A DNA stretch of 64,000 nt from assembly GCF_036971445.1 (NCBI RefSeq), contig NC_091471.1, positions 248,558,001 through 248,622,000 on the forward strand, written 5' to 3'. The stretch comes from Narcine bancroftii (lineage: Eukaryota). Each line of letters begins with the position of its first letter. Position 1 is the stretch's first letter. This document shows positions 1-64,000 of this stretch, one piece after another. Made by a program: the position numbers and the translations under genes. Below the pieces are notes generated by a model. It saw only the letters and a list, made by a program, of their open reading frames with translations, made no database searches and had not been told where the DNA came from.

Positions 1-789
1 TGGGGTTCAGCGCTGGTATTGCAGCGAGCTGTTATAGATGCAGCGCGCACCCCGAGCAGCGAAAGTGGGGCCGCCAAGCTCCTTCCCCAGGAACTACACT
101 CAGCATCAAGCTGCCATAGATTTGAACTGAACGTCATCTCGGTCTTCCCGACTCTGGAAAGTGAAACTACAGCCTACATTCACTATTTCTACTTTATGTA
201 GGCTGTGTATCGTATCATTTACTATAAGTTAGTGTTATTTTAGGTTTTATGTATTATTTGATATGATTTAGTTGGTTGTTTTGTGGGTCTGGGAATGCTC
301 AGAAAATTTTCCCATAGAAATCAACGGCAACTGCCTCTTCGCCTTACACCATTTTGGTTTACCATATAACCATTTACGGAGCGGAAACAGGCCATGTTGC
401 CCTTTCGAGTTTGCACCAGTTCACTGATTTTGTGCGCCCTCTTCAGGCATTGGTCCAGGTAGATCTTCATTCAATAACGATGGGCGAATTCAATGCAGGT
501 GGAATCAGTCGTAGAAATGTTTGTGATGTTGGAGGACTAACTGTCAGGGACAAGCCATGGCTGTCAGGTCTCTGGAATAAAGCCTGGCCTTGTGGTCAGA
601 ATGAGAAGGGAGGGTGGGAAGAGGAAGGCTGTGTTGAGAGGAGATGACAGTGAGTTCAATTTCCATCTCATTGTCGAAGAATTTTGCCTGATTATTTCCC
701 AGGAAAAAAAATTAGTATGGCAGGATGGCAAAAAGAGAAATTATAACCCTTCTTCCCAAGTACAGACTTTGAAGGATTAACTTTTCTTC

Positions 790-1790
790 TTTTCACCACA
801 TTCACACCGAGACCCCTGAAAATTATGAGCTTTCAGGTCGGCTACTCTCAAAGTCTCCACATCTTGACAACAAATTCATCTGATCAAAACTGAGCGCAGC
901 AATTGAACAATACAAGTTTCTTCCTAAGCACTCTATGTGCTCTATCCAATTCAAGTCCATTTGGAAATTTTTCAGGTTCCAAGGTCTCCGGAATCCATTA
1001 AAAAAAAAATTGCACTGCATTAGACCTTCAAACTTTCCGGCAATCCAATGATCATCACATTATTTCTTCGACTATGATTCTCTAGTGTCAATTTTTTGTA
1101 AAATTCTTTCCCCGCCCCCTCCCAACACTCCAACCCATAATGGAATCTTCCAACTTATTAACCACATCTTTACATTGATCCACTTCAAGATATTCTTGTA
1201 AATTTTCAACTTTTTGAACTTGTTTTAAACTTATCAACCACTTTAACATCTCTTCATCTCTAATTATCTTCATTTCTCTTAACAAATTCAAATTGAGTAT
1301 TCACATCCCGTTTAATAAATCCATTTTCTGACTCATTGCTTGCAACTATTTCATCAATTGCCTGCCCATACCTTGCCCTTTAAGTTCAGGTAATTTTACC
1401 TGCACAGCCTCTTCTTGAAATTGAGCCTGTTGGTATTATTCTTCTGTTTCCTCCTAGTCTTCTTTGATCTTCCTCCCCCTGCTCCATATTATTAGTAGAT
1501 GACAAAAAGTTTCCTGCTCAACCTCTGAATAGAAAGGAAATTCAACCTTAGTGAGAGCTGGCTTTTCAGTCTTCCAGTGTAGCTGCAATGTTTTCTTCAG
1601 GACACTGATGCCATCTTCTTCAGTTCCCCAGAGAGATGGACTCTCATAACCTGAGTTCTTGCTGGTGTTGCTCTCGTCACCCGTAGTTGCTGCCAGAATT
1701 TGTACAGTCGCTGTTTTTGTCAAATTTTCTGGTGTTTCAACTACAATATTGAGGTAAAGGTATAATTTTAATTTTGCCAGTTGTTTATCT
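790..1790 (-). mobile_element. Degenerate L1-clade ORF1 fragment
   Basis: Minus-strand remnants such as LELDRAHRVLRK and a coiled-coil-like DQCKDVVNKLEDSI. Multiple stops and frameshifts. Confidence 0.65.
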
Positions 1791-2715
1791 CATTACGATT
1801 ATGTAACATTCAATGATTTACAAGTAACATTAGTACAAAAAACATTCCTCAGGATTCTGTATGGTCTGGTATGGGAGGAGGTCCATGGTGGGGGGGGGGG
1901 GTGGGGGGGTGGGGGGTGGTGGTGGCACTGTGAGTTATCTCATTGAGCCAATCAGCCACAATGTGACCCATCATCACTCATTTCTTTTATTTGTCAATAT
2001 TTTTATTGAAATTTAAGTTCCACATTGAAAAATAGAGTCCATATTAAAAGTTTTTAGAAAATTAAGATCTGAGATCATACCAATTTATCCAAGGTCCCCT
2101 GCATTCTCAATTAAACAAATAATTCATTCATTCAGGTGGCTTGCCATTTGCTGTGGGGATCATGTCTCTCCATTTGTCACTATTTCTGACCCTCCAAATT
2201 GTGGTAGCTGCCTCCCCTGTTCTCTTTCAGTGAAGGCTCCATCTTTGAGCTGAGACCGTATTCGATGTTGAGTTCTTGATTATACAAGGGAAAAAATACT
2301 GCAGTACTTTCCCGTCACCTTCTTCAGTTGCAGTGTCCATACTGGACAGGTAAAACCCTGGACATTGATTTATCTGCCCAGCGTTTTTAATTTTACAACC
2401 ATAAATTCCAATTTGTAGATTCTGCTTGTAAAAACCACCCACCAACTGCAATCCATGGCTTCACGTGACCCTGACTGGGAGGATAAACAGGGACTACACC
2501 TTTCACAAGGGTGACCTGTAGGCTATCGGAGGGAATGAGTGCCTTACACCTCCTTTTACTGAGCAATTACACAATTATATCAAACAAATTATATTACATT
2601 AATATCTCATTGTCACACATTTTCAAAATGTTGTTTTCATCGGAGAAAGAAGCCACATCAAAATAGTAAGATTCATTTCCCACTCCCCTTTATGGAAAAA
2701 AAATACCCTAATGCT

Positions 2716-3066
2716 CCGCTTTCAGGTGGCCAGAATACCCCAACATAAAGCCACCTAAAATACCTGAATGTGGCTGTTGGGAGGCCACCTGAAAGTGGAG
2801 AACCCTGACCCGAGGAGTACATTCCCAACCCTCCTTGGGGTAGGTGTATTCTCCACTTCCGAGTGCTCCCTCAGGCACTTGACAGTGGGCGGGGCTACGG
2901 CCACAGTCGACAAGAGCCAGCATTTGCTCCGCGGCGCCTCTCCCCGCTGCGGACCTTTCGGGTGCCAGAATACTGCCTTCAGCGCTGCCACCTGAATGTC
3001 ACTGCGCCCACACCCACAACCGGCTCTAGAGCCGCATTCTCTCAACTATTCCACCCAAAAGTGGCT
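2716..3066 (+). mobile_element. Harbinger-like MITE, copy 1 (~350 bp)
   Basis: Ends ccgctttcaggtgg...ccacccaaaagtggct. Homologous to 38685-39025 and, inverted, to 41665-42014. Confidence 0.65.
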
Positions 3067-3232
3067 TCCAGCCATCATGCACAGGAACCCAAAATTTTAG
3101 AACAGCATCTCTTAACGACTAACTCGCAACAAACAAGCAAGATCCCAGCAGGACCAGTGGTAAAGACTTGCCTCAGGACAGGACAGACTGTCAACCGTAA
3201 AACCGACGTCACATTATTTGCCACAGTTTATC

Positions 3233-4627
3233 ATACATCACCATTAAACCTTCTCCACACTGTGAGCCCAGTATATCACCGTTAAACTTTCTCCCCACTG
3301 TGAGCCCAGTACATTAGTGTTATATCTTCTCCCCACTGTGAGCCCAGTACATCACCGTTAAACCTTCTCCCCACTGTGAGACCAGTACATCACCGTTATA
3401 CCTTCTCCACACTGTGAGCCCAGTACATCACCGTTATACCTTCTCCCCACTGTGAGCCCGGTACATCACTGTTAAACCTTCTACCCACTGTGAGCCCAGT
3501 ACATCACCGTAAAACCTTCTCCCCACTGTGAGCTAAGTACATCATCTTTATACCTTCTCCCCACTGTGAGCCCAATACATCACCGTTACACCTTCTCCCC
3601 ACTTTGAGCCCAGTACATCATCGTTATACCTTCTCTCCACTGTGAGCCCGGTACATCACCGTTATACCTTCTCTCCACTGTGAGCCCGGTACATCACCGT
3701 TATACCTTCTCCCCACTGTGAGCCTGATACATCACCGTTAAACCTTCTCCCCACTGTGAGCCCAGGACATCACCGTTAAACCTTCTCCCTACTATGAGCC
3801 CAGTACATCATCGTTATACCTTCTCTCCACTGTGAGCCCGGTACATCACCGTTATACCTTCTCCCCACTGTGTGCCCCGTACATCACCGTTAAACCTTGT
3901 CCCCACTGTGATCCCGGTACATCACCGTAAAACCTTCTCCCCACTGTGAGCTAAGTACATCACCTTTATACCTTCTCCCCACTGTGAGCCCAGTACATCA
4001 CCATTATACCTTCTCTCCACTGTGAGCCCGGTACATCACCGTTATACCTTCTCCCCACTGTGTGCCGATACATCACCACTAAACCTTCTCCCCACTGTGA
4101 TCCCGGTATATAACAGTTAAACCTTCTCCCCACTGCGAGCCCAGTACATCACCTTTACTCCTTCTCCCCACTGTGAGCCCAGTACATCACCACTAAACCT
4201 TCTCGCCACTGTGATCCCGGTACATCACCGTTAAACCTCCTCCCCACTGTGATCCTGGTACTTCACTGTTAAACCTTCTCCCCACTTTGAGCTCAGTACA
4301 GCACCGTTGAACCTTCTTCCCTCTGTGAGCCCAGTATGCCACCGTTATACCTTCTCCCCACTGTGAGCCCAGGACATCACCACTAAACCTTCTCCCCACT
4401 CTGAGCCTGGTACATCACCGTTATACCTTCTCCCCACTGTGAGCCCGGTGCATCTCCACTAAACCTTCTCCCTACTGTGAGCCCGGTACATCACCACTAA
4501 ACCTTCTCCCCACTGTGAGCCCGGTACATCAGCACTAAATCTTCTCCCCACTGTGAGCCCGGTTCATCACCGTTATACCTTCTCCCCACTGTGAACACGG
4601 TACATCAGCACTAAAGCTTCTCCCACG
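3233..4627. repeat. 38-bp minisatellite, about 36-37 diverged copies
   Basis: Unit TACATCACCGTTAAACCTTCTCCCCACTGTGAGCCCAG. The 38-nt period can be read directly. Confidence 0.95.
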
Positions 4628-5256
4628 GGAGTCACGTGATGGAGTAGTGGCCGGTCAGGGAATTCCAGCCCTCTCTGGAAAAGTTAAAAAAAACGCACAA
4701 AACACAAAGGTACAAGAATATAATTTAAAACAAAGTAAAAATAAAGGTGAGAAGAAAATGGCAGCGAAGAGAGAAAAGTCGAAAACAACGGAAAGAAGAG
4801 AAGAAGAAAGAACGTCAGAAGAAGAAGGTGAAGGCCTTACCTGTCCGAGGAGGCCCGCCGTGGAGAGAGAAGCCCGCTCCCCAAGGTCAGTGGAAGTCCC
4901 GGGCTCGGGACTACTAAAATGGCTCGCAGAGCTGAGTAAACGTTCGCAACACTGACGGGAGGGGGGAACAGCTGCGGAGTTGATCTCCACAGCTGAGAGA
5001 GACACCTGCAACACAGCAGCAGGTGCAGAACACAGACAATAACGACAACAAGAAAGAAGAGGGTAAAAAGAAAACAAGGAAACAACAGATGGTCAATCCA
5101 GAGGAAGAAAAAGAAGAAGAACAGAAAGAAATGGAAGAAGAAGAGAAAGGCAAGACAATGGATGTATCTTTTTTTAAAGAATATATGGAATCAGTGAAAG
5201 AATGGCAATTACAAGAATTTAATGAGATCAAAAGAAGAATTAAGAATGCAGAAGAA

Positions 5257-5688
5257 GATTTTTTGTATAACAGATATGTGGTTGATATATGATTTTAATA
5301 TTTGAATTTAGTTTTAAAGTGGATTTCATTTGTTAAATACATGAATTATGTTTGATTTAAATATATGTTTAAGGGTATTATTTTAGTATTGATATTTTTT
5401 TTTGTTAGTAATTTTTTTTGTTGTTAAGTTTTATCCTTTTTTTCGTAAGTGGGGTTTTTTCTATTTTATTTACAACATTGTTAATTAATTCTTCACTCTT
5501 TATTTTGGGGGAGGGTTGGATTAATTTTAAATTAGATGATTAATGTTGTGTTATAATTATTGGGGGGGGTTAATTTGTGTAGTTTAATGATGTAGTATTC
5601 TAATTTTTATTATCTTATTTTTTATTATTTCTTTAAATGTAATTTTTATTTTATTCATGTCATAAAATTTTAAATAAAGTTTAAAAAA
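5257..5688 (+). mobile_element. Short 5'-truncated T-rich retroposon (probably the 3' UTR of another LINE) inserted in L1 ORF1
   Basis: 15-bp TSD AAGAATGCAGAAGAA at 5242-5256 and 5689-5703. AATAAA at 5673 followed by an A-tail. TT/AAGA target site. Confidence 0.85.
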
Positions 5689-6411
5689 AAGAATGCAGAA
5701 GAAAAAATGAATAAAATAGAAATGGTCATATCAGATGTAGGAAAAATAGTGGATAATGTGGAAGAACGAGAAATAATCATAGAAATGGAAGTAGAGGACT
5801 TAAAAGAGAAATTAGAAGAATCTAATAAAAAATTTAAAGAGGCACATGAGTTGTTAGCTCAGAAGATAGATATAATGGAAAACTATAATAGAAGAAATAA
5901 TATAAAGATAGTGGGCCTTAAGGAAGATGAAGAAGGCAAGAATATGAGAGAATTTATAAAAGATTGGATCCCCAGGGTCCTAGGAAGACCAGAATTACAG
6001 GAAGAAATGGAAATAGAGAGAGCACATAGAACATTAGCCCCAAAACCACAACCACAGCAAAAACCAAGATCCATTTTAGTAAAATTTTTAAGATATACAA
6101 CAAGAGAAAATATATTGGAGAAAGCAATGAAGAAAATAAGAGAAGACAAAAAGCTGCTGGAATACAAAGGTCAAAAAAATTTTTTCTATCCAGACATAAG
6201 TTTTGAACTCCTGAAGAAGAGGAAGGAGTTCAATACAGCAAAAACGATCTTTTGGAAAAAAGGATATAAATTTATGTTAAAGTAGACAGCGGTACTTAAA
6301 ATAGTTATTCCAGGGCAACAAAACAGACTATTCTCGGATCCAGAGGAAGCACGAAGATTTGCAGAACAACTACAAAACAAGCAGAGAGATGAAGACATGT
6401 AATGAGATTAA

Positions 6412-6551
6412 NNNNNNNNNNNNNNNNNNNNNNNNNNNNNNNNNNNNNNNNNNNNNNNNNNNNNNNNNNNNNNNNNNNNNNNNNNNNNNNNNNNNNNNNN
6501 NNNNNNNNNNNNNNNNNNNNNNNNNNNNNNNNNNNNNNNNNNNNNNNNNNN
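6412..6551. other. N gap (140 nt)
   Basis: Run of N. Confidence 1.
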
Positions 6552-9500
6552 TAGAGGAAAATATATAGAGTATAGATAAGAATTAATAAGGGAATGAAAG
6601 AGAATAGAGGGAATAAGGAAGGAATTAAAAGAGTGACCTTTGTTATATATGAAAATTGAAATACTTTCCGGGGGGGGGGGGCTGGGTGGGGAGGAGTTAC
6701 GTTCACTGCAAAATCAGTTGACGTTTGCGAGTGAATTTGCAAATCCAAATGGAGAGGGGAGATGTGGTTGCCCGACAAGGGATAAAGGGCAACTCAGGAG
6801 GGGGAGGGGAGAATGGGGTTAAAGAAGTTTTAAATAGGAGAATAAGGGAAATGTTTGATGTTTTAGAAATGTTGTCTTATAAAGTGTTCAAAACAAGAAA
6901 GCAGAAATGGATAAGAAGGAAAGGTGATGATGGAGAAATGGAAAGGGAAGATAAACAAAGTATGAAATGGCTACGTTGAACTATATGACTTTAAGTATTA
7001 ACGGAATACATAACCAAATCAAAAGGAAGAAACTGCTAAATTTACTGAAAAAAGAAAAAATTGATATAGCATTTGTGCAAGAAACACATTTAACTGAATT
7101 GGAGCACAAGAAATTAAAGAGAGATTGGGTAGGACATGTAACAGCAGCGTCGTATAATTCAAAAGCAAGAGGAGTAGCTATATTAATCAGTAAAAATGTA
7201 CCAATTAAAATAGAAGAGGAAATAATAGATCCAGCAGGGAGATATGTAATGATAAAATGTCAGATATATTCGGAGTTTTGGAATTTACTCATTGTATATT
7301 CACCTAACGAAGAAGATCAAAAGTTTATGCAAGATATTTTTTTGAAGATAGCAGATACGCAAGGGAACATATTAATAAGAGGGGATTTCAACCTTAATTT
7401 GGATTCAAATATGGATAAAACTGGGAAAAAAATTAACAGAAAGAACAAAGTAACCAAATTTATAATTAAATTGATGCAAGAAATGCAACTTTTGGATATA
7501 TGGAGGAAACAACACCCAAAGGAAAAGGAATATTCATATTATTCGGGTAGACATAAAACATACTCAAGAATAGACCTATTTTTGTTATCAGCTCGAGTAA
7601 GAAAAACAGAATATAAAGCTAGAATATTATTGGACCATTCACCCTTGATATTGACAATAGAGTTAGAGGACATCCCTCCAAGAATGAATAGATGGAGATT
7701 AAATTCCATGCTACTTAAAAGGCTGGATTTTAGAGAATTAATTGAAAGACAAATTAAAATGTACTTTGAAATAAATACGGAATCAGTGAAAGATGTTTAT
7801 ACTATGGGGATGCAATGAAAGCATTCATTAGAGGGCAAATAATAAGTTATGTAACCAAGATGAAGAAGGACTACAATCAGGAAGCAGAGCAGTTGGAAAG
7901 GGAAATAGTAAATATAGAAAAAGAATTAGCAATGAAGGAAGATACAACTAAAAGAAGAGAATTGGCAGACAAAAAAAAATATGAAACACTACAAACATAT
8001 AAGGTGAGAAGAACATAATGAAGACAAAACAGAAATATTATGAACTAGGGGAAAAACGCACAAAATTCTAGCATGGCAGCTTAAGACAGAACAAACTAAG
8101 GGAATGGTATTGGCATCAAGGACAAACAAATCACATATAATCCAACAGAGATTAATAAAAACTTCAGAGAATTCTACGAACAATTATACCAAACTGAAAA
8201 CGAAGGGAAAGAAGGCAAAATAGATGAATTTTTAACTAAAATTGAACTACCAAAATTACAAATAGAGGAACAAAATAAATTAACAGAACCATTTGAAATA
8301 GTAGAAATACAAGAGATAATAAAAAAAACTACCAAATAATAAAACACCAGGAGAGGATGGATTCCCAATAGAATTCTATAAAACATTTAAAGATTTATTA
8401 ATTCCTCCCCTCCTGGAAGTAATCAGCCAGATTGACAAAACACAAAGCTTACCAGATTCATGTAAAATAGCAATAATTACAGTAATACCAAAGCACCAGC
8501 GTCATATAAACCAATATCATTACTTAACACAGATTATAAGATAATAGCTAAACTATTAGCAAACAGATTAGCAGATTATGTACCTAAAATAGTAAATCTA
8601 GACCAAACTGGATTTATTAAAAAAAGGCGCACAACAGACAATATTTGTAAATTTATTAACTTAATTCATGCAGTAGAAGGGAGTAAAGCACCAACAGTAG
8701 CAGTTGCTTTAGACGCAGAGAAGGCCTTTGACAGAGTAGAATGGAATTATTTATTCAAAGTATTGCAAAAATTGGATTAAAGCATTATATAAGGGGCCAT
8801 TGGCGAAAGTGACAGTAAATGGATATATATCAAAGCAATTTAACTTAAGCAGATCAACAAGGCAGGGATGCCCACTATCACCCTTATTGTTCGCGTTAGC
8901 TATAGAACCACTAGCAGAATTGATAAGAACAGAAAATAATATAAAAGGGATAAAAATAAAAGACAAGGAATATAAAATCAGTTTATTTGCGGATGATGTT
9001 ATAGTATACTTAACAGAACCAGAATTATCAATAAAAGAATTATATAAGAAATTGAAGGAATATGGAGAAGTGTCAGGTTACAAGATTAACGTAAATAAAA
9101 GTGAAGCAATGCCAATGAATAATGCGGATTTCTCAAAATTTAAGAAGGAATCACCATTCAGATGGCAAATGCAAGCAATAAGATACCTTGGTATACAAAT
9201 AAATAAAAATCTCGGCCATCTATATAAACTCAATTATTATCCACTAATGAAAAAATTACAGGGCGATTTAGAGCATTGGAAAGATTTACCATTAACACTA
9301 ATAGGAAGGATAAACTGTATTAAAATGAACATTTTCCCAAGGATATTATACCTATTTCAGGCATTGCCAATACACTTGACAGAGAAATTCTTCAAGGAGT
9401 TAAAGAAAATAATAAGGAAATTTTTATGGAAAGGGGGGAAACCGAGGATAGCACTAGATAAATTAACAGAATGGTATAAACAAGGAGGCTTACAACTGCC

Positions 9501-10099
9501 AAACTTTAAAAATTATTATAGAGCTGCACAATTAAGATACCTATCAGATTTTTACCAAACAAGGGAAAAGCCAGATTGGATTAGATTAGAACTAGATAAA
9601 ATAGGGGAAAAGATACCTGAGCATATATTATATAAATGGGATGAAAAATTGGTACAATTGCAACATTTGGGCAGGTACTCGGATGGAAATGGTTTGAAGG
9701 GATATTTGCCAGACACAGGCAAAACGGGACTAGATTGGATGGACAAGCTTGGGCTGAAAAACCACTTTCCTTGCTGTATAACTAGGACTCGAGTCACAGG
9801 TGTTTTTACGGTAAACCACCGAATGTATATCATTATCTGTCTGGGGACCCATTGGCCGACTATACCTGCGCCGCCCCCTCTCCCCACCCCCACCCCCACA
9901 GGCTCCTGAATAAAGGTGACTGTTCCACAGCCCCATCCCCAGTGTAGGACAGTTGAGCCGCATGGATGTGGCTTTTGTTCTAGAGCAAATAAAAGCCCAT
10001 CAGTTTGCTCAACTTTCGGTGCATCAGTCTTTTCAGTTTTTAACCTGAGAAAGCAGATGGTGCCTCAGTTTAATTTATGGCACCTTTGTCCCATGTGAT

Positions 10100-10520
10100 T
10101 GGCATTAACATCAACTTCCCCAGTTTCTATTAGGTTCCCCCCACCATTACTTTCTTTCCCTCTCCCCCTGTCTCCTTTCCTCCAGATCTCCTCCCTTCTC
10201 TCTCTCTCTCTTTTTCCCTCTCCCTCTGTCTCCTTTCCTCCAGCTCTACATTTGTAGAGCTACCTCCCTCCCCCGATCCATTCTTGACTTTACTCACCTA
10301 CCCTCCTATTCATGTCCACCTCTGACCTCTTGCCTGTTGGCCTGTGCTCCCCCCACCCCTACCATCACCCCTACCTTTTTTATTCAGGAGCCCACCTACT
10401 TTTTGCTCCCACCTTGACAAAGGGCTCAGGCCCGAAATGTCAGTTATATATCTTTACCTCCTTTGGACGCTGTGGGACCTGCTGAGTTTCTCCAGTACTT
10501 TTGGGTATTTACTACAATTT
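10100..10520 (+). mobile_element. Penelope-like 3' end fragment
   Basis: Pyrimidine-rich tract followed by ttgacaaagggctcaggcccgaaatg. Same type of tail as the GIY-YIG-bearing fragment at 28900-29360. Confidence 0.5.
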
Positions 10521-11230
10521 GACTTCTAATTTTAAGAAAATTCTTAATCCTTTCTTACTTTGCAGCTCTGAGCACATATCTTCTAATTTTCAAGGGTAAA
10601 CTACTTGGTGCTGCAACAGTTCCTGTTTTTGCTTTGGACTGAGGTTACCCCTGGGTTTGAAGGCCAATTGTGTGGCAGAGATCAGGGAGCTGCTCACAAC
10701 CTGAGGCAGCGTCATTCACAATGTGCAGCGTCCTAAATAGAATGTGCAGATTCAGAGCCTAAATCTCCGCCCCCCCCCCCCCCCCGCCCCCCACCACCGC
10801 CTCCCACAGCATTATTAACCAAGCAATCTGCATAAGCACAAAGAAACAAATTCTCTGAACTCTTGGTAGGTCCCGGCAGATTGCAGTCCAACAAATGTCT
10901 CGCTACTGTTTAAAAAAAAGAATGAAGGCAGATTATTATAGTAAGCCTAACCATATGTAGTTGGAAAATTCTCAAAACTGTCATTCAGGAAGAAAGATTG
11001 GATATGCTCCATCAAGCAGACGCAGCACGGATTCTGGAAGGACAGGCCACATTTGCGAATTTAGCAAGCTTAGTGGAGAGATCAGGATGTCTAAATGTTG
11101 TTGTTCGAGTTCGCGTGGGACCCACAGGTAAAGAACCAGACCAAGGTGCAGTACAAAGCACACATTTATTTCAGGAATGGAATTGAGACAACAGGGTTGA
11201 TATGCCAAGCAAACTTCTACACATACACAA

Positions 11231-11432
11231 TCTTTCTTTCTTTTCTTTGGCTTGGCTTCGCGGACGAAGATTTATGGAGGGGTAATGTCCACGTCAGCTG
11301 CAGGCTCGTTTGTGGCTGACAAGTCCGATGCGGGACAGGCAGACACAGTTGCAGCGGTTGCAAGGGAAAATTGGTTGGCTGGGGTTGGGTGTTGGGTTTT
11401 TCCTCCTTTGTCTTTTGTCAGTGAGGTGAGCC
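11231..11432 (-). mobile_element. RTE-clade LINE, short 3' fragment
   Basis: Encodes AHLTDKRQRRKNP..FPCNRCN..SRIGLVSHKRACS. (AAAG)n tail. Nearly identical to the other two RTE copies. Confidence 0.9.
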
Positions 11433-11970
11433 CATATATACAATACGCAGGGGGTAAATATACACTTTTGGATGACGAGGGGGAAACCGACAGAAACTGG
11501 GGAAGTTACAAGAGCATACAAATTTCACAATCAAATCAAGGTGATATTACATTCCCCCACCCCTTGACCGGTACAGACGCGGTTCTGCTACCTTGCCTCG
11601 AGACTCACCCCAACCCAGTACAGGAGGTGCTACTTATGTGCCACGAGGAGTCCAAAGAGGCAGAACAAAAGGGCACATGGTCCTTTATAGTTCTGGGGCA
11701 AAGCAGGGGGGAGCAATCATAAAGGTCAGTGTGGGCCCCATTGGTTGCTATGGCCAATGGCTCGAAGCCAAGTGCAGGGGCTCAGAAGGGGTTGAACTAA
11801 GGTGATTCACCTGGGCCAATTGGGTGAAGATCAGGGCTGAGTCTGGGCGGGCTACCTGGACTGCAGAACCTGGTGATTTAGGTGGGCCAATGGCAAGGGT
11901 CACCTTGATGGCTTGTGGTGAGTCTTTGACCTTGAATGGCAGGCAGTGTCCTCCGAACAGGAGCGCAGCA

Positions 11971-11984
11971 GCGCCACCTGGTGG
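11971..11984 (-). promoter_or_regulatory. CTCF core motif within a solo LTR
   Basis: CCACCAGGTGGCGC on the minus strand matches the CTCF core CCASYAGRKGGCRS. Confidence 0.5.
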
Positions 11985-13969
11985 TGGATGCTGCCTCTCC
12001 ATTACAAATGTACAATGTACACTGAGAAGGTATTTGATAAGGTGTCACATAAAAGACCCTCCGGTGGGCAGCACGGTTGTCTCTCTAGATAGCAATCGGT
12101 GGTGAGCGAGTACCACGGGGATTGGTGCTGGACCCACAACTTGTCACAATACCTATATATTATTTGGAGGACAAAACTGAGTGCATCAAATTGTGCAGAG
12201 GGACACAGAGAGAAACCACGGAGATATTGGTTGGTTAAGTGACTGGGCAAAGGGTCTGGCAAATGGAGAGCAATGTTGATGAATGTGAGGTGATCCACTT
12301 TGGAAGAAAAAAAATAGATTTCACTATTATTTAAAAGGTGAAGGAGGAGCACTGTGACACCACTCCCGTGGTCCGCCATTTTCATTCGGGAGGACTTGAC
12401 CCTGAAAACCAAAAGGTTGGACTGCAGATGCAACAAGTAATCTAAAGGGCACGTGGAATGATGGTCTTTGTTACTAAAGGGATTCAATTTAAGAGCAGGG
12501 ATGTGGTGGGGTGGGGGGGGGGTGGAATTCTTGCAATGGTACAGAGTGCGCACAGTTCTGGTCTCCTTACCAGAGGTTGTGCAGATGAAGTTCACTAGGC
12601 CGGCCATTCTCAACCGTTATTTGGAGTCCCCCTTAGGATTCTGCTCAAAGTTTCTCAGCCTCCTTCCCCACAAAGCTGCCAAGTTTAGTTGGTTTCTTCC
12701 ATACTTCTCTCCCACCGACTATACAAAAAATATTTGTTACATGAGATGAAAAGAAAACAAGGTGTTTGCTTAAATGTGCCATGGCCCTCAGGGGTCAGTA
12801 GGAGAATGGCTGATTCTGGAGGAGAGGGGACGAGCCTATGAGGAAGAGATTAAGTATTCTGGACGAAAACTTGTTAGAATTTAGAGAAATTAGAGGAGAT
12901 CCTGTAGAAACATGTACAATTTATCCATTTAAAATGAGGTAGGGAGATGTTTGTTATTTTTGGTAGGAATTGAGGTGAAAGGCATTTGCATAGATGTATG
13001 GACTGGCCAGTCTGAACCACCCTGACCTTCCCTAACCCTCTTGCCTCCTCCCCAGATCTCCCAATAAATGCTGGCATGCCCGGACTTGCCCCCTCTTGCT
13101 CTTGTACCTGGAACTTGGCCAGCTCATGTATCAGTAATGCTTAGGTTTTTGGTCATTAAAGCTGTTTAATCACTCCATCGTGCTAATGTGATTATTGTGT
13201 GCGCCACAGGAACATACAGGTCAATACAGCATGGAGGGCCGAAAGGCCTGTACTGTGCTATAGTGTTAAACTTTTAAATTTAGACATACAGCATTTTGAC
13301 CCATGAATCTGTGCCGCCCAATTTACACCTCATTACCCTACACCCCTGGTACGTTACAAACATGGGAAGAAGCTGGAGCCCCTGGAGAAAACCCAAGCAG
13401 ACACGGGGAGAATGTACAAACTCCTTACAGACAGCGCGGGGCTCGATTTGGGGAGTGGATCAGGATGAACTGCTTCTTCCAGGGAGAGGTGATCTATGGA
13501 ATTCTCTGCAAAGCAGGTAGTAGAGGCTGCCTCATTGAATGTATTGAAGGAACAGACAATTGCAGTTCATTACCTCATGCACTGGATGGCAGCATTCTTC
13601 TGGGCAGATTTTACAAGAGATACAGAATATCCTGCTGTCCAATGCATTGAGAACAAAAGAACCTCTGTTTTCTTATGATTCTGCAAGGCACTGGGAAACG
13701 TCATTCCTGCACACTTGGAGACTGATGGCGATCTCTGATCATTAATTCCAGTCCTGTGGGCTGTTCACCTGGTTTACATTCCACATCCATTCTAGCTCTG
13801 CAGCATGTAGCAACCTGCATAACTCACCATGCCACAAAAATCCCTGCTCTGGTCTCAGAGCTGAATCTCTCAAACAGACTGTGAGCTGCAAAAGAAGCCT
13901 TGAACTGCTTGTTTACTTGCACCCTTAATAGATGATGCATCAAAGTGACAAGCGATCACAATTGGGGTG

Positions 13970-14760
13970 GGTATGGTCTGACATCGGAAACCACGGCAAA
14001 TTTCTACAGACGTGTGGTGGAAGCATGCTGACCAGCTACATAATGGCCCAGTCTGGGGACACCAATACCCAAGAGCGGAAAGCCCTGCAAAAGGTAGGCA
14101 CGGCCCAGTCTGGGGACACCAATACCCAAGAGCGGAAAGCCCTGCAAAAGGTAGGCACAGCCCAGGGCATCACAGGCAAAACACTCCCCACCGTCAAGAA
14201 CATCTATAGCAGTGGTTCTCAACCTTTTTCTTTCCACTCACATCCCACTTTAAGTAATCCATGCCATAGGTGCTCTGTGATTAGTAAGGAATTGCTTAAG
14301 GTGGGAAGGGAAAGTTTGAAAACCACTGTTTTAATCGTCCCTCATTGACTCGTTATGTGCACGGTTTCAGAACTCCAAAGGAAATGGGCCAATGACAATT
14401 TTTCTCAAGCAAAATATTTCAGTAACAATTGGGTCTAGAGCAGTAGTTCTCAACTTTCCCTTCCCACTCACATCCCACCTTAAGCAATCCCTTACTAATC
14501 ACAGAGCACCGATGGCACAGGGATTACTTAAAGTGGGAGTGGAAAGTAAAAGGTTGAGAACCACTGATCTATGGGGAACGCTGCCATCAGAGAGTAGCAG
14601 CGATCATCAAGGATCCACACCACCCAGCACATGCTCTATTGTCACTCCTTCCATCAGGAAAGAGGTCTAGGTGCCACAAGACTCGCACCACCAGGTTCAG
14701 GTACAGCCCCTCCACCGTCAAAACTCCTCAACGACAAACTCTATCAGGGACTCATTGAGT
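13970..14760 (+). mobile_element. L2/Rex-Babar-like LINE 3' fragment with an internal 57-bp tandem duplication
   Basis: Remnants QERKALQKV..AQGITG..LP. The duplicated unit starts at 14045 and 14102. Confidence 0.6.
14210..14566. mobile_element. hAT-type MITE, copy 1
   Basis: Terminal inverted repeat (TIR) CAGTGGTTCTCAACCTTT. 8-bp TSD ATCTATAG/ATCTATGG. Confidence 0.9.
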
Positions 14761-15909
14761 GTGAGGCAGTATGTGAGTGGGACTTGTCTGTGGGATCCAG
14801 AGCAAGCCAACAAATCAGTCCCAAAATTGACTTGGTACCAGGAGATAGGCAAGTGACTGGAGCTGTGTGTCTGGAGGTACACCACAGGATTCAGTGCTGG
14901 TGTTCCTGCTGTTTGCTCTCTGCACGAACAATTTTGATATGAATGCAGGAAGTACGATGAGTAAGTTTACTGTGACAAAAATTGACGATGTTGTGGATAG
15001 GGAGGGGGGCAGACTGAGGCCATAGGATGATATTGATGAGGTGATAAAAGGGGTGAGCCAGATCAAATTCTCAGAGAGCATAGGTGGACTGAAGACCTAT
15101 ATGACGCAAAACCATCTTACAATGGAACAGGAAAAGATGAGTTGAAATCCTTGGTTATCAGGGGGAATTCTGGAGTAAACTTTCTACAGGTGTACTGCGG
15201 AGAGCATTCTGACTGGTTGCATCACTCACTGGAACGGCGGTGCCAACGGGAAAAACCTTCTGTGGGTCCTTAACTTGGCCTGTGACATCACGGGCACCGG
15301 TCTTCACTCTATCGACGACATCTACAAGAGGCAGTGTCTCAAGAAAGCAGCCTCTATCCTTAATGACCCCTCCTCTCCACCACCCTCTTCACTCAGGAAA
15401 AAGGTACAGGAGCCTGGAGATGTGCATTCAATGGCAAAAGGACAGCTTCTTCCCCTCTGCCATCAGATTCCTGAATGGACAATGAAAACTACCTCGGAGA
15501 ATTACTCGGAACAAGTGATCCTCTGTTTTCTGATGACACTGCAAGGCCCTGGGAAACATCATTCCTGGACACTTGGAGACTGATGGCGATCTCTGATCAT
15601 TAATTCCAGTCCTGTGATGCCCTGGGCTGTGTCTACCTCAGGGCTTTCCGTTGAGGGGTATTGGTGTCCCCATACTGGGCCATGATGCAGCCGATCAGCA
15701 CGCTTTCCACCACACGTCTGCAGAAATTCGCCGAGGTTTCCGATGTCATACCAAACCTGCGCCAACTCCTGAAGAAAGCAGAGGAAGTTAATGAAATCCA
15801 TTCATGTTAATGAAAGGATTTGAGATGAAAGTAGAAGCGTTCCTTTGAAACCTTTCATAAGCTGACATGGTGTAAAGTGAAGAGGTAATTACCGTTAATT
15901 TCTGTGGGA

Positions 15910-16338
15910 ACATTTTTCGAGCCAAAAAATAACTCATCAAATCATTCCGGATTCATCTAATGGATGCACAAAATCAATTGAGAGAAAGCAGAGACTCACA
16001 CATTTGAAACCTAAGGCGGCTTGATGCTGAGTGTAGTTCCCAGGGAAGGACACTCTCGCTGCTTGGGGTGCACACTGCCTCTATAACGGCTCACCGCAAA
16101 ACAAACGCTATTCTTGCTTTTTGCCTACATTTTTCGAGCCAAAAAATAACTCATCAAATCATTCCGGATTCATCTAATGGATGCACAAAATCAATTGAGA
16201 GAAAGCAGAGACTCACACATTTGAAACCTAAGGCGGCTTGATGCTGAGTATAGTTCCCAGGGAAGGACATTCTCGCTGCTTGGGGTGCACACTGCCTCTA
16301 TAACGGCTCACCGCAAAACAAACGCTATTCTTGCTTTT
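15910..16338. repeat. Tandem duplication of 212 bp
   Basis: Copies at 15910-16121 and 16127-16338. Two substitutions seen; 5-bp spacer TGCCT. Confidence 0.95.
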
Positions 16339-17196
16339 CACCTTCTTCCGTAAAAGCGAAAATCCTCTTCAGATTTCTTTTGGCTTGCGGAAACAGGTAC
16401 TGGTGTAGGTCTTTCATAAAAGTGAAGTGGCGTAAAATGAACTTTTGGAAAGCGGGGGATGGGGAGATACCTGTATTTCTTGACGGGTAATTTATAGCAG
16501 TATTTGCACTATTACAAATGTTGTGCCATGTTCATGACAAGATTCTGATTGGTTTTATTGAAGGAAGTGTGTATATGTGTGCTCCTAGGTTGGGTGAAAC
16601 AGCGTTTCATCTGGTTGTATATAACCATATAACAGTTTACAACACAGAAACAGGCCATGTCGGCCCTTCAAGTCCGTACCGGTTCACTTGAACAACTCCA
16701 CTAGCTCCTCCGCAAACTCCTGAGGAAGCAGAGGCTCTCTTCATGATGCCACCCATGCGCTGGTTGTCATTATCTGAAAAATTTTACTAAGATGTATCTT
16801 GATTTTTGATAAGCCTGTGGTGCAGTCAGATGAAAGCAAACTTGAACTTGGCTCAATAATGAACAAATACGGTTGGGTTGATTGAACAATGAAGTGACGA
16901 GTTACCTAACTTGCGCCTCTTCCGCCCCTTCCCCTCCCCCCGTTCTGCTCAACCTCGACATACCTGATGAAGGGCTCAAGGCCAGATGCTGACTGCCTGT
17001 TTTCCGTGACAATTTACTATCCTGAGATGTCGGGGAGACTTTTAGCAGTGTGCGTTGGGAAATTGTGTCCAGTGCGTTGTGTGATCAGGAGCCTTGAAGT
17101 GAGAAAGCGGTCACAAGCCAACGATGGTCTGAAAACAAAGTTCTTCTTTCCAACATCTGTGTTTATTGTTACACCAATAACAAAAGTACATTTTCT

Positions 17197-17292
17197 TCAA
17201 AAATATATTCCGGTTACTTGTCCAGATGTCCCTGACATTTCAGTCGAAACAGCCCTTGTTATTTTATCACCTCCAATCTGAATCAGTGAAAG
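17197..17292 (-). CDS. Candidate alternative terminal exon of the ICAM/VCAM-like gene
   Basis: Acceptor ttctttgtcag, then 31 codons LSLIQIGGDKITRAVSTEMSGTSGQVTGIYF and TGA. AATAAA at 17167-17162. In phase with the internal donor AAA|GTGAAT at 21249. Confidence 0.4.
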   Translation of the reverse strand, partial: LSLIQIGGDKITRAVSTEMSGTSGQVTGIYF

Positions 17293-18261
17293 CTGACAAA
17301 GAATTGGCTCAAGTTTACATATGCAATAAAACACAAATATATTCAGGAACCAGTGAAAACACAAGATTAAGAATATGATGGAGAAACATATACTATTGTA
17401 ATTATATTAATGTTATAAAAGAAACAAATTATAATACACTATAAACAACTTGCAATCAGATTAATTGGTAAACTAGAAAATTGGGATTCAGGAAGCAGGA
17501 TTGGGTGAGCCAACAACTGATAGAACATTACAGCCCAGCAACAGGCCCTTCTCGTCTGTGCCAAATTATTTTCTGCCTAGTCCCAGTGACCTGCACCCAT
17601 ACCATATCCCTCCATACCCCTTCCATCCATGTACCTGTCCAAATTTACCAATTCAGCTGGCAGCTTGTTCCACACTCCCACCACTTTCCACATGGCATTT
17701 CCCCCAAATGTTCCCTTTATACTTTTACTCTTGTTCTGTTGCTTTTATCTCACCTACTTGTTCTCTATCCCCCTCATAATTCTGTCTTCCTCTATCAAAT
17801 CTCCCCTCACTCTTCTATGCTCTAAGGAATAAAGTCCTAACCTCCTTCTCTTTAACCTCGCTGTTTGTTTGCCTTACTTTCCCGGACTCTGTACCTGTTT
17901 CCTGATGAAATACAGATGCAGAAACAAAAAGCATTCAAGATCTCCCCCATCTCTTGTGGCTCCGTACATAACTGGCCACTCTGATCTTCAAGAGGACCAG
18001 ACTTGAATCTTTCTTTCCTTTTGCTCTTAATAGAATTATCATCTCCTTCTCTGCCAAAGCAACCTCATGTCTTCTTTTTTCCCTCCTGATTTCTTTTGCT
18101 TTTTCTTGCATTGATGGAAAATTAGAATTAAATTAACATAAAATGCAAGTAAAAACGCCAAAAGCTACAACTATACAAATAGACACAAGATGGTCACTGG
18201 TTTAAACTGGGGCACTGCACTGGTGGGCTTGAAACTATTACTGTAACACTGGGACACAATA

Positions 18262-18364
18262 CAGGTGCACATCCTTTATCCGGACATCTAAAATCTGGAA
18301 AGCTCCAAAAACCAGCATTTTTTTGTTTCCTGGTGCTGGTACAGCAGAGGGGTGGGGGCGGGGG

Positions 18365-18430
<66 letters not shown>

Positions 18431-18754
18431 AGCGTGACTCAGGTGGGCGGGGGGAGAGGAGAGATGGCAGTGCGACTCGGGAGGGTGAGGGGGGGGAAGA
18501 GAGACGGCAGCGTGACTCGGGCGGGCGAGACGGCAGCGTGATTCGGGTGGGTGAGTGGGAGGAGAGACGGCAGCGCAACTCAGGTGGGCGGGAGAGGAGA
18601 AAGATGCCAGCACGACTGGAAGGGGGTGGATACGGCAGCACAATTCGGGTGGGCTTAAATCTGGGGCAGCTGGCTTTTGTTCTGAAATCTGGAAGAATAT
18701 AAAATTCGGAACACACTATCCACCAAGGGTTCCGGATAAAGGATTGTATACCTG
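18262..18754. mobile_element. Tc1/mariner (Tigger-like) MITE containing a (GA)n microsatellite
   Basis: TA|CAGGTGCACATCCTTTATCCGGA...TCCGGATAAAGGATTGTATACCTG|TA, with a TA TSD. Confidence 0.85.
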
Positions 18755-19869
18755 TACTGGTGTTGGTAGGAAGATAACAGAATTGGTGGGAACAGATCTG
18801 TAACTGTGAAACACTGGGTTACAAAACTAGTGGAGGCAGGTCCATTACTGTACCACATTGACGCAGAGTACTGGTCGGGGCAGATCTGTCACAGTCTAAC
18901 ACTGGTGTACAGTACTGATGGAGACACGCCAGATTATTTGAATTACTCTCTCTCTCTCTCCCTGGGATTCTCCATGTTAAGGAGGCCAGTGCAAATGAAA
19001 TTAAGTGCAGTGTTTACTTAGCATGGGCAGAAAAGAAATGTCTCTGCTTGCTTACTTAGCGAAGGTAAAATTATTAGCTCTCAAAATTGCGTACAGCTAG
19101 ACTATTTTGAAAAAAAAACGTTAGTTTTACCAGGTTTTTCTGAATGATTTGGATAAAAGGGTGGAACAGTTATCATAAAGGGCATTACAGTTAGTGCAAT
19201 GCTGTTTCAGTACCATGGACTTGTACATTCTCTTCGTGTCTGCGTACATTTTAAACAGGTGAGAGGAAACCTAATGTTTAAAACACCCAATGGGGTGTAA
19301 TTGGGTGGCACGGCCTCATTGGACAAAAGGGCCTGTTACCATGCTGTAAAATATTTCTGTAGATAGATATCCATTTCTGTGGTTAGATACTTCCTCAGTG
19401 GAAACCTGCAACTGGAGGCAAAGTTCGAGGTTGCGTGATTGAGCATTTACATCGAGGAGGAATTTCTTCACCCTGAAATTGTGAATTGTAGGACATCCAC
19501 AAGTGGTTTCCTATTCAGTGGAAATGGGGGGGGGGGGGGGGGGTGGTGGGAAGTAATTGGGATGAGGCAGAATCAGCCCATTTCATCAGAATGCACCTGC
19601 CTCTGTTTTCCGTGCAGGGAGATGTTACTTCTGGTGATTAGGACATGGACTAGGAGATGGATTTTATGGAGCATCTTAAAAGCAGGAGAGAAATACCATG
19701 TTCTTGAGAAAAGGAACTGCAGAGCTTAACACTGAGGAAGATGAGGCCCAGCTCCCCTACAGGGGATCACGTGAAGAAGAGAGGGGAAATGGGCAGCAGT
19801 GAGTTTTGGGAGGTTTGTGCCGCTGGAGATTACAGGGATAGAAATGGATGAACGTTGAAACAGTACAGC

Positions 19870-20790
19870 ACAATACAGGCCCTTCGGCCCTCTATGTTGT
19901 GCCAAATCATTCCAAAAAAAAAACTAAAACCCTTTCTACCTCATGACCCTCTATTTTTCTATCATCGACATGCCTGTCTTTTAAATGCCCCTAATGTTTC
20001 AGCCTCCACCACCATCCCTCATAAGGCATTTGAGGCACCCACAACTTACCTCAATGTTCTTCCTAAACTTCCCTCCCTTCACTTTGAACAGATGTCCCCT
20101 GGTGTTTGCTATTCCCACCCTGGGGGAAAGGCGCTGGCCGTCCACCTTATCTATGCCTCTCATAATCTTGTAGATCTCTATTAAGTCTCCTCTCATCCTT
20201 CTTCACTCCAAAGAGAAAAGTCCCAGCTCTGCTAACCTTGCATCATAAGACTTATTTTCTAATTCAGGCAACATCCTGGTAAATCTCCTCTGCACCCTCT
20301 CCATAGCTTCCACATCCTTCCTGCAATGAGGTGACCAGAACGGAACTGTGGTCTCACCAGAGATTTGTAGAGTTGCAACATAACCTCTTGACGCTTGAAC
20401 ACAGTCCCCCTATTAATGAAGCCCAGCATCCCACAGGCCTTCTTAACTATTCTATCAACCTGCATGGCCACCTTGTTCCTCCACACAGTTAAGTATCCAA
20501 CCATTAACCCTGTACTCAGCCTTCTGGTTTGACCTTCCAAAATGCATCTCTTCACACTTATCTGGATTGAAATCCATCTGCCACTTTTCTGCCCTACTCT
20601 GAATCCTGTTGATATCCTTTTGTAACCTACAACGACCTTCGGCTCCATCTACAACTTCTCCAACCTTCGTATCAAATTTATTGACCCATCTTTATCTAGG
20701 TCAGTTACTTTAAAAAAAATCGTTGAGCAGGGGTACCAAAACAGATCCCTGTGGAACTCCACCAGTCACTGACGTCCAGGCGGAATACTT
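19870..20790 (-). mobile_element. CR1 LINE 3' fragment
   Basis: RGDLIEIYKIMRGIDKV, VKKACGMLGFINRG, LYKSLVRP. Confidence 0.85.
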
Positions 20791-21183
20791 TCCAAGAAGA
20801 TGTAAAAATAATTACCCAAGTGGATAAGAATATTGCCTGCCTCATATTTTATCCATTTTTAACATATTCAAGCATATAAGCAAATAGTTACCACAGAAAC
20901 AGATTATTGCACACAATGAACAATATTCATTTCCATTAGCAGGAAGGAAAGTCGAAGAACTCTGATGTTCTCAGTGTTGAAATTGATGACGGAATTCAGT
21001 GCATGTGGAAATCACAATAAACCTTTTGACACTAATTCAAAAACATCCCAAAATTCAGAATGTTCTCCAGAAAGATCTGTCTTTACGTTTAGTGCTGTAA
21101 GTACTGTCAGTAAACCATAGCAATGCAATCATCAAACCTCCCTCTGTAAAATTACTGTGTTAACTCAATTGAACCAATGAGTT

Positions 21184-21434
21184 TTACACCACTTGTATTT
21201 TTGAATCTGTTTGTGAGTGGTTTTGGATTACAAAATGGTTTGAATTCACTTTCTTTAAAGGGAACATTTCTTTATTTTCATTCCCTTGAGGGATTTCTTG
21301 ATTCTTGTTGGGCGTTGCATTTAGTACTTTATATTCTCCAGTTTTACGAGCTCTGTTTACTAGGTACCAGATGACTGCCAATATTCCTGCGGTCGCTGCT
21401 AAGATGAATAAAATGACCATCCACCACGTTTCAC
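21184..21434 (-). CDS. ICAM/VCAM-like gene, transmembrane and cytoplasmic exon with stop
   Basis: Acceptor gttccacag in phase 1. TM WWMVILFILAATAGILAVIWYLV, then a basic stop-transfer segment RARKTGEYKV resembling the ICAM/VCAM juxtamembrane KxGxY motif. TAA at 21184-21186. Confidence 0.9.
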
Positions 21435-21582
21435 CTGTGGAACATTCACAAAAGTGATTACAAGAATCATCAAAAGTGGAAGGCAAATATATCTAATAAA
21501 CCACTGATTCTTTGAAAAATTTATGACTTTTGCCACCCTCATTTTATTAACCTGAGATTTCATATGTAGGTAAAACTTATTA

Positions 21583-21969
21583 TTGTATATATTCGTGTAA
21601 TAGTCGACCCCCTCTTTTGGCCCCAAAATCATGTTTTCCCTATGGCCTGTGTAGAAGTCAGCCCCTCTATTCTTGGCCATCCGAGCTCCCAATGCCCCTG
21701 ACCAGGTATCGTCGCCTTGGCCACCTGCCCACCCAAGCTCCCGATGTCCCGAATGTGGAGTTCGACCATCTGAGGTCCCGACACCCCGAATGCAGACTCA
21801 TCACCTGATCCCGGCCATCCGAGCTCCCGATGCCCCGAACGCAGACTTACCACCCGATGCCTTGAACTTTTACTGCGGTCAAGGGTATGACTCATGTAAA
21901 AATTGTCCCTCCCAAATTTGACCTGAAAAGTTGGTCCAAAAAACTCGACTATTACATGAATATATACAG
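21583..21969. mobile_element. Tc1/mariner-type MITE
   Basis: TIRs tgtatatattcgtgtaatagtcga / tcgactattacatgaatatataca with TA flanks. Related inverted copy at 30975-31352. Confidence 0.7.
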
Positions 21970-22469
21970 TATTAATCTCATGATATTTATGAACACATTC
22001 TGCATACTAAGAATTTGGCCTGGTCACATCTGAGGTAAGGTCATTTACTTGGAGCATTAACTGTTTTATGCTAAGAGTTCCCACCATTTTCTGTTTTCAT
22101 TTCAGAGTTTCAGCTTCTGCAGCATTCTGCTTTCCAGTCACTGCCCTTTGTAACCAGCCTCCGGACTCTAAACTACATCACAGTCCTCCCTTCTACCATT
22201 TCTCATCTGGTGGTGAAGTATTTTGTCTGTGAGAAAACCAGCAAGGCCCAAGTAATCACGACATAATCCTTGTAGTGATACTGATTGAGGGATAAATAAT
22301 TGATTGGCCTCCGTGGAGAAATCTTCTGCTCTTCTTTGTAGAAGTGTCCATGTTTTCTTTATACAAGTCCAATTCCACATTTACTAGGTGGCCCTGTGAG
22401 TGTGTGCCCTCAGCACTGGGTGTGTGCTCAACATTCGAGCACAGCTCATCCAACCTGGTGTTTATCTAC

Positions 22470-22903
22470 TGTTAGGTCTGCTTTGTTCATGAATGAGTGA
22501 GACAAACACCAGGCTGAGTCGAAATCAGGGTTCTTTGTTCTTTATTACCGGATTGTAACACTTGCGACTAAACATGTTAGTCGGAGAATGCATTCTGCCG
22601 TTATCAGCAAAATGGTGATTTTTTTATACCCTTGGATACATGCTTAGAACATCATCATATCATTACTTGTCCAATGACTAAAACTGTTGCTATCCTTTCC
22701 CTGCTAGCTTCCTGCCTCTCAATCCATCAATGTCTCTCTTATCTTGTAAGTACAAGGATGCATTTACATCTTGTTACAGCCCTGTACATTCCCATCTCAT
22801 GATGTTTTACCTAACAGGAGTACAAGGACACCTCCCCTTCTTGTTACTGCCCTGTACAGGGTAACTCCCTACACATTCCCATCTCATGATGTTTTACCTT
22901 ACA
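22470..22903 (-). mobile_element. Solo LTR
   Basis: TGTTAGG...CCTTACA ends, 4-bp TSD CTAC, internal direct repeat, minus-strand AATAAA. Confidence 0.85.
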
Positions 22904-23099
22904 CTACGCAGGACGCCAACTTTCCCTTTGTTGGTTTGTACTCAGCTTTGCTCAATCTGAGAGACCTCCTGTTTGTCTCTTACATTGCCTTCCACAGCAT
23001 ATCCCCTCCATTCTCTGAATATGTACAGGGCTGATCCACTGTGTTTGCAGCAGGCCTGCGTTTTGTTTTGGACTGCCAATGGCCTGGAATTTATAACCA

Positions 23100-23950
23100 T
23101 ATAACAATTACAGTACGGAAACATGCCATATCGGGGGTTCTAGTCCGCACCGATTTACATGAAACTCCAATTAGTTCTACCTACCTACTCCCTGCCCGTA
23201 ACCCTCCAACCCCCTCACATCCAACCTCTTCTTAAATGACAGAATTGACCCTGCTGCAACTACCTCTTCCGAAGGTCATTCCACTCAGTCACCACACTCT
23301 GAGTGAAGAAGCATCCTCTTATATTACTTCTAAAGTTTTGCCCCCTAACCCTTAACTTACGATCCCTTGTTCCAATCTCCCCTACCCTCAGAGGAAACAG
23401 CCTATTCACATCTACTCCATCTATTCCCTTCATAATTTTAAAATCCTCTATCAAATCCCCTCTCAACCTTCTACGCTCCAATGAATAAAGTCCCAGTCTA
23501 CTCAATCTTACTCTGTATTCAAGTTATTGCAATCCAGGCAACATTTTTGTAAACCTTCTTTGCACCCTCTCTACCTTATTGATATCGTTCCTATAATTTG
23601 GAGACCAGAACTCCAAATAATACTCCAAACTTGGCCTCACCAATGCCTTAAACAGTCTCAACATCACCTCCCAGCTTCTATATTCTATTCTATGATTTAT
23701 AAAGGCCAGCATACCAAAAGACTTCTTCACCACCCTATCTACATGGGAATCCACCTTCAAGGAATGCTGAACTGTTATTCCAAGATCCCTCTGTTCCTCG
23801 GCATTCCTCAATGCCCTCCCCTTCACTGCATATGTCCTATTTTGGTTATTCTTCCCAAAATGAAACACCTCACACTTATCTACATTAACCTCCATCTGCC
23901 ATCTTTCAGTCCACCTTTCCAAGCAGTCCAAATCCTTCTGGAGTCCATTT
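23100..23950 (-). mobile_element. CR1 LINE 3' fragment
   Basis: LQKDLDCLERWTERWQM, ALVRPSLEY, ERVQRRFTKMLPG, LERRRLRGDLIE. Confidence 0.9.
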
Positions 23951-25339
23951 GAATGATACAGGCCAATGGTAACCCCACAGCCTGCACTACAGGCTGGCAA
24001 AGTGTAGATTCATTTCCTCAGCTCCCCTCACTGACAGAACAGTCTGGAAGAACACCTAGCAGTAGTGAGAAACTTCACCTCCAGATGAGAAAAGGGTGAA
24101 GGGAGGACTGAGAGTCCAGAGGCTGGTTACAAAGGGCAGTGACCAGAAACCAGAATGCTGCAGATGCTGAAAATCTGAGATGAAAACAGAAAATGATGGG
24201 AACTCAGCATAAGACAGTTAATCCTCCGTAAATGACCTTACATCAGATGTGACCTGAAACATTAACTCTGTTTCTCTCTTCACAGATGCAGAGTATTCAC
24301 AACATTTTCTGCTTTCATTACCCTAAACAGCAGTTTAAGGATCTTATAGAAACATATAAAATTATGAAAGGCTAGATAAGATAGAGGTTGATAAGTTGTT
24401 TCTATTGGTGGGGGAGACCAGAACTAGGGGACATGGCGTCAAGATTCAGAGCAGTAGATTTAGGATGGAGATGAGGAGGAACTGCTTTTCCCAGAGGGTG
24501 GTGAATCTATGGAATTCGCTGCCCCCTGAAGTAGTGGAGGTGAAACCAGTAAATATTGGGTAGATTTCTGCATAGTAAGGGAATTATGGGATTATGGGGG
24601 AAAAAGGCAGGCAGGTGGAGATAAGCCAAGATCACAATGAATGGTGGAGGAGACTCGACAGGCCGGAATTGCTTCTATTTCTTATGTTCGTATGTCAATT
24701 TGTTCGCTTTGTGGAGTTGAATAAGGAAAAAACACAAATGAGGAAATTATTCACGATACACAAACATGCTGGAGAAACTCAGCAGGTCACGGAGCATCCA
24801 CAAGAAATAAAAGGTAATCAATGTTTGGGGCCTGAGCCCTTTGTTGGGGTAAATTATACATCCCTTTTTTGAACCAACGTGAGGTGTCTTCTATGTCAAT
24901 CTAGGAAGTCACAGAAGATACTACCTGTAAGGTAGTATCAGCTTCCCCAGTACAACAGGGAACACTAGCCTAGATTTTGGTGCTCACGTTTCTAGAGCAA
25001 GACTAAAAAATAATAATTAAATTTAGACTTGCAGCACGGTAATAGGTCCTTCGGGCCCACGAGCTCGTTCCACCCAAATACCCCAATGAACCTCCCAACC
25101 CTATACGTGCTTTTTTGGAGGGTGGGAGGAAACCGGGGCGGTGGTCACCCAGAAGAAACCTACATGGACATGGGGAGAATGTACAAACTCCTCATAGATA
25201 GTGAAGGATTTGAACCGGGGCTGCTGGCCGTGCTAACTTGAATCACCAATCTCACGACTCATGGCAAGAGCAGCAGCTGATGAGCTGCACACGGTCTGAC
25301 AGAAGTAAGAGTGGTTGTCTAGCAATATCTCCGTTTCAG

Positions 25340-25958
25340 CAGTCCTGGCCTTCGCTATCCTCAGTCCTGGCCTTCGCTATCCTCAGTCCTGGCCTTCGCT
25401 ATCCTCAGTCCTGGCCTTCGCTATCCTCAGTCCTGGCCTTCGCTATCCTCAGTCCTGGCCTTCGCTATCCTCAGTCCTGGCCTTCGCTATCCTCAGTCCT
25501 GGCCTTCGCTATCCTCAGTCCTGGCCTTCGCTATCCTCAGTCCTGGCCTTCGCTATCCTCAGTCCTGGCCTTCGCTATCCTCAGTCCTGGCCTTCGCTAT
25601 CCTCAGTCCTGGCCTTCGCTATCCTCAGTCCTGGCCTTCGCTATCCTCAGTCCTGGCCTTCGCTATCCTCAGTCCTGGCCTTCGCTATCCTCAGTCCTGG
25701 CCTTCGCTATCCTCAGTCCTGGCCTTCGCTATCCTCAGTCCTGGCCTTCGCTATCCTCAGTCCTGGCCTTCGCTATCCTCAGTCCTGGCCTTCGCCATCC
25801 TCAGTCCTGGCCTTCGCCATCCTCTGTCCTGGCCTTCGCCATCCTCTGTCCTGGCCTTCGCCATCCTCTGTCCTGGCCTTCGCCATCCTCTGTCCTGGCC
25901 ATCGCCATCCTCTGTCCTGGCCATCGCCATCCTCTGTCCTGGCCATCGCTATCCTCAG
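25340..25958. repeat. 22-bp minisatellite, about 28 copies
   Basis: Unit CAGTCCTGGCCTTCGCTATCCT. About 20 identical copies, then progressive variants. Confidence 0.97.
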
Positions 25959-26215
25959 CATTTACACTTAAAAAACAACGCACAGAATCCTCATCAAGGG
26001 CTCGTCTGAAATGTCAGTGATGTATCTTCACCTTTGCTACATAAAGGCACTGTTTGACCTGCTGAGTTTCTCTAGCAATTGTTTGTTTTTTGACTTAACC
26101 ACCGGTGTCAACAGAATCCTGTGTTTTACGTCCGCATTTACAAGGATATTTCAGGCCCTGAAAAGTTCATTTATTTATTCTCATCTATATTTTACGAGCA
26201 AGATAACACACGAAC

Positions 26216-26497
26216 CTTCCATCATGAGTTCCACCACCTTCTCATCAGTTCCAAGCTCATTACTGGCTCTGCACCTATAGACACCTTTGTGTTCTGATGT
26301 TGTGTGGGAAATGTGGAGAACTCCACTGTGGTTAGTCTCCACCTTTTTGCCCTGGCTGGGAACGATCCATTCCAATGTGGCCTGGGGGTTTCCGCTGGAG
26401 TGACAGGTCATTGTAACTTCATCACCATTCTTGATGAATACTGAGCCCCCGTCCACAGTCCTGTTATTAACTGTGATGCCTGTGTTTTGTGGTTTAT
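26216..26497 (-). CDS. ICAM/VCAM-like gene, Ig domain 6 exon (282 nt, phase 1-1)
   Basis: Acceptor ttctttttcag, weak donor G|GTTCGT. Encodes YKPQNT..GDEVTMTCHSSGNPQATLEW..HKGVYRCRASNELG (I-set). Confidence 0.9.
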
Positions 26498-27597
26498 CTG
26501 AAAAAGAATGAAATTAACAGCAATATTAAGCAGCTCCTGCTGCAACGTCACTTCAACCAGATCGAGTCTCCAAATGGATGGAAGCCAAAACCTGACCAGG
26601 TATCCAGCTGTTCAGAGCAACTCTGCTCCAAAGTCCAGGGAGCCTCGTGCCCTGAGTTCACAATCAGTAAACCAGCTGGGGGTCTCAGTTTAAATATATC
26701 CTCAAGGTTTCAGAACACTGGTGGATCTTAGCTTGAACAGCTTTTTGGAGCCAGATGAACTCTTTTCTACCAGCAATACTTTAAAATCCTGCTGCCTGTC
26801 TCTTCAAAGTGGGAATTCAGACACACAGGCCCTTTCAGCCCATGAGCCTATTTACACCCAACTGACCAACAAACCCCAGTATGTTTTTGACTGCTGGGAG
26901 AAAACCCACACAGACACAGGGAGAATGTACAAACTCCTTACAGACACCCTGGAATGCTGTAACTCATTGACCCTTTACAAAATGGATGACGCTAACCACC
27001 AAGCTAACTGCGTCACCCCGTCATAATATAGACAGGAGGTGGCCGATCCACATGAGTGAGTTTTGAAACTGGAGTGCCCGATCAGATGATCCTCTCTCTA
27101 GGAGACCCCAGTGTCATATGTGCAGCGAGGGCAAACTCTTCAGCCATCAGTGACTTCTAAGTTACTGCATCTTCTGTGGTCAAGGAGAGACCATTAACCT
27201 TGGATCAAACCATTCCGGATTCAAGTTGCAGTCCAGAGAGCTGAGCACAAACTCCAGGCTGACTGTGGTCAGCGTAGCGGCTCTCTAGCGCTATGCTATT
27301 ACAGCGCCAGTGACCTGGGTTCAAATCCAGCGTTGACTGTAAGGAGTTCTTAACGCTCTCCCCATGACCTCGCACATTCCAAAGACATACAGAGAGGTTT
27401 GTAGCTTAATTGGTCACAGGGTGTATTTGGGTTGCTTGTGCTCGTGGGCCAGAAGGATCTGTTACCATGCTGTATCGCTAAGTGATTTAAAAAAATAAAT
27501 AAATATCGAACGCAGTATTGAGGGAGTGCTGCACTGGTGTGGAGCTGTCCTTCGGTTGAGGCATTACATTGAGGGTCCATTTTGTGAATTATGCTAT

Positions 27598-28339
27598 TGT
27601 GACAGAGTATTTAGAGGTGTTTTGGGAAGATTACAGCAGGTTGCACACAAACATTTTAAAACAGAATATTTGCACGACTTTTGCAAAGTGCTTTTTGCAA
27701 AAAGAGCAACAAAGTTGCAGCGTACAGCTGGCCTGGGAGAGCATGTGATTTTTGCAAGCAGAGAGAACAGTTTTGCTCTCAGAAAGGGAGGGTGTGAAAC
27801 AGAAAGGAGACAGAAATTAGTTCCAGAAGGACAAAGCTGGCAAGCTTTTGGAAGACTGCCTGGTCAAAGGAGAAGACTGGCTGTCTGAAAGGTGACCTGA
27901 AAGAAGGAGGATCATCTGGAGAACCCTCAAGAGGGCACGTTTCGTTAGCAAGACTAATTAAACAGGAATCAGGTGCGGATGTCCTGGAACAAAAGGATCT
28001 CTGAAGACCAACAAAATCCCTCCTGAGTAGTAACCATTTGCCTGTTAAGCACCAAAGACTGGTGAAGTTCGTTAATGCTAACTTCTGAGCACAGTTACAA
28101 GAATTGCCTGCAACCAGTAAGATTGGACAATGATCCAAAGAACTTTTCTAATCTTAAATACACATTACACACACCTGCGCTTAGTATTAGAAGGGGGATT
28201 AAGTAGGTTAAGTAATAAGTTAAAGTTTAATTCTGTTTTCTTGTTCAAATATAATTAAAAACTACTTTTGTTTAAGTAACCCTGTGTTGAGGTGCATATC
28301 TATTGCTGCTGGTTTTGGGGTCCTCTGGACTCCGTAACA
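27598..28339 (+). mobile_element. Solo LTR
   Basis: TGTGAC...GTAACA ends and 4-bp TSD CTAT. The 3' half is homologous to 33563-34579. Confidence 0.85.
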
Positions 28340-28574
28340 CTATGTTGAGATGTTATGGAGTTCTTCCAGGCAACCTGGCCAACAATTTTTAACTTTGTTA
28401 TTGTTAGAAATGCAGCACGGTAACAGGCTCTTCCGATCCCACGAGGCCATGCTGCCTAAACCCCAATTAACCTACATCCTGTACGTTTTGAAGGGTGGGG
28501 GAAACCAGAGGACCTGACAGTTTGCAGACAGAAAATAAAGGAACTTATTACACAAGGACACCTCCTATACTTAC

Positions 28575-28820
28575 ACAAAATCTCTGCACGAAAAGAGGAG
28601 TTGATGGAGCCAAACTCATTATAGAGAGTACACATGTAGTGACCACCATTTTCCAGTTGGACAAAGGGGATGTGAAATGTCTCGATGCTGCTAATTATCT
28701 CTCCATCTCTTCTCCAGAGCACTTGGGGATCTGGGTTCCCTTTTCCATGACAGGTTAACGTCTGTGATTTCCCTTCAATCCACTCCTGTTCTTGAGAGAT
28801 CTGCACCTCATCTGGAGAAT
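28575..28820 (-). CDS. ICAM/VCAM-like gene, Ig domain 5 exon (246 nt, phase 1-1)
   Basis: Acceptor aaattcacag, donor T|GTAAGT. Encodes YSPDEV..WIEGKSQTLTCHGKGNPDPQVLWRRDG..GGHYMCTLYNEFGS. Confidence 0.92.
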
Positions 28821-28899
28821 CTGTGAATTTAATTACAATTGAAAATTTAAAAAAAGAACGCTGAAATTTAGGAGCTTTAAATTTCTCTTCAACCAATAC

Positions 28900-29360
28900 A
28901 CCAAACGTGCTGAAGAAACTCAGCAGCATCCGTAGGAACTAATGGGTAACCAACGTTTCGGGCTTGGGCCCTTCGTCAGATATAAGATCAAAAAGGTGGC
29001 AGGGGGAGGGGGGGAAAGGAGGAAGGGGCACGGCGAGGGGTACAGGCAAACAGATGGTCCGTGGTGGATCTGGGTGGGATGGTAGAAGAGGGGAAAAAAA
29101 ACAGCTGAGAAATGATAAGGTGAGTGATAGGAGGGAGAAGGGGTGGGGAGCTGGAGGGAGGGAGACAGAGAGATAGGGAAAAAGAAAGACCCAGGAGAGG
29201 GGTTGAATGGAAATTTGAGGTTGATCCTGTCTGGTTAGAGTGCCCAGATGGAATACAAGGTGTTGTTCCTCCAATTTCTTGGTAGCATCGGTTTGGCAGG
29301 GCTTGAGGCCATGGAGAGACATGTTGGTGTGAAGAATTGAAATGGTTGGCCACTGGGGCG
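28900..29360 (-). mobile_element. Penelope-like element 3' fragment
   Basis: GIY-YIG C-terminal remnants ANHFNS and KKLEEQHLVFHLGTL. Tail tctgacgaagggcccaagcccgaaacgttg. Confidence 0.7.
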
Positions 29361-30974
29361 TCTTTGCTAATAGAATATTTCTTCTCCTCACTATCTTAAT
29401 GAGACAATCACCTATTATTAAATAATGACATCTCGTTCGAGCTTCTCACTAGAAACATCCTGCCAAGACCTCTCAAGATCTTGGCAGGCTTCTTTTTTTG
29501 CTCTTCTCAATAGCAGATCATTTAAAAATTTTATTTCCAATGTTGGAAGCCAATTCCAGCCATTGACACTCAAATTAACCGACAACGTTTTGGACGGTGG
29601 GAGGAACGCGGAGCACCCAGGAGAGAACCCACGCAGACCCTTGGAGAACGTACAAGCGCCTTACAGATGTTGCCAGATTCGAACCGGGGTTGCTGACCCC
29701 GTAATGATGTTGCACTAACTGCTATGTGAACTGTGCTCGCCCTGTCTGACCTTTCTTCACATCACTGGTCACACATTTCAGGAACGAGTCCAACAAACTT
29801 TCCAATTTGCTTCCCTCCCTAAATAAGGGGAACAGTGCTGTACGGAGTATTCCAGACACAGAAGGTTCCTACACAACTGAAGCAGCCCTTCCCTACCTCT
29901 GCATTAAATTTCACAATAAACAAGAACATTCTGTCAATTCACTTCCTTATTCCTCCTGTACCAGCATTCAAACTGAGGGGCAGGGGTGGCAGTGCTAATT
30001 TTTTAAGTGCCAGAGCTCACCAAAAATGGTGCTGGATCTGCCCCCCTGAAGTGCCGGAGAGGTGGTCCGGTGGGCTCCAGCAGCACTGCACCCCTGATTC
30101 AGACCAAGCACCAGAATGCCCAGGAACCTCTGCATCGCACCACTTCAACACTGTATTTCGGAGCGGCACGGTCAGCGCAATGCCTTCACCACCTCAGCGA
30201 TCGGGACCGGGGTTCGAATCCCGTACTGTCTGCAAGGAGTTTGTACTCTCTCCCCATGTCTGCATGGGTTTCCCCCGGGGGTGGGGGGGGGGGGGGCGCT
30301 CCGGTTTCCTTTAAAAATGCACCAGGGGTTGCAGATCAATCGGGAGTAATTGGGCGGCACTGACCTGTGGGCCGAAGTGGTTTGTAACCGTGCTAAATTT
30401 AAGAAATTTAATTTTTAAAAATTTTTCCAAGAGAAATTAGCGATTTTACATTTTTTCCACCATTTGCTAGATGCTTACACTCATTAAGCCTTTGCATATC
30501 AAGATTCAAGGTTCCTTTTATTGTCACAGAATAGAAAAAAATTAATATACATGGAATACTTAACATCTGTCTGCCATGGAGCAAAGAAAGAAGCACCATT
30601 AGTATTGGCTAGCAACCCTTAGAGAGAAAGAGAATCGAAGGTTGAGATGGACAGAGTTTATCAGGCAGAAATGGGCTCTTGATGGAAAGAATTTTCAGGG
30701 TCACAGGGAAAAAGCAGGAGGATGATACTGGAAAGGTTGCTTTGCAAACAGCAGACTGATTGGTCTCTTTTTCTGTTGGAATGTTTCTGGGATGTGATTG
30801 TTGTATCTATGAAGGTGATTCTTGGGCATTCCAATTCTCCTTACACTTTCTCATGTTATCTCCAAAGACATGAAACCCGTTAATACCTCCTACAAATTAA
30901 TTTTCAGCTAGTTTTAATGTAGAAAAGTACATCATGGAAATAGGCCCTTTTGACATCCCCAATGCCAATCCAAC

Positions 30975-31352
30975 CCGTATATACACATGTAATAGTCAAA
31001 TTTTGTGGACCAACGTTTAGGGTAAAATTTAGGGGGTCCACTATTACACACATACTACTTTTCATTGCAGTAAGTACTTGTGTCGTTTGAGGGGCCGGGA
31101 GCTTGGATGGCCAGGTGGGTGGGACTGAGTGGTTAAGTCTGTGTTTGGGGCATCAGGAGTTCGGACGGGCTGGCAGCCAGGGCCTAGGCGAGAGTCCGTG
31201 GCTGGGGTGGTGAGAGCTCAGACGGGCTGGCAGCCGGGGCCTAGGTGAGAGTCTGCAGTCGAGGCGTCAGGAGCTCGAGTTGTCAGGCAGTCAGAGCCAA
31301 AAATAGGGGGTCAACCTTTACATGGTATCGACCTTTGCACGCGAATATACGG
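30975..31352. mobile_element. Tc1/mariner-type MITE related to 21583-21969
   Basis: ccgtatatacac...gcgaatatacgg ends and a shared gccaaaa..aggggggtc subterminal block. Confidence 0.6.
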
Positions 31353-32239
31353 TCATTCCACCTACCTGCCTCTTCCGTATTTATGTGAGTGTATAAATGT
31401 CACTCATACGTTGCTATCATGGCTGGTTCCACCGCCAGCCCTTGCTCTCCTGGCAACGCGTTCCCGGTCCCGATCGCTGATGTGGTGAAGGCGTTGCGCT
31501 GACCGTGCCGCTCCGAAATACAGTGTTGAAGTGGTGCGATGCAGAGGTTCCCACCCTCTGGGTAAAATAAAAAAGCTGTCTCGCCCACCATTCATCTGTT
31601 TTGCATTCAAACTGTATCCCCGCCCAGGATAGGGACCTTGAGGGTGTAGAGTCTGTGGAGTAGTACAACTGAGCACCAACGTACAATCGCTAGACACCTC
31701 TCCATTACTTGGTGACAAATGAGCCAATTAAACACTGCTATAGTTTTGGGAGTTTGTTAAGGAGCGGAAGTGGTCGTCCATTGTCTCCATTTGAAATAAG
31801 GACCTCGCTGGCCTTTGGATCTGCGAGGGGTCAAAACACAGAGATTCTGGTGGAATTCAGCTGGTCTTGTAGTATATTATTGACATTTCAGGCCTCTCAT
31901 TTCTTGAAGAAGGGCTCAGGCCAAAAATGTCAATCCTACTTCTTTACATCCCATGGACTCTGTGAGAACAGCCGAGTTCCTCCAGCTTTTTTGTGTTTTA
32001 ACTGCAATTACAGCGCCTGCAGACTTCTGTGTTTCATTCTCAATGCTTGGGGAGGGGGGTTCTATAGCACCCCTGTGGGGGGTGCCACAGGACATTTAAG
32101 TAAAAGCTTTGTTTTCTTTTCACCTCACGTAACAAATATTTCTTTTTTTTTTTAAGTACAGAAGCCAGAACTTGACTGCTTCATGTGAAAAGGGGGCCCA
32201 AATAAAAGGTGGATAATGGCTACTTTTGACCATGAGTCA

Positions 32240-32870
32240 TGGGAGTAGAATTAGAACATTTGGCCATTAAGTCTGCCCCATCATGGCTGATTTACTGACC
32301 TTTTCAACCCCATTCTCCTGCCTTCACCCTGTAACCATTGATCAAGAACCTATCTACCTTCACCTTAAATATCCCCAATGACTTGGCCTCCACAGTCGTC
32401 TGCGGCAACAAATTCCATCGATTCACCGCCCTCTGGCTAAAGACATTCCTTCTTATCTATGTTCTAAAGGGATATTTCTGTATTCTGAGGCTGTGCCCTC
32501 TGGTCTCAGACTCCCCTACCCCAGGAAACATCCTCTCCACATCTACTCTATTCAGGCCTTTCAGCGTTCAATAGTTTTCAATGAGATCCCCCCCTCATTC
32601 TAGAGAGTACAATCCCAGAGCCATCAAACGCTCCTCATATGAAAATCCTTTCACTCTGGGGATCATCCTTGTAAACCTCCAAGACCCACACATCCTTCCT
32701 TAGATATGGAGCCCAAAACTGCTCACACTATTCCAACTGTGGTCTGACCAATGCTTTGTAAAGCCTCAACATCACATCCCTGCTTTCATATTCTAACCCT
32801 CTCAAACTGAATGCCATTTGCCTTCCTTACCACCGACCTTTAGGGAGTCTTGCACAAAGACCTACATAAG
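32240..32870 (-). mobile_element. Degenerate CR1 LINE fragment
   Basis: Typical CR1 3' nucleotide motifs, similar to the other CR1 copies in the window. Confidence 0.65.
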
Positions 32871-33562
32871 TCTTAGAGTATCAGAGCCAGCGCCACCAGG
32901 CTGAGGAACAGCTTCTTCTCACGGGCAGTGAGAACACTGAATGACCAAAGGGACTGCTCACAGTGACCATCCGAGATGCTCATTTGTACAAAACATTATT
33001 TAATTTTATTGATAAAATACTTGCCCTGCATATATATTATTTGCCTGTAGATGTGTTAAGTTATGTCTGGTTGTGTGTCTACATGTTTTGTACCCAGGAC
33101 TGGAGCTCATGCAATCGGAGGACAATAAATTTGAACTTGACCCCCAAGTACCTCTGCACCTCTGACTTCTGAACTCATTGCCCCTTTACAAAATGGATGA
33201 CGCTTTTATTCGTACACTTCATTGCACTGTTCTCCATTTAAACGTAGAACATTAAAGTGCATGCCCTTCAGCCCAATATGTTGTGCCAACCTGTATAAAC
33301 CTACACAACAATCAAAACCTTCACTATCTCATGCCCATAACCCTCTTATTTTTCTTGCATTCATGCACCTGTCTAAGAGGCTTTTAAATGCCTCTATTGT
33401 TCTAGCCACCACCACCATCCCCTAGTAATACATTCCAGGCACCCTCCTCTCTGTGTAAAACACCCCTAGTGTCTCCCCTAAACTTTCCTCCCCTCACCGT
33501 AACCAGATATCCTCTGGTATTGGCTACTGTCACCCTGGGATAAAGGTTCTGGCTTTAGCAAC

Positions 33563-33927
33563 TATGATGGAATACTTGAGAATGTTTTTGGGAGATAAAT
33601 TGGTAAAATTAGAGGAGTACACACACTTTAAAACAGATCTTATTTGAAATACTGAAGAATTCATATTCAGTGACTTCTGTAATGGAAAATGCTATGGAGA
33701 TTTCACAAGTGGCTGTTAATTGAAGTGAATGAATGGACTATGGTCTTTAAAGCCACAGCAAGAGACAGGCCGTCTCCTAATTTCTCTTCACAGAAAGGTC
33801 ATCGAGAGGTTATTGTTTACCTAAAACAACAGATTGACCAAAAGACCAACTCCTATTGTTTGCTGGAGAAGGTCAGGGGTTTTGCAAGTGAGAGAGAGAG
33901 AAGGACATACTGCCTGGCAGTTGAAGT

Positions 33928-33973
<46 letters not shown>

Positions 33974-34579
33974 GAAGGGAGTCTTGAACTGTGTGTGACA
34001 CAGAAAGCTGTAACAAGCCAGGAGAAGCTTGTTGGAACTGAAACACAAGCTCCAGAGTGGCAGATGGCTGGAAGTGCTATCTGTCTGATGTTTCTCTTGG
34101 AATAAGGAACTCTGTGATAGCCTGAAAGAAATAGGTTATTATCTGGAGAACCCTGATGGGGCAAGTTTCATCAGCAAGACATTGAGGTGACTAATGGTGG
34201 TACCTCTCTCTGCAAACCTACAAAAACCTTCCTGAGCGGAACCATTTACCTTTCGAGCACCAGAGCCTGGTGAACTTTATACATGTTAAATTCTGTGCAC
34301 AGTTTAAGAATTGCCTGCAACCAATGAACTTGGAAGAATGAGAAGTGAGATTGAACTGTAAACCAAAGAACTTTTCTTAAATTTACACACACATTACACA
34401 CACGTCCGCTTAAAATTGGAAGGGGGTTAAGTTAGGTTAGTTAAATTAATAGTGATAAGTTAAAGTTTGATTCTGTTCTCAGGTTTAAAGATAATTAAAA
34501 GCAACTTTTGTTTCAGTAACCATTTGTCATGATGAATATCTATTGCTGTTGGATTTTGGGGTCCTTTGGGCTCGTAACA
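33563..34579 (+). mobile_element. Solo LTR with internal (GA)n, same family as 27598-28339
   Basis: Shared blocks aagaattgcctgcaacca and tctattgctg..ttttggggtcct..cgtaaca. Ends 21 nt from the Ig4 splice donor. TSD not recognisable. Confidence 0.75.
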
Positions 34580-34600
34580 TACCAAAATGATGTGACTTAC

Positions 34601-34882
34601 ATTGGACGTTGAGAGTGGCAGACTGTTCTTTATTGATGGATTCGGAGTGAAGTTGTAACTTTAGCTCAGCTTCGCAGGTGTACTCCTCTCCATTCAGCTT
34701 TGCTAGTGGATACACAGTGTGGTAGATGGTGAGCTCAGAAACGCCTGATGCATTCTCTAACAGATCTCTTCCCGCCTTCAGGCGGAGTTGAAATGCGCCT
34801 GATACATTGAAGACACTGCAAGTGATGTTCACTGGGATCCCCTCAATGCTGGTTGGCACTTGGATTTCAGGGCCAGGGAAAA
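34601..34882 (-). CDS. ICAM/VCAM-like gene, Ig domain 4 exon (282 nt, phase 1-1)
   Basis: Acceptor ctgttgttacag, donor T|GTAAGT. Encodes VFPGPEIQV..NITCSVFNV..LNGEEYTCEAELKL..LNVQ. Confidence 0.92.
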
Positions 34883-36122
34883 CTGTAACAACAGAAAGCA
34901 TTGTTAGAAATATTCTCAAAGTAAGTCCTGCAGCCACAGTCTGTCTCTAGCTGGACAAGGAGCTGAGGCAATGATCAAAATCCTCCACCCACCCCCCCCA
35001 CCCCAATCCCACACACACACTTTCCAGCATCATTCACACCCCCACCCCCGACCTAATTTCCAGTCCAGACTGCTAGGGCATTATTGGGTCGATCCGGATT
35101 TTCAGGCAGTACTTTTAAAATTCAAATTTGAAGAGGAATAAAGAAGAGATGAACAGGTAAATTTTGCCTGAATTTTTTTTTTAACCTCTGCGGCCAAACA
35201 GGTACTTTGTAAAATAAAACAACTCCAATAGTATATGTAGAACTACAGAACATTGCAGCTCAAAAACCTTTGACCCTTCTTGCCTGTGCCGAACCATTTT
35301 CTGCCTAGTTCCACTAACCTGCACCCATTCCATATACCTCCAAACCCCTCCTGTCCAAATTCCTCTTAAATGTTAAAAATGAGCCCGCATTCACCGATTC
35401 AGCTGGCAGCTTGTTCACACTCCCCACCACTCTCTGCGAGAAAAAGTTCCCCCTCATGTTCCTCCTAAACTTTTCCCCTTTCACCCTCTGGTTTGTATCT
35501 CACCTACCCTCAGTGGAAAAAAGCCCATCTATATTAACTCTGTCTATAATTTCATATGCCTCATTTGAATAATTTTTAATGAATCGCTCATTCAATAGTA
35601 AATACGGCATGCTTCATTTATCAAAATGACCACTTTTAAAGAAAGATAAAACCAACACTTGACAAAAAGGTAGACATTAGTTTTTTTTGCTTGTTGCCAC
35701 TATGCATCTGTGGTGTGCACACACAGCCCACTGAATTTAAAAAGTTTGAGTTTTCAAAAAGTAAGATCTTTAAAACTATTAATACCTAAAAAAAAACTTT
35801 TTGAAAGCTGGCATCTAAAATAGCTGAAGATAATATTATACGACTATAAATACTGTAAGTCCAAAAAAATTTCAGAATTGATTCCAGATCTTCAATCTAT
35901 ATATCATTATAAAGTTCTTTGTCAATTTTTGAATAGAGATAGGGAAAGATGACCCGAATACCACTGTAGAGGTAATACTGAGGGACTTCAACTCCATCTC
36001 AATACAATGAGGATATTCATCTGACTTTTCACAATGTAACAAAAGTAACATTTTTTATGTTTATTGCCCAGTAGTAAAAATGGAAATTAGGTAGGGCTAT
36101 TCAATCTAGGTTTCTTATTTTG

Positions 36123-36158
<36 letters not shown>

Positions 36159-36236
36159 CATAATAATTGATTTGAAATTGTCAAAAAAGGACAGGATTAA
36201 ATATCGGCAGTGATTGAAAGAGGTATAAAAACTTTG

Positions 36237-37240
36237 GTGAACTACTCTTTGCAGATGATGCCGCTTTAGTTGCCCATTCAGAGCCAGCTCTTCAGCGCTT
36301 GACGTCCGGTTTTGCGGAAACTGCCAAAATGTTTGGCCTGGAAGTCAGCCTGAAGAAAACGGAGGTCCTCCATCAGCCAGCTCCCCACCTTGACTACCAG
36401 CCCCCCCACATCTCCATCAGGCACACAAAACTCAAAACGGTCAACCAGTTTACCTATCTCAGCTGCACCTTTTCATCAGATGCAAGGATCGACAACGAGA
36501 TAGACAACAGACTCGCCAAGGCAAATAGCGCCTTTGGAAGACTACACGAAAGAGTCTGGAAAAACAACCAACTGAAAAACCTCACAAAGATAAGCGTATA
36601 CAGAGCCGTTGTCATACCCACACTCCTGTTCGGCTCCGAATCATGGGTCCTCTACCGGTATCACCTACGGCTCCTAGAACGCTTCCACCAGCGTTGTCTC
36701 CGCTCCATCCTCAACATTCATTGGAGCGCCTTCATCCCTAACATCGAAGTATTCGAGATGGCACAGGCCAACAGCATCGAGTCCACGCTGCTGAAGATCC
36801 AGCTGCGCTGGGTGGGTCACGTCTCCAGAATGGAGGACCATCGCCTTCCCAAGACCGTGTTATATGGCAAGCTCTCCACTGGCCACCGTGACAGAGGTGC
36901 ACCAAAGAAGAGGTACAAGGACTGCCTAAAGAAATCTCTTGGTGCCTGCCACATTGACCACCGCCAGTGGGCTGATATCGCCTCAAACCGTGCATCTTGG
37001 CGCCTCACAGTTCGGCGGGCAGCAACCTCCTTTGAAGAAGACCGCAGAGCCCACCTCACTGACAAAAGACAAAGGAGGAAAAACCCAACACCCAACCCCA
37101 ACCAACCAATTTTCCCCTGCAACCGCTGCAACCGTGTCTGTCTGTCCCGCATCGGACTTGTCAGCCACAAACGAGCCTGCAGCCGACGTGGACATTTACC
37201 CCCTCCATAAATCTTCGTCCTCGAAGCCAAGCCAAAGAAA
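36237..37240 (+). mobile_element. RTE-clade LINE, 5'-truncated
   Basis: Starts at ELLFADD and is open through the C-terminal zinc-finger-like CNRC..H motif (ORF 36299-37210). Confidence 0.93.
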
Positions 37241-37630
37241 AATACGACCAATCATAGTCAATGAGAGTAGAGACCATCCTGCAAGAATTGATTTGGTTTG
37301 CTTGACTAAAAGCACCACTTTCGTTAAAAAGATTTTAAAAAATTCTTAGTTATAATAATGCCTAAGTATTTAAATTGTTCATTCACGATTTTGAATAAAG
37401 TTCCGCTGCACCCTTCAGTAGTAGTAATTCGGCCTTATGAAGACATGGGCATCGATTCATCATGTACATTTCTCCAAAATCAAACTTGCTCAAATTTATT
37501 CTGATATTAGTTCACATTGTGACCAATGTAAAATATTTGATGCCTCTTTGTTTTGGACTTGCCCTAATTTGGAAAAATATTTGACTAACATTTTTAGAAC
37601 TTTTTCAACCCTATTTAGGATACTTTAAAT

Positions 37631-38004
37631 CAGTGGTTCTCAACCTATTTCTTTCCACACATATATCACTTGAAATATTCCCTATGCCATCAGTGCTCTG
37701 TGATTAGTAAGGGATTGCTTAAAGTGGTATGTGGGTGAAAGAAAAGGTATGAAAACCTCTGTTTTAATTGTACCTCATTGACTCATTATGTGCATGGTTT
37801 CAGAACTCCAAAGGAAATGGGCCAATGATAATTTTTCTCAAGCAAAATATTCCAGTAACAATTGGGTCTGCAGCAGTGATTCTCAGCCTTCTCTTTCCAC
37901 TCACGTACCACCTTAAGCAACCCCTTACCAATCACTGAGCATCGATGGCATCGGGATTACTTCAAGTGGGATGTGAGTGGAAAGAAAAAGATTGAGAACC
38001 ACTG
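37631..38004. mobile_element. hAT-type MITE, copy 2, inserted in an old L1 3' remnant
   Basis: Same TIR as 14210-14566. TSD CTTTAAAT/CTTTAGAT. Confidence 0.9.
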
Positions 38005-38684
38005 CTTTAGATCCATGTCCGGTCATTGCACTATTTGGTTTTTGTAAAGTCATAAATATTATTTTATCTTCTAATCAAGAACAGGTTCTAGCATTTTCTA
38101 ATAGCAAGAAGAGCAATTTTGTTAAAATGGAAAGATGAGCTCCCACCTACACATCATCAATGGTGAGTAGATATTATGTCCTTTTTTAAATCTGGAGAAA
38201 ATGAGGCATAATGTCACAAAAATCAAGATTTCTTTCGATAAGACTTGGGACCCATTTCTAGCTCACTTCCATCAATTGACTAATTTGGTGAAGTGATGAA
38301 TGCCACTGAGCGGGTTTGATTGGATTCCCTGAGTCCGCTTGTTCGGATTTAACGCTACATATAATATGAATTTTAACCTTGTTTGCTGTGGGTTTGAATT
38401 TTTTTCTTTTCTTTTTTTTCCTTAAGTATTTCATAATATTGTAATTATTACCATTTATTGGATTTAGAACCATGTCATATTGCTACTGAACCATAGGTTA
38501 TTAGTCATAAATCTGCAAAGGTTTCATTGCAATTGATTTACTGCTTTTTCGTTTGTTTTTCTGATAAAACTCAATAAAAATAATTTTAAAAGAGAGAGTT
38601 TTCGAAAAGTCTGGATTCTCGGGTGGCCCAGATTTCTAGACTTCTACTGTATATGATTCAGTGTATCTTGCTGAGCGAAACTTT

Positions 38685-39025
38685 GCCACTTTCAGGTGGA
38701 CACAATACCCGACTGTAAAGCTGCCTATTTTACACCAATGCGGCTGTCGGGTGGCCACTGGAAAGTGGAGATCCCGGCCAGGAGGAGCACTTACCTAACC
38801 CTCCTCCTGTAGGTATATTCTCCGGCTTGGAGAATCCCCCATTGCAGCAGTGGGACTACGGCCACAGTCCATAGGAGCCGACGTTCGCTCGGACGCGGCT
38901 CTCCTTCAGCCGGCATGTTCAGGTGACAGAAAGGCATCTTCTCTGCGGCCACCTAAACATCTCAGCCGCACTACCCCTGCCACGTCAGCCGGCGCATTAT
39001 CTGCATTCAAGCACCTGAAAGTGGC
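38685..39025 (+). mobile_element. Harbinger-like MITE, copy 2
   Basis: Perfect 14-bp TIR GCCACTTTCAGGTG / CACCTGAAAGTGGC. Confidence 0.75.
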
Positions 39026-40679
39026 TTTTGCAGCACTCAGTTATTTATAAGATCTTCGAAGTTTGGTTAATGCCAGCACAGCTGTCATTGATCGTCATTG
39101 GGTCGGCCTAGCTGGGAACAGGCCGGTGGCTCCTGGGCCACTTCAGAGGATATTTTGATTTTAAAACAATAGTAAGGGTTCATTAATTCATTCCTTGTTT
39201 GTAAAGCACAGTGTAATCTCCTGAGAGTCCTGCCTTGCTGCAAATTTTTTCCTTTATTTATATCTAATGCATGTTTGATTCTATATTTCTGATAAGTACA
39301 GCTGCTGTTTGCACAGGATTTGCAGAATTTAAAAAAAATTTCATTTAGATCCATGTTCGGTCATTGCACTATTTGGTTTTTGTAAAGTCATAAATATTAT
39401 TTTATCTTCTAATCAAGGATAGGTTCTTGCATTTTCTAATAGCAAGAAGAGCAATTCTGTTAAAATGGAAAGATGAGCTCCCACCTACACATCATCAATG
39501 GCCACGAGCCTGTGCCGCTTTTGGCCCACGAGCCTGTGCCGCTTAATTGACCTACAACTCCCGGTCCCATTTTTGAAAGGTGGAAGGAAACCCACGCAGA
39601 CACGGGGAGAACGTACAAGCTCCTTGCAGGCAGCGCCGGATTCGAACCCTGGTCGCTGGCGTGGCAACAGCGTGGAGCTGATCGTGCTGCCTAGAGCACA
39701 AGGAATAAGAGCATGCTCCATCAGTCAGAGACTGGGAGTGGGAGAGGAGCCCACACCCTTGTCCATCCCATGGCGCTAAGTGAAGATAGCTAGCTTCAAG
39801 CTCTTGGGAATAAACATATCCAATCACCTCATCTGTACCAACCAAATTGACCAGCTGGACAAGAAAACACAACAAATACCTCAAAGGCTTAGGAAGATCG
39901 CCAAGTCCCTTGACAACATCTACAGGTGTTAAAACACACAGAAATGCTGGAGGAACTCAGCCGGTCTTGCACTGTCCTACCACCCCAACAATGTATTCCA
40001 GACACTCACTACTGCTGATGCGTGCATCACACTGTGGACGGGAGTTACCTTGTCCAGAATCGGAAGGAGCAGCAGAAGATGGTGACACTGCACTAGTCTC
40101 TCTCTCCTGCCTCAACCCCATCTAGACCGCCAGTTGCTGAGGAAAGGAAGCCAACCTGCCGAAGGGCCCATCGAACCCTTCTCCCTCCCTCCCTCCCGTT
40201 GGGGAGAATGTACAAGAGTGCGAAATCACACATCGACAGGCTCAGAGCCAGTACCTTCCCCGCAGCCATCAGGCTCGTGAATGAGCCCCACAACAATGCT
40301 CTCATGCTGTCCATGCTATGTACCAACTGCAACGCCCTACTCTGTAACTATGCTCTTGCTCTTCCACTTTGCATGACTTGTACGTATCTTTGAGTTGACT
40401 TGCTAGACTGCTCGTGGAAGAACCTTTATCACAGAACCAGATTGAACTTGTCTATGGCTAAATCGCTATATCCTCTTGACCTCCCATAGCCCCCTTTCCC
40501 CATAATTCTATCAATTTCTCTTTCAAATAACTCACTGATTGGGAATCTGCTCTGTGTCACTGGATCATCAAAGTCTTGAGACTCTTGCACAAATATTTTC
40601 AGTTGTTACTTGTTGAGGGATAGTTAAGGAACTTCAACAGATTGAAGTCATAAAATACTCTGTCATCCAACATGCTTAC

Positions 40680-40970
40680 CGTACATCTCAATGTTGATGC
40701 TGTCATTTCTCATAACTGATGTGTAATTTTCAAAATCAGCCATGCAGGTGAGTTCAGTCCAACCAGGCTCTTGGGGTGTCCAAGCTATAGTTGCCCAGAC
40801 AGTGGTGGGATCTGGCCGCTTTGTAACCGAATTCCATTCTTTACCATCCAGAAACCATCGAACTCTCATCTTATCCACTGGATAGACATTTTCTACCTGG
40901 CACATCAACGTGGCCTCTTGATTCACTTCCACTGCATTTTTGTTGAGTATTGTGGGAGGCTGTGGAAAAA
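40680..40970 (-). CDS. ICAM/VCAM-like gene, Ig domain 3 exon (291 nt, phase 1-1)
   Basis: Acceptor tgccttacag, donor G|GTAAGC. Encodes FFPQPPTIL..LMCQVENVYPVDKMRVRWFLDG..LTCMADF..IEMY. Confidence 0.92.
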
Positions 40971-41664
40971 CTGTAAGGCACACAAGAAATGCACAGCACA
41001 TTGGTTTGCAGTCCAACATAACGATTTAGTTTCAATGCAATCTTTACAGGTATCTGGTTATGAGACACTGGTGGGCTCAAGGATAATGGATGTAAACCTT
41101 TCAAGTTACCTTGCTCCCCCATGAGAAAGGCTGATCCTCCCCCTGTTCCTACTTCCTATGTTCCTAACCAACAAAGGATACAAGAGCGTCAGGTGAGTTG
41201 ATGGAAGGTGTTCTTTCATTTTCTTTTGTGGAGCACCTGCCTTCTGCAGGGGGATGTTAGCAAACCAGATGCTAATGGACCTCAGCAGAATGTAGTGAAA
41301 CAAACTCTGTATCCAAGGTGTTGTTGCAGAAGTATGGCCAAGGACAGGGGAACGGGCCTGGCTCAGTGTTCATTCAACTGGTGAGTCCTCTCTCCCCATT
41401 TAGGACAGCACAGTTGGCGTAGTGTTCAGCGCAACGCCTTTACAGTGCCAACAATCGGGACCGGGGTTTGAATCCCTGTGTCTGCGTGGGTTTTCCCTGG
41501 GGGCACCGTACCAGGTCTGTAGATTAATTGGGTGTAAATTGGGCAGCATGGACTCGTTAGCTAAAATGTCCGGAAATCTGGGACACGGAGACCAAAGTGT
41601 TAATGAATGAATGACGTTTATTGTCACATACAAGAGTACAATATACAGATTCATTGAAGTCTTT

Positions 41665-42014
41665 AGTCGCTTTCTGGTGGAATAGCTGGGAGAATGTGGC
41701 TCCGGAGCCGGCTGCGGGTGTATGCGAGCCAATATTCAGGTGGCAGCGCTGAAGGCGCTGTTCTGGCACCTGAAAGGTCTGCAGTGGGGAGAGGCACCGC
41801 GGAGCAAACGCCGGCTCCTGTCGGTTTGGGCCATAGTTCCGTCCGCTTTCAGGTGCCTAGGGGGAGCGCTCGGAAGCGGAGAATATACCTACCTGAGGGT
41901 TGGGTAAGTATTCCTCGGGTCAGGGTTCTCCGTTTTCAGGTGGCCTCCCAATAGCCGCATTTGGGTATTTTAGGCGGCTTTACGTTGGGGTATTCTGGCC
42001 ACCTGAAACCGGCT
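41665..42014 (-). mobile_element. Harbinger-like MITE, copy 3
   Basis: Reverse complement of 2716-3066. Confidence 0.7.
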
Positions 42015-45000
42015 TTAGTTTCTGCAGCTTCCCAGGTACATAAAACATTAACAACAATTTAAGTATAATTAACAAATTAAAAGAAAGATAATAAAAAATA
42101 ATAAATATAGAATGAAGAGAAATAAATATATTTTCTTCTGGGTTTGATCTATCAATCTCTCCATGCTGCCTTTTCTTTGGAACATACAGCACAGTAACAG
42201 GCCCTTCCGGCCCTCAAGCCCATGCTGCCCAATCACCCCCCCCCCCCATACGTCTTGAAGGGTGGGAGAAAACCAGAGCACCTGGGGAAAACCCACGCTG
42301 AAATGGGGAGAATGTGCAAACTCCTCACTGACAGCCCCGGATTCAATTCCTGGGTTGCTGGCACAGTAATAGCATTGCGCTAACCACTGTACTAACTGTG
42401 CCTTCTCTCTACGCCATAGACTTGACTCGACAGCAGGAATTAAGCTGAGGCCCAAGTAATATTTTGGAGTTAAGCGAATAGAACCTAATTTAGTGCACAA
42501 GGAATCTCCTGTTAAACCAAATTTTTCTCCATCAGTACCTGATAATTACAGTTAAAATCTTTTAAATGATGAATTTGAGGGAAGCAAGAACAGATATAAT
42601 AGGATTAGGGAAATGTAGTGGAGTATTCATCTCGCTCAAAGAGTGGATCTCGCTGATTGTCGTAAAGTTGACGCCGAAATGCTCACAACCTCCTGAGCAC
42701 TTCATATACTGTTGCCCGCAAATTGGGAATTGTTCCAGTAAGTTTTTCAGCTCAATCGCTCTATTAGCTAAACAACCTCATCCTGTTGTGCAATATTACT
42801 AATGATTCTATGAGGTTACTCATTTCAATCATGTTCGGGATAAACTATGTTTAACAGCAGAAACAATTCCAGTTTCCTGCATTTTGTGGACAGAAGCATA
42901 TCAAGAGTTCAGGGAGTTACTGCTTAAAGCTTTACTGAGCAGTTCTGTGTCAACTTTAAGATAATCAGGAGGCAATCTTTACCACAGCATATTTTACAGA
43001 ATGGGTTATACAGGAACTAATGAGAAAGACAGACTTTGATCCTGATAGCAATTTTAAAAATCGGTAGAGCTGAGGGGTGGGTGCCAATTTTAAACTTCTG
43101 TATTTTTTACCTATTTATTTTCGGAGATTTTTTTTGCTGGTTGCTTGAGGTGGCCTGTTTCTTGAATTCCGTATAACTGGGATTTTACTGCATCTGAATA
43201 GAAGTTGTTCCACAGGCAAATGCAACACAGGTCACGTTTCACTAATTTGCTGGAGTTCGTTAGGATATCCATCCAGTAGATATGAGAGTTTAGGTAAGGT
43301 GGACAGCCTATACCTTTCTCCGGGGGTGACATAGAAAATACAAAAGGGCTCCTGTATAAGGTGAGGGGAGACGTCATGGAGACATCAGGGCGTTTTTATA
43401 CACTGCGCATGCGCAATGTGCTCATTAAGGAAAAAGAGAACACCGACGGGAGGGAGGCCCAGCTGAGGAGTGAGCAAACACAGCATGACCAGCTGAGGGA
43501 TGCCCAACACCAGGGCTCTCAGATGGAAGAAGAGGAAAGTGACAGGGAGTGATAGGAAAAAAGAACAGCAACAGGAAGCCCAACAGATGAGTAGCCCAGA
43601 AGAAGAGGACCAACAGCAAGAAGCCAAGCAAGAAGAAGCCCAGCAAAGTGAGGCAAGCACTCAACAGGAAAGTCAGAAGAGACACAGGTACAAGGAAGAG
43701 AAGTAGAAGACACAAACACAGGTGCAGACACAGAAGAGGAAGAAGAAGACCGAGATCTGTACAGAGAAATAGAAGGTAAAATAGATGGACAGAATATAGA
43801 TTTAAAAAAATTTCAAGAACAAATGAGAGCATTAAAAGAATGGTTGACATTAGAATTTAGTGAAATGAAAAAGTGAGTAGAATAGAGCGGGTCATGACAG
43901 AAATAGGGAAAAGATTAGAAAATGTGGAAGAATGAGAAATGGCTGTAGAAATTGAAGTGAATGACCTAAGAAGAAAATTGGAAGAAAGTGACAAAAAAGT
44001 TAAAGAATTACAATATTTGTTAGCTCAGAAGATGGATATAATGGAAAACTATAGTAGGCGAAACAACATAAAGATAATGGGCCTAAAGGAAGATGAAGAA
44101 GGCATAAATATGAAAAAAATTATAAAAGAATGGATTCCAAAGGTCCTGGGAATGACAGAAATACAGGAAGTAATGGAAATAGAAAGGTCACACAGAGCAC
44201 TAGCCCCTAAACCACAGTCACTACAAAAACCACGATCCGTTTCAGTAAAATGTCTGAGATCTACCACAAGAGAAAATATACTGGAGCAAGCAAGGAATAA
44301 AATTAGACAAGACAAAAAACCATTGGAATACAAGGGTCAAAAAATATTTCTTTACCAGACATAAGTTTTGAACTCTTAAAAGAAGAGGAAGAAGTTTAAT
44401 ACAGCAAAATTGATCCTATGGAAAAAAGGTTATAAATTTATGTTAAGATATACCAGCTGTGCTTAAAATATTTATCCCGAGGGAGCAAAACAGACTGTTC
44501 TCGGATCTGGAGGAAGTATGAGAATTTGCAGAACGCCTGCAGGACAGAAGGAGAGATGAAGAGATGTAACAAGAATGAAGAATGACGATAAAATACATAT
44601 AAAGATGTAAAAATAATATATGTAAGAACTAAAGAAGGGAAAGAAAATGGAAGATCGGAAGTAAGGGCGAAAAAAAAGAGGGTGAGCTTTGTTATATGTG
44701 AAAATAAAAGTCTTTTCTGGGTGGGAGAGAATAACCGTCACTGCGAAATCAGTTGACGCTTGTGAGCGGGTTTGCAATCCGAACGGAGAGGAGAGTTGTG
44801 GTTGCCTGGCAAGGGATAAGTGGGAACTCAGAGTGGGGGGGGGGGGGTGGGGGACATTTTGGGTTAAGGGAATTTTAGATGTGGGAGTTGTTGAAGTATA
44901 TTATGTTTTAAAAGTGTTGTCATACATGGAGTTTAAAAAGGGAAAACTGAGAGATAAAAATGGGGAAAAGGGGGATGCTGGTGGTGAGGAAGCGGAAGTG

Positions 45001-46637
45001 AGGTGTAAACAGGATATAAGATGGCCATCTTGAACTACATGACTATAAATATTAATGAAATACATAACCAAATTGAACAAAAAAGCTTATTAAATTTGCT
45101 GAAAAAAGAAAAAATAGACATAACATTTGTGCAGGAAACGCAACTAACTGAAGTGGAACATAATAAATTAAGGAGAGACTGGGTAGGGCACGTAGCGGCA
45201 GCATCATATAATTCAAAAGCCAGAGGTGTAGATATATTAATTAATAAAAATGTACCAATCAAAATAGAGGAGGAAATAATAGATCCAACAGGGAGGTATG
45301 TAATGATAAAGTGTCAGATATATTCAGAATTCTGGAATTTGATCAATATATATACACCTAATGAAAAGGATCAAAAGTTTATGCAAGATATTTTTTTTGA
45401 AGATTGTAGATACGCGGAGGAGTGGCCGGTTGGGGAACTCCAGCCCTCTCTGGAAAAGTTTAAAAAAAAACACAGAAAACACAAAGGCACAAACATAAAA
45501 ATTAAAATAAAGTGAAAGGTGGGAAGAAAATGGCAGCGAAGAAAGAAAAGTCGAAAGCAACGGGAAGAAGAGAAGAAGAAAGGACGTCGGAAGAAGAAGG
45601 TGAAGGCCTTACCTGTCCGAGGAGGCCCGCCGCGGAGAGAGAAGCCCGCTCCCTAAGGTCAATTGAAGTCCCGAGCTCGGGACTACAAAAATGGCTCGCG
45701 GAGCCAAGTAAAAGTGCGCAACCGCGCATGCGCGAGGAGTCGCGCATGCGCGATGCACACGACCAAAAAAACACTGTCGGGAGGGGGGACCAGCTGAGGA
45801 GTCGATCTCCACAGCTGAGGATGACAGCTACAACACAACAACAGGAAGAGAACATAGAAAACAACAAGAACAAGAAAGAAGAGAGTAAAAAGAAAACAAG
45901 GAAACAACAGATGACCAACCCAGAGGAAGAAGAAGAAGAAGAAGAACACAGAGAAATGGAAGAAGAAGGGAAAGGCAAGACAATGGATATATTTTTTTTA
46001 AAGAATATATGGAATCAGTAAAAGAATGGCAATCACAAGAATTTAGTGAAATAAAAAGAAGAATTAAAAGTACAGAAGAAAAAATGAAGATTAGAGATGG
46101 TCATGTCAGATATAGGAAAAAGAGTGGACAAGGTGGAAGAACGAGAAACAGCCGTAGAAATGGAAGTAGATGACTTAAAAAAGAAATTAGAAGAATCTAA
46201 TAAAAAAGTTAAAGAAACACAAGAGCAGTTAGCTCAGAAGATAAATATAATGGAAAACTATAATAGAAGAAATAATATAAAGATAGTGGGCCTTAAAGAA
46301 GATGAAGAAGGCAAGAATATGAGAGAATTTATAAAAGATTGGATCCCCAGGGTCCTAGGAAGACCAGAATTACAGGAAGAAATGGAAATAGAAAGGGCAC
46401 ATAGAGCATTAGCCCCGAAACCACAGCCACAACAAAAACCAAGATCCATTTTAGTAAAATTCCTAAGATATACAACAAGAGAAAATATATTGGAGAAAGC
46501 AATGAAGAAAATAAGAGAAGACAAAAAGCCATTGGAATACAAAGGTCAAAAAATTTTTTTCTATCCAGACATAAGTTTTGAAATTCTGAAGAAAGGAGTT
46601 TAATACAGCAAAAGCGATCCTATGGAAAAAAGGATAT

Positions 46638-48540
46638 CTTTTCTTTGGCTTGGCTTCGCGGACGAAGATTTATGGAGGGGGTAAAAAGTCCACGTCAGCT
46701 GCAGGCTCGTTTGTGGCTGACCAGTCCGATGCGGGACAGGCAGACACGATTGCAGCGGTTGCAAGGGAAAATTGGTTGGTTGGGGTTGGGTGTTGGGTTT
46801 TTCCTCCTTTGCCTTTTGTCAGTGAGGTGGGCTCTGCGGTCTTCTTCAAAGGAGGCTGCTGCCCGCCAAACTGTGAGGCGCCAAGATGCACGGTTTGAGG
46901 CGTTATCAGCCCACTGGCGGTGGTCAATGTGGCAGGCACCAAGAGATTTCTTTAGGCAGTCCTTGTACCTTTTCTTTGGTGCACCTCTGTCACGGTGGCC
47001 AGTGGAGAGCTCGCCATATAATACGATCTTGGGAAGGCGATGGTCCTCCATTCTGGAGACGTGACCCATCCAGCGCAGCTGGATCTTCAGCAGCGTGGAC
47101 TCGATGCTGTCGACCTCTGCCATCTCGAGTACCTCGACGTTAGGGGTGTGAGCGCTCCAATGGATGTTGAGGATGGAGCGGAGACAACGCTGGTGGAAGC
47201 GTTCTAGGAGCCGTAGGTGGTGCCGGTAGAGGACCCATGATTCGGAGCCGAACAGGAGTGTGGGTATGACAACGGCTCTGTATACGCTTATCTTTGTGAG
47301 GTTTTTCAGTTGGTTGTTTTTCCAGACTCTTTTGTGTAGTCTTCCAAAGGCGCTATTTGCCTTGGCGAGTCTGTTGTCTATCTCATTGTCGATCCTTGCA
47401 TCTGATGAAATGGTGCAGCCGAGATAGGTAAACTGGTTGACCGTTTTGAGTTTTGTGTGCCCGATGGAGATGTGGGGGTGCTGGTAGTCATGGTGGGGAG
47501 CTGGCTGATGGAGGACCTCAGTTTTCTTCAGGCTGACTTCCAGGCCAAACATTTTGGCAGTTTCCGCAAAGCAGGACGTCAAGCGCTGAAGAGCTGGCTC
47601 TGAATGGGCAACTAAAGCGGCATCATCTGCAAAGAGTAGTTCACGGACAAGTTTCTCTTGTGTCTTGGTGTGAGCTTGCAGGCGCCTCAGATCCGTGCGG
47701 TACCGGATGTAAACAGCGTCTTCATTGTTGGGGTCTTTCATGGCTTGGTTCAGCATCATGCTGAAGAAGATTGAAAAGAGGGTTGGTGCGAGAACACAGC
47801 CTTGCTTCACGCCATTGTTAATGGAGAAGGGTTCAGAGAGCTCATTGCTGTATCTGACCCGACCTTGTTGGTTTTCGTGCAGTTGGATAATCATGTTGAG
47901 GAACTTTGGGGGACATCCGATGCGCTCTAGTATTTGCCAAAGCCCTTTCCTGCTCACGGTGTCGAAGGCTTTGGTGAGGTCAACAAAGGTGATGTAGAGT
48001 CCTTTGTTTTGTTCTCTACACTTTTCTTGGAGCTGTCTGAGGGCAAAGACCATGTCAGTGGTTCCTCTGTTAGCGCGAAAGCCGCACTGTGATTCTGGGA
48101 GAATATTCTCAGCGACACTAGGTATTATTCTATTTAGTAGAATCCTAGCGAAGATTTTGCCTGCAATGGAGAGCAACGTGATTCCCCTGTAGTTTGAGCA
48201 GTCTGATTTCTCGCCTTTGTTTTTGTACAGGGTGATGATGGTGGCATCACGAAGATCCTGAGGCAGTTTACCTTGGTCCCAACAAAGCTTGAAAAACTCA
48301 TGCAGTTTGGCATGCAGAGTTTTGCCGCCAGCCTTCCAGACTTCTGGGGGGATTCCATCCATACCTGCTGCTTTGCCACTTTTCAGTTGTTCGATTGCCT
48401 TATATGTCTCATCCAGGGTGGGAACCTCATCCAGCTCTAGCCTTAGGGGCTGTTGAGGGAGCTGGAGCAGGGCGGAATCTTGGACTGAGCGGTTGGTACT
48501 GAAAAGAGATTGGAAGTGTTCTGACCATCGGTTGAGGATG
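46638..48540 (-). mobile_element. RTE-clade LINE, 5'-truncated, with an open RT frame, inserted in ORF1 of the inner L1
   Basis: About 615 uninterrupted codons: NYRGITLL, FVDLTKAFD, GVKQGCVLAP, LLFADD. No TSD; about 18 bp of the L1 target is missing. Confidence 0.95.
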
Positions 48541-48663
48541 CCAGTGGTACTTAAAATAGTTATTCCAGGGCAGTAAAACAGACTATTCTCGGATCCGGAG
48601 GAATCACGAAAATTTGCATAACTACAAAACAGACAGAGAGATGAAGGCATGTAACGAGAGTAA

Positions 48664-48833
48664 NNNNNNNNNNNNNNNNNNNNNNNNNNNNNNNNNNNNN
48701 NNNNNNNNNNNNNNNNNNNNNNNNNNNNNNNNNNNNNNNNNNNNNNNNNNNNNNNNNNNNNNNNNNNNNNNNNNNNNNNNNNNNNNNNNNNNNNNNNNNN
48801 NNNNNNNNNNNNNNNNNNNNNNNNNNNNNNNNN
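48664..48833. other. N gap (170 nt)
   Basis: Run of N. Confidence 1.
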
Positions 48834-51800
48834 AAAGGAAAATATATAGAGTATAGATAAGAATTAATAAGGGAAAGAAAGGGAAGAGAGGAAGTAAGGA
48901 GGGAATTAAGAGAGTGACCTTTGTTATATATGAAAATTAAAATATTTTCTGGGGGGGCTGGGTGGGGAGGAGTTACGGTCACTGCAAAATCAGTTGACGC
49001 TTGCGAGTGAATTCGCAAATCCAAATAGAGAGGGGAGATGTGGTTGCCCGACAAGGGATAAAGGGCAACTCAGGAAGAGTAGGGGATAGTGGGGTTAAAG
49101 AAATTTTAGATAGGAGAATAAAGGAAATGTTTGATGTTTTAGAAATGTTGTCTTATAAAGTATTCAAAACAAGAAAGCAGAAATGGATAAGAAGGAAAGG
49201 TGATGATGAGGAAACGGAAAGGAAAGATAAACAAAGTATGAAATGGCTACGTTGAACTATATGACTTTAAATATTAACGGAATACATGACCAAATCAAAA
49301 GGAAGAAACTGCTAAATTTACTGAAAAAAGAAAAAATTGATATAGCATTCGTGCAAGAAACACATTTAACTGAAATGGAGCACAAGAAATTAAAGAGAGA
49401 TTGGGTAGGAAATGTAACGGCAGCGACATATAATTCAAAAGCTAGAGGAGTAGCTATATTAATCAGTAAAAATGTACCAATTAAAATAGAAGAGGAAATA
49501 ATAGATCCAGCAGGGAAATATGTAATGATAAAATGTCAGATATATTCGGAGTTTTGGAATTTACTCAATGTATATTCACCTAACGAAGAAGATCAAAAAT
49601 TTATGCAAGATATTTTTTTGAAGATAGCAGACACGCAAGGGAACATACTAATAGGAGGGGATTTCAACCATAATTTGTATTCAAACATGGATAAAACTTG
49701 GAAAAAAATTAACAAAGAACAAAGTAACCAAATTTATAATTAAATCGATGGAAGAAATGCAACTTTTGGATATATGGAGGAAACAACACCCAAAGGAAAA
49801 GTAATATTCATATTATTCGGGTAGACATAAAACATACTCAAGAATAGACCTATTCCTGTTATCAGCTCGTATACAAGACAGAGTAAGAAAAACAGAATAT
49901 AAAGCTAGAATATTATCGGACCACTCACCCCTGATATTGACAATAGAGTTGGAGGACATCCCTCCAAGAATGTATAGATGGAGATTAAACTCCATGCTAC
50001 TTAAAAGGCAGGATTTTAGAGAATTAATTGAAAGACAAATTAAAATGTACTTTGAAATAAATATGGAATCAGTGAAAGATAAGTTTATACTAATGGGACG
50101 CAATGAAAGCGTTCATGTTTTAGATATGTTGTCTTATAAAGTGTTCAAAACAAGAAAGCAGAAATGGATAAGGAAAGGTGATGATGAGGAAATGGAAAGG
50201 AAAGATAAACAAAGTATGAAATGGCTACGTTGAACTAAACGACTTTAAATATCAACGGAACACATAACCAAATCAAAAAGAAGAAACTGCTAAATTTACT
50301 GAAAAAAGAAAAAATTGATATAGCATTCATGCAAGAAACAAGCAATAAGGCAAATAATAAGTTATGTAACCAAGATGAAGAAGGACTACAATCAGGAAGC
50401 AGAGCATTTGGAAAGGGAAATAGCAAATATAGAAAAAGAATTAGCAATGAAGGAAGACACAACTAAAAGAAGAGAATTGGCAGATAAAAAAATAAACTAT
50501 GAAACTCTACAAACATATAAGGTGGAGAAGAACATAATGAAGACAAAACAGAAATATTATGAACTAGGAGAAAAAACGCACAAAATTCTAGCATGGCAGC
50601 TTAAGACAGAACAAACTAAGAGAATGGTATTGGCATCAAGGAAAAAAGACAAGCAAATCACATATAATCCAACGGAGATTAATGAAAACTTCAGAGAATT
50701 CTATGAACAATTATACCAAACTGAAAACGAAGGGAAAGAAGACAAAATAGATGAATTTTTAACTAAAATGGAACTACCAAAATTACAAATAGAGGAACAA
50801 AATAAATTAACAGAACCATTTGAAATAGTAGAAATACAAGAGATAATAAAAAAACTACCAAATAATAAAACACCAGGAGAGGATGGATTCCCAATAGAAT
50901 TCTATAAAACATTTAAAGATTTATTAATTCCGCCCCTCCTGGAAGTAATCAACCAGATTGATAAAACACAAAGCTTACCAGATTCATGCAAAACAGCAAT
51001 AATTACAGTAATACCAAAGACAGGGAAAGATCCACTCGCACCAGCGTCATATAGACCAATATCTTTACTTAACACAGATTATAAGATAATAGCTAAACTA
51101 TTAGCAAACAGATTAGCCGACTATGTACCAAAAATTGAAAATCTAGACCAAACTGGATTTATTAAAAAAAGACGAACAACAGACAATATTTGTAAATTTA
51201 TTAATGTAATTCATGCAGTAGAAGGAAATAAAGCTCCAACAGTAGCAGTTGCTTTAGACGCAGAGAAGGCCTTTGACAGAGTAGAATGGAATTATCTATT
51301 CAAAGTACTACAAAAATTCAGTTTACCAGAGAAATATATTAATTGGATTAAACCATTATATAAGGGGCCATTGGCAAAAGTGACAGTAAATGGATATATA
51401 TCAAAGCAATTTAACTTAAGCAGATCAACAAGGCAGGGATGCCCAATATCGCCCTTATTGTTTGCGTTAGCTATAGAACCACTAGCAGAATTGATAAGAA
51501 CAAAAAATAAAATAAAAGGGATAAAAATAAAAGACAAGGAATATAAAATCAGTTTATTTGCAGATGACGTTATAGTATACTTAACAGAACCAGAAATATC
51601 AATAAAAGAATTACATAGGAAATTGAAGGAATATGGAGAAGTGTCGGGATACAAGATTAACGCAAATAAAAATGAAGCAATGCCAATGAATTATGCGGAT
51701 TTCTCAAAATTTAAGAAAGAATCACCATTCAGATGGCAAATGCAAGCAATACGATACCTAGGTATGCAAATAAATAAAAACCTCGGCCATCTATATAAAC

Positions 51801-54800
51801 TCAATTATTATCCACTAATGAAAAAATTACAGGACGACTTAGAGCATTGGAAAGACTTACCACTAACACTAATAGGAAGGATAAACTGTATTAAAATGAA
51901 CATTTTCCCAAGGATACAATACCTATTTCAGGCATTGCCAATATACTTGACGGAGAAACTCTTCAAGGAGTTAAAGAAAATAATAAGGAAATTTTTATGG
52001 AAAGGGGGGAAACCGAGGATAGCACTAGATAAATTAATAGAATGGTATAAACAAGGAGGCTTACAACCGCCAAACTTTAAAAATTATTATAGAGCCGCAC
52101 AATTAAGATACCTATCAGATTTTTATCAAACAAGGGAAAAGCCAAATTGGACTAGATTAGAACTAGATAAAATAGGGGAGAAGATACCTGAACATATTAT
52201 ATAAATGGGATGAAAAATTGGTACAACGTAGGAATTCTCCAGTATTACATCATCTGCTCAATATTTGGAAGAAGATTCATGTAGAAAGAAATAAAACAAA
52301 TTACCAATTACCAAAACTAATACTGACGCAAAATCAGCTAATCCCTTTTACAATAGATAACCTTTCCTTTAGAGAATGGGAGAAAAAAGGGATCAAAAGA
52401 ATAGAAAATTGCTTTTCAGGAAATAAATTATTATCCTTTGAACAAATGAAGGATAAATATAATATAACTCACTATACAGTGTTGGCATACTACCAACTGA
52501 AATCCTACTTGAAGGATAAATTGGGAAGCAGTCTGAGGTTACCAGAGGGAAGTAATTTTGAATATGTGATTACAGACACAATGATAATCAAAAAATTTAT
52601 AACAAATATGTATATTAAACTGCAAGAAAAGGTGAATGAGGAAACAAATGGTAAAACTAAACAAAAATGGGAACAAGATTTAAACATAAAGATAAAGAAG
52701 GAAACATGGGAGAAGTTATGCTCTGGAACTATGAGAAATACAATAAACACGAGGTTACGTATGATACAATATAACTGGATACACAGGCTATACATTACAC
52801 CTCAAAAGTTAAATAAATGGGACCCAACAGTATCTGACAGATGTTTTCGCTGTAAAAAGGAAATGGGAACAACAATTCATGCAATTTGGACATGTGAGAA
52901 AGTGAAAAAATTTTGGGAAGATCTAAACCAGATATTGGACTTGATTTGGATGGTGCACAAAAAAGATTTGTTAGGATAGCCCTAGCTGTAGCAAAAAAAT
53001 ATATTATGTCAGCCTGGAAATTAGAAGATAACTTAAGAATACAACAATGGTATATAGAAATGTAAAAATGTATTCCATTAGAAAAAAAATAACATATAAT
53101 TTAAGAAATAATATTACAATATTTGAACAAATATGGGAGCCATACATGAAACACAATAGAGAAAACCTACCGGGGACATCTACCACCTAAAATGACAGAA
53201 GGAGAGGGAAATGAAAAGAATTGACTCAGTGGAATTTCTTGTTTATTTTTATTGAGTGACAACATTGTTTGACGGGTTTAATGTATCTTAGATTCTGAAC
53301 TTTAAATGAATGGGTGGGGAGGTAGGGAGGGTGGGATGGGAAGAGGGAGGGGGGAGAAAACGACACTGTATATATTGTATGTATCTTGATCAATGTGGTT
53401 TATAGTGTGAAAAATAAAAAATTTAAAAAAAAGATTGTAGATACGCAGGAGAATATATTGATAGGAGGGGATTTTAACTTTAATTTGGATCCAATGTTGG
53501 ATAAAACTGGACAAAAGGCTAGCAAAAAGAATAAAGTGCCAAATTTATGGTTAAATCAATGCAGGAAATGAAACCTATGGATATATGGAGGAGGCAGCAC
53601 CCAAGGAAGAAGGAATATTCATATTATTCGAGTAGGCATAAAACATACTTAAAGATTGATATGTTTTTGTTGTCGGCCCATATTCAAGGGAGAGTTAGTA
53701 AAACTGAATATAAACCTAGATTGCTATCTGATCGCTCACCCCTGTTATTAGCAATAGAACTGGAGGACATCCCACCAAGAACGTATGGATGGAGGTTAAA
53801 CTCCATGCTACTTAAAAGACAGAAATTTAGAGAATTTATTGAATGCCAAATTAAAATGTACTTTGAAATAAATACAGAATCAGTGAAAGACAAATTTATA
53901 CTATGGGATACAATGAAAGCCTTCATCAGAAGGCAGATAATAAATTATGTAACTAAGATGAAATAGGGCAGTTGGAAAGGGAGATAGTAAGTAAAGAAAA
54001 AGAACTAGTAACAAGGGACGATATAACAAAAAGAAGAGAATTGACGGACAAAAAAATAAAATACAAAACATTACAAACGTATAAGGTGGAGAAGAACACA
54101 ATGAAAATAAAGCAAAAGTATTATGAGCTAGGAGAAAAAAAACACGCAAAATATTAGCCTGGCAACTTGAAACAGAACAAGCTAAAAGAACTGCAATGGC
54201 ATCAAGGAAAAAGGACAAACAAATTACATATAATCCAATGGAGATTAATGAGAACTTTTAAGGAATTTTATGAACAATTATACCAAACTGAGAAAAAGAT
54301 GATAAAATAGAAGAGTTTTTAGCTGAAACTGAACTGCCGAAATTGCAAGAAGAGGAACAAAACAAACTGTTAAAACCATTTGAAGTAAAGGAAGTAAAGG
54401 ATATATTAAAAAAGCTTCCAAACAATAAAACGCCTGGAGAGGATGGATTCCCAATAGAATTCTATAAAACATTTAAAGAGTTATTAATTCCTCCCCTCCT
54501 GGAAGTAATGAACCAGATAGAAGAAACACAAAACTTGCCAGATTCATGTAAGACAGCAATAATTACAATAATGCCAAAGACAGGGAAGGATCCATTAACA
54601 CCAGCATCGTATAGACCAATATCTCTACTTAACTCAGATTATAGGATAATAGCAAAACTATTAGCAAACAGATTGGCCAACTGTGTACCAAAAATAGTAA
54701 AACAAGATCAAATTGGATTTATTAAGAAAAGATGAACAGTGGTTAATGTCTGTAAATTTGTTAATCTAATTCATGCAGTTCAAGAAAATAAGAAGCCAAC

Positions 54801-57530
54801 AGTGGCTGTTGCTTTCGATGCAGAAAACGCCTTTGACAGGGTAGAATGGAATTATTTATTCAAAGTATTACAGAAGTTCAATCTACCAGAAAAATATATT
54901 AATTGGATTAAAGCATTGTATAATGGACCATTGGCGAAGGTAACAGTAATTGGATATGTATCGAATCAATTTAAATTAAGTAGGTCAACTAGGCAGGGAT
55001 GTCCATTATCTCCCTCATTGTTTGCTTTAGCAATAGAAACAATGGCAGAACTGATAAGAACATAAAATAAAATAAAAGGGATAAAAATAAAGGAGAAGGA
55101 GTATAAAATCAGTTTATTTGCAGATGACATCATAGTATACTTAACAGAACCAGAAATATCAATAAAGGAACTATATAAGAAATTGAAGGAATATGGAGAA
55201 ATATCGGGGTACAAGATCAACGCAAATAAAAATGAAGCGATGCCAATGAGTAATGCGGATTATACAGAATTTAAAAAAGAATCACCATTTAAATGGCAAA
55301 CACAAGCAATCCGATACCTAGATATTAGATTAAATCATAATTTAAGCCAACTGTACAAATTAAATTATCAGCCACTAATAAAGAAATTGCAGGAAGACTT
55401 AGAATATTGGAATTACCACTAACATTGATAGGGAGGGTAAATTGCATTAAAATGAATGTCTTCCCAAGGATACAATACTTATTTTAATCATTACCAATTC
55501 CCTTAAAAGATAAGTTCTTTAATGAACTACAGAGAATAATAAGGAAATTTTTATGGAAAGGGGGGAAAATTAACAGAATGGTACAACCAAAGTGGTTTGC
55601 AGTTACCAAACTTTTAAAATTATTATAGAGCAGCACAATTAAGGTATTTATCAGATTTTTCCCAGACAAGGGAAAAACCAGATTGGACTAAGATAGAGCT
55701 AAGATAGGGGAGAAGGTACCGGAACATAAAGTGGGATGAAAAGCTGATACGATATAAAAGCTCACCAATATTGCATCACTTACGCAATATATGGAAGAAG
55801 ATTCACTTAGAAAGGAAAAAAACAAATTACCAACTACCAAAATTATTACTGATGTAAAATCAGCTAATCCCTTTTTACAAAAGATAACCTTTCCTTTAGA
55901 GAATGGGAGAGAAAAGGAATTAAAAGAATAGAAAATTGTTTTTTGGGAAATTATTTATTAACATTTGAACAAATGAAGTACAAATATGGAATAACTCGTG
56001 GTACAATGTTTGCATATCATCAACTGAAAGCTTATTTAAAGGATAAATTGGAAAACAGACTGAGATTACCAGAAGGAAACAGTTTTGAATATGTGATTAC
56101 AGAAACAATGATAATAAAAAGATTTATAACAAACATGTACGTCGAGCTGCAAGAGAAAGAAATGATGAAATAAGCTATAAACCTAAACAAATGTGGGAAA
56201 AAGATTGAAACAAAGATAACAAATGAAATATGGAAAAGTTATGCTCTGGAACTATGAAGAATATAATAAACACAAGTTTATCCATGATACAATATAATTG
56301 GTTACACAGGCTATGTATCACGCCCCAAAAGTTAAATAAATGGGACCCAACAGTATCAGATAGATGTTTTCGCTGTAAGAAGGAAACGGGAACAACAGTA
56401 CATGCAATTTGGGCATGTGAGAAAGTGGAAACGTTTTGGGAAGATGTAAATCAGGTATTAAATAAAATCACAAAAAGCAACATACCAAAAAATCCAGAGA
56501 TCTTTCTTCTAAGTAATATAAGAAGTAAAGAATTAGGCCTCAAACTGGATGAAGCGCAAAAAAGACTTATTATGATAGCCTTAGCTGTAGCAAAAAAAAT
56601 GTATAATGTCAACTTGGAAATCAGAAGAGAGCCTGAGAGTACAGCAATGGTATATAGAAATGAATAAATGTATTCCATTGGAAAAAATAACATATAATTT
56701 AAAAAATAAAGTCACATTATTTGAACAAATTTGGGAACCATACATGGAACATAACAGAGAGGGCCTACCATGGACTTCCACCCCCTAAAATGATAGAATG
56801 AGAAGATGAAATGACCTGACCCAGTGTGTAAAAGAAGCTGACACAATTTTCTTGTTTATTTTCATTGTGTGATGACGTTGTTTAATGGTTTTATTGTATT
56901 GTATATGTTGAACGTTTAGTGGGTAGGGAGGGGATGGGAAGGTGGGAGGGAAGGTAAGGGGATAGTGGAGAAATTGCCACTGTGTATATTCAAGAGGGAA
57001 ATGTTTATGTGTATTTTGATTGATATGGTTCACAGTATGAAAAATTTTTAAAAATTAAGTCACCCCCACCTTTCTTCACTCCAGAGAGAGAGATATATAT
57101 ATATTATTTTTTAAAAATAATTAGAACTGCTCGTACTATCCATCCAAGATGCTCATATTCATGAAACAATATTTATTTATTTACCTATATATAGGAATAC
57201 TTGTCCTGCATGTGCATTGTTTGTCTTCTGCATGTTGCGTCTGGTTGTGTGACTGCATGTTTTGCACTGAGGACCAGAGAACACTGTTTTGTCGGGTTGT
57301 ACTTGTGCAATTAGATGACAATAAACTCAATTTGACTTGACTTTTGGGGAATGGGTGGGTAAGTGGAATGGAGCCTATGACCAGATCAGCCATGATCTTA
57401 CTGCACAGTGGAGTGGGCTTGATGGTCCTGATGGGCTCCTGCTCTCATAAAACTTCTCAAAATGTGACCTTTTATTGCTTATTTTAGCCTCCCCCTCAAG
57501 TTGAGTGATTAATATTTAAGTGGAACTCAC

Positions 57531-57845
57531 AATAAGTTTGCAGAGTCTCCGAGCGCTTTGCAATTTGCTTTGTTAGGTTGGAGCCCAGGTCCAACTCTGC
57601 CAAGCAGGTGTAAACCTGCCCATCATCGCTCTTCCTTGCTGTGACCTCGAGGACATTCTTCAATCGAACATCATCGTCTGGGTAACCTTCCTCGTTTGTG
57701 GAAATATGCTGAATTTTCTCGTTCCCCCTCAGCCACGTGAGTATGACCTTGTTGTTTGGGTAAACTCTCGGACCAATGCATATCAAGCTATAATTCTGAT
57801 CAATTTCCAACACTTCAGCAGGGGCGATAACATTTAGGTGTTCAT
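57531..57845 (-). CDS. ICAM/VCAM-like gene, Ig domain 2 exon (315 nt, phase 1-1)
   Basis: Acceptor ttctccctcaacag, donor T|GTGAGT. Encodes ..YSLICIGPRVYPNNKVILTWLRG..DDGQVYTCLAEL.., a C2-set Ig domain with C-W-C. Confidence 0.92.
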
Positions 57846-57899
57846 CTGTTGAGGGAGAACCATGGGTTAATAATTTGCATTCCAACAATGAATCTGATG

Positions 57900-58680
57900 C
57901 GGCGACGGAGGCGAACCGGCTCTGTGTGTGGCGGCTGCTCAAGATGGCATCGCCAGGCCCGGGCTCCCTCGTGGCCAGAGAGACCGCGCACGCGCTCTCG
58001 GCTGCGTTGTCTCGTCACAGCCGACGCAGAGGGTGGGACTTGACAGCACAGCGCGGGCTTTTTGAATTCAAACAGATGGGAACAGAACCGACTCCAGCTC
58101 ATGGTTTCCATTCTCATCTCCCCTTCGTAAGCTACCGCTACTATTGGTGACCCCAACGTGATTTCAGTTGGCAGCTCGCGAGGTGACAGTAGCCATCTAA
58201 TGCTGCTAATCACTTCTCATTTATTTAGCTCCTTATTTTACAACTAAAGTGCTCTACATTACTTGCCTTTCTTTCTTCTACATATATTGGTATTTGAATG
58301 GCTACAAGGAGCAAATTTTGGAAGAAAGAAATAGCGTTAACGAATCTGGCCATGGTTCTATCACCGAGATATAGACGAATAGACGAATCCTTAATGAAGT
58401 CTTGGGTCAGATTAACAATAAACCCATCCAAGTACAAAAAAAAAACTAAAGAACATGGTGAACGTTTGACAACGGTTGAGTAGGAACAGAGCAACTTGAA
58501 CAAATTGATGAAGAGGAAAATACGCGGCAGTAATCTGAAACTTGCGAAGAAAGTCGTTGATTTGGAAGACAGGAGTAGATGACAGGATTATGAATCCTGG
58601 ATTATAAATCCTGGGCTTGCCTGAATCCACAGAAAGTGGATTTCTATTCTTTTAATAATTTATCTGAACTCTGCTTGTCC
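57900..58680 (+). mobile_element. 5' fragment of a third L1-clade element (CpG-rich 5' UTR and decayed ORF1)
   Basis: CpG-rich leader with CAAGATGGC. ORF1 remnants MATRSK.., KVVDLEDRSR, ILGLPES. Confidence 0.65.
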
Positions 58681-59181
58681 CAACTCATCATCCATTTCAA
58701 GATTCAATTTATTGTCATGTAATAAAAACAGTGTAATATTACACAGCATTTGCTTTTGTCTGCTACAAGGCAGGCAGATTCTCCACTGGCAGAAATTGCC
58801 TGAAGCACCTCACAGTCAGAGAAAGAGAAGCAAGAGAGTCGTGTTCCCACCACCCAGAATCCCCGGTGTCGATGGATTCGCCGCAGCCCCCAGAGTCCAG
58901 CCACACAAGAGTCCAGTCCAAACTATCAGCAGCCCGAGCTCCAGATCCAAATCTCCGACACAATCAGGAACCCTTCAGCACCTGTTTCTGATACCCGCTT
59001 CCCCTTCAGCCAGCTCCTGAGCCAGTCTCCAGCAGTGCGCAGCCCGGTGGGAATCCCTCGACCACAGTCGCCAGCAGCCCACAGCCTGCACAGGTTCCTT
59101 GCCTCGAGCCACCATCAGCCTGGAACATGTACATTTCTTCAAATGCAGAACCCCTCATTGGCCTGTTGCCGTGGTCACATT

Positions 59182-59430
59182 CAGTGCTGGATTTAGGCAG
59201 ATGCTAAACAAGCTACAGCTTAGGGCCTCACAATCTGCAGGCGCCTCAAAAATATATTAAGGTATGTTAAAACTATTTTAAAAGTTACAGTTAAGTATTG
59301 TTTCCAGCCAACCAAATGATAAATATGTAATCAGTAAATTCATTTGAAAATAATCTGTATTGTAATTTTTTAACTAGGGCCTCCAAGCTTTATTTAGCTT
59401 ATAGCCTCACCGAAACTAAATCTGGCACTG
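59182..59430. mobile_element. hAT-type MITE, second family
   Basis: TIR CAGTGCTGGATTTAG / CTAAATCTGGCACTG. 8-bp TSD GTCACATT/GTCACAGT. Confidence 0.8.
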
Positions 59431-59659
59431 GTCACAGTCTCCTCTGCTTCTCCTTCTCAAACATGGGTTGTTCTATCTGTTTTCTTATTAATGTATTCAT
59501 AAGATGTGGGCACACAAGCAAGAACTTATAAAAACTCTTCAATATTCAATCTAACCTCATAATAATTCTTTCACAATTCTTATCAGAATAATATTTTTTT
59601 CAGCTGTAGAACATACAGTTCTGTGACATCCTGTGCCTTGAGCTACTCAGAAGGGTCTG

Positions 59660-60240
59660 GGGGGGATCATGCTCTGCTGACCATTAATGGTTCCACCGTT
59701 GAGGTTGTCAATAGTATCAAGTTCCTTGGAGTGCACCTGGCGGAGAATCTCACCTGATCCCTTATCGCCAGCTTCATAGTCAAGAAATCTGAGGAAAGTT
59801 CATCTCCCACCCTCAATCATCACTAGATTCTAAAAGTGAATGCATCGGGAGCATCGTGTGCAACTGCACCTCAGTCTGGTTTGGAAGCTGTACCTCCCCG
59901 GACTGCAAGACCCTGCAGAGGAGAGTGGAGTCAGTGGAAAAGATCATTGGGGGTTCTCTTCCTACCATGAAGGACGTCTACAACACTTGATGCAGGTGAA
60001 AGGCAATAAACATTGTGAAGGGCTCCACACACCCCTCACATCAACTGTTCTCCCTTCTGCCATCTGGTAGGAGGTACTTATGTCCAGATTGGGCAATGTA
60101 TACATCTTAATATTTTAACGTGTTTAACTTCTATTCTAACTTATATTTATGTAAATAGGCTTCGTGGTCCTGGAGAAATGCTATCTCATCTTTATCGTGC
60201 GAGCATGGTATGAATGATAAATAAACATGACTTGACTAAC
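59660..60240 (+). mobile_element. L2/Rex-Babar-like LINE 3' fragment
   Basis: Remnants IKFLGVHL, CKTLQRRVESVEKIIG, HQLFSLLPSGRR. Tail aataaacatgacttgact. Confidence 0.65.
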
Positions 60241-60390
60241 CACATTGGAGGGCCTAGAGTCCAAACAAAGACCAGAGCAAACAATTTTCCTTTTCTCACA
60301 AGACACCAGCAAACCAGATGGTTTTTACAATCGAATAGTTCCATGGTCACCATTACAGAGCTTATCTTTTATGCAAAAGTCCAGATTTTG

Positions 60391-60605
60391 GTGGCACAGT
60401 TAACGCAAAGCGGTTAGTGCCAGCGATCAGGGCCGGGGTTCGAATCCTGCGCTGTCTGTAAGGGGGTTATACGTTCTCCCCGTGTCTGCGTGGGTTTCCT
60501 CTTGGTGCTCTGGTTTCCTATCACCATCTAAAACGTACTGGGGGGCTATAGGTTAAATCGGGTGTAATTGGGCAGTATGGGCTCATGGGCCGAGAGGTAT
60601 GTCTA
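60391..60605 (+). mobile_element. tRNA-derived V-SINE-type element (representative; related copies at about 13230-13445, 19180-19350, 25025-25240, 26820-27020, 27265-27480, 29560-29740, 30165-30400, 39500-39690, 41403-41570, 42185-42403)
   Basis: B-box GGTTCGAATCC and core ttctccccgtgtctgcgtgggtttcc recur throughout the window. Confidence 0.8.
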
Positions 60606-60679
60606 AATTAAAAATGTTTAAAATTGTCCCCTAAGTGATTGGAACTAACTTCCCTGAATCAATGATCCAGACCCCTCTA

Positions 60680-61550
60680 AATAACTACATATGCAAATTC
60701 GCAGATGACACTGAACTGGGTGGGAGTGTAAAGTGCGAGGAGGATGTCAGGAAATTGCAAGTGGACTTGGATAGTTTAGGGGAGTGGGCGGAAAGATGGC
60801 AGATGAAGTTTAATGTGAGCAAATGCGAGGTTGTCCATTTTGGAGGCAGAAACAAGAGAGCAGAATATTATTTAAATGGAGTTAAGCTAGGGAGTGGGGT
60901 AGTGCAAATGGATCTGGGCGTACTTGTTCACCAGTCATTGAAAACTAGCATGCAGGTTCAGCATGCTATGGGATATTGGCTTTCATAAAGAGGGGATTGG
61001 AGTATAAGAGTAGAGAAGCCCTCCTGCAGTTGTACAGGGTTCTGGTGAGACCTCACCTGGAGTATTGCGTCCAGTTCTGATCCTCCTATTTAAGAAAGGA
61101 CATTCTTGCTATAGAAGGAGTGCAGCACAGGTTTATAAGGTTAGTTCCCGGGATGGCAGGATTGTCATACATGGATAGGTTAGAAAGACTGAAGCCCAGT
61201 CTCCATATGCGATGGAGTTTAGAAGGACGAGGGGAGACATGATTGAGGTATTTAGGATTATCAAAGGGCTTGACAGGGTGAAATCAGAGTACATGCTCCC
61301 AATGACGGGAGAGACGAGGACTATAGGGCATAGTTTAAGAATACAGGGAAGGCCATGTAACACAGAAATGAGGAGAATTTTTTTTTTAACCAGAGAGTTG
61401 TGGATCTGTGGAATGCATTACCACAGAGGGTAGTGGGGGCAGATTCGCTGGATAGATTTAAGAGACAGTTGGATAAGGCTCTTGTGGGCAGGGGAGTTAA
61501 GGGTTATGGGGATAAGGGTGGGATTGGTTACTGAAAGGGAAAGATCAGCC
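60680..61550 (+). mobile_element. CR1 LINE 3' fragment
   Basis: KFADDTELGG, WAERWQMKFNVSKCEVVHFG, RGDMIEVFRIIKGLDRV. Confidence 0.9.
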
Positions 61551-62329
61551 AATTGGTCCTTCGAGCCAGCACCTATTGTCTATGCTAATCCACTATCCTG
61601 AATGATAATATTATCTGTGTGAAGATCTCTGTTGACAAGATATTTCCTTAAACAGCGTTTATTAAAATCAATAGAAGTTAGATTTGGAGGTTTGGATCTG
61701 GAGTCCGGGCTGTTGATGGTTTGGACTGGAATCCACAGACACTCATTCACATTCTTCTGCTTCTCGGTCCCTGACTTCAAGAGGTGCTTCAGACAATTCC
61801 TGCTGTCAGAGAATCTGTCTACCTTACAGCAGCAAAGCAAATTCCATGTAATTTGGCACTGGTTTTTTTAAAAACATGACAATAAATGAATCCTGAATCT
61901 TGAGAGCTTTCCAAACTCTCTCACTGCCTTTGAACACAGTTCATAAACTCAAGACAATTATACTCTGTTAGAATACACCCAAATTTGGTAAATCCTCACC
62001 TTCTCCAAACTCGGTCAGCTATGACAAGCTTCTTTACAAACTAAGCAATTCTTCCCCCCCACCCCCAGCTATTGAAGTGAGAAATGAAAAGTGGCTTATA
62101 CTTCTCCTGTAAATTGCCATGTCTTCATAATTAATTATGTCGCCTGTGATTAAGATTTTTCTACAGAGGAATTTCAGTACAATATTTTCATCAGCTTTGA
62201 GAGAGATGAGGAAACTTGACATAAAATATGAAAGATGGGGAAACTAGTGCAGACATGTGGAGTGATGGATTAAACCAGTATGAACAGGCTAAGCATGGAA
62301 ATTAGAATGCAGGAAGCAGAGTCAGCCTA

Positions 62330-62891
62330 TGTAAGATAAGAATCTTCTAGTCTTTTCCACAGGATCAGTGAGCCCACCTTATGAATAAGATAAGGAGATA
62401 GTCTGGATGAGATAAGGGTCTCCTAGCCCTAGACAGAAGTACCAAGTTCTACATATATAATTAGTAAGCCTTACCACAGATTTATCAAGTTATGCATATT
62501 AAATTAGTAAACCCTAGACAGGATTAACGAACTCTGCATATGAAGAGACTGTATCTGAAAGGTGTGAATGGGGACAAGGGCAATAAGGACAATGAGGATA
62601 ATGACATGATAAGACACCGACAGGAAACCCCCTGGTCCTCCAAGTGCACAGAAACAGCACGTAGGCAGGCAGGATTACCTAATGCCAAACCTCTCCAGGA
62701 GGCAGAAGAATGTAAGGGGGAGGGTATTCCTATACTGAAATGAACTGTATAAAAGTTGGGTGAGGCCCAGTGTATGTGTGTATTCCCATGGTAAGGAGAA
62801 GCACCCAACTTTGCATTGTTGTTTAATAAATGTTCTTTGTTCTCAATTTTTGTCTCGAGCAATTTCTGTGAAGGTACTTCTGTTTCTAACA
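62330..62891 (+). mobile_element. Solo LTR
   Basis: TGTAAG...CTAACA ends, TATAAAA at about 62748, AATAAA at about 62825. TSD degraded. Confidence 0.65.
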
Positions 62892-63219
62892 GCTTCTAAT
62901 GCTGGGTGCAGTAAAACACACATTCTGCAACGTTGCCTGTGGCCTCTCGAACTGTCACATTTTGACTTCTGTTTGCTCTCTTCTGCTCTTTGTACAACAA
63001 AACATGGCTTGGAAGATCCCATAACATCTGCTTTTGAGTTTAAAAAAAATGAAGATTCTGCATCCTGAGCATTTTTGGGTTTATTTTATGGATTTTGGCC
63101 TGCTGGTCACAAAAAATCTCTTTCAAAATATCTTATCATATACTGTTTTTTTTAAGATTATAACCCATCTTTCTGATTTTCTGTCATACTTTAAGTCGAC
63201 TTCAAGTGGACAAAACCTC

Positions 63220-63457
63220 AAACTGCAACATGTCGTTGAAAATTAATTTTCTGGATTCGCACTTGGACGTCCTCCCTGCTGATTCTGGTGCGGACAGTGA
63301 CTAACACGGTGAAAGGTTTCACCAGGACATTGCGACCATGGAAAAGCAGTTTCAGGGCCACTGGAATCCATCAATGCCTGCTGACTATTGCTGGACACTG
63401 ATGTGGGAGGCATCAGATGCCGAGTACAAACGCAAATCAGTGGCAAAACATTTTTAG
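63220..63457 (+). pseudogene. Relic of a transposase C-terminus (DNA transposon, superfamily uncertain)
   Basis: Hand translation FLDSHLDVLPADSGADSD*HGERFHQDIATMEKQFQGHWNPSMPADYCWTL..KRKS, with an internal stop. Confidence 0.7.
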
Positions 63458-63820
63458 GTCAGTTGAACTAACGCAACGTGTCAGCATCACCATGCGATTA
63501 AACTTGCTAAATTCTGTCAAAGTTGATTTAACGTTTCTCCAATTTCCTCATAATCCCCAATTTTTTTTCAGGAAGCAAATTGTTATCCAGTGATATTAAT
63601 TATCCAGGTAATCCCATATTTTCTGCTTGGCTTTAAGCCTAGTTCATATTCCAACATCGATGTGGGGTTAGATTTGGCACATATGTATGTAGGTGGACAC
63701 CTGATCCACAGTTACATCTTTCAGAGTACATTTTTGAAAGTTTAAAATAAATTTGTTGGCTTCTTTTCACCCAGTTATGCTCTGTTATGAGATGTGTTTA
63801 GAAGAAGAGATTTCACTTAC

Positions 63821-64000
63821 TGTACACTGTGACCACCATTTTGTCCTCCTGGAAATCGTTTAATGATGGACAGGACACACTGCAGGGCACTGTGAAATCC
63901 CATTTCTGAACATTCTGGAATCGGTCTCTGATCCAGTCACTACCTTGAAGTCGGTTGGGATTTATCCCTGGTTTATATTCCACAGTCATTATTGGGTCTG
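63821..64000 (-). CDS. ICAM/VCAM-like gene, Ig domain 1 exon (5' part lies outside the window)
   Basis: Hand translation DPIMTVEYKPGINPNRLQGSDWIRDRFQNVQKWDFTVPCSVSCPSLNDFQEDKMVVTVY. It has the ICAM D1-type CxxxC motif and a ...TVY end. Phase-1 donor A|GTAAGT at 63820. Not in the ORF track. Confidence 0.85.

What the first reader, a model, noticed from the sequence alone, without database searches (positions are those of the whole stretch)
21184..64000. Six-Ig-domain adhesion receptor mixing ICAM and VCAM features
Seen: seven exons splice in frame into D1-D6, TM and tail. D1 aligns by eye to ICAM-1 D1 (PCSVSCP vs MCYSNCP; NVQ..; ..TVY). It has Glu (TVEYK vs GIETP) at the position of the ICAM-1 integrin-binding Glu34, where VCAM-1 and MAdCAM-1 use Asp (IDS, LDT). 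D2 and D3 carry the VCAM-like C...VYP...W pattern. The tail motif KTGEYKV resembles ICAM-5 KKGEYNV. Established: mammalian ICAM-1 and ICAM-3 have 5 Ig domains, VCAM-1 has 7 and ICAM-5 has 9. Inference: a lineage-specific or ancestral-type beta2-integrin ligand. At least ten N-x-S/T sites are present in D2-D6.
Basis: partly seen in the sequence, partly recalled or inferred. Interest (0 to 1): 0.7.

Follow-up and report, generated by a model that had tools for sequence, protein, structure and literature searches.

The report
Six-domain ICAM gene of a ray
This is an intact leukocyte-adhesion gene of the ICAM family in an electric ray, not an ICAM/VCAM hybrid; its six-domain layout recurs in sharks and amphibians and is likely the ancestral form from which the human ICAMs were trimmed or extended.

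Summary
Seven minus-strand exons splice in frame into six Ig domains, a transmembrane helix and a tail. The signal exon lies 12 kb beyond the window, with no further Ig exon in between. The spliced product equals a 668-aa database protein, one isoform of which is named ICAM5-like (Narcine bancroftii). The 'ICAM/VCAM mix' reading is not supported. D1-D5 align collinearly with human ICAM-1 D1-D5. Each domain scores best against, and groups with, the same-position ICAM domain (D2 least firmly). The gene lies near TYK2, CDC37 and DNMT1, as the human ICAM cluster does. The same genome has a separate, Asp-bearing VCAM1. The tail motif is family-wide. The form is not lineage-specific: the six-domain layout occurs in at least nine shark and ray species and in amphibians. 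D6 is homologous to the last domain of ICAM-5-type proteins. It likely works as a beta2-integrin ligand through the D1 Glu; beta2 and a CD11-like I-domain exist in the genome. Binding and junction reads are untested. Ordinary family member; the evolutionary reading (ancestral six-domain ICAM) is of modest interest.

The parts
63821..64000 (-). D1 exon (continues beyond the window to extended position 64093): ICAM N-terminal domain, 4 Cys (49, 53, 93, 97), Glu61 equivalent to ICAM-1 Glu34. The signal-peptide exon lies outside the window at G000:C8:248634380-248634446 (extended 76380-76446)
   Evidence: (PF03921, 26.8 bits, cut-off 21)
57531..57845 (-). D2 exon, ICAM D2-type; skipped in database isoform P0016
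   Evidence: (59.2 vs 40.3 bits)
40680..40970 (-). D3 exon, homologous to ICAM-1 D3
   Evidence: PF21146; ICAM-1 D3, E 2e-7; clade 98/95
34601..34882 (-). D4 exon, homologous to ICAM D4
   Evidence: clade 98/97
28575..28820 (-). D5 exon, I-set-like, homologous to ICAM-1 D5 and to the repeated domains of ICAM-5-type proteins
   Evidence: clade 85/82, not starred
26216..26497 (-). D6 exon, I-set-like, homologous to amphibian/coelacanth D6 and to the last domain of ICAM-5-type proteins; no counterpart in five-domain ICAM-1
   Evidence: clade 96/95
21184..21434 (-). Transmembrane + cytoplasmic tail exon with KTGEYKV juxtamembrane motif and stop codon
   Evidence: (helix 588-616)

Best explanation
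An intact elasmobranch ICAM-family gene (signal peptide, six Ig domains, transmembrane helix, tail), likely co-orthologous to mammalian ICAM-1/3/5, whose product likely binds leukocyte beta2 integrins. Shown: exon structure, domain-by-domain ICAM homology, a neighbourhood like that of the human ICAM cluster, a separate VCAM1, and genes for integrin beta2 and a CD11-like I-domain in the same genome. Inferred from mammalian ICAMs: D1 Glu61 would complete the Mg2+ site (MIDAS) of a CD11 alpha-I domain, and glycosylated D2-D6 would hold D1 away from the membrane. The basic G-x-Y-x-V tail would link to actin adaptors, giving firm leukocyte adhesion and transmigration. By parsimony the D1-D2-D3-D4-D5-D6 layout is likely the ancestral jawed-vertebrate ICAM: ICAM-1/3 would have lost D6 and ICAM-5 would have multiplied D5.
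For: One uninterrupted alignment of residues 37-485 to human ICAM-1 9-442, E 5.6e-22. The AlphaFold model (pLDDT 81.6) is closest to ICAM-5 D1-D4 (Z 22.9, rmsd 5.4, 367 aligned) and ICAM-1 D1-D5 (Z 16.7, rmsd 5.8, 415 aligned). Profiles trained without cartilaginous fish rank the same-position ICAM domain first for 6 of 6 domains. Trees: D1 ICAM/VCAM split 100/99, D3 98/95 and D4 98/97, D2 94/87, D6 96/95. D6 with VCAM D3 is rejected (p-AU 0.03), as is a recent D5/D6 duplication (p-AU 0.008). Synteny: TYK2, CDC37 and DNMT1 lie within about 0.7-1.4 Mb on the same contig; the human cluster order is seen in a table of PMC13700139. The ray's own VCAM1 on contig C11 has Asp aligned to human IDSP, E 7e-16. 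Glu is in 82 of 84 cartilaginous-fish D1 rows, isoforms included. An integrin beta2 exon (E 8e-38 vs 5e-30 for beta7) and an alphaM/alphaX-like I-domain exon are in the genome. The six-domain layout is in 11 of 60 hits (9 species) and in axolotl, Xenopus, Bombina and Mixophyes proteins. The ICAM Glu-MIDAS mechanism is from passages of PMC4237329 and PMC10215618.
Against: Profile margins are small for D5 (51.2 vs 46.2 bits) and D6 (62.0 vs 60.8), and the ray's VCAM D3 also scores 60.9 on the D6 profile. D2 monophyly with bony-vertebrate ICAM D2 held in only 33% of bootstrap trees, and D2+VCAM D2 is not rejected (p-AU 0.21). On D1-D2 fragments the fold search ties ICAM and VCAM-1 (Z 13.4-14.7). 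The D1-D4 profile scored VCAM-1 D1-D2 (39.7 bits) above ICAM-1 and ICAM-5 D1-D2 fragments (26-35), though below ICAM-2 (69). In one search one teleost D6 fell outside the D6 clade; it was left out. The Mac-1 site of ICAM-1 D3 (Asp229, Glu254) aligns to Gly and Gln with acidic neighbours. Training labels came from profiles seeded on the ray's domains. Trees hold no human, tetrapod VCAM1 or MAdCAM-1 rows and used LG+G4 without the mixture model. DNMT1 lies on the TYK2 side, so gene order differs from human.
Confidence: 0.8

Rival explanations
1. A true ICAM/VCAM mosaic, or a survivor of the gene that preceded the ICAM/VCAM split, with VCAM-derived D2-D3 (and D6).
For: VYP..W retained in D2 and D3 as in VCAM D2 (alignment); VCAM D2 is the second-best profile; D2+V2 not rejected (p-AU 0.21); D6 is a near tie with VCAM D3 in profile score.
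Against: D3 and D4 form starred clades with bony-vertebrate ICAM D3/D4; D6+V3 rejected, p-AU 0.03; a separate VCAM1 exists in the same genome and in a shark; ICAM-type synteny; collinearity with ICAM-1.
Confidence: 0.06
2. A one-to-one ICAM-5 (telencephalin) orthologue acting mainly in neurons, with fewer D5 repeats.
For: Database name ICAM5-like; shares D6 with ICAM-5-type proteins; tail close to KKGEYNV of reptile ICAM5-like proteins; best fold match is ICAM-5 D1-D4.
Against: Cartilaginous-fish D1s form their own clade (99/96) that includes genes A and B, not sister to any tetrapod paralogue; near-identical tail motifs occur in skate and reedfish ICAMs and similar ones in VCAMs; D6 is also in amphibian ICAM1-like proteins.
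Confidence: 0.06
3. The six-domain count is a gene-model artefact or a derived state: the real transcript skips exons or includes the upstream D1-D2-D6 unit, or the six-domain forms of sharks and amphibians arose independently by exon shuffling.
For: Architectures vary widely in sharks and rays (28 layouts among 60 hits); database isoform P0016 skips D2; shark models with D1-D2-D6 in front exist (P0032, P0036); chimaera has D1-D2-D5-D6 and most teleost-like hits lack D3-D4.
Against: Own signal exon, with no Ig exon between it and D1; the upstream unit is frameshifted; six domains is the commonest layout (11 of 60); a six-domain 633-aa protein sits on a 2,280-base contig, so it most likely comes from a spliced RNA (P0128); all six domain types are shared between cartilaginous and bony vertebrates in the same order.
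Confidence: 0.08

Closest known systems
Human ICAM-1 / ICAM-3 (five Ig domains)
   Same: D1-D5 collinear; four-Cys D1; Glu at the MIDAS-binding position; neighbourhood with TYK2, CDC37, DNMT1.
   Different: Extra D6; longer tail; D2 keeps VYP..W; Mac-1 site residues shifted; only about 21-22% identity in the structural alignment.
ICAM-5 / telencephalin (nine Ig domains)
   Same: D1-D4 best fold match; last domain homologous to D6; similar juxtamembrane motif.
   Different: One D5 instead of 3-7 D5 repeats in the tetrapod ICAM5-like proteins seen; no evidence of one-to-one orthology.
Amphibian six-domain ICAMs (axolotl 'ICAM1-like', Xenopus/Bombina 'ICAM5', Mixophyes) and coelacanth/lungfish ICAMs
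   Same: Same D1-D6 order in amphibians; coelacanth differs only by a triplicated D3.
   Different: Some amphibian D1s lack the canonical Glu or one of the second Cys pair (alignment; sequences).
VCAM-1 (and MAdCAM-1)
   Same: Homologous four-Cys D1 and C2-type D2 with VYP..W; G-x-Y-x-L tail.
   Different: VCAM uses Asp in D-x-P, has a (D1-D2-D3)-repeat plan, and is a separate gene on contig C11 of this genome. MAdCAM-1 was not in my trees.

Membership tests
ICAM family (ICAM-1/2/3/4/5) | N-terminal ICAM_N domain with two disulfides | tested here: met
   PF03921 above cut-off; Cys49/53/93/97; D1 tree 100/99
ICAM family (ICAM-1/2/3/4/5) | Glu at the ICAM-1 Glu34 / ICAM-3 Glu37 position | tested here: met
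   82 of 84 cartilaginous-fish rows
ICAM-1/3/5 subgroup | D2-D3-D4-D5 homologous in order to ICAM-1 D2-D5 | tested here: met
   D2 and D5 support not starred
ICAM-1/3/5 subgroup | Linkage with TYK2, CDC37, DNMT1 (human chr19 cluster) | tested here: met
   human order. MRPL4 and FDX2 were not found nearby; exon-wise search is insensitive
ICAM family (ICAM-1/2/3/4/5) | Cation-dependent binding to beta2-integrin alpha-I domain | not testable with these tools
   Receptor genes present; no binding test run
ICAM-5 (one-to-one orthologue) | Nine domains with repeated D5-type units; groups with tetrapod ICAM-5 | tested here: not met
   One D5; cartilaginous-fish D1s form their own clade
VCAM-1 | Asp in D1 I/L-D-S/K-P loop and VCAM-type D1 | tested here: not met
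   Glu-type D1 on the ICAM side; profile 53.9 vs 21.1 bits; separate VCAM1 gene
VCAM-1 | D2 of VCAM descent | tested here: inconclusive
   Best tree puts D2 with ICAM (94/87) but the VCAM grouping is not rejected, p-AU 0.21
MAdCAM-1 | LDT motif, two Ig domains plus mucin stalk | tested here: not met
   No LDT in D1 and no mucin stretch in the sequence; PF09085 not hit at E 1e-4; feature list recalled; no MAdCAM rows in trees

The most novel reading that the evidence does not exclude
The six-domain D1-D6 protein is the ancestral ICAM of jawed vertebrates, conserved from sharks to amphibians. ICAM-1/3 (D6 lost), ICAM-5 (D5 multiplied), ICAM-2/4 (truncated) and teleost D1-D2-(D5)n-D6 repeats all derive from it. 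A Glu-bearing ICAM / beta2-integrin adhesion pair thus already existed in cartilaginous fish, earlier than papers that date ICAMs to bony fish or amniotes.
Probability: 0.6. Interest if true: 0.45.

Novelty: new member of a known kind. Interest (0 to 1): 0.3.

Why it matters
It bears on the age and ground plan of the ICAM family. One paper dates ICAM1 to bony fish (PMC7916592, passages). Another groups ICAM1-3 with amniote-level genes and suggests non-mammals use other molecules at the immune synapse (PMC13262535, passages). A syntenic, Glu-bearing ICAM cluster with beta2 and a CD11-like subunit in a ray argues otherwise and gives a testable ligand for shark leukocyte adhesion. It also shows that database names in this family ('VCAM1-like', 'hemicentin-like', 'ICAM5-like') are unreliable. 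No new mechanism is involved.

Tried and rejected
Junction reads: one search listed 5 runs (4 holding at least half the words of the TM exon region), none on record as RNA, so this is 'no RNA holder listed' and no evidence either way; no reads could be laid, so splicing in this species rests on genomic splice signals and database models. Single-sequence fold of D1 failed (pLDDT 42.5); the alignment-based model was used instead. Pfam C2-set search of the genome found nothing and rang in no control, so it is uninformative; VCAM1 was found with a gar protein instead. Ribosomal L4 and Fer2 searches gave no match near the cluster; not taken as absence. Toxin and plant-enzyme hits to D1 at E 0.1-0.6 are chance matches. 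No complex prediction was run: no whole ray alpha-I protein was held and the pair is a textbook one. A D1-like fragment near window 13.8 kb (tblastn E 0.004) has a stop and no DNA-level match, so it was not counted as an exon. Searches of earlier scan findings returned nothing. Nine literature searches listed no paper describing cartilaginous-fish ICAMs or a six-domain ground plan; the library lacks most subscription journals, and supplements were not read. PMC552929 was not held.
Full report
Observation. The gene is on the minus strand. Motif and splice-site scans found six Ig exons and a TM/tail exon. The window cuts D1: its acceptor is at extended position 64093, and the signal exon is at 76446-76380. 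A profile scan of 462 kb around the gene found no Ig exon between the signal exon and D1. The eight exons give a 668-aa frame identical to database protein P0017. The same cluster holds an isoform lacking D2 (P0016) and an N-truncated one named 'ICAM5-like isoform X2 [Narcine bancroftii]'. Ten N-x-S/T sites lie in D2-D6 and one in D1. I obtained no junction reads.

Which family. The full protein aligns in one stretch, residues 37-485, with human ICAM-1 D1-D5 (E 5.6e-22), with Glu61 on Glu34. D1 alone hits Pfam ICAM_N and, weakly, ICAM-3. Among family members D2 best hits ICAM-5 and ICAM-2 D2, and D3 best hits ICAM-1 D3; VCAM-1 is not in the 60 rows shown for either (of 190 and 794 matches). 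ICAM-1 D3 carries LFP where the ray has VYP, so the pattern is not VCAM-specific. An AlphaFold model from an alignment of 36 sequences (pLDDT 81.6) shows six Ig domains and a TM helix. It is closest to ICAM-5 D1-D4 (Z 22.9) and ICAM-1 D1-D5 (Z 16.7), while D1-D2 fragments of ICAM and VCAM-1 tie.

Per-domain tests. I gathered bony-vertebrate ICAMs and VCAMs with a D1-D4 profile (150 of 571 hits listed) and made 20 name look-ups for 19 of them (one stayed unnamed). Profiles trained without cartilaginous fish ranked the same-position ICAM domain first for all six ray domains: D1 53.9 vs 21.1 bits for the best VCAM profile, D2 59.2 vs 40.3, D3 65.2 vs 49.8, D4 48.6 vs 24.3, D5 51.2 vs 46.2, D6 62.0 vs 60.8. 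Labels were seeded from the ray's domains, which is partly circular. Trees on hand-picked rows gave an ICAM/VCAM D1 split at 100/99 (35 rows) and D3 and D4 clades at 98/95 and 98/97 (45 rows). D2 was unresolved there. With D3 as outgroup it joined bony ICAM D2 at 94/87, but the VCAM alternative was not rejected (p-AU 0.21). D6 grouped with amphibian, coelacanth and lungfish D6 and the last domain of ICAM5-like proteins (93/97). After removing the long teleost and reedfish rows, second D5 copies, two VCAM domain types and one teleost VCAM protein, support was 96/95; D6+VCAM D3 (p-AU 0.03) and a recent D5/D6 duplication (p-AU 0.008) were rejected. No human, tetrapod VCAM1 or MAdCAM-1 rows were available for trees.

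Genomic context. The gene is the middle one of three tandem minus-strand paralogues. Downstream lies gene B (D1-D2-D3-D4-D6-TM, no D5); upstream lies gene C (D1-D2-D6, frameshifted, no TM exon found). On the same contig are a JAK whose kinase exon best matches TYK2 (247.81-247.90 Mb), CDC37 (247.72 Mb) and DNMT1 (247.18 Mb), about 0.7-1.4 Mb from the gene. The human order DNMT1, S1PR2, MRPL4, ICAM1, ICAM4, ICAM5..., ICAM3, TYK2, CDC37 appears in a table of PMC13700139 (passages). A gar VCAM1 query found a separate gene on contig C11. Its D1 matches human VCAM-1 at E 7e-16 with Asp aligned to IDSP, and it is named VCAM1b in the database. So ICAM and VCAM had already split in this lineage.

How general is six domains. 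Among the 60 hits, all cartilaginous fish where named, 28 layouts occur. D1-D6 is the commonest (11 of 60, nine species; three of the 11 have a truncated D1). The same six-domain order is found in axolotl, Xenopus, Bombina, Mixophyes (D4 labelled D3-like) and an unnamed 633-aa protein on a 2,280-base contig (these were in the training set, so their scores are not independent). Coelacanth has D1-D2-D3x3-D4-D5-D6. Tetrapod ICAM5-like proteins have D1-D4, several D5 and D6. Lizard, mammal-like and reedfish five-domain proteins stop at D5. Chimaera has D1-D2-D5-D6. Parsimony puts all six domain types, in this order, in the jawed-vertebrate ancestor; that they stood in one six-domain gene is inference.

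Mechanism. In ICAM-1, -3 and -5 the D1 Glu binds the metal of the alphaL I-domain (PMC4237329 and PMC10215618, passages). The Glu is in 82 of 84 cartilaginous-fish D1 rows; the two chimaera rows have a Glu two positions on. The genome encodes integrin beta2 and a multi-exon I-domain whose first exon best matches alphaM/alphaX among single-domain hits. PMC4237329 reports only alphaE in elephant shark, and PMC8359198 (passages) says alphaE and alphaL; I did not identify an alphaL. The likely role is therefore a glycosylated rod presenting D1 to a CD11/CD18 integrin. The basic G-x-Y-x-V tail is family-wide (100 of 138 ICAM-type, 13 of 15 VCAM-type) and would engage actin adaptors as described for ICAM-1. 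Binding, tissue and partner subunit are untested.

Verdict. A real, already annotated ICAM-family gene; the hybrid reading fails, and the 'ancestral-type' reading gains support. Nine literature searches listed no account of cartilaginous-fish ICAMs or this ground plan. A trout paper notes that domain number differs from mammals (PMC8417878, passages). Two papers date ICAMs later. Interest 0.3.

Noticed in passing
G000:C8:248463142-248515913 (downstream of the window): Intact-looking paralogue B: signal, D1-D2-D3-D4-D6-TM, lacking D5 with no DNA remnant found; 68-76% DNA identity to the Ig exons of this gene, plus a decayed extra D3 fragment. Database model P0049 ends without the TM exon.
   Followed up: partly
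G000:C8:248681334-248706661 (upstream of the window): Paralogue C of the three-domain D1-D2-D6 type with frameshifts in the D2 and D6 exons and no TM exon found: a pseudogene or assembly errors. Intact D1-D2-D6 models exist in several sharks.
   Followed up: partly
G000:C11:80635980-80638573: The ray's VCAM1 is compact and short (about 3-4 Ig domains, 401-aa model without a clear TM), with Asp in T-D-N-P; shark VCAM1 has D1-D2 plus 5-7 D3-type repeats.
   Followed up: partly
G000:C8:232.30-232.40 Mb and C9:227.25-227.27 Mb: CD11-like (alphaM/alphaX-like) I-domain exons and integrin beta2 exons in a cartilaginous fish; one paper seen reports only alphaE in elephant shark.
   Followed up: partly
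proteins: ICAM domain shuffling is extreme in sharks, rays and teleosts (repeated D1-D2, D3-D4 and D1-D2-D6 units, up to about 2,500 aa), often named VCAM1-like or hemicentin-like; the D1-D2-D6 unit mirrors VCAM's D1-D2-D3 unit.
   Followed up: partly
window 46698-48662 (-), intron between D2 and D3: Long open reverse-transcriptase frame (Pfam RVT_1, E 6e-36) of a LINE, RTE-like by recall, with a related copy near the TYK2 locus; may be a young element.
   Followed up: partly
window 13677-13808 (-): Weak D1-like peptide fragment with a stop (tblastn E 0.004), no DNA-level match; possible old exon remnant or chance.
   Followed up: partly
G000:C24:79767000-79767236 (-): Second, stop-riddled ICAM_N profile match on another contig; not examined.
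   Followed up: no
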